The translations under genes and the position numbers were made by a program. This document shows positions 1 to 64,000 of a stretch of 64,000 bases of DNA, piece after piece. Source of the DNA: Chiloscyllium plagiosum. Taxonomy: Eukaryota. Position 1 is the first letter of the stretch, and every line of letters begins with the position of its first letter. The DNA lies in the NCBI RefSeq assembly GCF_004010195.1, contig NC_057758.1:8290956-8354955 (forward strand), in the 5' to 3' direction. The notes under the pieces are model-generated. The model worked only from the letters and a program-made list of their open reading frames with translations, did not search any database and was not told the origin of the DNA.

Positions 1-186
1 TCCTCCATGTCCCTCCTCCCTACCTTTTATCTTCTCCTGCTGAACACTCTCTGCTCATTCCTGAAGTAGGGCCTGTGCCCGTGACGTCGAATCTCCTGTT
101 CCCTGGATGCTGCCTGACCTGCTGTGCTGTTCCAGCAATGAAGTTTCAACTTTGATCTCCAGCATCTGCAGACCTCACTTTCTCCC
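1..186 (+). mobile_element. 3' terminal repeat (pLTR) of a Penelope-like element with degenerate hammerhead core
   Basis: attc-CTGAAGT-agggc-ctgt-gccc-GTGA-cgtc-gaat, followed by ggatgctgcctgacctgctgtg...ctccagcatctgcagacctcactttctcc; the same motif caps the GIY-YIG-bearing fragment at 38200-39430. Confidence 0.75.
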
Positions 187-429
187 CAACTGGGGAATGA
201 ACATTGCTAATTCGGTCCAGCAGAACATTGCAAATGACAAGTATTAAATCTGTTGCTGGCACTGGCAACAAGCAGCAAGGCACATATTTATGGAGGTTTC
301 AGTATTTTTGAATCAGGATCACAGATTCAATTGCAAGGGCGCACAGGTTCAGAGTGTGGGAGGGAGGGAATAAGTTTGGGAAGATGTGCCTCGAAAGTTT
401 TCACGCAGACAGCGTTAAGAGACTACGTT

Positions 430-780
430 TAGCTTAACTTTCTTCAATGTTCAATGGAACAAACTGCGTATACCATGAGGCTGTTTTTACAATCATTCAG
501 CATGATAATGTGCCCCTTACAGTTTCAGCTGCCATAAACATATATGTAATCTTTCCCTGGAATATAGATAAGGGACTCTCAGTAAATAAATAATTCATCA
601 TCTAATAACTTGTTGTATTTACAATAAATGAAAAGGAAAGGTAATTACATGAGAGAATAGTTTAGTGACAATAGTTTAGCCAAGTGAAACTTCATATAAG
701 ACCATTTCCGAATCCCAGCTATCTCAGGAAATGTATTCTTAACTTTGTTTACCACGACGGTATTTTTCTCCACTTCTCAA
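430..780 (-). pseudogene. possible very decayed GPR139-like GPCR fragment (ICL3-TM7)
   Basis: Minus-strand translation gives DSEM (cf. DTEM in the 36.7-kb copy) and MLNDCKNSLMVYAV (cf. LLSCCTNTCVYVV); many stops and indels. Confidence 0.25.
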
Positions 781-904
781 TTACAATCATCAGTTTTTCC
801 TTGGAAGTAGAATAAAATAAAATGCTATAAATCACTAACTTTACCCAGAACTCTTGTACATCGTTTTTGGAAACCTGGCTCTATGATTTCCTTCCAAATT
901 TAAA

Positions 905-1330
905 CTATGATCATCAGTCGAGAAAACTGAATCCTTTCTAATGTGGCAATGCCATCAACACATCTAACACTTGTAATTTTCAATCTCCTACTGGACAGAA
1001 TTAGCGTTCTTAATACCCCAGTTTCATTCTTCGACATCACCCTTTTGTATGTATTCAGAGTTGTTGTGTTTCTTATGGCACTTCCCTGTTTTGTTCAGTT
1101 CACATTTGCTTTCCAATTTCATCGATCTTTAAGCATTTCTGGTCACATTTATACTCAAGATACGACAAGAAGAGAACAGCGACTGTGGTTATTGGATATT
1201 GCGAGTGCTGTCAATTGTTTACGCTTAATTCCTGATAACTTACATTTGAACCTTCTTATGTTATTGAAAATGTGTTTTAATGTTGCAACTGAACACCACA
1301 GTATTATTCCACTTTTTTCTGGACTATGAT
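905..1330 (+). pseudogene. GPR139-like GPCR pseudogene fragment (TM2-TM4)
   Basis: ORF 943-1329 AMPSTHLTLVIFNLLLDRI...CFVQFTFAFQFHRSLSI aligns with AMAASDLLVIILDLILRHL...CSVWFTAAFTFDRFVAT of the 37-kb copy; a shifted frame gives KRTATVVIG (cf. KTATIVLG). Confidence 0.65.
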
Positions 1331-1699
1331 TTCACTTTATTTTATTTTATTTTACGTATAATCCTGTGTAACTGAGCACAGTGAAAAGCATTTTTTGTGA
1401 ACAGCACACATATATCATCGTAATCAAGGATATGCAGATGATAGACTGAAAAAAACCTGGACAGATAAAGCCATGCATTTTACGACACACAAAACATATA
1501 CGAGGCAAGATCAAGATTAAAATGTTGAGCAATAATTGAAGTTAAAGACTTTATTCATCAGTCTAATAACAGCAGAAAAGAAGTTGCACTTGAACCAGTT
1601 AGTTCGTGTTTCCAAGCTTCTGTTTCTTCTGCCTGACAGAAACTGCTGCCAGAGAGCATTTCCGAGTCGCATGGGTCTTTAATGATGTTAGCAACGTCT

Positions 1700-2440
1700 C
1701 CATGGCAACGAGACTTGAGGATAGAGCCCATAAATCGGGGATTGGATTTCGTGATCGTCTCAGCTATGCACACATCCTTCTGTAGTTAATTTAGGTTCTG
1801 CGCAGAGCAGTTGCCATATCAGGCCGTTGTGCATCTGGCAGAATGCTCTCGATGGAGCAGCTATAATAGTTGGTGAGGGTTGTTTTGGAGAAGCCAAATT
1901 TCCTGCGCCGCCTGGGGAAGAAGAGACATTATGGCACCTTCTTGACTTTCCCATCTACGTGGAAAGTCCAGGACAGATTGTCGGTTATCATCATGCCAAG
2001 GAACTTGAAGCTGTCAAATTCATCAAACTCAACTCAGTTGATATAGATGGGTTTGTGTTCTCCTCTTCTTTTTTCTGAAATCTATTATCAGTACTTTAGA
2101 TTTGCCAACATTGAGAGACAGATTATTTTCATTGTACCACGTAAGAAAACCCTCGATCTCCTTTCTCTTTGCTGAGCTCTCATCATTGTATCACATCCTT
2201 CCTCGCGTGGACATGTCGTTAGCAAATTTGGAGATGTCGTTCATTCGGCAACACAGCCGTGGAAGTGCAGGGGATGAGGACCCATCTTTCGGGGCGCCAA
2301 TATTGAGAATTTTGACGGAGGAGATGCAGTGGGCTATCTTCTGGTCAGGAAACTCAGTTGGAAAACGTCGGGCCGAGGTCTGACCTCGGATTTTTCAGAT
2401 CTCTCTTCTTTGATAATGGTATTGAACGGAGAGCTTTCGT
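1700..2440 (-). mobile_element. Rex1/Babar-type LINE, decayed RT C-terminal fragment
   Basis: Minus strand reads DSFKFLGMMITDNLSWTFHVDGKVKK..LFFPRRRRKFG, typical of Rex1/Babar RT. Confidence 0.7.
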
Positions 2441-2449
2441 CAACATTAC

Positions 2450-2760
2450 AATTGTGAAAATATGACATATCTGATATTTTCTTTGCAACACAGAAATATC
2501 TAAACATTTAGTGTTCCCAGATTATCGAAAAAGAATGAGATTTTCATCAGCCACTTCCACATCTCTTTTAGTCTTTCTGAATTTCGCCATTTGTCCATGT
2601 AGTTTCCACCCCTATTTGTCAGTCTACTGTAAAGAAAAATTGTCAAAAGCTCAGAAATGGACTTCAACAAAACCTGGAACATGAATAGCAAATGGCTTAA
2701 GTAAGAACTCATCCGATGTTCGCAAGGATTTGAACTTGGCTTCGAGAAGACAAGCAATCA
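2450..2760 (-). pseudogene. decayed GPR139-like fragment (TM5-ICL3-TM6)
   Basis: LSHLLFMFQVLLKSI, then TNGEIQKD in a shifted frame (cf. SNGENQKD in the 47.5-kb copy), then KEM...ISFFFDNLGT. Confidence 0.4.
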
Positions 2761-3266
2761 TTGGCGAAGTAGGGCACATTTACTTACTTTATCAGAGCCA
2801 TAATTTGTTTGAAAACCTTACTTTCTCCCATATTCTGTCGAGTAATTGAAGAACTAACGAGAAAGCAGATGAGCATTAACTGTTCAAGCTTGCCTCATTA
2901 GAGAATTTGTTAACTTTACAATTCTTGACGTGACTTCTCACTAATTGCTGAGTGAACGAATTTGAAATTTCGTGCAAATTAATTAAAGAGCGAGTAACTG
3001 GACAGCAAACCTTCCGCCCAAAGTATTTACTACACTCAGAAAAACAGAATCATAAGCGCAGAACCCTTGCTCATGTAAAGTGATACACCGATTGAATAAT
3101 AAGATTAGGTGGCAGGCCAGCAATATTAGCAGATCACATTTAATCGTCAGACGCTTCAACAATTAAGAAGTAAGATTCTACAATCAAGTCAGTCTTTAAC
3201 ATTGGCTAGAATATATAAAATTCCAGTTAAATGACAATATGAGAATATTGCAGATAATGGAGATTG

Positions 3267-3515
3267 GAGCGACATGGTGGCTCAGAGGTAAATACTGCTG
3301 CATTGCAGCACCAAGAAACCGTATTCAAATCCAGTCTGTGTGGAATTTGTAGTCTCCTGCGTGTTCTGGTTTTCTTCCATAGTGGAAATATTCCCTGTTT
3401 TGATATACTGTGAAATGCGTGGTTTCGGTTGGTCTGCCCGGTCTGCCCAAAGCGGGTCGGTCTGGAGCTGATGGGCCGAATGACGTGTTTCCAGCAGTGT
3501 GGGCATTATATGATA
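3267..3515 (+). mobile_element. tRNA-derived SINE (HE1/V-SINE-like), diverged
   Basis: Head gcgacatggtggctcagaggtaaatactgctgc (A-box-like), tgtgtggaatttg core, tail gggccgaatgacgtgtttcca. Confidence 0.75.
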
Positions 3516-3639
3516 ACGTTAGCACTAATGGAAATATTGAACTTTTTAGATGGATCACGAAAAGGGCACAGTTCTTTGGAAATGAGGGCCAGATACTTAG
3601 GAAAACGCGAATAAGTGGTGATTACAATGATATTATCAA

Positions 3640-3733
3640 GAACCCGTGGACCACAGAGGACGCATTCGGCTCTTGCACGGGTTCCTGGTGCTGAGAGGCA
3701 GCAGTATTAATCTCTGAGCCACGATGTCGCTCC
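3640..3733 (-). mobile_element. tRNA-derived SINE head, inverted relative to 3267
   Basis: Reverse complement gcgacatcgtggctcagagattaatactgctgcctctcagcaccaggaaccc. Confidence 0.7.
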
Positions 3734-3949
3734 AGTCTCTACTATCTGCAATAATGTCATATTCACCCTTGCACCAAACACCATTGCAAGGTCAAACGGG
3801 TCAAGAAAATGAAAACAACCGACAGAGATTCATGTTAGGTAATAACTATCTCCATTTTCGATTTGAAATACAGACATTTTCCAGGAGCAGAAACAAGAAA
3901 GAACGGGCGCCAACTGTGTAGCGGGGCGCTAGCATGCAGGAGAGCAAGA

Positions 3950-4330
3950 CAAATGCCAGAAATAACAAATGCGAAACTTCAAGTGATTGACGAAAGGGAC
4001 ACAAGTGGATTTATGCATAATAAGGCACTCTACAATGTGTTGATACAACATGTATCCCATGACACAAAGACTACAGTAATGACAGAATATAAGGCAATTC
4101 GTGTCTCCTTGTGCATTCAAGTGAAGTTATCGTATGTGTACAGTGATCGACCTGAAAGCTTGTTAAACGTGTGTTGATAATGGAAATTGAAAGGGTAGCT
4201 GGAGGCACATTTCGGGTCCTTCATGCCCGTGGACAGCACAGTGTAGAATTTGCAATGTCGAAGATAGCCGTATATGGATCTTGGAAGATTATGAGGATAA
4301 ATGTAAGTTCCTTTGCTGAAGATGCCTGTG
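3950..4330 (-). pseudogene. possible decayed class A GPCR of a different family (NPxxY type)
   Basis: Ordered minus-strand motifs TFILIIFQDPYTAIF (DRY-like), HKETRIALYSVITVVFVSW (TM6-like), LCINPLV (TM7-like); spacing shorter than normal. Confidence 0.3.
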
Positions 4331-4884
4331 TTTCCTTTCCTACCCAAACTGCAGCATTTTTCTCTTTGTTGATTTCTGGTCTTTGTGGCCCGTGTGTAGT
4401 GTGATTGGTGGGCACGGTTGGCAAACAAATGCAATCTGAATTAAAGTACTGAGCTGCAGCCTTTCCTTAAACGTCCTCCCTCCCCCTCTCATCTCACTAA
4501 AATATCTCTTCGTTTTTTCCATTCCTGGAGCACGGGTTCTGAACGTAGAGGCGAAATCGGAGATTATTTTGTTTGCCTTTGCACAGACCAGCAGGTGAGT
4601 GTCAGATGGTGTCTGTCTCTATGCGTGTGAGTGAGAAAATGTGTTGGTGGTGCTGGAATCTCATTGCCAGTTTTTATCCTTTAACCTCTCATCTTCATGA
4701 ACCTGCCAGACTGAAGCAAACCCGATGAACAGGGCTTGTCCCGGAATGGAGAGCGAAGATGTGAGAAATCGTCGACTGAGCTTGGATCCACTGGAATCAT
4801 GAATCCCCATACACCATGACGTTCTTTAACTCCAATTTGTCCCGATCTCATTTTCGCCATTTCGTGATCACTCTCGATATTTTA

Positions 4885-5297
4885 TATGCCTATCTCGCTC
4901 TCTTTCTCTGTCTCTTTTTCTTTCCCAGTCTCGCTGTCTCTCCCAGAGTCTATGTGTGTGTCCCTCAGCCTCTTTCTGTCCTGTTTTCTCTCTCTCGTTC
5001 TTTCTCCATTCTTTTATCCACTCTGTCTTTCGTTCCCAACCTTCCCATTTCTTTCTCACGTTTCCTCTTTCTTCCCAATTCTCTTTCTCTGTTCTGATTA
5101 TTTTGCTTTCTCGAGGTGTCTCTAACCTCTTTCGTTCACAGTCTAGAGCTATCCTTCCTCTATCTCTTGTCTTTCTTTGTCTTTCGCTGCCTGTCTCTTT
5201 TTGTCTACTTTTCTTTTTCCTTTTCTTTCGCTGTATGTCCTTCTTTATTCCTCTTTTCTCTCCACTTCTTCTCGGCACTTGCCATCACTCTTTCATT
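4885..5297. repeat. CT-rich low-complexity tract
   Basis: Almost pure pyrimidine on the + strand; the overlapping F/L/S-rich and R/E/K-rich ORFs are compositional artefacts. Confidence 0.9.
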
Positions 5298-5898
5298 NNN
5301 NNNNNNNNNNNNNNNNNNNNNNNNNNNNNNNNNNNNNNNNNNNNNNNNNNNNNNNNNNNNNNNNNNNNNNNNNNNNNNNNNNNNNNNNNNNNNNNNNNNN
5401 NNNNNNNNNNNNNNNNNNNNNNNNNNNNNNNNNNNNNNNNNNNNNNNNNNNNNNNNNNNNNNNNNNNNNNNNNNNNNNNNNNNNNNNNNNNNNNNNNNNN
5501 NNNNNNNNNNNNNNNNNNNNNNNNNNNNNNNNNNNNNNNNNNNNNNNNNNNNNNNNNNNNNNNNNNNNNNNNNNNNNNNNNNNNNNNNNNNNNNNNNNNN
5601 NNNNNNNNNNNNNNNNNNNNNNNNNNNNNNNNNNNNNNNNNNNNNNNNNNNNNNNNNNNNNNNNNNNNNNNNNNNNNNNNNNNNNNNNNNNNNNNNNNNN
5701 NNNNNNNNNNNNNNNNNNNNNNNNNNNNNNNNNNNNNNNNNNNNNNNNNNNNNNNNNNNNNNNNNNNNNNNNNNNNNNNNNNNNNNNNNNNNNNNNNNNN
5801 NNNNNNNNNNNNNNNNNNNNNNNNNNNNNNNNNNNNNNNNNNNNNNNNNNNNNNNNNNNNNNNNNNNNNNNNNNNNNNNNNNNNNNNNNNNNNNNNNN
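5298..5898. other. assembly gap
   Basis: N run. Confidence 1.
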
Positions 5899-7739
5899 CC
5901 GAAAGTTTTTTGACCCTCTCAAATTTTGCTCCCCTAAGACTTATCCCTATATCTTTTGCAGTCGTTCACACTTTGTTGCGTCCTACGTAGTATTTCTCAA
6001 ACCGTTCGTCTTTTGCACCTGAGTCTCCCAGTTTATTAGACCCTTGCATTTGCACAACCCTTCAAGTTTCCCTCCTCTCATTTTTTGCACTAACTCCAAA
6101 ATGACATTATCATCCCCTATTTCACAGCCACCAAACCACCATCCTTCATTTATGCACCACCCCTGACTTACCTCAATTGTTTGCATGACTCCAAATATTG
6201 GAACCCCCAATTATTTCAGATATTGTTCCTTCACTCCGTTAAAACGTGATGTCCATAAATTTAGCACTCACTCTTCCGAATTCCCCATATATTGTGAAAC
6301 ACCTTGCATGCCTGCCTTCACTTAGCACTTACCCCAAATGTTTTACTGCCACTCCTTGCTCAATTATTCCCGCTGAAATTTCCTTTCAATATATTTCAAT
6401 CTTACAATTTTCCACCTCCATTTGTCAAATTCCCAAATATAATCCACACGCAGAATTTGTGACTCTTCTTTAATTGTGTGCGTGCCTACATTTTGGCAGC
6501 TGCCAGTGCAACAACTTGTGCATTCCCTCATAACTGCCGCTGAAAGCCGTCCACAATTATGCAACTTCCTCCAGCTTTGCTACCCAATTTTTCATTACCT
6601 GAACTATTGCACCCACAGTCATTTCCCTCTCTCTAAACTTTCTGCGTTCCATTTTCCCCTTACCACTATATATATTGCCCCTCAAATTTTGCTCCCAATA
6701 AATGTTTTACGTACCCATTCACCCATTCAGAACAGAGAGATTCAGGGCAAAAGGCTTATTAGCGGGGAAAAGAAAGTTCAGGGAGAAAGAAGGGCTGACA
6801 GAGGAAAGGAAAAGCAGGAAGAGTTAGAGAGAGAGAGAGACTCTGGGAGAGACAGACAGACAGAATGATGGAAAAGCAGGGAGAACGAAATCCTCCAGAA
6901 TTTCAGTCCATAAATATTTGCAATCTGCAACATTTGCAGATCCCTTTACAATACTTGCTTAACTCCGATATGACTTACAGCCCCATTCTTCCTACCTTAA
7001 ACTCTAACCTTCATTCTTTGTGTAACTACACTGACAATGCTACTTCCGTCTTTTCCTCACGCTCTGTCTGCCCCCAAAGTATTTCTCTCTCGATTTTGCA
7101 GTCCCATAATTTTGCAAACAACGTGAATGTAGCTTGTACGCCATATAATTTCATTTTTTACAAAGAATGTTTGTACTCTCGATACTGCATTTTCCTCAAT
7201 TTTATATCTCGCCAGTATTGCCACCTCCCTAAGTTTTGCCCGCTTCCCCGACGTTATGTCTGCTCAAAAATGTTCTCGCTCAAATATTGCACATCCTTCC
7301 GAATATTTCGCTTTAAAAATTATACCCAAACTGTCTGGCCCAATTCAAAACTTTACTGGCGCTTAGTATTGCAACTGATCTCCTTCATCTGACTGGGGTC
7401 CATGCACGTCATATACTGTATCACCCTGTCCCCATGCCTGCCCCACAATATGTAAAAATATCTCTGTATCATCACACTCTCCACTGCTCCATTTGTTTGG
7501 TTGCAGGAAGATGAAGGGAGTGAGGGAGACAGACAGTCACGGACGCATTGTAAGGAAAAGAAGGCAGATAATTTAGAGAGGAGGAAGATTGAGGTGGGAT
7601 AAAGGGGAAGTGAATCAAAGAGAAAAACGTATAAGGTATCTGAAAGACCAGATTAAGTGAGAGAAAATTTAAGTGGAGTGGAAAAATAGAGAAAAAAAGG
7701 AGAGCAAGAGAAGACGTGAGAGTGAAATCCCGGGAGGGT

Positions 7740-9180
7740 GATATTTCTTCACTTCTTGCCCCTCAGAAGCCTCGTGTAATATCCAGTCCTTAATACTCTG
7801 CACCATGTTATACTCTACAACCATCCTCCATTTTCCATGTCAATCTTTTGCCCCATCCAATATGCCTCTCTGTCAGTCCTCTGTGGAGCAAACACTCAAT
7901 CTCATCGATCACCCAGTCCAAAATGGGTAGGGATCAATGCAACATTATACTGATCTACCAGTCCTCCACGGAGATGGATCCACCCCCTACCACTTCATTC
8001 GCCTGGTAATGAAATATCCATCCCCAATCAACCTTTTTCTCCCATTGCTGAGTTCGAAAGGCTTTTTAGTTGACTTCACAGGTCTGTTGTCCTATTCCAT
8101 ACAATATTTTTGCCACTTCTTTCTGTTTGATACCAAATCTAATTTCTCTTGTCTATCATGGTTCTCACCAGTTTTGCAAATATGCAAGACATGACACTGC
8201 AGTTCGACCATGCGGTGTTAGGATGCCTTGCATTGCTTTTATATCTACAACATTTCAATTATGTTCCCGAATCTGACATCGCTATCATGTATATCATACC
8301 GTTGTACGTTCCTCCATTGTGATCAGGAATCTTGTCACAGAGTTAAATATGTCACTCTCCGTGTTGCCATTAATTCTCGAGGGATGTCAGGCAAAATGAT
8401 TATTAAGTTCATTCGCATTATCCAGCACCCATACTGGGTTGTAATGTTTTCTCTTGGATTCCTCATCCTACGGCTATGGAAACGATGCTGTTTCAACTCC
8501 AGGAGCTCCCCCTCCATGGAGATGTGACTCGTTGATTTCGCCAATCCGGATGCAGATTATAGTGATCAGTTATTATTCATTATTATTTGCAACGTTGTTC
8601 TTATTTTTTTTCCAGTTTAATGTCACTCCCAACAAAGCAATTCCAGACGTGCTACTATTTTGGCATCTTGGTGTATGTCAGCTTAATCCAGACAGTTTCC
8701 AAATGATCGGAACTAATATCCAATCCCCTTATTATATTAATTTCTTCATTATCAAACAATGCCGTTACATTCATTTTGTTGTGCTTGTTCTGGCAGGAGG
8801 CCACGAGCCATTTACGCCTATTTTCTTTTAACATAAGATGTCAATTTCTCCTTTTTTTAACTGTGGCGTTATTTGAAAACGGCTTTTGTTTTGCGAACTC
8901 ACTTTTCTTATTCACTATTCTTTCTTGTCTCTTCTCCATGTTTCCGCATCCTCTGTTTTGTCCAGCATAGATTCCAGTCCTCCTATCATTTATCGTTTAA
9001 ATCTTCACAATCACTATCACCAATAATTCCTCTCAGACATGAAGTCCAAATCTCTCTTTCCGAAATTTGTTGCACAGCCCACGGAGGAGAGGAAGGAATT
9101 AGAATGTGCAATACCTGTGATAATAATGTTCAAGCCTGCATTAAACTTAGTTTATTATCATACTGAGAGTTTGTTTCTTG
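7740..9180 (-). mobile_element. old CR1 LINE fragment (APE endonuclease region)
   Basis: Minus strand TALFDNEEINIIRGLDISSDHLETVWIKLT resembles the CR1 EN motif VALLVKEEINAIVRKDIS..VESVWVELR. Confidence 0.7.
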
Positions 9181-9199
9181 TCTGGATATTCCAAATGAA

Positions 9200-9830
9200 A
9201 TGGACAATTCATAGATTGAATGATCTTTAAAGGAATGATTCAACGTATTCAACTCCTCTCTGAACTTAGTCTGCATAACTGAGAAGTTGTAAAATGAAAC
9301 CCAATTCCAACATGTACCCATGTAAATTAACAGACTGAAATCCAAAATGATACATACTTTTTCAAATAGAAAACACCGTGAACATTGAATATAACAGATG
9401 AAATTGTTTCAGATAACAACGAGTAAAATGACGGATTTCCTTCGAATTTCAATCTCTGCATCTCGACAATTTTCTTCTCTGCTGTGATCCCTGAGACTCC
9501 TGCGGGCTCTAATTGTCACTAAATTGGCCTGTCAGAAAAAAACATTGAGCAAGAGAATCAGTGAAAATGGGAGAGTAAGGTGTGGAGAACACACTTGATT
9601 GTGACCGAGGCATGAGACAACGGAACATTGTTTTTATTACACCAAATCAGAGATTTTCAAAGGACAGCGTCGTAAATGTTCATACATGGTATGGAGAACA
9701 AGAAATAAAAAAAACGATAAATAATCAGAATGTGTCTCAATGTCCGGCCAAGGATAATGACCAGTAGATCTGACAGAAACATGACCACCTGCTTACGACT
9801 GACGCATGGAGACAATCCACAAGAGGACGG
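9200..9830 (-). pseudogene. GPR139-like GPCR pseudogene, internally deleted
   Basis: GLSPCVSRKQVVMFLSDLLVIILGRTLRHIL (TM2); IRARRSLRDHSREENCRDAEIEIRRKSVILLVVI (ICL3/TM6); QTKFREELN (helix 8); stops and indels. Confidence 0.85.
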
Positions 9831-10019
9831 CTTGTGTCGATATCAAGTTCTCCCATTGATTCTAAAAAGAAACCCAATAAAAGCGTTGATAGCAATTATT
9901 TAATTTTCCCTCTTCCTATTATTCAAGACAGATGTTTGAGGTCAGAACAAAGTCATCACTGTTTCAGCATGAGGTACAATGAAATATTTTTGGGATTAAT
10001 TTGATTTAATTCTCGGCAA

Positions 10020-12730
10020 TTACTTCATGTTGTCTGCCACGTGTATAATTTTTACTTTCATTCTGTCGTCTTGACACGTGTATAATTTTCAAATTGAATC
10101 GTTGAAATAATAACTTCCTTTCCTTAAAAAGTAAATGTTGAATGTTGTAAGAATAACAGCAGACTCAAGTATCCATTCACAATTGGTTATTTTGCTGATG
10201 CTTATTCATTTTTTTGGAAAAATACTCAATAGATCATTCTAATCCTCGTCATCCTCTTGTTAGACATCAGCAACGACATCCATATCACTCGTCCCGATAG
10301 TTACCCTGAACGGCTTTGTGTAATTAGGTGTGGCTAACACTGGAGCAGTATCATGGTTCTCAATCTATCAAATGCCTCAAAGCAGTTGGCCGTCCAGTGA
10401 AATTTTCTGCACTTCTTCAATCAGTCAGTCAATGAACAAAACACACTACCAATATTCGATGCGAATTTCCTCAAACAACACTTCATCTTAAGAACCTTAG
10501 CACTGCATCTACTTTGATGTGTTGGGAAACTCCTGATTAACCTTTCTTTCCACATCACGCGAGGCCATTTGTTCATGTTCAAGGTTATGGTCCAGATATG
10601 TGGCTTGGACTTTCACAAACACACTGTTAGCCAGGTTTCTAACCAGGTTAACCTCCAAATGTCAACAGAACAATTCCTATTGATGTTGCAAATGTTTCAC
10701 CTGAAGTGGCTGAAAATCACCAGTACTTCCATATATATCACACAATTGGATCATATATAAATGTCTTTATTGATAACTTTGGAAATGTGGTGGTGCATTT
10801 TTTAAATGTAGAATTTCATGACTTATGACATTCAGTGTCGGACATGCTTGAACTATCTTAGTTCAAAAGTTAATAATCGTTCTGCCAGTATCACCTGAGT
10901 AAGGACAACTAAGAAATATAAATTGCTTATCCCACCTTCTCAATGCAGTCTTCCAAAGGTAGAATGGCATCATCATCAGCTCAATTGTCGCTGCATTGAC
11001 TTTGTGATATTCCACACATAATCACTGGATACCATTTGGTTTTGGACTATTATTCTGGGTGAGCTCCACTAACTGGAACTCTCTTTGAAAATGTTGCCGT
11101 TGAGCATGCTTTCAAACTCGTTTAAAATCTGTGCCCATTTTGTAGTGTTAACCCTGGAAGGGTGTTGTTTATCTGATGCAACACTTCGTCTCTCAACATT
11201 ATGTGTTATTAGATTAGTATTTCCAACCTTATTCCCGCATATCTCCCCATGAGATTGTATTAACTCTTTCAGGCCATTTTGATTTCTCTCTGGAAGTTAA
11301 ACTCAGTATTTTATCACAATTTTTGAAATCTTCTTTAATGCCCAATTTAAATTGAGGATTTTCAATTCCGAATCATCTGCAACCTATACCCTTTACTGTG
11401 TTCCAACAAGTAACACATTCCCCTTTTTGCTTTCCTTTCCATCGAAATACTTTAAAACATATTTACATAGCATACTCTGTGGGAATTCATACTATCCAGC
11501 ACTATTATGAAGTAAATCACCTCACTCAATTTCCTTTTAATTTGATAAGGTCCACTAAAGCTTGCTTTTAAAAGTTCACCTATCACTGTAAATAACATGA
11601 GCACTTTATCTCCAACAGCAAAATGGCGATATTTTTTCTTTACTTGTCTGCTTCCTGTTTCATCACCTGCTGTGTTGGTTTTAAATGCAGTCCATCCAAA
11701 CACCCGCTACTTTTATTTTTCCTGAAAAGTTACCATATTCCCAAGTATGTGGTCTCTGCACTCTGACTTACCAAGTTTTCCTTCATTAATTTCAGTGATC
11801 TTCTCACCTCATGCCCAAAAACGAATGCAAATGTTATAAATTTGATAGATTCATTTGGTGTATCCCAAATTGCAAAACGTACTAATGGGATTTCTATACT
11901 GCAATAATGCAGGTAGTTTAAGCATAAGAGTCCCAATTTAGAATTTAATGTTTGATACTACTGTATTAATGTTCCCTGCGATGCTGGATGTTATGCAACG
12001 GAGTTGACTTTTTTATATTCCTCGGCTATATACAACTTTCCTGAATAATTATGTGAAATTTGACATTTCATCTGCTGGTATCATTGTGGTAGTTCATATC
12101 TCGTGAACGATTTCAATAACTGTTATATTTCTTTTAACTGGTCATACTTATTCATGGAATGGCCTCTGAAAATCAGATGGACACATCCATTACAGTCAAC
12201 TAATACTGGTTTCCTCTTTTCTGTTTCAGGTGGGGGCCTTATGCACTCAATTAAGACCTTTGTAAAACGTTCCGCAAACGTACTAACGGAAATTGAAGGT
12301 CTTCCTTTTATAACTGTCGAAGGTTTTCTAATTTCTGAAACGTTTGCCATGCCTGGAAAAATTCTACAACATCCTTATCCAGTCATAGCTTATAAAAAAA
12401 AACATATTTTTAAACATATTTTGCATTGACATTCTGCACTCCCAAATAGCCTACTGCTTGTGATTCATGTACTATCCACAACAGCTATTTTCTATTACCC
12501 ACTGTTTATAAATCTTGCTGAAAGTTTGCCCATTTGTCTTCCAAATGAAAAAATGGCGGTGTCCATTTCTTTGTAACGATATCATTTTCAGAAAGTTACG
12601 TTTTGGGATATGTGGAAATTCTTCATATGTGTATGCGTTTGTATATAATTGTGGGTAAGCTACAATGGACGAATGAACAAAATAATAAGTCATCCATTTG
12701 ATAAGGTTTCTTTTTCACTTTTGTTGGTAG
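10020..12730 (-). mobile_element. Gmr1-type Gypsy LTR element, 3' half (integrase, RT, RNase H), decayed
   Basis: GPY/F motif KASFSGPYQIKRKLSEV (11452-11703), FVFGHEVRRSLKL integrase core, RT LVIFSH...VQATYLDH at ~10550-10730, RNase H end FNLKIIHV at ~10090. Confidence 0.85.
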
Positions 12731-12924
12731 TTCACTTACACTCTTGAAAATAATTACTGTTTTAAAAGTTGTTGCACTATTCTTGGAACTTTGGGGGAAA
12801 TATCAAAACAAATGTATTTTTAAAGCGGGAATAATTGAGAGAGCAGGTACGATCCTGCAGATGAAACAAAAGAGTAGTGAACACGCCCATCCGAATGACC
12901 AGGTAATGCATATTCACACTCAAT

Positions 12925-13120
12925 ATTAGAGTCGTTCTGGAAATGCACAGCAGGTCAGGCAGCATCTGACGAGCAGGAATATCGACGCTTTGGGCAAAAC
13001 GAGAGGCTTTGGACAGAAACGTCGATTTTCCTGAACCTCGAATGCTGCCTGACCTGCTATGTGCTTCCAGCACCGCTCTAATCTTGACTCTAATCTCAAG
13101 TGCCTGCAGTATTTATTTTC
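12925..13120. mobile_element. miniature inverted Penelope pLTR pair (hammerhead-type repeat)
   Basis: cagcaggtcaggcagcatc...atcgacgctttgggc followed by its reverse complement gaaacgtcgattttcctg...gctgcctgacctgct, plus an extra 3' tail on the right arm. Confidence 0.8.
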
Positions 13121-13137
13121 GTCTAATTCATAACTAT

Positions 13138-13440
13138 GGGCGACACGGTGACACAGTGGTTAGCACTGCTGCCTCGCAGTGCCAGAGACCCGGGTTTAAT
13201 TCCCGCATCAGGTGACTGACTGTGTGGAGTTTGCACAATCTCCCTGTGTCTGCGTGGGTTTCCGCTGGGTGCTCCGGTTGCCTCCCACAGTCCAAAAATG
13301 TGCAGGTTAGGTGAATTAGCCAAGCTAAATTGCCTGTATTGTTATGCGAAGGGCTGAATATAGGAGAAGGGGTCTGGTGGTTCGATGTGGGCTTGTTGGG
13401 CGGAAGAGCCTGTTTCCACACTATAATTAATCTAATCTAA
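13138..13440 (+). mobile_element. near full-length tRNA-derived SINE (HE1/V-SINE-like)
   Basis: A-box ggtgacacagtggttagcac, B-box-like gggtttaattccc, core tgtgtggagtttgcac...ctcccacagtccaaa, (taatc)n tail. Confidence 0.9.
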
Positions 13441-13444
13441 CTGT

Positions 13445-14075
13445 CTGCATCTTGGAAATTGTGACATTCATCCCCTTGCTGCTAATCCTGTGTTTTCTAC
13501 GGGCTCTTTTTGCCGTTAAGTTATGTCTGAAATATACTGAATTAAAGTGCACAGTCAAAGGAGTTGTCAAACATAGGGTTAGAAGATGATTTCGACTGAT
13601 TTTGATTCCTCCAAAATCGGAAGTAAATTTAGAACCCATCGTACCTCAGAAAATTAAGGAGAGTTCTTTAACTAATACTGATTTGTTGACGTAAAATACG
13701 AAAATGTATTCTTTAAACAGCTCAGTGTCATCATTATTCCCAATACCACAGACGAAATGTTCTTATTACAGTATTCATGTGTCATTTTATGTCAACGGTT
13801 GGTTACAAATCGATTAAAAGCGAAAACGAACAATGAACCAGACAGAACAGTTCGTGGCTGCATGGACAAGGATAGCATGGGTATTGCACACAGGGAGGAA
13901 TTTCACAAACTGAAATTCTGACATCTAAACAATTGGAATGTGCATCAGTGTTAGGTCAAGGATTTTGACCAGTAGATCTGACACTTCCATGTTCGTTAGA
14001 TGCCACGTTGCACGTTTGGATAGACCGCATTCAGCCCGAGAAACGATTCCAATTGCCTGCGTGTTTAATGAGAGA
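13445..14075 (-). pseudogene. GPR139-like GPCR pseudogene (exon 2, TM1-ICL3; probable TM7 remnant at ~12760-12920)
   Basis: IGIVSRAECGLSKRATWHLTNMEVSDLLVKILDLTLMHIPIV; LPVCNTHAILVHAATNCSVWF; AKRARRKHR; decayed polypyrimidine acceptor upstream. Confidence 0.85.
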
Positions 14076-14799
14076 AAGGACAATAAATGCTGAAAAGTAT
14101 GCATCAATGGAAGACAACACGTTCGAATAACAACAGACAGAGGAACGTAGTTTCAGAATTAAGGGTCAGACTTTTAAGATGAAGATGAAGATACATCGTT
14201 TCTCTTGGAGTCTTAAGACCACGGAACCTCTTGTCATAGAGCGCTGAGGGGTCAAGAGTCCTAGTGTATATTTACGTCATAATCGGGACAAAATGTTAAC
14301 CCTCTTCAAGATGCTGTTCTGAAGAAGATCAGGTCTGAATTTGAAATAGGACCAGTCAGGGTAAACGCAGAAAGATGTTTCTCATGATTGATAGAGTGCT
14401 GAACTGCAGGTGTGGGGTGGAGAGAACAATATGACGTACGACAGATAAAACGTGTACTTTGTTTCTCGCGCTCCATCCACAGACAATGCCAGAGGTTCAT
14501 GAGGTTAACGTAGTATTTTGTTTAGGCTGGCTGTCTCAATGGCGCAAGGGAAACGTGCACTGGGCCTCAGTGATCATGTAGTTGGTATCAACATGGCAAT
14601 ACCTAGCTGACGATCGAAAGATGGTTGACGGAACAAGGTAACACAGGGACAGAGACAACAGTCTTCCTGTTGTTCTGAAACGGCACCTTTATTGATGCAG
14701 CTAGATCCTGCAGTACGTGTATTCATTCCCAAAATATGATAGAATCTTCAACTGAGTCCAAGCAGAAAAATTCACGAGACAGGTCTGACTGAATAGACG

Positions 14800-16796
14800 T
14801 ATGAGTGGTTCAGATTGTATCTTGGAATACGTGTACGGCTGCAGAAGATGGTGATATTTATCAAGACCCGTTCTTCAGTTCCTGGTTTAATTTCATTGTT
14901 TGATATGAAGGATGTGTGTGGAATTCCTCGAATTGAAAATCTGTCAACCACTGCCATTGTTCCTTCCCCACTTTTGAGCAGGCACTCAAATCTTATCTTA
15001 CATGCCAGAACGCTAATTTTCTGTCCGTCTGTGTGACAAATTACCAATATCCCAGGTAACAGATCCGAAACAGCACATAGTCGTTCATCTCTTATTATTG
15101 AGACTGCGTACATCGTGTGGAATTTCTCAAAATCATAAATTCTTGCCTTTACCCCTCCCGTTCTTTCTGAGTAAGCTTTACTCACAGATGAGGAGTATTT
15201 GTGGAGATCAGGAACTAACTCCTTACCCAGCCCGTGCCTCGGCTGTACATTCTCCTGCAGCTCCTCGATTTAAGTGCGGTTTCCTTTACTGCATTCACGA
15301 ATGATAGTGGCTTAGCCTTTTCTTTACCACGCCTGTTCCCACTCTGCCTTTCTTTAACGATAACCACTGTGATTTTACGTGTCCCACTTTACCACAAGGG
15401 AAACACCTGACGTTCCTTTCCACCCTTTTGGGCTTCTTTTCTTTTAACCTCTGTTAAATACTTACCAGTGTTCTCCAATTTTTTGTTTCGTAATGTAGTA
15501 TCACCCCGTCTCTCAACCCATATTCCTCACAACATGAAATTCTTTCTGGAAACATGTGTTATGCGCCATCGAGTTTTCACCTGCGTACTCTGCTGCTCTT
15601 CTCAATTCCTAAACTCTCTGCTCATCCATGTGGATTCTTAACTTTCTCTCGATGATTTTTTCAATTCAGCCAAAAGCACAATCTCCATTAGAGCCTCAGT
15701 GGTCTTATCCTTCTTGAAGGTCTGCATCCATCTATAAAAAGGGCTCAGCCTAATTGTTTCAAACTCAACATACGTCTGACCTGGTTCCTTCTTTATGTTT
15801 CTGAACTTGCTGTCTCTACGCTCCCGGTGCCAATTCATCAGCACCTAAGATAGTCTACATGGCCGCTCATCTGACTCGATGCAAATACCTCAAGAGCTCT
15901 GCCTGCCAGTTTGGTAAGAAATAGAATTACCTGTAATTCCTTGGACAACTCCACCTGCCTAGCCAACGTGTCAAATGAAATAAAGAAGGCTTCAACATCT
16001 TTCTTATCAAAATGTGGTCGCGCTTTAACGAATTTGCATACATTCCTGCGTGCTCTTTCAATGTCCAGCCTGTCAGCTTGACTTTGCTGAAATAGACACA
16101 ACTTCTCAATTTCAAATTTTGCCTCTTTATTCTGTCCCCCTTTATTCTCTCTCTCTTTCTCTGTCTATTTGCCCAGCTGAGAAACCCCTCTCTTTCTTTT
16201 TCCTCTTTCTGTCTCTCATCGCTCTCTTTTTTTCTGTCTTTCTCCCTCTTCTGTCTCCCTTTCTCTCTCCCTTTTATCCGTTTTCTCCCTTTGTTTATCT
16301 TCTAACTCCATTTTCCTCAATTGCAATTTAAGTTTTTCTAACTCCACTGCACTTGTCTGTTTCTCTGACACACCTAAGTGTTTGAATAATTCCCTTGCAA
16401 TTTCAGCTTTTTGTTTGTCCTAGGTTAAACGCAATTCTAATATTTTTGCTGATTCTAGAAGTAAGATACTTTTCTTTCCTTCAAAGACCTCATGACAAAT
16501 TTATACATCAGCTTTACGCCCCAGAACCTCCTTCGCAGATTAAAAGCCACTTCTCTCATTTAAATTGAAACAACCACAAATAACCGATTTTTTTTTTAAA
16601 GTCCCATCTATGTTTCATGCAATGATCTAGTATTCTGTCCAGCAAGTGTTCAAATCTACTGGGGTTTCGTTACACAAATCTATTCCAATTTGTCCAATTG
16701 TCAGATTGGCTCTGTCAAAAACGTTCAAACCAATTTGTCCAATTGTCAGATTGGCTCTGTCAAAAACGTTCAAATCCCAGACTACAGCACCGAAGC
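14800..16796 (-). mobile_element. Gmr1-type Gypsy element, 5' half (gag with SCAN-like capsid, protease)
   Basis: HFDKKDVEAFFISFDTLA, KFRNIKKEPGQTYVEFE, EIVLLAELK (gag); protease-like ORF 14772-15185; degenerate tRNA-Pro-like PBS near 16772-16795. Confidence 0.8.
16685..16774. repeat. 45-bp tandem duplication (2 copies)
   Basis: ccaatttgtccaattgtcagattggctctgtcaaaaacgttcaaa x2. Confidence 0.95.
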
Positions 16797-17470
16797 TGAT
16801 ATGACACGGGGTAAACACTTCTGCTAATTTAAACCAGACACATAGAGAAAGCTCACCTCATCTCGTAATCTCTTAAATATGAGTTACAAAGAACTAACAA
16901 ATCCCATTATTTAAAAAAACTTTATTATTTTACTGCAAGTTTAAAAATAAACAGCTATCTACACTGTAAACCTCCTTTGTCTGATCAATGTATCTACCTC
17001 CCACTCTACAACAATAGATTGATCCAGTAAAACCGCGCGGATGAAGTGTTACAAAATATTCAAATTTCAAACCCAGTCAGCTGTGTAGATTATCTTATAT
17101 CTTTGTGCCTTCTTTTCTTCGGTCTTTTGTTCCACAGATTTCATATAAAAATATACCTTTCAGAGAGCGACTAAGCAGGTCCAGTGTCTTGGTGTTCTTT
17201 GCTGCTCTGGCTAACTTTTCAATATAACCGATTTTTACACCCGAAAACAACGGACCGTCTCATATGTTTGATGTCATCAAAACATTAAAATTAAAATTCA
17301 ATTGGACTTTGGTATCTTAGGGCACAATTTTAACTGATTTTGCCGATTTCGAATTTGTTGTGTACCAATGCAACTCAGCTCCAGCCATTTGATTGACAGC
17401 CAAACTTTGCATTTTTGAATAGTTCAGCACACTCTGTGTTTACCGTCAGTCCTTAAATGTTTTCACTCTC
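16797..17470 (-). mobile_element. probable 5' LTR of the minus-strand Gmr1 element
   Basis: Non-coding block immediately 5' of the PBS and gag; outer end approximate; no partner LTR seen. Confidence 0.5.
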
Positions 17471-17479
17471 TCTTAAAAA

Positions 17480-20060
17480 TACAGTGCATGCTTACACCTT
17501 CATAACATCCTCTAAAAGTTTTCTTTCTGTCTCTGTGTCTCGCCAATTGCCTTTTATATGTTGTCACTGTATCTGCATCTACGAATTTTTCTGACTGCTT
17601 ATTCCATTCACGCACCTCCATCCGTGTGAATAAGTGCTGCTTACCCTTTCGAAAATTTTCCCCTCTCATTTAAACGGATGCACTCTACTTTTGAACTCCC
17701 CTCCGTCAGGTGGACGATCTTGGGTGTTCACTTTATCTATGACACACGTGGTATTTTGAAACTTGATGACGTCCTTTTATGCTTGTCGTGACAAATTGTC
17801 CTAAGTTATCCAAACTGTCCTTGAACCTCTGTATACGTCTTTTCAATCTTTTTTAAACACTTCTAGTTCAATAACATGTTTTGTGTAGCGAGGCAAACGG
17901 AAGTTTACATGGTACTCCAAATGCCGCCTTACCATTGCCTTGTTCAGCTGTATTATAAAGTCACAACTCTTGAACTGAAATCACCGAAGGCAGATGTGCC
18001 AAATGTTTTTTTCACTACAATGTGTACCTGTGAAGCCACTCGCCAGGAACAATATGCCAGCACCCCTCGCTCTACATGTTCGACAACAATCCCTGAGCTC
18101 CTACTATCAGTGTTGTTTGTCCTACCCTGGTTTGTCATAACAAAATGCCACACCTCGTATTTCACAAAGTTGCACTCAAACTGTCACACCTTGCCAGAAT
18201 GGCCCATTTAATTGAATCACATTGTACTCTAAGATCGTTTTTTCACTGTCCATTATGTCAGCTACGAAGCATAACTCCTTTTTTCTTATTATTTACATAA
18301 ATGGTGAACAACAGTGGATCCAGCTCAGATTCTTCTGGAATATCGCTGGTCAAGTATGTCCAATCTGTATAACAGCCCTCCAAAAACATTCACTTTCTCC
18401 TACTGTGAAGATAATTGTGTGTCGAATTGGCTAGCTCTAGCTGGATACAATGCCATCTTACCTTCCTAACCAATTTACTATGTGGAACCTTGTCGAACGC
18501 ATTTGTGAAGTTCACGTAGACAACTGCTGAAATTTAGCCTGAACGTATCTTCTTTGTCAGTTCTTCCAACAGGTCAATCAAATTTCAAACACAACCTTTC
18601 ATCCAAAAAGAACGACAATGGACTTCCTTAAATATCAGCAAGGCTATCAATGTGTGGAGCCATTCTCATCTGTATTTCCCACGGAGAAGCACATGAATAC
18701 CATTGTAATTGGAGAGATACAGTGTCATCTTGAAAAATTGTCATATTATGGTAAAGTGATCGCTGGAGGATTTGAAATGGATGAATGCAAAAAACAGTCT
18801 GACCACACATAATCAGTCCTTGCCTTCTCAAATGCATGTTTTCACAGTCCGACTGAATTTGCTTCAGCAATATATCTACCACTGACGTCAGGCTGAACGT
18901 TCTATTGCTCCCTGGCGTTTTCTTCAGATCTTTCTTAAATTAGCCTCCCTCCAGTGAACAGCCTCTCATGCATAGATATTCTTGATGCAAATGGCTTGCC
19001 AAGGGTTCTACAAATCTTTCCAGAGCTTTCCCACAATGTCCTGGGATGCACCCGGCCAGCTCTCAGTGATTTCTTTACATTTGTCCATTTGAGATCCACC
19101 AGGAAGTCCTTTGCTGTGATTTGCACGATTACAAGACGTCATTGATTATTTCTCCAATAGCCATAGCTTGAATGTGCTTCTCCACGGTAAATATTCGTTT
19201 AGGATCTCACCGATGTCCTCTGCATCTACACAATGATTGCCTTGTTGATCTTGAAGGTGGCTTATTCTTTCCCTCGTCATGCTATTGCACTTAATGCACT
19301 TGTCCAGTTTCTTTGGAATGTCCTGAACCTTATCTGCCAAAGCGATCTCCGAACCTTTGTTGCGGTCATGATTTTCCTCTCACATGTACTCTTACATTCT
19401 CGATAAAGGTAAAGGGGTATACTTGATTCCAGCTTCATAGAACAGACAATCACGACCTGTCTTTTATTTTTGACAAGAGCTTCAATTTTTTTTTTTAATT
19501 TCCAAAATCTCCTACTCCTGCCAGCCATGGCTTTCACACTAATAGGAACATGCTGACCATAAACTCGCGTTAATTTGCTCTTAGAGCCTCGCATTTGACA
19601 GGCGTCTATTTACCTGCAAACAACTTCCCAAACAACGTGTAAAACGTCGTACCTAAGACCATGACGATTGGCTTTGCCTACTCGAACCCTTTTATTTAAT
19701 TATATTGTAATTAATAGATTTAATGTCACTTGTCGCAAACTGCAGCTGCACAAACACCTCAGTCATTTGCCTTACCTGATTCCTCAAGAGAAGTTCGCAT
19801 TTTGCTTTCTCTAGTATTGTAGATTGTTTAATTTTCTTGAACACACTTAAAGAATTCCTTCCCAATCAAGATCTTTACACGGTGGAAATTACAATCTATG
19901 TTTCGAAAGTTGAAATGTCCCACAATTTCAACCGTATTATGCTTTTAGCTGTCTGCCATCTTCCTTCCTCGATATTCTACTGACTATTGAAGGGTCTGAA
20001 TTGTAATCACCTAAAAGTAATCACATTCGTCTTATTTCAAAGTTGAACTTAGGTGTGCAC
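17480..20060 (-). mobile_element. decayed CR1 LINE (ORF2 to 3' UTR)
   Basis: QVHIVVKKTFGTSAF, GRVHPRTLWE, DAEDIGEILNEY CR1 ORF2 motifs. Confidence 0.85.
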
Positions 20061-20479
20061 ATTAGCCTATCCATAAGGAATATCCATTCTAAGGACTGCA
20101 GTGAAGTTTTCCCATATGAAAAAAGCCACTCTTCCTGCTCATTTCCCATCCCTTCTATCCTTCTTGCAGAATTTCGATCCTGGAATATTGAGCTTACTGT
20201 CTCATCCCTTCCACAAACATGTTTCTGTAATCACCATGACATTCCAGTTCTATATTGCCATCAATGCCCTGAGTTCATCTGCGCTACTTGTTAAGCCTCT
20301 TGCGTTTAATAACGAAATGCAATGAAATAAATATAGTTTAATTCATCACTCTTCCCCGTTACCCGCCAGTCTCTTGCCTGCTTTGTCTATTTAGCTTGCT
20401 CTATTTCAGTGCTCTACCAACATCAGCGTTATCTTTGTCTCTCTACTTCGATGTTACTCGATATCAGGTCATCATAAAA

Positions 20480-23000
20480 TAACAAAGAACAGAGAAAATT
20501 ACTGCACAGAAGCAGTCCCTTCTCCACCACCGACACCCCCCAACCAAACCAGCATCGATCGAGTTGCTCTCTTGAAACCTTTCGCGTAATTTTAATGATC
20601 TGTATCACTCTGCTCCCTGGCCATTCAAGTTTCTGTTGATATACATCTAAAATGACGTTATCGTGCGGCCCTCTGCCACCTCGGCTTGCAACGCATTCCA
20701 GGCACATATCACCCTCTGCGTGAAGAACTATTTTCACATATCTCCCAAAAACCTTTCCCCCTCACCTTGAACTCATGATAGCTAGTAGTAGGGTAAAAAA
20801 AGATTTACTCTATCCACCGTGTCTCGAGGTAAAATTGACACGACACCAGGTTATCATATAACAGGTTTATTTGGGAGCACTAGCTTTCACCACGCTGCTT
20901 TTTCATCAGCTTATTGATCACTTGATAATGGAGCAGCCCTCCGAAAAATAGTGTTTCCAAAAAATCCCGCTGCACTATAACTTGGTGTGTGATTTTTTAA
21001 AATTTGTACACCCCATTCAAACATGTCATCTGCAAATCACCCTGTCGATACCTCTTATCATTTTGCAGACCTCACTCAGGACCCCCGTCAACCTCCGTTT
21101 TTCTCATGAAAACTATCCTAATCTATTGAACCTCTGTTCATTGCTAGCGCCCTTCTGAGCAGGCAACATCATGCTGAACCTCCTCTGCACCCTCAAGAAG
21201 CATCCAAATTCTTTTCATAATGTCGCGACCAGAAATCTTCGCAGTTTTCGAAATGTGGCCGACCCAAAGGTTTATACAAGTGTAACATGATCTGCAACCT
21301 CCTTCACTCAATACCCCATCTGATGAAGGTAAGCATGTCGTATGCCTCCTTGATCCTTGTATCAAACCGCGTTTCTGTCTGAAGGGCACAATGGATTTGA
21401 ACATACAGATCTCTCTAAAGATCAATTTTCCTCTGAACTTCACCATTTATTGTAGAGTTGGCTCTTAAATTTGATGTTCCAAAATGCATCACCTCGCATT
21501 TGCCCGGATTGAACTCCATCTGCCACTTCTCCAGTCAAATCTCCAATCTATATTCTGCTGCATCCCCTGACAGTCCCCTGTCAATCAGACCACCTTCACC
21601 TCCCTCCAACTCATGTAAGTGTTTCAGAATCAACAGTGGTTCCCAGTGCGGATCGCAGTGGAGCACAACTGGTCATAGTTCTCAATTTTGAGAAACTCCA
21701 TTCCAGTACTACTGGTAACCAACCAATTCTTTATTCATCCAGCCAGTACACACTGGACCACATACATCTTCATTTTCAGCATCAGCCTGCCAATGGGAAG
21801 ATTATAACATGCCTGACGAGAGTCCATTTATATGACCCTTCCTTCATAAATCAACTTTGTCACTTCATCAAAGTATTCGATGAAGTTAGTCAGACTTGAA
21901 CTTCCCTGCACAAAACCATGTTGCCTATCCCTCATAAGTCTATTTTCTTCTAAATATCATTAGATCCTATTCCTCAATACATTCTCCAGCAGCTTCCCCA
22001 CCACTGACGCCAGGCTAAGGTGTCTGTACTTACCTGGATTGTCCCTGCTCCCCTTCTTAAACATCGCGACAGCATTAGCATTTCTGTAGTTCTCTGGCAG
22101 CTCATCAGTGTTCAAGGATGTTGTAAATACATCTGTGAAGGGTCCAGCTTCTTCCTCTCTTGCTTCCTTTAGGAACCTGGGATCGATCCCATCCGGACCT
22201 GTGAACTTGTCCATCTTAATCCCTTTTAAAATACCCATCACTTTATCCCTATGCAAGCGACCTTCACCTCGAGTAATCAATCATGTTTCCTTAACCTCAA
22301 CTTCCGTAATGTTCCCCTCCTCGGAGAATACTGATTCAAAGTAATCATTTAGAATCTCATCCATTTTCACTGACTCTACGCATACCTTCCCTGCTTTGTC
22401 CATGCGTGGGCTAACCCTTTCTTTAGTTGACCACTTGCTCCTCTTGTACGAATAAAATGCTTTGGGATTTTCCTTCGCACCGTTTGCTTATGATATTTCA
22501 TGAGTCACATTTATCACTCTTAATTCTTTGTTTCAGATTGGTCCTACTTGCCCGATATTCTTCCAAAGCTTCGTGTGTTTTTAGTCGCTGACACCTTCTG
22601 TGAGCTTTCTTTTTCCTGTTAGCTCGGCTCTCAATTTCACGTGTCATCCATGATTCCGTAATTTTGCCATTTTCGCAGGGAAGTGTCTGTAGAGTATTCT
22701 AATAAGTCTCTCTTTAAAAGTCTGCCATATATCAAATGTGGATTTACCTTCAAAAAGTTTTTCCAAAACCGCATTCCCCAGTTCCCTCAAAATGTTGCAA
22801 AAGTTGGCCTTCCCCAATTTTGCACTCTTCTTCACGGAACACTTTCGTCTTTGTCAATGAGTATTCTAAACTTACACAACAGTGATCACTGTTCACAAAG
22901 GAACCTCCTGCTGAAACATCATCCATTTTGCCCAGCTCATTCCCCAACACTAGGTCCAATATGACCCATTCTGAGTTGACCTATTTACATACTGTTGTCT
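20480..23000 (-). mobile_element. CR1 LINE ORF2/3' end (first duplicate)
   Basis: KFTGPDGIDPRFLKEARE...KKGSRDNPGKYRHLSLASVVGKLLE; DLVLGNE EN motif. Confidence 0.9.
20824..21037. mobile_element. miniature inverted Penelope pLTR pair, second family
   Basis: Arms caccaggttat..gctttc..gctgctttttcatcag / tgataatggagcagccctccgaaa..ctataacttggtg with right-arm tail; imperfect TSD caccgtgtc (20815-20823) / caccctgtc (21038-21046); duplicated near 23809-24022. Confidence 0.75.
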
Positions 23001-23463
23001 GTAATCACATCCTTCTTATTTCAAAGTTGAACTTAGGTGTGCACACTAGCCGATCCATAAGGAATATCCATTCTAAGGACTGCAGTGAAGTTTTCCCATA
23101 TGAAAAAAACCACTCTTCCTGCTCATTTCCCATCCCTTCTATCCTTCTTGCAGCATTTCGATCCTGGAATATTGAGCTTACTGTCTCATCCCTTCCACAA
23201 ACATGTTTCTGTAATCACCATGACATTCCAGTTCTATATTGCCATCAATGCCCTGAGTTCATCTGCGCTACTTGTTAAGCCTCTTGCGTTTAATAACGAA
23301 ATGCAATGAAATAAATATAGTTTAATTCATCACTCTTCCCCGTTACCCGCCAGTCTCTTGCCTGCTTTGTCTATTTAGCTTGCTCTATTTCAGTGCTCTA
23401 CCAACATCAGCGTTATCTTTGTCTCTCTACTTCGATGTTACTCGATATCAGGTCATCATAAAA

Positions 23464-26400
23464 TAACAAAGAACAGAGAAAATTACTGCACAGAAGCAGT
23501 CCCTTCTCCACCACCGACACCCCCCAACCAAACCAGCATCGATCGAGTTGCTCTCTTGAAACCTTTCGCGTAATTTTAATGATCTGTATCACTCTGCTCC
23601 CTGGCCATTCAAATTTCTGTTGATATACATCTAAAATGACGTTATCGTGCGGCCCTCTGCCACCTCGGCTTGCAACGCATTCCAGGCACCCATCGCCCTC
23701 TGCGTGAAGAACTATTTTCACATATCTCCCAAAAACCTTTCCCCCTCACCTTGAACTCATGATAGCTAGTAATAGGGTAAAAAAAAGATTTACTCTATCC
23801 ACCGTGTCTCGAGGTAAAATTGACACGACACCAGGTTATCATATAACAGGTTTATTTGGGAGCACTAGCTTTCACCACGCTGCTTTTTCATCAGCTTATT
23901 GATCACTTGATAATGGAGCAGCGCTCCGAAAAATAGTGTTTCCAAAAAATCCCATTGCACTATAACTTGGTGTGTGATTTTTTTAAATTTGTACACCCCA
24001 TTCAAACATGGCATCTGCAAATCACCCTGTCGATACCTCTTATAATTTTGCAGACCTCACTCAGGACCCCCGTCAACCTCCGTTTTTCTCATGAAAACTA
24101 TCCTAATCTATTGAACCTCTGTTCATTGCTAGCGCCCTTCTGAGCAGGCAACATCATGCTGAACCTCCTCTGCACCCTCAAGAAGCATCCAAATTCTTTT
24201 CATAATGTCGCGACCAGAAATCTTCGCAGTTTTCGAAATGTGGCCGACCCAAAGGTTTATACAAGTGTAACATGATCTGCAACCTCCTTCACTCAATACC
24301 CCATCTGATGAAGGTAAGCATGTCGTATGCCTCCTTGATCCTTGTATCAAACCGCGTTTCTGTCTGAAGGGCACAATGGATTTGAACATACAGATCTCTC
24401 TAAAGATCAATTTTCCTCTGAACTTCACCATTTATTGTAGAGTTGGCTCTTAAATTTGATGTTCCAAAATGCATCACCTCGCATTTGCCCGGATTGAACT
24501 CCATCTGCCACTTCTCCAGTCAAATCTCCAATCTATATTCTGCTGCATTCCCTGACAGTCCCCTGTCAATCAGACCACCTACACCTCCCTCCAACTCATG
24601 TAAGTGTTTCAGAATCAACAGTGGTTCCCAGTGCGGATCGCAGTGGAGCACAACTGGTCATAGTTCTCAATTTTGAGAAACTCCATTCCAGTACTACTGG
24701 TAACCAACCAATTTCTTTATTCTCCAGCCAGTACACACTGGACCACATACATCTTCATTTTCAGCATCAGCCTGCCAATGGGAAGATTATAACATACCTG
24801 ACGAGAGTCCATTTATATGACCCTTCCTTCATAAATCAACTTTGTCACTTCATCAAAGTATTCTATGAAGTTAGTAAGACTTGACCTTCCCTGCACAAAA
24901 CCATGTTGCCTATTCCTCATAAGTCTATTTTCTTCTAAATATCATTAGATCCTATTCCTCAATACATTCTCCAGCAGCTTCCCCACCACTGACGCCAGGC
25001 TAAGGTGTCTGTACTTACCTGGATTGTCCCTGCTCCCCTTCTTAAACATCGCGACAGCATTAGCAATTCTGTAGTTCTCTGGCAGCTCATCAGTGTTCAA
25101 GGATGTTGTAAATACATCTGTGAAGGGTCCAGCTTCTTCCTCTCTTGCTTCCTTTAGGAACCTGGGATCGATCCCATCCGGACCTGTGAACTTGTCCATC
25201 TGAATCCCTTTTAGAATACCCATCACTTTATCCCTATGCAAGCTACCTTCACCTCGAGTAATCAATCATGTTTCCTTAACCTCAACTTCCGTAATGTTCC
25301 CCTCCTCGGAGAATACTGATGCAAAGTAATCATTTAGAATATCATCCATTTTCACTGACTCTACGCATACCTTCCCTGCTTTGTCCATGCGTGGGCTAAC
25401 CCTTTCTTTAGTTGACCACTTGCTCCTCTTGTACGAATAAAATGCTTTGGGATTTTCCTTCGCACCGTTTGCTTATGATATTTCATGAGTCACATTTATC
25501 ACTCTTAATTCTTTGTTTCAGATTGGTCCTACTTGCCCGATATTCTTCCAAAGCTTCGTGTGTTTTTAGTCGCTGACACCTTCTGTGAGCTTTCTTTTTC
25601 CTGTTAGCTCGGCTCTCAATTTCACGTGTCATCCATGATTCCTTAATTTTGCCAGTTTCGCAGGGAAGTGTCTGTAGAGTATTATAATAAGTCTCTCTTT
25701 AAAAGCCTGCCATATATCAAATGTGGATTTACCTTCAAAAAGTTTTTCCCAAACCGCATTCCCCAGTTCCCTCAAAATGTTGCAAAAGTTGGCCTTCCCC
25801 AATTTTGCACTCTTCTTCACGGAACACTTTCGTCTTTGTCAATGAGTATTCTAAACTTACACAATAGTGATCACTGTTCACAAAGGAACCTCCTGCTGAA
25901 ACATCATCCATTTTGCCCAGCTCATTCCCCAACACTAGGTCCAATATGACCCATTCTGAGTTGACCTATTTACATACTGTTGTCTGAAACCGTTCCGGAT
26001 GGTCCTTCCAAAAACTGCTCCATCTAGACCTCTAACACTATCAGAATTCCATTCAATGGTGCGAAAGTTAACATCTCGCATCACCACCACCCTCGTGCTC
26101 CCACATCTTTCGAGAATCTGTTTACATATTTGTACTTCTATCACTGTTGGGAGGCCTGTAATGGAGCCCGAACTTGGTTCCCGAAACGTTCTTATTTCTG
26201 AGATCTGCCCATATTGCCACGCTCCTCGAGTCCTTTATAGTACCATGAGTCCAACAGCTTTATTTGAATGTAAAAGCATTCTAAGTGCTACCTCTCCGTG
26301 AGGTGACTTCAGAAGCTTGTCGATTTAAACAAACCATTTGGAGGAGAACCTGGTATCGTGTTAACATCTGACATTGTCGACTCTCGTCCATCACTAGCAA

Positions 26401-27256
26401 TTCCACATCATGTGTATCCACTGATGTAGGTCCCACTATCTTGATAACTAGCGTAGACACTTCAAAATAGCTCCGGGCAATCTTCACATCAGGGTATTGG
26501 TCCCCCTCTCGTTCGGGTGCAACCTTTGCCTCTTGTACAGGTTAGCTGTGCTTCAGACGAGGTGCTTCAGATATATCCCTGCCCTCTGCATCAGTTCCTC
26601 AGCGACACATTCATTCTGCCCCACTCTCATGAGCACTGTGATCAGAGATTACGATACTTGTGGTCCATCTTTATAAACTCTGCAGGACCCGATACCATTC
26701 TTACCTACGTTTTTGTCACCCATGTGTAAAACAGATTCTTACAGTGCAGGATACACTTTGAAAATTTGCTCAATCACTTTGAGAAAGCCTTGATCCTGGC
26801 GCCATTAGGCTCACATCGTCCTGGACTCTCGATCGTACCGCAGAAAGATTTGTCTGATCAGTGGATGCAATACCACATTTGGCAATTTGACCTCGCCAAC
26901 ACCGCTTTACAGCAGAGCTAGTTATGGTTCCAAAGACTTGGATGCTGCTGCTATTTCACCCCAATGTATATTCCACCCCAACAATGCACAGCAATTTGAA
27001 CTTGTTTGAAATTTGTAACATGAGAATTCGGTTCCACCTGACAATCAGTCCTCGTAGACACCCATCTATCTGAATACACCTGCAGTGCGACGAGCTCCCT
27101 GAAGGTACTATCCATTAAATTATGTGCCTTCTGTATGGTCCTCAGTCCATACAACTGTTCCTCCAAATTATGCATGCAGTCTGAGAGGAGCAGGAGCCAG
27201 ACACACAGTGGTTGCAGGACAGATTGACATGTGTGTCCTCGACCATGAATCACCAA
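23464..27256 (-). mobile_element. near full-length decayed CR1 LINE (ORF1 + ORF2)
   Basis: ORF1-like LLLLSDCMHNLEEQLYGLRTIQ; EN RVVVMRDVNFRTIEW; RT GPDGIDPRFLKE. Confidence 0.9.
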
Positions 27257-28872
27257 ATGTTGGTAATTCCTTGAAACATTCGACTGCTTTTAACACAGTG
27301 GTAGTGTCCTTGCCCGAAGACCAAAAGACTTGGGTTCACGTCCCACATGCGCTGACATGGATGACAGTGCACCTGAAGATAGTGAATCAAAACACTTACA
27401 ACTTCCCCTCTGCATAACTGACTTCTTTCACTTCCTTCATCTTGGAAGATCTCTTGTGGTGCAGTGGAAATGTCAGGCATGCAAAACCCAGATGCATGCG
27501 CCTCGAGGTGTGTCATAATACTCTGACGTGACCGTGTTTGCAAATACCCTACAAACGTAGAAACAAATGAATGGAAAGGCAATTTTGATGTTTCTTACGA
27601 GAGAAGGAGAATAATTTTGGAAACTCTCAGAAAAATGTTACTGNNNNNNNNNNNNNNNNNNNNNNNNNNNNNNNNNNNNNNNNNNNNNNNNNNNNNNNNN
27701 NNNNNNNNNNNNNNNNNNNNNNNNNNNNNNNNNNNNNNNNNNNNNNNNNNNNNNNNNNNNNNNNNNNNNNNNNNNNNNNNNNNNNNNNNNNNNNNNNNNN
27801 NNNNNNNNNNNNNNNNNNNNNNNNNNNNNNNNNNNNNNNNNNNNNNNNNNNNNNNNNNNNNNNNNNNNNNNNNNNNNNNNNNNNNNNNNNNNNNNNNNNN
27901 NNNNNNNNNNNNNNNNNNNNNNNNNNNNNNNNNNNNNNNNNNNNNNNNNNNNNNNNNNNNNNNNNNNNNNNNNNNNNNNNNNNNNNNNNNNNNNNNNNNN
28001 NNNNNNNNNNNNNNNNNNNNNNNNNNNNNNNNNNNNNNNNNNNNNNNNNNNNNNNNNNNNNNNNNNNNNNNNNNNNNNNNNNNNNNNNNNNNNNNNNNNN
28101 NNNNNNNNNNNNNNNNNNNNNNNNNNNNNNNNNNNNNNNNNNNGAGCTAGTTATGGTTCCAAAGACTTGGATGCTGCTGCTATTTCACCTCAATGTATAT
28201 TCCACCCCAACAATGCACAGCAATTTGTACTTGTTTGAAATTTGTAACATGAGAATTCGGTTTCACCTGACAATCAGTCCTCGTAGACACCCATCTATCT
28301 GAGTACACCTGCAGTGCGACGAGCTCCCTGAAGGTACTATCCATTAAATTATGTACCTTCTGTATGGTCCTCAGTCCATACAACTGTTCCTCCAAATTAT
28401 CCATGCAGTCTGAGAGGAGCAGGAGCCAGACACACAGTGGTTGCAGTACAGATTGACATGTGTGTCCTCGACCATGAAACACCAAATGTTGGTAATTCCT
28501 TGAAACATTCGACTGCTTTTAACACAGTGGTAGTGTCCTTGCCCGAAGACCAAAAGACTTGGGTTCACGTCCCACATGCGCTGACATGGATGAAAGTGCA
28601 CCTGAAGAATGTGAATCAAAACACTTACAACTTCCCCTCTGCATAACTGACTTCTTTCACTTCCTTCATCTTGGAAGATCTCTTGTGGTGCAGTGGAAAT
28701 GTCAGGCATGCAAAACGCAGATGAATGCGCCTCGAGGTGTCTCATAATACTCTGACGTGACCGTGTTTGCAAATACCCTACAAACGCAGAAACAAATGAA
28801 TGGAAAGGCAATTTTGATGTTTCTTACGAGAGAAGGAGAATACACTTGGAAACTCTCAGAAAAATGTCACTG
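26915..28872. repeat. 729-bp direct repeat flanking a gap (26915-27643 / 28144-28872)
   Basis: The sequence ending at the gap reappears immediately after it with scattered substitutions. Confidence 0.95.
27644..28143. other. assembly gap
   Basis: 500 N. Confidence 1.
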
Positions 28873-29051
28873 AGAGGACTCTGTACAGATTTGGGTAAAA
28901 TCACTTCAAAAGCAATAGACCCATTGTTTACTTCCTGATCAAAGGTTTTGGCTGATGAGAAATTCTATATATACTGAGGTCTACACTCAGTGCAATTCAG
29001 GAGATTCAGATCTCGTCTCATTCAAATATTTATAAGACAGTCAGAAAGTTA

Positions 29052-29168
29052 AAGGCGAAAGTAAGAACGGCAGATGCTGGAGATTCGAGTCGAGAGTGTG
29101 GTACTGGAAAATCACGATAGATCAGGCAGCATCCGAGGAGCAGGAGAGTCGACATTTCAGGCAAATGA
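29052..29168 (-). mobile_element. Penelope pLTR-derived short repeat
   Basis: gcagatgctggagattcgagtcgagagtgtggtactggaaaa..caggcagcatccgaggagcaggagagtcgacatttcaggc. Confidence 0.85.
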
Positions 29169-29169
29169 T

Positions 29170-29724
29170 TTGCTCTCAGTAAAATGTGCTTGAACGTGGG
29201 ATGGTTGAGCAGTAAGATAAGCAGAAATGGAAGACATGTCGTTAGTATACTGTGGAGGAACTCGACTACTGCCCAGATCAGAGAAAACTGAATATTGTCC
29301 ATTACAACACAAATCATGGAACGTTCATTCGCTGATACTGACTTGTTAATGCAAAGTACCAGAAAATGTTCCACATGCTGCTCACCGCAGTGACTGTTCC
29401 CGGACCACGGCGTTGTTTTCTATCTGTAATCATTACTTATCCGCTTCTGGCAACAAATGGCCACAAATCAATGAAAGTTGAATGTGACCGAGAACGAGGC
29501 AGTGCAGTCAGTTCCTGCAGAAAGCAGAACAGCGTGGATGTTACATATGGGCAGATCCAACAGGGAACGGAACGTTACTTGATAAAACATCAGCAGCTGC
29601 CTCAAAATAAGATGGAGAATAATGACCAGGAGATCAGAAACTGACGTAGCAATCAGATAACGTGTGATGCAAATCGAGAGACCACACCTTCTGCGAGACA
29701 GGACCTTAATTGTGAGAAGCTTAG
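29170..29724 (-). pseudogene. GPR139-like GPCR pseudogene (TM1-TM5), truncated at the short repeat
   Basis: IKVLSRRRCGLSICITRYLIATSVSDLLVIILHLILRQL; LPICNIHAVLLSAGTDC; WAVVEFLHSILTTCLPFLLILLLN; acceptor mutated to cacat; stops and frameshifts. Confidence 0.9.
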
Positions 29725-30239
29725 ATGTGAGGAAGGGAAATAGGCATGGTAATAATCACACAGTTTGATAATATAATACTTATCCAAATTAAGATTTACG
29801 GAATTGTGCCTAGTATTCATACAGTGCAAACATATTGATAAAGAACACGTGCATAATAAGAGGCTTATTGCCTCTCATGCTATTCTTCAGGCATCAGGAC
29901 ATGGAAAGCGGGAACAACAGGACATGGAACTTCTGTTCAGAGGGCAGCAACAGAATCGAATGGTGTACGTGATTTGATGTTCAGACTTTGAAGTGAAGAA
30001 CCATAACTATAGTTGGTCGTGTGTAGAGGCATTCAACCCAAATAATTCAGCATTTAAACAGTACACAATGCCTCCATTCTACCTCCTTCAAGTGCAGAAG
30101 CTTTCCTTTCCATGCATTGTATTTTGTTGATCAGTATTTTCTTTATTTGCTCACTCACAGAACCTGTCTTTGTGTCATCCAAAATTCTTGCTTTCCTAAA
30201 GGTTGTCCGAAAGAAGACAGCAAATGTTAGTGGATCGGA

Positions 30240-31255
30240 ATATTCCACCTGGAGGTCGCTGCCCAGTGGTGCCCCAAAATGACTTTTTTCTTGCGACTCT
30301 GCACTTTGGTATTTCTCTATAAATGACTTGGATGAAGAGGTGGAAGGTGAGTTAGTACATTTGCCGATGACACAAAGTTCGGTGGTGTTGTATGCGGTGT
30401 CGATTGCTCTTGCAGGTTACAATAAGACATTGACAGGATGCAGAGCTGGGATGACTATTGGTACATGGAGTTCAACATGAACGAATGCGAAGTGATTCAT
30501 TTTGGAAGTTCGAATATCTAGACAGCCATAAAGATGGGGTTCTTGGCAATGTGGATGAGCAGCGGGATTTTGGGGTACACATACATAGATGCCTCAAAGT
30601 TTATACCCAAGAGGGTAGAGATGTTCATAAAGCTTGTGGTGATTTTTTTTTTGGCTCTTATTAATAGGGGAATTACGTTTAAAAGCCGCAGTTTTTTGCT
30701 GCAGCTCTACATAAAACTCGATAGATTACACTTGGTACCTTGTTTTCAATTCTGGTCGCCCCATTATCGGAAGGACGTCAATGTTTTAGTAAGAGTAAAG
30801 TAGTGTTTTGCCAGGATGTTGCCTGGATTTGTGGGTTTGTCTACTGAAGAGTGATCGAGTGAGCTCGGAATTCTGACATTGGAGAGATGAAGGAAGAGAG
30901 GCGACTAGGTGTACAAGGTGATGACTTGCATAGTTACAGGCGACAGCCGAAGACTTACGTTCAGGGCAGAAATAGCTGTCACGGTGTACCACAATGTCCA
31001 GATGATGAGAGGAGGGTAGAGGGTGGACGTCAGGAGTAGGTTATGCAGAGAGTGGTGGGTGTTTGGAATGCACTGCCGGCCATTGTAGTAGAGTCAGAGA
31101 CATTAGGGAATTAAAAGTGACTGCTGGACAAGCACAAGGACGGCAGTAAATTGAGGGATGTTTTGGCTAGGTTGATCTCAGTTTAAGATAAATGCTTGGC
31201 ACAATATCGTGTCCAAAGGGCCTGTACTTCTCTACACAGATCTATGATCTATGTT
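30240..31255 (+). mobile_element. 5'-truncated CR1 LINE (RT and 3' UTR)
   Basis: FADDTK motif at ~30360; LQLYIKLDRLHLVPCFQFWSPHYRKDV. Confidence 0.9.
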
Positions 31256-32639
31256 TGATTTTTTCTGCAAGCCTGGGTGGACGTTCCGCATGTGCTGGAT
31301 TAGTCACACATCACTCACGAAGAATTTGATTCAAAATTCTCACAGTTTCACCACTCTATTACTACTTTCAGTGACGTCATTCATCTCTGAGCTGTTATTG
31401 TTGTGCAGTGGTATCAAGACCACCTTAACAGCAGAGGCCATAGACTGAATTCCCACTAGATCATAAATATTTAGGATTATTCGGAGTCAGTCGGTTTTTC
31501 AAATAACTGCAATCTGCAGAACAATTGTAAAAATAAACACAACGTTGGTGATTCACCCAAAAGAGTGGATAAGTATTTGGAAACTCACCAAATCTTATCG
31601 AAAGGGCTGTATTCAGACTTGCATAAGGTCCCTTCGTAAGGAAACGGCCGTATTTTAATTCCAGATGAGAAGGTGAAGTGTTTTGTTCCACACCCAATAG
31701 ACGTCACGAGGCTGAGAGATGATCTGATTTAATAATACATGAAAGCTGCGTGACAAGACATTTGAGAGATGAACGGCTTTGAAAGAGTCGATTTACAACG
31801 GGAGATGATAATGGGACTATATCTCAACTTCTGGAGGTCGGGAATGTTTTGACTTCTCCTCTGCACACATCTTCCACAAACACCTTCTCCCAATCGAACA
31901 AGGACTGCTGTCTGAATCACTCAATGCCTGAGAGGATGAGAAAGGTCGAGTTCAGAGAGACCAGGGAGTCAATTGTGATGCAAAAAAGGCAGGAACTTGA
32001 CGAAAGCCATCTGTCATGAATTATTCTTTCGAGATTGGCAGCATCAATGAGCTTTGGAAATCTATGGATTTAATGTCTCTTTTCTGTAGAAGCATTTATC
32101 TTTTGTTTCAAGTGAGCCTACTCACTTCCCTCTTGAGAATTATTTGAATTTAATGACCAGACGGCTCAGAGGTTGGAAAAGCAGGTATTACGATGGCAAA
32201 TGTAATGTTTGCAGTTACTGTTCAAGTACGGTAATATTAGAGGCAGGGAAGTGTTGATCTAACTGCTCAAGGCATTGGTGTTTTCACGTCTGCAGTACAG
32301 CGTAATATTTTTGTATTTCCCTTGAGAGATTGTTACTGCATTGGCGGAGGTTCACCAGATCTAGCCCAGATGAAATGCCCTTGGCTTATGGAGACATATT
32401 GATCTGTTTGGGGCTAAACGTTCGCTGGAGATTCGAAGAATGAGAGGAGGTCTAAGTAACGATGGTATGGTGCGAAAGATAATTGGCAAAGACAAAGCGG
32501 AGGGGCAATCTAGAGCGAGAGATTGTAGTATTAGGATAAAGGCGAGCAGATTTAGGCAAGATGAGCCGGAATTGTTTTCTCAATGGATTGAGCGTACTTA
32601 CCTCGAGGGTCGCGGCCCTCTAATTTCGTTTCAGCAGTA

Positions 32640-35600
32640 GGAAGAGCTGGAGCGTTGAGCAGGGGGCTGATGGGAGGATGGATCACAGGTTAAGATAGTT
32701 GCCTCATGAATAGGTGGAGCGTATGATGAACAGGAGCTAGCACGGATCTGCTAAGTAAGTGAAATAATATATTTTGGTGTTTCTTTACCCGAAATACGAC
32801 TTATGTCATGTCGCCCACTCATTCTCCTCCTCTAACCAAAAGAAAACTATATGTGGGCCTGATCTGTAAGGTAGGTTATTTTCTATTTTTCAGTCTCGTT
32901 GGGAATTTAGAATAGTAAAATGGTGGTTAGAGCAGTTGAGTGTTCCTTTTTCAGAATGTGGGAGTTAAGGGTCACCAGTAATGTCGCTGCTGAATTCATC
33001 TGCGGGACGCAACTCCATCTCCTCGAACGCCACGTTCGGGAACTGGAGCTGGAGCTAGATGAACTTCGGATCATTCAGGATTTGGAAAGCGTTATTGAGA
33101 GGTGTTAGTGGAAGGTAGTCAAACCTTAGGTGCAAGAAAAAGACAAACAGTTTACAGTGAGGAGATGGAAAGGGATCCGGCAGGCATTGCAGGTAATCCC
33201 TGTGGCCATTCCCCTCACTAGCAATATACCATTTGGATACGGTTGGGGGAGATTACCAGGGGTAAATGATGGGGTACAAGTCTCTGGCATAGAGTCTTTC
33301 CTTGTTGATCCCAAAGGAAGGGGGGAGATGAGCAGACCAGTATTCATTGAAGATTATAAAGTCTGAAGGACAGATAGTTGCTTTTGTGAAAACGAGAGAG
33401 TCTCATTTTAGTGTGTTTCCTCCCAGGTGCCAGCGTTCGTGATGTCTCAATCAAGTTTTCGACACCCTTCAGGGGGAAGGGGAGTACCCTAAGTAGTGGT
33501 CCACAGAGTTACTAACGACATAGGTCGGAAAAGGGATAGAGATTTATGGCAGGAATTCAGGGGTGTCAGGTGGAAGCTTAATGCTAGAACAAACAGAATT
33601 GTTATCTTTTTTGCCCCTGCCACATGCTAGCGAAGCGATAAATAGTGAGAGAGATGAGTTGAACCCGTGCAATAGGGATGGTGCAGGAGGGACGTTTTCA
33701 GATGTCTGGATAATTGGGGCTTATTGTGGGGTAGGTGAGACTTCTAATAACAGGATAGTCTTCACATGAACAAGTGGGGTACCAGGATCCTGGAGGTGAA
33801 CACTGTAATGTACTGTGTGAGCGTTTAAAGAAATTCAGCAGGGGAATGGAAATTTAAATTATAGTTCTAATATCCAGGAGGTTGTGAGAATTGAGGTTTC
33901 AAGGTCGCAAGAGTGCACCAGCAAGCATGAAGGTGGTTTGAACTGTGTCTACTTCAACATTCGGTGGATCCGGAAAAGCGCCATTGCTCTATCCATGTCT
34001 CCGGAATAGCACCTTTGTTTGGTACCTGTAACTTCGATGATGTCGCCATTTCGGAGACATGGATAGAGCCGAGACAGGGATGATTGTTTTAGGTTCCGGG
34101 ATTTAGATGCTTCAGTAAGAACAGAGAAGATCGTAAAAAAAAAGGGGCAGTGTGGCATTATCCAGCAAGGACAGCACTATGAGAACGTTTGAGAACTCGT
34201 CTACTGCAGTAGTATGGGGTGAGGTAACAAACACGAAAGGAGAAGTCAAACCTTTTCTCCAGGCCTCGGAATATTTCCAGAGATGTAAAAAAGTATAGCA
34301 AAGATAATTCTAGATAGGATCGAGAGTAACATTGTGGTTGTTATAGAGGCAATTAAATTTACAAATATTGACTAGTAAAAATGCAGTTCGAGTACTTGGT
34401 GATTTTTTGTCCACTGTGTGCAGCATGGTTTACTGACACAGCATGTAGACAAGCCTACAAGGGGCGATACTACATTGAATTTGGTTCAGGGTAATGCACC
34501 AGGCCAGGTGTTAGATTTGGAGGTTGGTGGGCACTGCGGTGATAGTAACCATAATTCGAATATATTAACTTTCGAGATGGAAAGGGCATGGTATATAAGT
34601 CAGGGAAAGAGTTATTGCTGAGATAAAGGCTAGTAAGATGAGATTAGGCAAGATTTACGGTATACAGGATGAAGGGAAATTGCATTGAAATGTGAAGCTC
34701 GTTCAATGAGCCACTCCTGCGTGTCCTTGATAGGTATGTACCTGTCAGGCAATGAGAAAGTAGTCAAGCAAGGGAGCCGTAGTTTACCAAAGAAGTTGAA
34801 TCTCTTGTTAAAAAGAAGCAGATTTATGTTATGATGAGATGTGAAGGCTCAGTTAGGGCGCTTGACAGTTAAAGGTTCCCCAAGAGTGAGCTAAAGAGAG
34901 AGCTAAGAAGAGCCAGGAGGGGACTTAAGAAGTCATTGGCAGACATGACCAAGGGCAACTCTAAACCTCGTTGTAAGTATATCAGGAAAAACTAATGACT
35001 AGAGAAAGCTTAAGGCTAATGAAGATAGTCGTGGGAAGTTGGGTGCGGAGCCCAAGGAGACTAGAGAAGCGCGAAATGAATATTTTTCCTCGGTATTCAA
35101 AAAGGAAAAAGACAATGTTGTCGAGGAGAATACTAACATACAGGCTACTACCCGAGACGGGATGGAAGTTCACATGGAAGATGTGTTTCCAATTCTGGAG
35201 AGTGCAAAAACAGATAGATCTCTTCGAACAGATGGGATCGATCATAGGCATCTCTGGGAAGCCCGTGAAGTTTTTCCTGAGTCTTTTGTTTTGAACTTTA
35301 TGTCGCCATTCTCGGCAAGAATACTGCCAAGAGTCTGGAGGATAGTAAATGTTTCTCCCTTGTTCAAGAAGAGACAATCCTGGTCATGATAGCCTAATGA
35401 AACTTACTTCAGTTGTGGGTAAAGCGTTGCAAAAGGTTATAAAAGTTAGGATTTGTAATCATGTCCAGAGGAATGAGTTCATTTGGAAACGTCAATACGG
35501 TTGTCTGAAGGCAATTTCATGCCTCACAGATTTTATTGAGTTCTTTGAGCTGGTGTGCAAACAGGTGGAAGAAGGTAAAGCGTTTGGTGTCATGTATATG

Positions 35601-36290
35601 TCTTTCAGTAAGGCGTTTGATAAGGTTCTCCATGGTAGAAGGTTGCGCAAAATATGGAGGCATGACATTAATGGTGATTTAGCTGTTTGGATAAGAAATT
35701 GACATGTGAAAGAAAACAGAGGGCGGTGGTTGATGGGAAACGTTCATCCTGGAGGTCAGTTACTAGTAGTGTGCCGCAACGATCTGTTTTGGTGCGTTTG
35801 CTATCTGTCATTTGTCTAAAGGACCTCAATGAGGACGAGAAAGGATGGGTTATTAAATTTGCGGATAACACTGATGCCGGTGCTGTTTTGGATGATGCTG
35901 AAGGATGTTGCAGTTTACAAAGGGACATAGATAAGCTGCAGAGCCTGGACTGAGAAGTGGTAGGAGATTTTAATGCGGAAAGGTGTGAGGTGATTCACTT
36001 TGCAACCAGCTGCTGTAGTAATGAGTACTGGGCTAATGGTAAGATTCTTGGAAGTATGGAAGAGTGATTTCGTTGTCCATGTACACAGACACTTGAAAGT
36101 TGCCACCCAAGTTGTTGGGTTTGTTAAAAAATCATACAGTTCGCTAGCTTTTATTTTTGGAGGGATTGATTTGCGGAACCATGAGGATATGCTGCAACTG
36201 TAGAAATCTCTGGTGGGGCCGTACTTGGATTGTAAACGTCGGCGCGGCATCGAGGTTCATCGGGCCTGTACTGCATTGTAATATTCTACA
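32640..36290 (+). mobile_element. near full-length decayed CR1 LINE
   Basis: ORF1 VECSFFRMWELR...LLERHVRELELELDELRII; EN LTQHVDKPTRGDTTLNLV; RT YMSFSKAFDKVLHGR, VPQRSVL, KFADNT. Confidence 0.92.
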
Positions 36291-36680
36291 TTTGTGTTTT
36301 TTTTTTGTGGAATTCACACTGCTTGAATGTGGTGAGAAGACGTAACAATGAGTAAATTAAAGTGTGTATGGATAAATGCATAATCAGCAACAGATTAAAG
36401 TATTGCAGAAAACAGGCAAAATAGTGGAATTGAGGCCTCGATGAGATCAGCCTTGATCGCAATAAATGGTGGAACAGCTTCAAGGGCCGGAATAGCGTCA
36501 CCAGTTTCTAGTTCTTATGCTGTTATGTTAGAAGTGACCGTAAGTATTGTAGTTGATTAAAAAAAACTGCAAAATGTTCTGGAACCTTATAAACGATGTT
36601 AAAGATCTTAGGTTCAGAAGCAGTTATCAAAAACCATTGCCAAACACTGGCACCCCTCTAAAAATGTTTTTCTCCTCTCA

Positions 36681-37576
36681 TTACAGACATTGAAGAATGA
36701 GGGTTAAGCGATATTTCAGCATATTGTTTAGCTGCTCTCTGAACTTACTCTGGGTCACGACATAGACACACGTGTTAGTGCAGCAGCTCAGGAGCTGCAA
36801 CATGAAACCCAGTCATTGCATATAATAAGGCATTAACACAGACCTGAAACCGAAATTAAAGATCCACATCCAAACAGAATAAATCATTAAAGTTGACCAT
36901 AACAAGATAAAGTTCACGGAAATGGCGAGGAGCAAAATGATGGATCTCCATCGTCTCTCCATCTCTGTGTCTTCGTGACTTTCATTATTGCTGGATGATC
37001 GCAGTCGCCTGCGGAATTTGCTGCTCGCTGAAATGTGTCTGACTGTGAAGATGTTGAACAGTAAAATCAGAAGAAATGGAATACATTATGTTAGTATGTT
37101 GTGCAGGAACTCGACTGATACCCAGACCGGAGAGTTCTGAACATAATCCATTGTAACATAAAACCACAGGAAGTTCATGTGTAGATACTTAGTCGTTAAG
37201 GCAAAGTACCAGAAAATATACTTTAAGATGCTCACCACGGTCACTGTTCCCAGAACTATGGTCGCTGTTTTCACAACGCAATACTTATTTCTCAGTTTCT
37301 GGCAACAAGTCGCCACAAATCGATCAAAGGTAAATGCGGCCGTGAACCACACAGAGCAGTCAGTTACTGCATAAAGCAGAACAGCATGGACGTTACATAT
37401 GGGCAGTTCCAGCAATGAATAAAATGTTCTTGGATAAAGGGTCGGCAAGTGCCTCAAAATCAGATCGAGAATAATCACCAGGAGATCTGAAGCTGCCATG
37501 GCGATCAGGTAAGTTGTGATACAATTCGAGAGACCGCATCCTCCGTGACTCAGAATCCTAATTGTGATTAAGTTAA
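36681..37576 (-). pseudogene. GPR139-like class A GPCR, complete large coding exon with two premature stops
   Basis: Acceptor cctcacAG|TT at 37578/37576; one frame of ~297 codons NLITIRILSHGGCGLSNCITTYLIAMAASDLL..FTFDRFVATCCQKL..LT*CIPFLLILLFN..EMERRWRSIILLLAISVNFILLW..MQ*LGFMLQLLSCCTNTCVYVVTQSKFREQL; premature stops at 37086-37088 and 36813-36815, terminal TAA at 36681-36683; exon 1 not found. Confidence 0.93.
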
Positions 37577-37657
37577 CTGTGAGGATGTGAAATAAACACG
37601 GTGAGAGTACATCAGGCTGGAAAATATAATCAGTTCGAATGAGGATTTAGAAAACTT

Positions 37658-37790
37658 GTTCTGAGTCAGGATCACCGGACCTGAAACGTTAACTTTGATT
37701 TCTCTTCACAGATGTTGTCAAGCTTGCTCAGCTTTTCAAAAAGCTTCTATTTAAGTTTTTGATTTATGATATCCGCAATTAGTTCCCTTT
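37658..37790 (+). mobile_element. Penelope pLTR-derived short repeat, third family (decayed)
   Basis: ctgagtcaggatcaccggacctgaaacgttaac..cagatgttgtcaagcttgctcagc; related copies near 49312-49460 and 49583-49680. Confidence 0.6.
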
Positions 37791-38189
37791 TTACTAATTG
37801 ATCTGTGTTAATTATTGACGCAGGACAAACATATTGAAAAATAAAAATTGCATTGTAAAAGGGAAATTGTCTTCCAATGTGTCATCCAGGGTTTCAGAAG
37901 TAGAAAGTGCAGTTAACAAAACAGTGAAACACTATGAAGCTGTGGGTAGTGTTGGCATGGGGCGAAAAGAATCAAATGGGATGACTGTAGATTATTTCAT
38001 GGACAGAATTCGAAAGCAGAGAGGTGTAAATAAATTAACTACAATGTAGTGGCATTCAACCATGCAGTTCTCTATTTAAGTGGTATACAGTTCCTCCACT
38101 CCACCTTCTAATAACTGCAGAAACTCACATTCCCTCAAATTATATTTGGTCAGTTTGGATTTTCAGACTCGGTGAATCTACACCTGTAG

Positions 38190-39430
38190 CAAAAGTGACG
38201 ACTGAAGTTGCTGCAGATTTGAGTCAAGATTAGAGTGGCATTGGAAAAGCGCAGCAGGTCATGTAGCATCCGAGGAGCAGGAAAATCGACATTTCCGGCA
38301 GGAGCCCTTCATCAGGAATGAGGCTGAAAGCCTCGGGCATGAAGAGATAAATGGGAGAGCGTGGGGCTCAGGAGAAGCTAGTTGAGAGTGCAATAAGTGG
38401 ATGGAAGAAGGGGTAAATGTGATAGGTCGCAGAGGAGGATGGAACGGAGAGGTGGGAAGAAAGATTGACAGGTGGGACAAGTCATGAGGATTGTGCTGAG
38501 CTGGAGGTTAGGAACTCGGGACAGGTGGGGAGGGGAATTGAGGAAACTGGTGAAAGTCAGGTTGATGCCCTGGGTTTGAAGGGTACTGAGGCAGAAGATA
38601 AAGCGTTCTTCCTTCAGGCGTCGCGTGGTGAGTGAGTGGCGGTGGAGGAGGCCCACGACCTTCATGTCCTCTGTGAGGTTGATTGCTGCAGGTGTCCCGG
38701 AGATGTTCCCTGAAGCGCACTGTGAGAAGGCGCCCAGTGTTGATGCCCTGGGTTTGAAGGGTACTGAGGCAGAAGATAAAGCGTTCTTCCTTCAGGCGTC
38801 GCGTGGTGAGTGAGTGGCGGTGGAGGAGGCCCACGACCTTCATGTCCTCTGTGAGGTTGATTGCTGCAGGTGTCCCGGAGATGTTCCCTGAAGCGCTCTG
38901 TGAGAAGGCGCCCAGTCTCCCCAATTTAAAGGAGACTACATCGGGAGCATCTCATGCAATAAATGACCTTTCCGCAAATGCAGGTGAAACTTTGATGGAT
39001 GTGTCAGGCTCCTTTGGGGCCTTGCATCGTGGTGAGGGGGAGGTGTTGCAATTTTGCAATGCCTGCAGTGGCAGTGGAAGGTGGCGGGGGGAAGGATGTT
39101 TGTCGAGGGACATGGACCTGATTAGGTATTCACCGAAGGAAAGGTCTTTGCAGAAAGCAGATTGGAGTGGGTATGGAAATATATCCTGGTAGTGGGGTCT
39201 GTTTGTGGTGACGGAAATGCCAGCAAATGATACGGTTTATGTGGAGGTTGGTGAGGGTGGAAGGTGAGGACAAGGTGGTTCTGTCCTTGTTATTGTTGGA
39301 AGGATTGAGCACTAAGTGCGGGACGTGGATGAGATGCGTTGGAGGGCATCTTCAAACACGTGAGTGTGGAAATTACAGTCTACAAAGAAGGATACCAACT
39401 GGTGCGTTCTCTCGTGGAAGTGGTCCTCCT
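38190..39430 (-). mobile_element. 5'-truncated Penelope-like element (RT C-terminus, GIY-YIG endonuclease, pLTR with hammerhead core)
   Basis: IGETGRLLTERFREHLRD and RRLKEERFIFCLSTLQTQGIN (GIY-YIG domain); terminus attc-CTGATGA-agggctcctgccg-GAAA-tgtc-gatt. Confidence 0.88.
38561..38916. repeat. 178-bp tandem duplication inside the Penelope endonuclease region
   Basis: 38561-38738 and 38739-38916 are nearly identical. Confidence 0.95.
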
Positions 39431-39559
39431 TTGCGTCATTCTCTTCCCTTCCTTTATGCTCTGTTTTTTTGCCAATAAGATCGTTCACATTATCATTGCC
39501 GTGCCTTATCGTTAAATCCTTGTTTCCAGGAGAGTAATCTTAAATACTCTTGACATTAC

Positions 39560-40490
39560 TGACTCAGCAGTCGACTATCATGAAGAATAACAACATCAGG
39601 TTGGTGTCGAGGAACGTTGCAGAGAACGCGTTCCCTCCTGAATCATTCCCAAATTCTGTTCACTATCTACAAGGCACAAGTAGTCAGGTGTGTATTGGAA
39701 TACTCACCACTTGCTTGGATTTGTTCCAGCCCAACAAAACGGAGACTCCTCTATACTTCTTCACACTACTCCTTAACTGGCACTGCATTCACACAGGTCC
39801 TCTCATGCAACATAAGACAGCAGTGAGTACTATCTACACTGTAATACCAAACAAACCCACGATCAGTAAAATCAAGAAGGACACAGGCAGCAGATACTTC
39901 GAAACGCAAGGATGCGGCATGATGGCTTAATGGTAAGTACTGGTGCCTTATCGTGCAAGGTCGTCGAGTTCCACTTCCGGATTGGGCGACTGTTTGTTTG
40001 AATTTTTCACAGTGTCCCTGCATTTGTGTGTGTCCCGTCTGGGTGCTCCGCTTTCCTCCCACAGTCCAAGTATGTTGTCCTTTGGGTGAATTAGCCATGC
40101 TATATTGACCATGATGTTCACGGATGTGTAGAGTAATTGCATTCGGTTTGGTAAATATCGAGTAGGAAAGCAAGTCCAGTTGGGGCACGCTTCAGAGAGT
40201 CAGTGTGGACTTGTTGGGCCAAATGACCGCTTCACACACTGCAGCAATTATCTGACAGCATATTTTTCACAATTTCCTCACTGAGTCACTCACCAGCTCG
40301 ACTGGAAAATATCATTTTTCCTTTAATGTCGCTGCATCAATTCCTGGAAATTCCTCCCCAAGGACATGGACTATAACATTTCAGAAATGTTCTGACACTG
40401 AGTAACCAGGGGTGGGCAATAAATGTTGGACTGGCCAGCGACGAACGTGTCCCATGTGTGAAGGAAAGAAAAGTGAAGTCTTAAAAAAGA
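39560..40490 (+). mobile_element. old CR1/L2-group LINE 3' end, interrupted by a SINE
   Basis: SQILFTIYKAQV..VLEYSPLAW; 3' UTR gggcaataaatgttgg at ~40415. Confidence 0.7.
39913..40255 (+). mobile_element. tRNA-derived SINE (HE1/V-SINE-like)
   Basis: gcggcatgatggcttaatggtaagtactg head; ctcccacagtccaa core; gacttgttgggccaaatg tail. Confidence 0.85.
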
Positions 40491-40769
40491 TTGTTTGCCC
40501 TTTACTGATCTGGTCTCTCTCTTGTAGGATGTTTGCAATCGAGACCACTGCTTACATCACATCACTGATAAACCAAGGTAGCCTAATAACACATCAATTC
40601 ATTCGGTCAAACATATAAACTGGTTGGAATAGTTTTTCTTTTAATTGCTGACAATAATTAAAGAGTCATGATGAGATGAACATTTCCCTTTAGTCCTTCA
40701 TCGAATTCAAATATCACCTTGATACCATGAATCGCAGACTACTTGTGTGAAGTTACAACAGGTAATAAT

Positions 40770-43700
40770 TAGGGAAATTGCCATTTCTAGCGTTCATTGT
40801 TGAAAAAGAACCATAAAAGGAGGGAAACGTTGCTTCATCTGGAGAAGACATTTGTGAGACTGCACCTGCACTATTGTGCTCAGTTGTGCTCCTCTTCATA
40901 GATCAGGGATGTGATTACATGGGAAGCACTAAAGAGGGGGATTCACTCAATCAGAAATGGCAGGCTTTTCTCGCAAGGAGCTTTAGGGGAGTACAACTGC
41001 ATATACTCTGGACTTTACAAGAATCAGAGGAGGCCCATTTTTGGTTCGGAAAATGCGAAGTCAGACGGACAATGTAAGCTGGGAGGCAATGTTTCAACTT
41101 TTGAGACGATCTGGAAGGATAGGTGGTGTTTTTGGTCGAATGGGAAACAAATCTTTAAAGTCGGTGGTGAGTACTTCGTTTTTAATGGGTTTTGAATTCG
41201 TGGAGTATACTCTTCCAGAGTGCAGTGGGTATTAGGGCACTGACTGAATTTAAGAAAGATATTGACATCCCTTTAATGAGCAATTAGTCAAAGGGAACTG
41301 GCATGAAAGTGGAATTGTGATCGAAATTACGTCAGCTATGATTAAGTTAAATGGTCGACCAGGCATAAGAGGCTGAATGGCCGACACCTGGCCAACTTCA
41401 CAAGATCGTTGTGAGTTTCGAGTCCTTGTCTATTGATCATAGGTTTAGGTTCTGGATGATTTGATTTCTGACATTGGCAACTTATCAGCGCATACCAAGT
41501 TGAGACAACTCTGGAACAGAGCTAACAATAAAAAATAATGTCTGTCGGAATTCCGATTTTGATTTTTAAAAAAAAGTCGGAATGTTTGAAATGGGCAGCG
41601 GATGAGGAGATTGGGCTTCATATAAATGCAGAAGTATTAATGGAAATTTCAACATTGAGGAAGTGACATGCTGTGAAAGAGCGTGGACGAGTGAACACCA
41701 TGCTGATGGGACGGTGGCGTTTGTTTCATAACACTTTGCTCATGCATCTTTCGAACTAGAAAGTGACCAGCTGAGAATGTGAAGAGGTGAGTTTGAGTTT
41801 ACTGCTGAGGAAGCCGGTGACAATTTGCTGATGGGGAATATATGAGATGACTTCACCTCTGTGAAGTCCCAGTCTCTTGCTATCGCACTGATTTCTGGGA
41901 TCGCAGGATTAACGTGTCAAGAGACACTGCCTCGATGAGGACTGCATCGAATGGAGTTTGGAAAAATGGGTGTGTGTGGGCAGATCGGGGCAGATCTCAT
42001 TGAAACCTCATACGAACACTTGGAGTAGGACAAGATATGGTGAGTGCTGGAAGGATGTCCCTGTCACAGGCTAATGATAAATTGTAGAACTGAGATGAGG
42101 AGGGACAGGTTCACCAAGTCAGAGACGAACCTTCAGAATTCCCTGCTATAGAAAGATGATGAGAACAAAACACTGAATATCTCATGAAGCAGTTGGATAG
42201 TGTTATTAACCCGAAAAGATCAAAGGACAAGGGAGAACGTGAAAAAGTGAGACTAAGTTGGATGTTCAGTCATGATGACACGGAATGGTGGATCAAGCTG
42301 GGATGGCCATTTGATAGACTGCTTCTATTCTTCTCCCTTTTTTGATATTTATCATTTAAAACAAAAAAAAAGTGAAGGTGGCACAGTCTGTTTCAAACTC
42401 ATGCTATGATGTAGCGGAGTCAATAGTCAGGCAATAGATCTTGCATGCTGCTCTGAAGCAGACAGCTTTGATCTTCGAAAACCTAGCTGGTCAAGGCGAT
42501 ACGAGTCGAGTTTTACAGACTGATGTACGAATATTGTTACATGACATTGGCACCACCGAATTCAACAAATTCCGCCTGTGCTTCAAAAAACTGGATATAT
42601 ATGCCCAATTTCCGGATATAGAGGGTCAACAAAAGAAAGGGGAAAGCTAACTCGGAGATTGGGATCGTAATGACAAACGATCATAATAAGTGGAAAGTAC
42701 GAAAAGATACCAAGAGAGACTCCTGAAATGCATTGTAACATTCCAGTGCATTGTAACATTCCAGTGCATTGTAACATTCCAGTGCATTGTAACATTCCGA
42801 TGCATTGTTTCCAGATTCTTATCCATTGCAGGTATATTCTAATCCTTTGTTTTCAGATTCTGAACCATTCTCATAATGGTCCAATCGATTTTCCTCAGCT
42901 TCTCATCACTTATTGTGAAGTTCCAGTCTCTTGCTTTAAGATCTGATCACATTCTCTTTCTCTCTCAAACTCGCTGTCCTTCTCGTTCTCTCTAGAATCA
43001 CCGCTGACTCGAGCTGCAGAGACGATGCTCCTACGACAATATGGAGGACTTCAGTAAAAAGAATGACATTTTCTAAAATCAGAGAGTCAGCCTCCAGAGA
43101 CACTGTTCAGTGCCGCAGAGACTGATGATACTTGGAATGTTTGAAATAATAGATTTGCTTTAACCCCTTCGCTTCATCATAATTTGGACCATAGAAAGGA
43201 ACATTTACTCATTCTGGACAGGATACGGACTAGTGATGTTCAATGAAGGGATGCTGACTGAACATTATCGGTCAATACTGCCTGTATGTTAGAGAGTAGT
43301 GGCGAAGCCGTTGTGGACTCCAAGTGGCACACAGTGCTTTCCAAAGTAGGCATATGCAAGAACTAGAATTCTTCCCGTGTCAGTATGAATGTTGCTGTGA
43401 GGAATTAGATAGGAAAATAGTTGTTCATTACCAGGAATCCGTGGTAGAACACTTAGATCAAAATGAGGAAAAGCTTGTTCATTAAGAGCGGCAAGCGTGT
43501 GAAATTCCATGCCACAGAAGGCAGTTGGGGTCGAAACATTGAACGTTATGAAGAAAGAGTTGTCGAAAGACCTTAGGATTAAACTGAGCAAAACCAGGGG
43601 GATAAAGTGAAAAAAGAAGTATGAGCGAGATGATCAGCGTTATTATGGGAGAAAAAAATAAAAGTGCCGAATGTTCTCCTAGTGCTCTAATTTTCTATTT

Positions 43701-44200
43701 TCATATACAATTGGTCATCTGACACAAGGCAGAGCTGTGTCAGTTGAGTGCAATTTCAGCATCGCAGACTGCAACCTACAGTAGGGACGCAAAGACGAGT
43801 TCTGGAGCCATAATTATTTCATACATATATTTTATATGCAGTAACTCGTAGAAAAGCCAACAGAAAGGCAGGTAGCGAGGATGACAAAAATTGTCTGCAG
43901 AGGGATAGAGATAAATTCGCTGTGTGGGAAAAACAACTTGCTGATGAAATGTAATGTGGGATAATGTGAGGTAATGCACATTGGCTGGAAGCATCGAGGA
44001 AATGCCTAGTATTTAGAAGAAGGAAGACTGCAGAAAGCTACAAAATGAAATTATTCGACCGTCCATCTGCATGAATTACAAAAAGAAAGTCCAGTATCCA
44101 AGATTATGTGGAGAATAGGGAACACAAATAATTTGTTGGTCTTTATTTCAAAAGAAATAGATTGCAAAGGTAGGGAGGTCCTCCCGTTCACGCTTTTCGC
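40770..44200 (+). mobile_element. mosaic of old CR1 3'-end fragments
   Basis: Several decayed RT/3' UTR pieces at about 40770-41410, 41900-42330, 43250-43700 and 43870-44200. Confidence 0.6.
42729..42808. repeat. 18-bp minisatellite (~4.5 copies)
   Basis: (tgcattgtaacattccag)n. Confidence 0.95.
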
Positions 44201-44599
44201 ATTTGTTAGCCCAATGCTTTTTCACGTTGAGTTTGGAGTCTATGGTCGCCATAGCTGTCCGATGATTAACTACAAAAACTTGTCATTCTTCATATAACAT
44301 GCACAGGTGTTCATGCACCGCGCATTGTAGCTTTATGGTGATCAGCAAAAGATGGTGAAAGCATGGCTCCGGATGTTTCTCCCTCCACTTTTCATATTGT
44401 TTGCTCTGGTATTGAAAACCTCTGTGTCTCAGTTAAGTAACTCATGCCTACATCCCATTTGTGAATTTTCAAAAATCCAGAGCAAACTTTGGATGATAAT
44501 GAAGGAGAACTCGATGGACGTTGAGGAATAATCGGCAAACCAACACTAATTATTATTTTTACAATTATTATTATGATTTGTTTGTTGTTCTACAGTTAC

Positions 44600-46290
44600 A
44601 TATTCATAGAAACTGACATCATGGAGTAGGCCATTTAGCCCAAACTAGTGCATGCTGAGAAAATTTTCCGTCCATGCTAAACCCATTTCTTTGGTTTGGG
44701 CCAAATTCCTTCTAAACCTTTCCTATTCATGTATTTAGCCAAATGCCTTTAAATGTTGTTTACATACCTGCTTCAACTACTGCCAATGGCGGCTGATTCT
44801 ATCTGTATACCACCTCCTGCGTGAAGAAAAGTCTCCCTGTCAAGTTCATTTTTATTCTTTCCCATCTAATCTTAAATGATGCCCTGTAGAACTCGATTCC
44901 ATACCCATGGGAAGAAAGATTGAGTGTACTGATCCTAAACATGCCACTCATGATATTAAACCCCTCCGTCACCTGAATTCTAAGGAAAAGAGTCCCAGCT
45001 TGTCCAAACTCTCACTGTAACTCAGACTACTGACTCTTGGTAAATTTCTTCTACACTGTTTCCAATTTAATGGCATTATTCTTGTTGCAAACTGAACAAG
45101 TCTGAATACAATGCTGTACTCCAATTGCGGCAACGAATGACCTGTACAGCTGCAACATAACTTCCAAACTTCTTTAAGTTTTGCCAAATTGTGAAAACAC
45201 TTCTTCACTGATCTGTCTACGTTTGACTCCACTTTCAGAGAATCTGAACTCCAAGGTCCCTCTATTACACTGCACTCCTTCAGGCCGTACTATTCAGCAT
45301 GAGCCTGATGCCGTGATTTAACTTTCCAAAACGCAAGATCTTACACTTACCTATTCAAAACTCCATTTGACATTTCCCTGTCCACTTCCCCAGCTGATCA
45401 AGGTCCGACTGCAATTTCTGAGAAGCTTCCTCACTGTCCACGACACTGCCTATTTCACTGTCATTTACAAACTATTTTCCCATGCCTTAAGCATTTTCAT
45501 GCAAATCATTGATGTACTTAACAAACAGAATAAACCGACGTCTGACCCTTGTGGAAACCCACTAATCACAATCATGAAGTCTGGCAGGCTTAATTATTAG
45601 CTCTGTTTCCTACTGTCAAGACAACTTTGTATCTAATTTTTCAGCTACGAGAATTCCATTCGACTTCGCATTTCAGAGCAATCAACCAAATGGAACGTCA
45701 TCAAAAAGGCCTTGTTAATATCCATGTAGTCTCACTATACCGCCCTGACCTTGTCAACATTCTTGTCACTTCATCAAAGAACTCTAAGGATTCGTGAGAC
45801 ACTATATCCCACGCACAAAGCTGCACTGACTACTCCTCATCAAAGTGTGTCTTTGCAAACCCATGTATATTTCTCTCTGAGAACCTGATTAAGAATCATA
45901 CCCACCACGCAAGTTAGGCATACTGGATTATAGTTCCCTGGTTTTGCTCAGCCGCCCTTCCTGAATCAGAGCACACAGCTTACTAACCTCCAGTCTACCT
46001 GGCATTCATTAATGGCTCACGATGGTGCACAAGTATAAGTCGGGGACCCGGCATTTTCTTCTCTCGTTGATTGCAGTGTTCTTGGATATACCTGGTCACG
46101 ACCAGGTATTTAGCTTCCTTCATAGATTACAATACTGCCAACGCAAATTATTCTATGGATTATAGACTGTCTCAAAGATATCACCACAAACTTCCCCAAA
46201 TTCCAAGTCTTCATTTCGTTCTCCACGTAAACACAGAGAAATATTAGTTGAGGTCCTCCTCCATCTGCTGCGATTCAACACATACAAGTC
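44600..46290 (-). mobile_element. decayed CR1 LINE
   Basis: SSLSYSESLDKLGLFSLEFR; typical 3' UTR at ~44610-44900. Confidence 0.8.
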
Positions 46291-46299
46291 AACTTTGAA

Positions 46300-47330
46300 C
46301 AAAGAACATGAACAAAGAACCAAGAAAACAATAGGACAGGAACAAGCCTGTGCCAATCCAGATCATCTACCGAAACCTGTCACCTATTTTCTCAGATTCT
46401 GAATCCATTTGCCCGCTGCCCATTCATGTGTAACTGACTCTATTGTACAAACCACAACCACCTCTGCTGGCAACGTGCTCGAGATACCCATGACCCTATG
46501 CATAAGGAATTTACCACGTACATTTCCTCTGAGTTTAATCCTCTCAATTCGAACTCGTGACCCCAAATAATTGAGTCGTCCACTCTGGGAAAGAAAAAAA
46601 AAAGTTTCTTTGATCCACCATGACTGTACATCTCGTGATTTTGTAGACATCAATCACGTACCAGCCCAAACCTCCGTCTTTCCAAGAAAAATAATCTTAA
46701 TCTAATCAATGTCTGTGCATAGCCAGATTCCTCCATCCCCGAAACATTTCAGTGAACCGTCTCTGCACCCTTTCTAAAACATCTACATTATTTTGATAAT
46801 GTGGTGACCAGAACTGAACACAGTATTCCAAATATGGACGAATCAAAGTCTCATGCAACTGTATTATGAACTGCCAACTCTTATAATCATTACCCCGTCC
46901 GATGAAGGAAACATGTCGGATGCCTTCTTGGTCAATCTGTTGTCCTGTGACGCCACCTTCAGTGAATAATGGGCCTGAACACCCAGATGTCACTGTACAT
47001 CAATTTCCGCAAGGAATTTTCCATGTATTGCATATTTCGTTCCTGAATTGGATCTTCAAAAATGCATCATTTTGCACATGCCCGGTTTAAAATACCTCTG
47101 CCACTTCTCTGCCCAACTTTCTCATCCGCCGATACGCTGCTGCATTCTCTGACAGGCCACTTGACTGACTGCTCGACAAACAATCTTCGTCTTAACTGCA
47201 AGCTTGCTAATCAGATGACCTGTACATTTTTCCAAATCATTCATGCATATCACAAACTATGTTCCCAGAACGGATACCTGTGAAACACCACTGGTCACAG
47301 GTCACCATGTTGCAGAACTCGCTTCCACCA
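46300..47330 (-). mobile_element. CR1 LINE 3' end
   Basis: LIRPYLEYCVQFWSPHYQNNVDVLERVQRRFT; (gaacaaa)n tail at ~46300. Confidence 0.88.
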
Positions 47331-47339
47331 ATTCCTGCA

Positions 47340-47720
47340 CAAAGTAATGTAAATACTTTGTGTGACACTCTAAACCATATATCCATGTAGAATTCACCAT
47401 TAACCTTGACTAGGACAGGTTAAAATTGACTGAGATGACGTACAGAGAAACGATGTTTATTTTTCTTAGCATTCCCGTGTCTTTCTGATTCTCCCCATTG
47501 CTATGAGGCCGGATTCTCCACTATGCTCCACTGATAATTAATAAGTGTCGGTGACGGTGAAACCATTAAGCAGTATCTTCAGGAGAAATGGAAGAATCCG
47601 AATTAAAATCTATTGAAGGAACGAGATTTTGACCGAGACCCGAGAGCATTTCACAGCAGTTTCTTTCTCACAAAATCAGAAGAAGTTCGCCACTTGTACA
47701 TTCGAATTTTGGTTACTGAA
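47340..47720 (-). pseudogene. GPR139-like fragment (TM5-ICL3-TM6)
   Basis: ILPFLLKILLNGFTV..RIRPHSNGENQKDTGM..IVSLYVISVNFNLS. Confidence 0.75.
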
Positions 47721-47899
47721 ACTGAATGAACACTGTTTCGAAAACAAACACGTTCAGGTTTTTACTCTAATCTTCTGTCTTATGCCACTCTCTAATCAAT
47801 CATGATCATTTGCAATGCTTCTCGATTTTTTCTCCCATTCATTTACCCATTCACGACTGAAGCATTTTTCAGGAAATCTGGTTAATCTGTGCGTGGGCT

Positions 47900-48546
47900 G
47901 GCTTCATCTGCGAGCATAATGCGCATAATTCTCCGTTTCAGAAAGCACAGTCAGAATGAAACAGTTTCTCAAAAGTAACAACATCTGGATTACCATATGA
48001 TCCACGGGGGAACTGGCACGTTCGGTTTAAAATTGAGACTACGTAGAAAGGTAACAGCATCTCGACATGCATGTGGACAAATATTGATTTTTCCACCGAT
48101 AAAGTTTACTTTGAATAATCACAGTATTCCGGTTCTCTTTCTTCCGAACGATTTGTATAAATGATCCCAATGCAGGTAAGATAATTTAGAATCGAATAAA
48201 CCGAATAACGTGTCATTTCTTCAGAATATTGTGACGGTAGGAATTTGTATTGACGTTCTGTCCACATTGTCATCTTGGTTGGTGTAATTGATAACTTAAT
48301 GTACTTCTGCAGTGTATGGCTAAGAACTGCTTTCATTGCCCGAATGGGAAAAAGAAGCGTCCAATATGCTTTGAAAGAGTGTAAAACCAACACAAAGAAT
48401 AATGATCTCAACTGGAACACAGTAAACAAAAGAATGCGACAAAATTTCAACACTTTTGACAGCATAAAAGTTTCAAGTTCACTGAACTTTTGTAAGCACA
48501 ATTCTCTTTGGGAAATTTGAACACAATGAGACAAATGGGTAAACAT
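47900..48546 (-). pseudogene. possible highly decayed GPR139-like fragment
   Basis: ORF 48106-48546 segment KFLPSQYSEEMTRYSVYSILNYLTCIGII weakly parallels QKLRNKYCVVKTATIVLGTVTVVSILKYI of the 37-kb copy. Confidence 0.3.
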
Positions 48547-50029
48547 CTGGGAAAATAATACTTGTTAAAGAAAACATCAACTGTGCTTCACTGGTGTCTT
48601 TTAGGGAAGATAAATACCGTGCTCACGTTATCTCCAGAACCACGGCAATTTGATTGATGCTTCAATGCCTTTTGGTGCAATTTGAACAACAAGTGCTCGT
48701 CCAGCCATTGGCACATACATTCTATGAAATGATTATATAAAATGCGGGTGAATGAGCTTGTACAAATTGGTCATCGGAGAACATTTGAAGACTTCAATTC
48801 CTGCAAAAGAATCAATGACTCTGTGAATCTGTCCAAGCCTACATTCGTTTTCTTATGCTTGAAAGTGTAGTTTAATTCCATGTATGAAACACTTTGTGTC
48901 AAAGTAGTTCACAATCCAGCACAATTTATACATTCACGTTTTCTCTAAACTTGCTTCTCTCCACATTTCTTCAAGAATTCCCACTCATTTATTCGCACAT
49001 GTTGTAAGCGTGAAGGTAAGAGGATAAGGTATTACCTTTCACAATTCCAAAGAAAATGACAAATTTTAAGAGACCGGTTAGACTTGCATTCAATTTTACC
49101 TCGCTCATCGCAGACTAGGCCAGTGAAAGAAAAGAAAAGACAAACACAAACTGTGAATTCATCTCAAATGCTCAGGTGAATTTGGTTTTATCATGGTTTC
49201 CCCCGTGAGCATTGTTGTTATGACTTGATAGAGTTAGAAAGCACCTCAGACGATGACAACTATGTCTTTGACATTCGCTTCTCAGACAGTAGAAATGTTC
49301 AAATAGATATGCCTTGAAGAAAGGTAATTGGTCTCAACATTATTTGTTCACTTTTCCGCAGAATCTGCAAGAACTATTCAGCTCCTGTAGCACGTCCTGT
49401 TTGCATTAGCAAATCATCTATATCAATTTGATTTTTTCAGAATTTCTGCTGTTGTTTCATTTGGATTACAGTAAACTTACGGGAAACATACCTCTTAGTA
49501 ACGCTTTGTGAGCGTCAATTACAGAATTGATCGCCATTGTTTTCACAACAGGTGCAGAGAAAATGTAATCAAGTTAGTCAATTTCTGAAGAAGATTCACA
49601 GTACCTGGATATGATTACCCGTTTCTTCTCTTCGCAGATGCTGCCAGACATGCTGAGTTTTTCTATAATTTTATGTTGACTAATATAATTCGAGACGTTG
49701 TTGTACTATTCGCGATTGATAAAGACAATAACTGTAATGAGTGCGACATTCCAGTTGAAAGAAATGCCTAAGAATAAAGAAGTTATGCTTCATCGATAGA
49801 ATGAGTGTCGTCTTATACCTCCGAATGAGGTAAATCGTGTGAAATGAGTTATGTCAGTTTCTCATTGATGAACTCTCTCCCATAACGTGCCATTACATTA
49901 GTGTCCAAGAAAATTAACAAAGCATGTTTACAGATCGTACTGTTGATTAGAACTGAACAAAATTTGAATGATGGCTTCAAATACATTTCTTCCATTTCGG
50001 TGGCTGCACTGGAATCCTTTGTTTTTCAT

Positions 50030-50660
50030 ATAGAACATAGAACGGAAAACATAGAAGAATACAGCGCAGTACAGGCCCTTCGGCCCTCGATGTTGCGCCG
50101 ATCCAAGCCAAAGGTTCTCATGGTCAACCCTACCTAAACCCGTAATCATCTTGTACACCTCTATCAAGTCACCCCTAAACGTTCTTTTCTCCAATGAAAA
50201 CAACCCCAGGTGCCTCAGCCTTTCCTCATACGATCTTTCTACCATACCAGGCAACATCCTGTAAACCTCCTCTGCACCCGTTCCAGTGCCTCCACATCCT
50301 TCCTATAGTATGGTGACCAAAACTGCACACAATACTCCAGATGCGGCTGCACCAGAGTCTTATACAACTGCAACATGACCTCAGTACTCCGGAACTCAAT
50401 TCCTCTACCAATAAAAGCCAGTACGCCATATGCCTTCTTCACTGCACTATTTTTCTGGGTGGCAACTTTCAAAGATCTGTGTACATGGACACAGTGATCC
50501 CTCTGCTCATCCACACTACCAAGTATCCGACCATTAGCCCAGTACCCCATCTTTTTGTTACTCTTACCAAAGTGAATCACCTCACACTTCGCTACATTGA
50601 ACTCCATTTGCCACCTTTCTGCAGCTTATCTATATCCCGCTGTAACCTGCCACATCCATG
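50030..50660 (-). mobile_element. relatively young CR1 3' end
   Basis: MEFNVAKCEVIHFGKSN...LEYCVQFWSPYYRKDVEALERVQRRFT; (catagaa)n tail. Confidence 0.95.
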
Positions 50661-51990
50661 AATGCTCAAATCCATATATCCGTTACTGTCGATTTCTGAA
50701 TTCAGGAAATGCTGTTTTTACTGCAGTAGGTTGTTCTTTCTCAACAAAGAAATGGGAAAACGTCAAAGATTACCCATGTTAAAGGTGCTATGGGGAATCT
50801 AAGATATACAAACATTGAAATGAATGATGTCTCTCATTTTAAGAGAGACAAGGAAGTTTTCTGATGGAGAAAGATGAGAAATGAAAACTTTATTGGTCAC
50901 ATCTAATGGCTGCATTGAATTCATTTCGACCTTATCGCCAAATTGTCATCCACGGTGATTTTTTCCATATTCTTCAGTTCTGCTCTGAACTTGATCTTTG
51001 TCACTGCATAAGTACAAGGATTTCGAAGACAATTCAAAAGCTGCCAGGTATGAAAAACTTCAATAGCGATCATTTTAGCGTTTGTCTACTTGCCTTTGTA
51101 ATAAACGGTGTTCGTTAGTTTAGGAACAGCTAAAGTCAAGGCAATTGTCAACCAGACCAAGGGAAAACTTACTGACATATACACTAACAAAAGGATGGAC
51201 TTTCTGCGGGTCTCCATTTTTGAATCACTTTGATCCTTGAAGGTCTGCTGTCTATTTGTCACGACAATAAGTTGGACAGTTAATGAAGTGTAACAAGATA
51301 ATCAGAGTAAAGGTAAGGCAGATCACTCAGGCGGTGCAAAACCAGACACACTTTACACAGGCAGCAGTCAAGAACAAAGTTTTTCTTACCTGCCTGCCCC
51401 ACTATACTTTGCTAATTATTATCTCAGGTTCATAAGCAAAGAAAAGCTGGCATTTTCTTCGATACGATCACACCCGTGATGACTATTCCGAACAGGATTG
51501 CAATTCTTTTGATGCAGTACTCCTTTTGATAGTTCTGACGGCAGATCACGACACATCGGTCAAATGTGTTACAGTACTGTTTCTGTAACAAGGTTACTAA
51601 GCCCTTGATGTATTGTTTCCTGGAAATGGGGTAATTGGCCAGGGAGCATTATATCTGTAGTTTGAGGTGTTCAGTGGGGCCTTTCTCTTTACTCTGACAG
51701 ATAACACATCCAGCTTAAAACATTCATGTCTTAGAATAAAACAATCAAATAGGAATGGACAGCTCGCTGAATAGATAATCTTCGTTTAGGTTAGGTTTGT
51801 TTTCAGATCAGAACTTGAATCAGATCAGTCACAGCAGGGCATATGTGAATGGCTGCTGGAATGCTCTCTCCCCATGCAAACTGTAAACGTTTTTTTTTAT
51901 TTTACTGTTTGAGCTGGGGGATGTGTGTTTTCAGACTGTTGCAAGTATTTTTCAGAACAGCATCATTAAGTCTGAATTGAATTGGATCCG

Positions 51991-52153
51991 AGATTGCAGT
52001 GCTGGAAAAGCACAATAGGTCAGGGAGCATCCAAGGAGCAGGAAGATGGGCGTTTCGGTAAAAAGCCCTTCATCACATTCCTGCTGTGTTTTTTTTTCCA
52101 GCAACACACTCCCGACTCTATTCACCAGCGTCTGCAGTCCTCACTTTCGCCCT
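51991..52153. mobile_element. miniature inverted Penelope pLTR insertion in the 5' LTR
   Basis: Inverted arms, internally deleted; imperfect 15-bp TSD attgaattggatccg (51976-51990) / attggattggatacg (52154-52168). Confidence 0.8.
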
Positions 52154-52869
52154 ATTGGATTGGATACGTTATCCAGTATTCTGTTTTCTTTTCATTGTGT
52201 TTCATTCCATAATTTTGTAAATATATCTTATTTGTTTAAAACTTTGACGTCTACCTAGCTATTTCACTCCAGGTATATCCACGAGACACTGAGCACAATA
52301 AATAGCAAATTTGCATTCTGGGTTACATGGTTGAAAATGTTTTTAGGGGTCTGGTCTCGTCCAAAGCAGGTTGGGAGTTGCTGCTGAATTTCAGCAACGA
52401 GTGGTAGGCCTTCGTGTCTTATGGTTCAGTTGTTAATTGGATTGGTGTAAATATAGCTCGGCAAGCAATGGCTCATTCAGTCACCAAGGAGTTTCTTGGA
52501 GTTTTACAAAAGGCAGATATGACCCAGTTGAGGACAAGCTGAGATTGAACTTACTTCCTAACTTGGGGAAAGATGAGATGATTTCAGCAATGGCTGAGCG
52601 TTTGGACTTTCTGGAAACGCCATCATGTTCTGTGGAGATTGCAACAGTTCAATTGCCAATAAATCAGCTTGGGTTAGAGGCGAGAGAGCCGCGAAGGGCA
52701 CCAGAAATGAAACAGTTTCAGTTACGATTAAAGTCAGAAGAGATCGAGAAAAAAGAAGGAATGGCTTTAGCAGAAGAGAAAGAAAGAGAAAACAGGGCTC
52801 TCGCATGAGAGGAAGTAAAAGAGAGAGAGTTTGAACTACATAAATTGAGACTTATAAGGGAAAGTCAAC

Positions 52870-53072
52870 ATTAGTGTGGTACTTCAAAAGAACAGCAGCT
52901 CAGACAGCATCCGAAGAGCAGGGAAATTGAGTTTTCGGGCAGGAACCCTTCATCACGCTGCCATAAACGTCGATTTTTCTGCTCCTCAGATGCTGCCTGA
53001 CATGCTGTGCTTTTCCAGCACCACTCTAACCTAGACTCTGATCTCCAAACTCGGCATTCCTCACATTCGCCT
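52870..53072. mobile_element. miniature inverted Penelope pLTR insertion in gag
   Basis: cagacagcatccgaagagcagg..ttcgggcaggaacccttcatcac / aaacgtcgatttttctgctcctcagatgctgcctg plus tail; paralogue at ~63014-63214. Confidence 0.85.
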
Positions 53073-56000
53073 ACATACAAATCAGCAGAAAGGAATAGAG
53101 ATGACCGATAAAGATAGGCTTAGAGCGCAAGAGAATGAGGTTGACTCCACGGTCTTCAAACGCCTGGTGCGAAGCTAATTAAATATGTTCAAAAATTGGC
53201 TAAATTTGCTGAACAGATGTGGAAGCCATTTTGATCTCCTTTCAAAAAGTGGCTGAACAAATGCATTGGCCAGTGACCATGTAGGTTTTGTTGATGAAAA
53301 CAAAACTGGTAATACGTGCGAGTGAGCCATCTGCATCACTATCAGAAGAGGTATCGAGGGAGTATGTACAGGGGGAAAACGCTATCATAAGTGTATATAA
53401 GTCAATATCAGTTGCCAACTAAAACGATTATGGATTCTAAGGGGAGTCCCTGGACAAACCTATATTGAGTTTGAAAGGATCAAACAAAGTAATTTGACAG
53501 GTGGATAAAAGATTTAAAAATGGAACAAAATTACTAAGTAGTTAGAGAGACAATAACTTTGGAGGAGTTTAAACATTCATTGCCCGACATTGTGCGACAT
53601 ATGTGGAATCGCAGAAGGTTAAGCAGTCAAGGTTAGCAGCTGAAGTATCTGTTGACGATGATTTTGCCCAGAAAGCACTGCATGGTATCCGAATCAATTT
53701 AAATCCATGAGTGATAGAATTTGGGAAAAACACAAATCCTCAGTGAAGATGAAAAGGAGAACTTCCCACAGTATAAAAATGAAATCCTTGAAGGGTCAAA
53801 GATGGTAAAAAGCTCATGTGTTTTCATTGTAATGAAGTGGGCCATATGAAATGATAGTGTTGTTGGACATGGAGGAGCACAGGAAAGCCAGACGTTGGAA
53901 AGCAGGATCAGCCTGGATGTTTTGTTGTAGTGCTAACAGAAAGTGCAGGGAGAGATAGAAAGTTGCATAAGAGTGCACAAGCTGATCGGAGGTTAATGAA
54001 GGAGCAACTCCCTGATCTGTTTAAAAATACATTCCTGTAAAGGCAAAGTTTATTCAGATGGGCCTGGAGTGGCAGGAAAAGATGTTATTTATTAAAGTAC
54101 ACAGGATTCTCTCAGTCTGCGGTGCTGAATGATGAGGAGATATATATTCCTGAAGGATTATTGATCGAAAAGGTACTGGTTACGGGGATTCATGGTTGGA
54201 CAAAATGTTCTCAATTATGCAAAGTGAAGTGAGTGTCTAGAGGAGAGTACAGAATTTGTGGTGGAAGTACTAGACAAAATCTCGGCTCCAGGAATACAAT
54301 TTCTCCTTGTAAATGATATAGCTGATTCACTGGTAGACCTGTTGCCGACTGTAATCGAAAAGCCAGGAGACACTCAAGCAACTGAAGGAATGCACAATTC
54401 TGAGCTGGGATTGTTTCCTGAGTAAGGAGGTCACAAAGTCACCAATTGAAGGCGAAGTGATCGAAGAGTTAAGACAAGAAGCTGAAATAGCATTAACGAA
54501 GACGGTGTTCAATCAGACGGTTGGGACCAAACAATAACAAAGAGATAGTCATGAAAATATATTTACCTCTGCAAAATGCATTGGGTTGCAGCAGATAGAG
54601 GTAAATCTTAAACAAAATTTTGTCAAAAGACATATAGACAGTTGCAGTCTGAATGTATCTCTGTGTGGTATTACTTGGAAAATGATGTCTTACTGAAAAA
54701 ATGGACACCATCTCCTTTTCAAGTATTTGAGATATGGTCAGAGATTTATCAAATTGTATTACAGTGAAGTATAGAAAAAAGAAATTTTGCGAGTGGCACA
54801 TGAGCTATTACTTCAAGGACATTTCGGATTGAAGGCAACACAGGCTGAAATACAAAGCCATTTTTATTGGCTTGGCGTGCACAGGGATTAAACTGAATTT
54901 TGCCAGATTTGTGACATATGTCAGGAAATTGCAAAACCACAGGATGTAAAATAACCTGCACCTTAATACATATTCCAGCAGTTGAGGCAATGTTTTATAA
55001 CAGTTTTGATTCATTGCATAGGTCCCCTGTCTCAAACAAAAAGTGGGACTCAATATTTGTTAAAAAGTATTGGATGTGCCAGTGAGAATTCCTGAGGCAA
55101 TTCATTACGCAATATCAGAGATAAAAGGATTGTAGGCGAATTACTCTTTTTTTAGATAACAATAGAGATACAGTCAGGTCAAGTGTCAGTCATCACATCC
55201 AAAATACTCAATGAACTTACGGACAGCTTCAGCAGAAAACAATCGAACTGCGCAAGAAAGCTGGCATCAAAAGAGGAAAGACTATTTTGAGGACTTATTG
55301 TCAGCATGATCTAGATGGTTATCATAAGGGAATTTCATCTTTTTATTCCTGTCAGAGATGTACCAAATAAACCGACCAAATCCAGTCCATTTGAATTAGT
55401 TTTTGGGCATGAAGTGAGAGAACCATTGAAATTGATTAAGGAGAAATTAGTCAGATTTCACAGACCACACATTTGGATTATAAAACAAATTTTAGGGAGA
55501 GATTAAATAGAGCTGGGGAGTTGGCGACTACGCAAATGCAGTGCCATTGCAAAGACTGGCGCATATTCAATTCCATGGTTGGAAGACTGCATTGAAAAGG
55601 TGGAAAAAGCAAGTTACTTTTCTAATTTAGACTTGCTCAAAGGCTACTGGCAGATGCTCCTATCAAAAAGAATAAATGCCATTTCGGCTTTCGTAACGCT
55701 AAATGAACTGTGTCACATTAAATTCAAGCCATTTCGTATGAAAATGGCTGGGGCCTCATTTCAGTGACTAACTAATAAAACCATTGGCGGATTACCCAAC
55801 TGTGTTGCTGCATTGATGATCTGGTGATTTTTAGTCACTCATGGAAGGAATGTTTACAGCATTTATCAGTCTTGTTCGAGCGAATTTGGAAGGCAGGCTT
55901 GGTGATAAAACTAGCTAAAAGTGAATTTGCGAATGCCCAAGTCAACTTCCCGGGCCATGCTATTGGACATGGACTAATGGCACCAGGTGATGCAAAAACC

Positions 56001-57201
56001 AGAGTAATTGAGTTCATGGGATTGAGTTGATTTTCTGTAAAATTTGTGCAATAATTTAGCAGTCTGGCAGCTCCATTCACTGAATTGCAAAAGGCAAGGA
56101 GTTTCAGTGTACAGCGGACTGGCAGAAGCCGTTTGCCTGCCTGATGACTGTTTTAACCACTGCCCCAGTACTAGCCACGCCTGATTACCCAATGGCTTTC
56201 AAGGCGGCTATCAATGCCAGCGATGTGGGTGTTAATGCCATGCTCCTGCAGGAAGACGGCGAGAAGATTAAAATATTCCGCCAGGAAATTAAATATTCAT
56301 CAACAGAAATATGTGACGATTGAGAAAGAGTCATTAAGTAGGATGTTGGCACTACAACCTTTGAGTGTTTATATTACCAGCAAAACACCAGAGACAGTTG
56401 TATACACTGATCGCAACATATTGAAGTTGTGAAGGAATTAAATCACACAAATGCGTGACTGTTTAGTTGGGGCTTGGCATTACAGTCGTTTAATTTTGGA
56501 ATTGTCCATGTGGCAGGTAGAGAAAACATACTCAACGATGCTTTGTCGACACACAAGTGAGAAATTGAGGTGTTCGGTGGTGGGAGAATCACAGACTGAA
56601 TCTGAATGTAGTTAGTCATATTGCATGTTTATAGTTAGTGAATGTATACGTGTGTTTAAAGTACTAACCATTTCTAAAAAACTTTTTTGAGGGTTTTGAA
56701 CAATGAAGCTATCTTTCAATATTGATGCCACTTCTTCAGGGGGGAGGTGTCACATTACTGGTTCTGCTAAAAGTTTACTATGCTCTTGTTTTTTGAAGTG
56801 AGTGTGTAATTGGCCAGACTCCAGTATGTCTGCAGCTTGATATGTTCATTGGGGCCTTTCTCTTAACCCGAACAGATAATATCTCCAGCTTAAGACTTTC
56901 ATGTCTTTAAAAATAAGCCGACAATCTGAGCGGAATAGCAAGCTAGCTGCATAGCTCGCCTTCGTTTAGATCAGTGTTTTTTCTGTTCATAAATTGAGTC
57001 AGTTCACTTACAGCAGGAGAAGTGTGAAACATTGCTGGACTTCTCTCTCTCCTGGAAAACTGGAAAAATATCTTTGATTTTGCTGTTTGGGCGAAGGGAT
57101 GTTTGTATTAGGACTGTTGCAAGTTTTTAAAGCAAAGACTTGCCAGAGAATTCCTAGAGGCCTGGCACTCCAACCACAACGCCATAAACAAACGCATAGA
57201 T

Positions 57202-58050
57202 GTTGTGGTTCTGTTCGCCGAGCTGGAAGTTTTTGTTGCAAACGCTTCGTCCCCTGGCTAGGCGACATCATCAGTGTTTTGGAGCCTCCTGCGAAGCGCT
57301 TCTTTGATGTTTCCTCCGGTGTTTATAGTGGTCTGTCCCTGCCGCTTCCGGTTGTCAGTTTAAGCTGTCCGCTGTAGTGGTTGGTATATTGGGTCCAGGT
57401 CGATGTGTTTGTTGATGGAGTTTGTGGATGAATGCCATGCCTCTAGGAATTCCCTGGCTGTTCTATGTCTGGCTTGCCCTATGATAGTCGTGTTGTCCCA
57501 GTCGAATTCATGTTGCTTGTTGTCTCCTTGTGTGGCTACTAAGGATAGCTGGTCGTGTCGTTTCGGGGCTAGTCGATGTTCATGTATGCGGATTGTTAGC
57601 TGTCTTCCTGTTTGTCCTATATAGTGTTTTGTGCAGTCCTTGCATAGTATTTTGTACACTACATTAGTTTTGCTCATGTTGGGTATCGGGTCCTTCGTTC
57701 TGGTGAGTTGTTGTCGGAGCGTGGCTGTTGGTTTGTGTGCCGTTATGAGTCCTAGGCGTCGCAGTAGTCTGGCAGTCAGTTCCGAGATGCTCCTGATAAA
57801 TGGTAGTGTGGCTAGTCCTTTTGGTTGTGGTATGTCCTCATTCCATGGTCTTTCTCTTAGGCATCTGCTGATGAAGTTGCGCGGGTATCCGTTTTTGGCG
57901 AATACCTTGTACAGGTGTTCCTCTTCTTCTTTTTGCAGTCCTGGTGTACTGCAGTGTGTTGTGGCCCTTTCGAATAGTGTCCTGATGCAGCTTCGTTTGT
58001 GTGTGTTGGGGTGGTTACTTCCATAGTTTAGGACTTGGTCTGTGTGTGTC
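57202..58050 (-). mobile_element. young Penelope-like element, inverted arm (RT C-terminus + GIY-YIG + pLTR)
   Basis: Frame open from THTDQVLNYGSNHPNTHKRSCIRTLFERA through NVVYKILCKDCTKHYIGQTGR to the stop at 57360. Confidence 0.95.
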
Positions 58051-58120
58051 TCTCTCTCTCCAATGCATTCCTATCTTTCCCGTAATCTGGCTCACACACC
58101 TGTACACAAGAGTCCAGCTG

Positions 58121-58456
58121 AGTCGAAGAGTGTGGTGCTGGAAAAGCACAACTGGTCAGGCAGCATCCGAGGAGCAGGAGAATCTTCATTTCGAGTATAA
58201 ACTCTTCATCGGGCTGTAGCCTAACAAGTGCCTCATACAAGTTCAACATCACCTCACTGCACTTGGACTCTTCAACCCTGATAATCATCCAATGTTCAGA
58301 TGGATTAACTGACCATCCTGACTGAGGGCGAAAGTGAGGTCAGCAGTTGCCAGAGATTAGAGTCGAGAGTGTGGTGCTGGAAAAGCACAGCAGGTCGGGT
58401 AGTATCCGAGGAGCAGGAAAATCAATGTTTCAGGCAAAAGCCCCTCATCAGGAATG
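58121..58456 (-). mobile_element. two Penelope pLTR-derived short repeats (58121-58212, 58326-58456) among CR1 remnants
   Basis: gagtgtggtgctggaaaagcac..gaggagcagg; the second has minus-strand CTGATGA-ggggcttttgcct-GAAAC. Confidence 0.85.
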
Positions 58457-58463
58457 GTCTGAA

Positions 58464-58607
58464 GATTAGATTCTCTACAGTGTGGAAACAGGCCTTTCGG
58501 CTCAACAAGTCCACAACCGACCCTCCGAAGAGTAACCCACCCAGATCCATTTCCCTCTGACCAATGCACCTAACACTATGGGCAATTTAGCATGGGCAAT
58601 TCACCTA
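58464..58607 (-). mobile_element. SINE 3' portion (HE1-like), running into a gap
   Basis: gattagattctctacagtgtggaaacaggccttt..caacaagtccaca. Confidence 0.88.
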
Positions 58608-58653
58608 NNNNNNNNNNNNNNNNNNNNNNNNNNNNNNNNNNNNNNNNNNNNNN
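58608..58653. other. assembly gap
   Basis: 46 N. Confidence 1.
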
Positions 58654-59115
58654 CACTATATAGGACAATCAGGAAGACAGCTAACAATCTGCATACATGA
58701 ACATCAACTAGCCACGAAATGACACGACCAGCTATCCTTAGTAGCCACACACGCAGACAACAAGCAACATGAATTCGACTGGGACAACACTACCATTATA
58801 GGGCAAGCCAGACAGAGAACAGCCAGGGAATTCCTGGAGACATGGCATTCATCCACAAACTCCATCAACAAACACATCGACCTGGACCCAATATACCAAC
58901 CACTACAGCGGACAGCTCAAACTGACAACCGGAAGCGGCAGGGACAGACCACTATAAACACCGGAGGAAACATCAAAGAAGCGCTTCGCAGGAGGCTCCC
59001 AAGCACTGATGATGTCGCCTAGCCAGGGGACGAAACGTTTGCAAAAAAAACTTCCAGCTCGGCGATCAGAACCACAACAACGAGCACCCAAGCTACAAAT
59101 CTTCGCACAAACTTT
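58654..59115 (+). mobile_element. young Penelope-like element, direct arm (GIY-YIG end + pLTR + 37-nt tail)
   Basis: Reverse complement of ~57202-57626, plus terminal extension 59079-59115. Confidence 0.95.
59003..59042 (+). ncRNA. minimal type I hammerhead ribozyme motif in Penelope pLTR
   Basis: GCA-CTGATGA-t-gtcgcct-agcc-aggggac-GAAA-cgtt-TGC: both conserved boxes, stem II with one mismatch, palindromic stem III, 3-bp stem I. Confidence 0.75.
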
Positions 59116-59176
59116 AAACGCATAGATCTAGATACCATCTATCAACCCCTCAGAAAACGAACAGGAAATGACATCC

Positions 59177-60038
59177 CCCATGGTAGGCTCATTCAGAAGG
59201 TCAGGAGGAATGGGATTCAGGGGAACATAGCTGTCTGGATACAGAATTGGCTGGCCAACAGAAGACACCGAGTAGTAGTAGAAGGAAAATATTCTGCCTG
59301 GAAGTCTGTGGTGAGTGGTGTTCCACAGGGCTCTGTCCTTGGGCCTCTATTGTTTGTAATTTTTATTAATGACTTGGATGAGTGGATTGAAGGATGGGTC
59401 AGTAAATTTTCAGATGAACAAAGGTTGGAGGTGTCGTTGACACTATAGAGAGCTGTTGTAGGCTGCAGCAGGACATTGACAGGATGCAGAGATGGGATGA
59501 AAGGTGGCAGATGGAGTTCAACCTGGATAAATACGAGGTGATGCATTTTGGAAGGTCGGATTTGAAAGCTGAGTACAGGATTAAGGATAGGATTCTTGGT
59601 AGTGTGGAGGAGCAGAGGGATCTTGGGGTGCAGATACATGGATCCCTTAAAATGGCCACCCAAGTGGACAGGGTTGTTAAGAAAGCATATGGTGTTTTGG
59701 CTTTTATTGACAGGGGCATTAAGTTTAAGAGTCGTGAGATCTTGTTGCAGCTCTATAAAACTTTGGTTAGGCCGCACTTGGAATACTGCGTCCAGTTCTG
59801 GTCGCCCTATTATAAGAAAGGTGTAGATGCTTTGGAGCGGGTTCAGAGGAGGTTTACCAGGATGCTGCCTGGACTGGAGGGCTTATCTTATAAGGAGAGG
59901 TTGACTGAGCACGGACTATTTTCAATGGAGAAAAGGAGGAGAAGAGGGACCTAATTGAGGTATACAAGGTAATGAGAGGCATAGACAGAGTCGATAGCCA
60001 GAGACTATTTCCCCGGGCAGAAATGACTAACACGAGGG
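59177..60038 (+). mobile_element. young CR1 LINE RT fragment
   Basis: SGVPQGSVLGPLLFVIFINDLD; WQMEFNLDKYEVMHFG...LEYCVQFWSPYY. Confidence 0.95.
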
Positions 60039-60538
60039 NNNNNNNNNNNNNNNNNNNNNNNNNNNNNNNNNNNNNNNNNNNNNNNNNNNNNNNNNNNNNN
60101 NNNNNNNNNNNNNNNNNNNNNNNNNNNNNNNNNNNNNNNNNNNNNNNNNNNNNNNNNNNNNNNNNNNNNNNNNNNNNNNNNNNNNNNNNNNNNNNNNNNN
60201 NNNNNNNNNNNNNNNNNNNNNNNNNNNNNNNNNNNNNNNNNNNNNNNNNNNNNNNNNNNNNNNNNNNNNNNNNNNNNNNNNNNNNNNNNNNNNNNNNNNN
60301 NNNNNNNNNNNNNNNNNNNNNNNNNNNNNNNNNNNNNNNNNNNNNNNNNNNNNNNNNNNNNNNNNNNNNNNNNNNNNNNNNNNNNNNNNNNNNNNNNNNN
60401 NNNNNNNNNNNNNNNNNNNNNNNNNNNNNNNNNNNNNNNNNNNNNNNNNNNNNNNNNNNNNNNNNNNNNNNNNNNNNNNNNNNNNNNNNNNNNNNNNNNN
60501 NNNNNNNNNNNNNNNNNNNNNNNNNNNNNNNNNNNNNN
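60039..60538. other. assembly gap
   Basis: 500 N. Confidence 1.
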
Positions 60539-63500
60539 GCACTGCCTTTGCGTAGTCGCCAACTCCCCAGCTCTATTTAATCTATCCCTAAAATTCGTTT
60601 TAAAATCCAAATGTGTGGTCTGTGAAATCTGACTAACTTCTCCTTAATCAATTTCAATGGTTCTCTCACTTCACGCCCAAAAACTAATTCGAATGGACTG
60701 GATTTGGTCAGTTCATTTGGTGCATCTCTGACCGGAAAAACAAATGAGGGATTTCCCTGATGACAACCATCCAGATAATGCTGACAATAAGTCCTCAAAA
60801 TAGTCTTTCCTGTTTTGATGCCAGCTTTCTTGCGCAGTTCGATTGTTTTCTGCTTAAGCTGTCCGTAAGTTCATTGAGTATTTTGGATGTGATGACTGAC
60901 ACTTGACCTGGTTGTATCTCTATTGATAGTCGGTATCTAAAAAAAGAGTAATTCCTCTACAATCCTTGTATCTGTGATATTGCGTAATGGAATGGCCTCA
61001 GGAAATCTCATCGGCACATTCATTATTTTTTAACAAATATTGAGTCCCACTTTTTGTTTGAGACAGGGAACCTATGCAATGAATCAAGACTCTTATGAAA
61101 CATTGCCTCAACTGCTGGAATAGGCATTATGGTGCAGGTTATTTTACATTCTGTGGTTTTGCAATTTCCTGACATATCTCACACATCCAGCAAAATTCAG
61201 TTTAATCCTTGTGCACGCCAGGCCAGTAAAAATGTCTTTGTATTTCAGCCTGTGTTGCCCTCACTCCGAAATGTCCTTGAAGTAATAGCTCATGTGCCAC
61301 TCGCAAAATTTCTTTTTTCTATACCCCACTGTAATACAATTTGATAAATCTCTGACCATATCTCAAATACTTGAAAAGGAGATGGTCTCCATTTCTTCAG
61401 TAATACATTATTTTTCAAGTAATACCACACAGAGATACATTCAGACCGCAACTGTGTATATGTCTTTTGATAAAATTTTGTTTAAGATTTTCCTCTATCT
61501 GCTGCAACCCAATGCGTTTTGCAGAGGTAAACATATTTTCATGACTATCTCTTTGTTATTGTTTTGTCCCAACCGTCTGATTGAACACCATCTTCGCTAA
61601 TGCTACTTCAGTTTCTTATCTACACTCTTTGATCACTTTGCCTTCAATTGGTGACGTTGTGACCTCCTTACTCAGGAAACAATCCCAGAGAAGATTTCTG
61701 CATTCCTTCAGTTGCTTGAGTGTCGAATGGCTTTTCGATTACAGTAGGCAACACGTCTACCAGTGAATCAGCTATATCATTTAAAAGGACAAATTGTATT
61801 CCTGGAGCCGCGAATTTGTCCAGTACTTCGACCACAAATTCTGTACTCTCCTCTGGACACTCACTTCACTTTGCATAATTGAGCGCATTTTGTCCAACCA
61901 TGAATCCCTGTATTTCGAGCAATAATCCTTCAGGAATATATATCCCCTTATCATTCAGCACCGCAGACTGAGAGGATCCTGTGTACTTTAATAAATAACA
62001 TCTTTTTCCGCTACTCCAGGCCCATCTGAATAAACTTTGCCTTTCCAGGAATGTATTTTTAAACAAATCAGGGAGTTGCTCCTTCATTAACCTCTGATCA
62101 GCTTGTGCAATCTTATGCAACTTTCTATCTCTCCCTGCACTTTCTGTTAGCACTGCAACAAAACATCCAGGCTTATCCTGCTTTCCCACGTCTGGCTTTC
62201 CTTTGCTTCTCAAAGTCCAAAAACACTGTGATTTTATGTGGTCCACTTCATTACAATGAAAACACATGAGCTTTTTACCGACTTTGACCCTTCAATGATT
62301 TCCTTTTTATACAGTGGGAAGTTCTCCTTTTCATCTTCACTGGGGATTTCTGTTTTTCCCAAATTCTAGCACTCATCGCTTTAAATTGATTCGGATACCA
62401 AACAGTGCTTTCTGGGCAAATTCATTGTCATCTGCTACTTCAGCTGCTAACCTTGACTGCTTAACTTTCTGCTATTACACATACATTCGCACAATGTTGG
62501 GCAGTGAATTTTTAAATTCCTCCAAAGTTATTGTAACTCTAACTACTTCGTAATTTTGCTCCATTTTTAAATCTTGTATCCACCTGTCAAATTGCTTTGT
62601 TTGATCCTTTCAAACTCAATATAGGTTTGACCAGAGGCTCCCCTTACAATCCAGAATCTTTTCAGTCGGCATCTTATACAGGCTTATATGCACTTAAGAT
62701 AACTTTGTTCGTCTCTTCATATTCCCTCGATACCTGTTCTGTTAGTGATGCAGATGGATCACTCGCAATTATTACCAGTTTTGTTTTCATCAACAAAGCT
62801 ACATTGGTCACTGGCCAATGCATTTATTTAGCCACTTTTTAAAATGAAATGAAAATGGCTTCCACATCCTGTTCATCAAATTTAGGCGATGCTTGAACAT
62901 ACTTAAACAGCTTCGCACCAGGCATTTGACTCCCAGGGAGACAGCCTCATTCTCTTGCTCACTTAGCCTTAGCTTTATCGTTCATGTCCATTCTTTCCTG
63001 CTGATCTGTATGTAGGCGAATGTGAGGAATACAAATTTGGAGATCAGAGTCTAGGTTAGAGTGGTGCTGGAAAAGCACAGCAGGTCAGGCAGCATCTGAG
63101 GAGCAGAAACGTCGACGCTTCCGACAGCGTGATGAAGGGTTCCGCCCAAAAACTCAATTTTCCTGCTTCTCGGATGCTGTCTGAGCTGCTGTTCTTTTGA
63201 AATACCACACTAATCTTGACTTCCGTTTATAAGTGTCAATTTCTGCAGTTCAAACTCTCTCTTTTATTTCCTCTCCTGCGAGAGCCCTGTTTTCTCTTTC
63301 TTTCTCTTCTGCTAAAGCCCTTCCTTTTTTTTTCGTTCTCTTCTGACTTTAATCGTAACTAAAACTGTTTCATTTCTGCTGCCCTTCGCGGGTCTCTCGC
63401 CTCTAACTCAAGCTGATTCATTGGCAATTGAACTGTTGCAATCTCCACGGAACACGATGGCGTTTCCCGAAAATCCAACCGCTCAGCCATTGCTGAAATC

Positions 63501-64000
63501 ATCTCATCTTTCCCCAAATTAGGAGGTAATTTCAACCTCAGCTTGTCCTCAGCTGGGTCATATCTACCTTTTGTAAACCTCAAGAAACTCCTTGGTGACA
63601 GAATGAGCCATTGCTTGCCGAGCTATATTTACACCAATCAAATTAACAAGCGAACCAAAAGACACTAAGGCCTACCACTCGTTGCTGAAATCCAGCAGCA
63701 ACTCCCAACTTGTTTTGGACTAGACCAGACCCCTAAAAACATTTTCAACCATGTAACCCAGACTGCAAATTTGCGATTTATTTTGCTTGGTGTATAGTGG
63801 ATATACCTGGAGTGAAAGAGATAGCTGGACGTCCAAGTTTTGAACAAATAAAATATATTTACAAAATTATGGAATGAAACACAAAGAAAAGAAAACAGAA
63901 TACTGGATAACGTATCCAATTCAATAGGGCGAAAGTGAGGACTGCAAATGCTGGTGAAGAGAGTCGGGAGTGTAGTGCTGGAAAAAAAAGCACAGCAGGA
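60539..64000 (-). mobile_element. inverted duplicate of the Gmr1 element segment 52079-55544
   Basis: Reverse-complement match along its whole length, including nested insertions; paired ORFs 54493/61292 and 52437/63359. Confidence 0.95.

Follow-up and report, generated by a model that had tools for sequence, protein, structure and literature searches.

The window, that is the whole stretch of 64,000 nucleotides from Chiloscyllium plagiosum that was analysed (contig NC_057758.1, positions 8,290,956 to 8,354,955), contains between positions 188 and 51648 eight broken copies, seven of them clear and one weak, of one family of rhodopsin-type GPCRs, hereafter called the orphan family (Table 1). 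All eight copies, lying within 52 kb, carry stops and/or frameshifts and none is intact; they make no receptor, and the window adds only pseudogenes. Taken together, these are the remains of a tandem cluster, all of it decayed, from a chondrichthyan class A GPCR multigene family without a name. As the original prediction had supposed, the fragments align to one family profile, with frameshift-aware scores of 523 (36684-37580), 246 (29177-29722), 192 (13436-14071), 111 (9278-9576), 102 (50951-51567), 88 (47329-47675) and 49 (943-1196), compared with a background of 14-19 on 12 reversed 1.5-kb control segments. A tblastn search with 231 orphan family proteins against the reversed window gave no match at E<0.01, and with 404 proteins at E<0.05 there were 2971 matches on the window versus two on its reverse. 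A scan of the whole window yielded no further orphan family copy above background, and no tRNA gene was found in it.

Table 1. Orphan family remnants, with coordinates counted from the first letter of the window.
Position	Strand	Feature	Evidence
188..322	-	remnant, ICL1-TM2, weak, one stop	broad-profile score 32 (background up to 24); tblastn E 0.008
907..1337	+	heavily decayed copy, TM2-ECL2, 3 frameshifts, 2 stops	score 77 (whole-window scan); tblastn E 1e-10
9184..9935	-	pseudogene exon 2, subfamily I	tblastn E 5e-19
13436..14074	-	pseudogene exon 2, subfamily I, TM1 to ICL3	tblastn E 4e-34
29174..29731	-	pseudogene exon 2, subfamily I, TM1 to TM5 end	profile score 246
36681..37576	-	best-kept copy; all of exon 2, from mid-TM1 to the C-terminus	profile score 523
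42550..42952	-	exon-1 remnant, N-terminus and TM1 start; lower end approximate	tblastn E 1e-13 to family N-termini
47323..47753	-	pseudogene, subfamily I, ECL2 to TM7, 3 stops, 1 frameshift	tblastn E 8e-18
50930..51648	-	pseudogene, second subfamily, TM3 end to helix 8	score 156 (whole-window scan); tblastn E 6e-33

Six intervals between positions 905 and 48546 had been predicted to be paralogues of one family in graded decay, and all six carry remnants according to both the frameshift-aware profile and tblastn. The decay is indeed graded: the 36.7 kb copy retains 121 of 145 near-invariant columns and the other scored copies 29/38, 70/100, 60/109 and 22/41, measured against a minimum of 89% and a median of 97% in 98 database members. 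The predicted extent was too narrow, as the clear copy at 50930-51648 and the weak one at 188-322 lie outside it. The interval 905-1330 is on the plus strand, belongs to another subfamily and lacks the predicted shared motifs. Finally, 42659-42952 does not count as a copy of its own: it is what remains of an exon 1, which most likely belonged to the 36681-37576 gene.

The best-kept copy has no frameshift and an intact pyrimidine-rich AG acceptor upstream, which marks a phase-1 intron in TM1, and it matches a whale-shark member with 62% identity (tblastn E 5e-113). Its ECL2 cysteine is gone and it contains two premature stops (37086-37088 and 36813-36815), each two bases off the family consensus residue and accompanied by other lesions. 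Recoding was rejected, as one stop is TAA and the other TGA and further lesions are present. Both halves match Pfam 7tm_1 below the cut-off, which intact members pass; a phmmer search with the first half against the PDB gave no match, whereas the family profile did match. The exon-1 remnant, which contains a short tandem repeat encoding N-V-T sequons, is frameshifted and shows no canonical donor; by position and strand it most likely belongs to the 36.7 kb gene, with an intron of about 5 kb. The nearest paralogue of this gene is the copy at 29174..29731 (73% DNA identity; one stop, two frameshifts). Here, as in 13436..14074 (four stops, two frameshifts), the acceptor AG is replaced by AT, and both are truncated by repeats (29053-29165 and, at the 3′ end of the latter, the interspersed repeat 13157-13438). 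The copy at 9184..9935 is split into a TM1-TM3 and a TM5-helix 8 piece across three frames, with at least three stops and one frameshift. The one at 50930..51648 (three stops, two frameshifts) has a whale-shark protein as its sister (support 100/99). The copy at 907..1337, which stands head-to-head with 188..322, appears to belong to a subfamily other than I, its placement on a long branch beside another subfamily being unsure.

Four sequencing runs were compared with positions 36250-37750 at 80% likeness. X1 and X2, the kind of which is not on record, contain near-exact pieces (36250-36442 and 36885-37070 without differences, 36250-36682 with one) and many pieces of the coding part that are 80-87% alike, and thus the locus is present in these same-label runs alongside paralogues. 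Neither stop was independently confirmed: position 36813 is covered by paralogue-like contigs only, and at 37087 the letter of the window makes up a minor share of the X2 depth (about 15 of 171). Of 149 aligned reads from the single-cell run X5 (2% of reads, tissue not stated), none was 99% alike and 146 fit only partly, which says nothing on expression. X7, whose RNA status is a guess, contributed one 123-base record with 80% likeness. A look-up of RNA records for 36650-37650 listed none.

Between the window copies, DNA identity is 45-73% and dS 0.5 to over 2. They are therefore old two-exon paralogues which died at different times and represent at least two subfamilies, probably three. The proposed rapid evolution is not borne out by the window, and the suggested dN/dS analysis, run on the window copies, gave values of mostly 0.2-0.65. 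One recent duplication burst was rejected because of the dS values, and processed retrocopies because the acceptor context survives, as does an exon 1 further upstream.

Outside the window many full-length members exist, which agrees with the predicted lineage-expanded family under birth-and-death evolution. The horn shark Heterodontus francisci has at least 99 distinct 90%-identity clusters, a lower bound from the top matches among the matches listed, and all 99 span TM1-TM7 without X; among labelled orphan family proteins, 233 of 241 are full-length without X. The predicted elasmobranch system holds for sharks and rays and has to be widened to chimaera, as two Callorhinchus proteins are nested within the radiation. 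Some subfamilies are common to sharks and rays with full support, and single-species clades were found for horn shark (eight members, support 97), sawshark (eight, 93) and sevengill shark (four, 100). A 60-member horn-shark clade was set aside (support 40, biased sample). The trees thus indicate that the duplications began before the shark-chimaera split. They also recovered the sister of the chondrichthyan radiation, an amphibian/sturgeon gene (P0233 clade, support 100/99); neither GPR139 nor GPR142 sequences were among those included. Among 20 amphibian matches this sister gene forms one cluster per species, and no amniote version was found among 25 matches or among the best 120 of 256. No description of the orphan family was found in the literature, and in databases it is hidden under the wrong automatic name GPR139. 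Gene models in databases run members together with integrin alpha-X-like, TRIM, Ig/FN3, uromodulin-like, hemopexin and trypsin genes, several of which are immune-type neighbours.

The model of member P0006 comprises seven TM helices and helix 8 (pLDDT 84), and its closest folds are peptide GPCRs (TM-score 0.6-0.8); GPR139 ranks sixth in this fold search and is not separable from other peptide receptors. Members carry the class A activation motif set, N1.50 included, and the TM3-ECL2 cysteines, with D2.50, C3.25, the DR of DRF, P5.50, N5.58, W6.48, N7.49 and Y7.53 kept in 93-100% of them (117 + 77), while P6.50 and P7.50 are mostly missing. In 95 elasmobranch proteins, entropy is 2.26 bits in the pocket (24 positions, set by sequence count from anchors and not from coordinates), 0.46 at the G-protein face (19 positions) and 1.64 in the other outer TM positions (p 2e-7 and 0.003 for the contrasts). 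The corresponding values in 22 amphibian orthologues are 0.04, 0.23 and 0.45. Shark pairs with 60-70, 70-80 and 80-90% whole identity share 48, 65 and 72% of the pocket, amphibian pairs 96, 99 and 99%. Judged from these alignments, the pocket variability is a sign of divergence and not in itself of positive selection, and the orphan family would be a ligand-diversified receptor repertoire, with a varying pocket and a fixed G-protein face. Subfamily I has charged pocket residues (D2.57, R2.61, D3.37, E5.39, R6.59, E7.36); the amphibian orthologue has a GPR139-like polar pocket (F3.33, W6.48, K6.51, N7.39), with S at 1.50 and N at 2.50.

Most probably the family arose from a single ancestral gene with two exons, which is distantly related to GPR139/GPR142 and still low-copy in amphibians and sturgeon. 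As the trees show, this gene underwent repeated duplication that began before sharks and chimaeras separated. Living copies hold activation motifs and G-protein face fixed while the ligand pocket is rewritten, and thus each subfamily should bind a different ligand and use a common G protein. Copies die through stops, frameshifts, splice-site loss and repeat insertion, as seen in the window. We hold the family identity and the birth-and-death part of this explanation with high confidence. Vertebrate class A families of 100 copies with pseudogene clusters are mostly chemoreceptors (OR, TAAR, V1R, T2R), and the orphan family has the features of such a repertoire: many clustered genes, pseudogenes among them, a pocket that has diversified and a signalling face that has not. 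As about 100 intact relatives vary most at the ligand site, the orphan family may represent overlooked chemical sensors. We see about an even chance that intact members are chemosensory, with water-borne or luminal amino-acid and small-peptide cues as putative ligands, in a sensory epithelium such as the olfactory organ, taste buds, skin, or sensory cells of gill or gut. Against this role speak the invariant pocket of the amphibian orthologue, which fits one fixed, possibly endogenous ligand, and the several immune-type neighbours in fused gene models. In addition, the catshark nose is reported to be dominated by V2Rs, with no GPCR among the 50 most specific brain-plus-olfactory genes (PMC11979771). 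A link to electroreception was rejected, as frogs keep the sister gene.

With 20-62 known olfactory receptors per species (PMC10869828), cartilaginous fishes have the smallest reported olfactory repertoire of vertebrate groups, which is puzzling beside their olfactory organs. About 100 full-length members in one shark, outside the six families of chemoreceptor surveys, are a candidate to alter this count. It is doubtful, yet conceivable, that they form a fifth family of vertebrate olfactory receptors with an independent evolutionary origin, which would be expressed sparsely, in subsets of the olfactory sensory neurons, outnumber all known olfactory receptors of these fishes together and explain very large olfactory organs with so few recognised receptor genes.

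Sharing the same family history, the intact members might instead be immune or barrier sentinels comparable to FPRs or MRGPRs, that is leukocyte or epithelial receptors for microbial or damage peptides diversified by host-pathogen interaction, and an innate receptor repertoire would then have been overlooked in the oldest jawed-vertebrate lineage. This is unlikely on balance, although the diversified pocket and fixed signalling face fit it equally well, the charged pocket residues of subfamily I suit peptides, and integrin alpha-X-like, TRIM and uromodulin-like genes are indicated as neighbours. Other fused neighbours, such as a sodium channel, are non-immune, so that the loci are simply dispersed; FPR and MRGPR families also rarely reach 100 intact copies. 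In a section of a skate embryo, 'a few scattered cells' showed one locus annotated as 'probable GPR139', a possible member of the orphan family, which would suit such sentinels (PMC13694853). The supplement of that study lists two 'probable GPR139' loci as markers at 1.4-1.5% of nuclei (PMC13694853). One has an adjusted p of 1, and in situ it showed 'little or no expression'; the second stands in a top-ten list in which most entries are at 1.4%, probably a single nucleus. Both are possible members at most and were set aside as expression evidence. No occurrence was found in the supplements of PMC10529500 (one short file) and PMC13188829 (eight files) or in four of the five files of PMC11589584.

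Less probable still is a role in sensing a diversified set of the animal's own peptides, or reproductive cues from conspecifics (neuroendocrine, sperm, oviducal gland), as in the protostome cousins. These cousins are the MIP/sex-peptide, proctolin and myosuppressin receptors. Peptide receptors are the closest folds, the amphibian orthologue retains a GPR139-like polar pocket, and the sister of the GPR139/142 group is formed by the W/Y/F-amide peptide receptors of protostomes (PMC8557429). Whole-cluster loss as frequent as the window implies would, however, be unusual for hormone receptors. A parallel expansion among peptide genes is also not known.

A largely neutral expansion, in which segmental duplication in repeat-rich regions multiplied one or a few functional genes and most models are homology-based predictions of silent or dying copies, is very unlikely: all eight window copies are dead, many models have wrong or fused first exons, suggesting thin RNA support, and annotation pipelines can pass over lesions, but the nearly complete set of full-length labelled proteins, signalling motifs conserved at 93-100% between subfamilies only 40-60% identical, the subfamilies common to sharks and rays, and dN/dS values below 0.65 for the most part even among dead copies all speak against it. 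Whether intact members are chemosensory, as we favour, or immune, a peptide-receptor-type gene would have turned into a large variable repertoire, and the low-copy frog/salamander orthologue offers a route to the ancestral ligand.

GPR139 and GPR142, both orphan receptors of class A, respond to L-Trp and L-Phe; Gq coupling and expression in habenula and striatum are characteristic of GPR139. By sequence, GPR139 is the best PDB match of the orphan family profile (E 1e-13), as it also is for coelacanth and amphioxus proteins. Both share motifs in TM1, TM2 and at the TM3 end and lack a proline after N7.49, and subfamily I keeps the equivalents of H187 and W241, and F109 as Y or F. However, where GPR139 has E108, R244 and N271, subfamily I has L, L/F and F, and the remaining subfamilies are variable (three of six pocket residues, mapped by eye from the profile alignment). 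Moreover, human GPR139 reaches 54 bits at about 20% identity, members up to 597 bits; proteins from amphioxus (95-106 bits), from coelacanth (162) and from a salamander (174) all score above it. Unlike the human chain, which has no cysteine atop TM3, the orphan family has a TM3-ECL2 cysteine pair, and about 100 copies stand against one. Identity, pocket and copy number thus all indicate that the orphan family is not a GPR139 orthologue, as had been predicted. In the window gene a phase-1 intron lies in TM1, and the GPR139 intron may be at the same codon. Human and zebrafish GPR139 are 70% identical, and the gene has two exons (PMC7318219). Aromatic amino acids and peptides act on this nearest relative to have been characterised, and amidated aromatic peptides act on the wider group (PMC8557429).

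Beyond the shark-amphibian-sturgeon clade, coelacanth, teleost and related proteins (P0238, P0244, P0264, P0269) come next in relationship. These are probably the GPR210A/B genes, which were described as unnamed coelacanth, gar and teleost orphans under GPR139/GPR142 (Rinne et al., 2019; PMC6504862); the main text of that work does not contain the word 'shark', and its GPR210 sets contain no amphibian. They form separate, low-copy branches with S at 6.48. The amphibian/sturgeon 'probable GPR139' shares the ICL3-TM6 motif with the chondrichthyan radiation and differs by its single cluster per species and its invariant pocket. The nearest Atlas clusters are GPR139-like and FMRFamide-receptor-like. 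Pfam matches of the orphan family are 7tm_1 only, with occasional Srx/Srw, and the window pieces and 18 members gave no OR, TAAR, V1R or T2R match. With OR, TAAR, V1R/ORA and T2R as well as FPR and MRGPR, the orphan family shares tandem clusters, many pseudogenes, lineage-specific expansions, a coding sequence mostly in one exon, a variable pocket and a fixed inner face. Sequence kinship with these families, however, stops at class A, and the orphan family, unlike the chemoreceptor families, stems from the peptide-receptor branch.

All six intervals listed as decaying paralogues in the original prediction were recovered with profiles built from family proteins (see table). The profile scores of the seven clear copies ranged from 49 to 523, compared with 14-19 for 12 reversed control segments, and the reversed window yielded no tblastn matches at E<0.01. 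None of the copies is intact, as had been claimed, each of them containing stops and/or frameshifts. The proposed graded decay was borne out as well, with near-invariant residues being retained to 83% in the copy at 36.7 kb and to 76, 70, 55, and 54% in other copies, vs. 89-100% in 98 database members. Public runs of the same label included near-exact pieces of the 36.7 kb locus and many paralogue-like pieces; they did not confirm the two premature stops of this copy.

Receptor pieces and other features of the window
Feature	Interval	Strand	Observation
Best-preserved copy	36681-37576	minus	One frame, class A GPCR, mid-TM1 to C-terminus; two premature stops
Further copy	50930-51648		Found with family profiles
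Weak piece	188-322		Found with family profiles
N-terminal piece	42659-42952 (~42550-42952)		Found with family profiles; resembles N-termini of family members (E 1e-13)
Head-to-tail 2.99-kb duplication	20017-23004 and 23001-25989		98.7% identity; decayed retroelement sequence
729-base direct repeat	26915-27643 and 28144-28872		97.4%; flanks 500-N gap 27644-28143
Inverted 3.5-kb duplication	52079-55544 and 60539-64000		90.7% identity; one copy starts at gap 60039-60538
Inverted 426-base repeat	57201-59079		95.5%; around a short gap, overlaps the open frame
236-codon open frame	57360-58070	minus	No Pfam match
Piece akin to the 57201-59079 element	38561-38916		Within the inferred intron; 178-base tandem repeat
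Long GC-skew blocks	15000-27000 and 29000-44000		Opposite, about -0.25, then +0.2

Among the features outside the receptor copies, the 2.99-kb duplication is either very recent or an assembly artefact, and the 729-base direct repeat is probably one sequence assembled twice. By eye, the 236-codon open frame looks like the end portion of a retroelement protein of the Penelope type. The GC-skew blocks probably stem from co-oriented LINE remnants.

The family gene consists of two exons. The copy at 36.7 kb still has an intact acceptor, ending at 37577, and its exon 2 begins inside the codon preceding the TM1 asparagine, while the copies at 13.4 and 29.2 kb carry AT in place of AG at the equivalent position and end abruptly at interspersed repeats found repeatedly in the window. 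The N-terminal piece, which is frameshifted and lacks a canonical donor, is most likely exon 1 of the 36.7 kb gene. This anatomy therefore marks the copies as tandem duplicates at the DNA level. They are old, with a DNA identity of 45-73% over aligned codons and a dS of 0.5 to over 2. Ten copy pairs were attempted for dN/dS (one too short, one saturated), which was 0.23-0.65 in seven of the eight pairs with a value and 0.83 in the other. Five copies, including the one at 36.7 kb, share one subfamily (subfamily I), the copy at 50.9 kb falls in another (tree support 100/99), and the long-branched copy at 0.9 kb probably belongs to a third. A tandem repeat in the N-terminal exon (window 42716-42943; database proteins P0103 and P0248) encodes N-x-T glycosylation sequons. 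Their number varies from 0 to 8 among 120 subfamily I proteins, which is predicted to yield a glycosylated stalk of differing length.

The family belongs to the class A GPCRs, as indicated by a 7tm_1 match and a structure model (pLDDT 84) with a peptide-receptor fold. Human GPR139 was the best match among solved structures, but it scored just 54 bits at roughly 20% identity, whereas true GPR139 orthologues of human and zebrafish are 70% identical (accessible text of PMC7318219). Compared with the six pocket residues of GPR139, subfamily I has retained the histidine and the tryptophan and has Y/F at F109, whereas the positions of E108, R244, and N271 differ; the residue set of the amphibian gene described below is closer to GPR139. 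The predicted distinctness from true GPR139 is thus upheld, but the system is not purely elasmobranch, as proteins of the chimaera Callorhinchus also belong to it.

Searching 1.84 billion representatives with a profile gave 133 proteins at E<1e-30. The 30 that were viewed by organism came from sharks, skates, rays and, in two cases, Callorhinchus, followed by salamanders, coelacanth, teleosts and amphioxus. In a tree of 49 proteins built by maximum likelihood (LG+G4) without any GPR139 or GPR142 row, all chondrichthyan proteins form one group (support 95/90) whose sister is an amphibian and sturgeon clade (100/99). Outside both lie coelacanth and teleost genes, which are probably the GPR210A/B of PMC6504862 (accessible part), and then amphioxus. 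A salamander query gave 25 matches among 1675 candidates, namely 20 amphibian clusters (each another species), one sturgeon and four elasmobranch. None was from an amniote or teleost, nor did another profile search show one among 120 listed of 256, an absence that is provisional as these searches rely on shared words. The unnamed amphibian and sturgeon receptor (P0233, P0278-P0297) is 66-74% identical across frogs, salamanders and one caecilian. Its pocket is nearly invariant, and it carries S1.50 and N2.50, which are unusual. It is a tractable orphan for seeking the ancestral ligand.

At least 99 clusters at 90% identity were found for Heterodontus francisci among 241 labelled proteins, at least 33 for Heptranchias, 18 for Pristiophorus, 16 for Stegostoma and 11 for Rhinoraja; these counts are lower bounds from search listings of automatic gene models. 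TM1-TM7 lie in a single piece in 233 of the 241, and none of these 233 contains an X. According to the accessible text of PMC10869828, cartilaginous fishes possess 20-62 complete OR, TAAR, V1R and V2R genes altogether. Family members are spread over many chromosomes and scaffolds. In eight of the 18 long models that were scanned, domains of adjacent unrelated genes or other non-receptor domains also occur (integrin alpha-X-like, TRIM, sodium channel, Ig/FN3, uromodulin-like, hemopexin, trypsin and one coiled-coil-like protein). Such fusions (among them P0020, P0184, P0199, P0265, P0226, P0133 and P0198) are probably annotation artefacts marking dispersed loci and poor RNA support. The H. francisci clusters and the all-dead cluster agree with the predicted lineage-expanded birth-and-death family, but the attribute "rapid" is not borne out by the window, whose duplicates are old.

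Activation motifs are retained in 93-100% of 194 members. In 95 elasmobranch proteins, chosen independently of the window query, entropy was 2.26 bits in the pocket (24 positions, numbered by counting from anchors and individually possibly off by one), against 1.64 for the remaining outer TM positions and 0.46 for the G-protein face. The ranking runs opposite in 22 amphibian orthologues (0.04, 0.45, and 0.23, respectively). At whole-protein identities of 60-70, 70-80, and 80-90%, pocket identity was 48, 65, and 72% between shark paralogues, a divergence falling short of proving positive selection, and 96, 99, and 99% between amphibian orthologues.

As the wider GPR139/142 group binds aromatic amino acids or peptides (PMC8557429, accessible part), a single ancestral receptor may have recognized such a ligand. 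It would have multiplied into receptors with differing ligands and a common transducer, with copies being lost continually and the window representing one cluster with every member dead. The favoured reading, at about even odds, is that sensory cells detect external chemicals through these receptors; against it count the V2R dominance of the catshark olfactory organ and the lack of any GPCR among its 50 most specific genes (both from the accessible text of PMC11979771). Immune or barrier peptide sensing, for which several fused neighbours of immune type speak, is a less probable alternative to this chemosensory reading, sensing of endogenous or reproductive peptides is rather unlikely, and a mostly neutral expansion more doubtful still. 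Signals from two skate loci in about 1.5% of nuclei (PMC13694853, accessible part) were at noise level and of unassigned membership and were not accepted as evidence of expression.

No description of a GPR139-like expansion in cartilaginous fishes was found in the full-text literature, a scope that excludes most subscription papers and bioRxiv supplements, and the words GPCR and receptor are absent from the accessible part of PMC10620051. The interest rests on the family as a whole, less on the dead copies of the window. GPCR repertoires evolving by birth and death are well known as a type of system. What appears to be undescribed is this family itself, together with its derivation from the peptide-receptor branch and its low-copy sister in amphibians and sturgeon.
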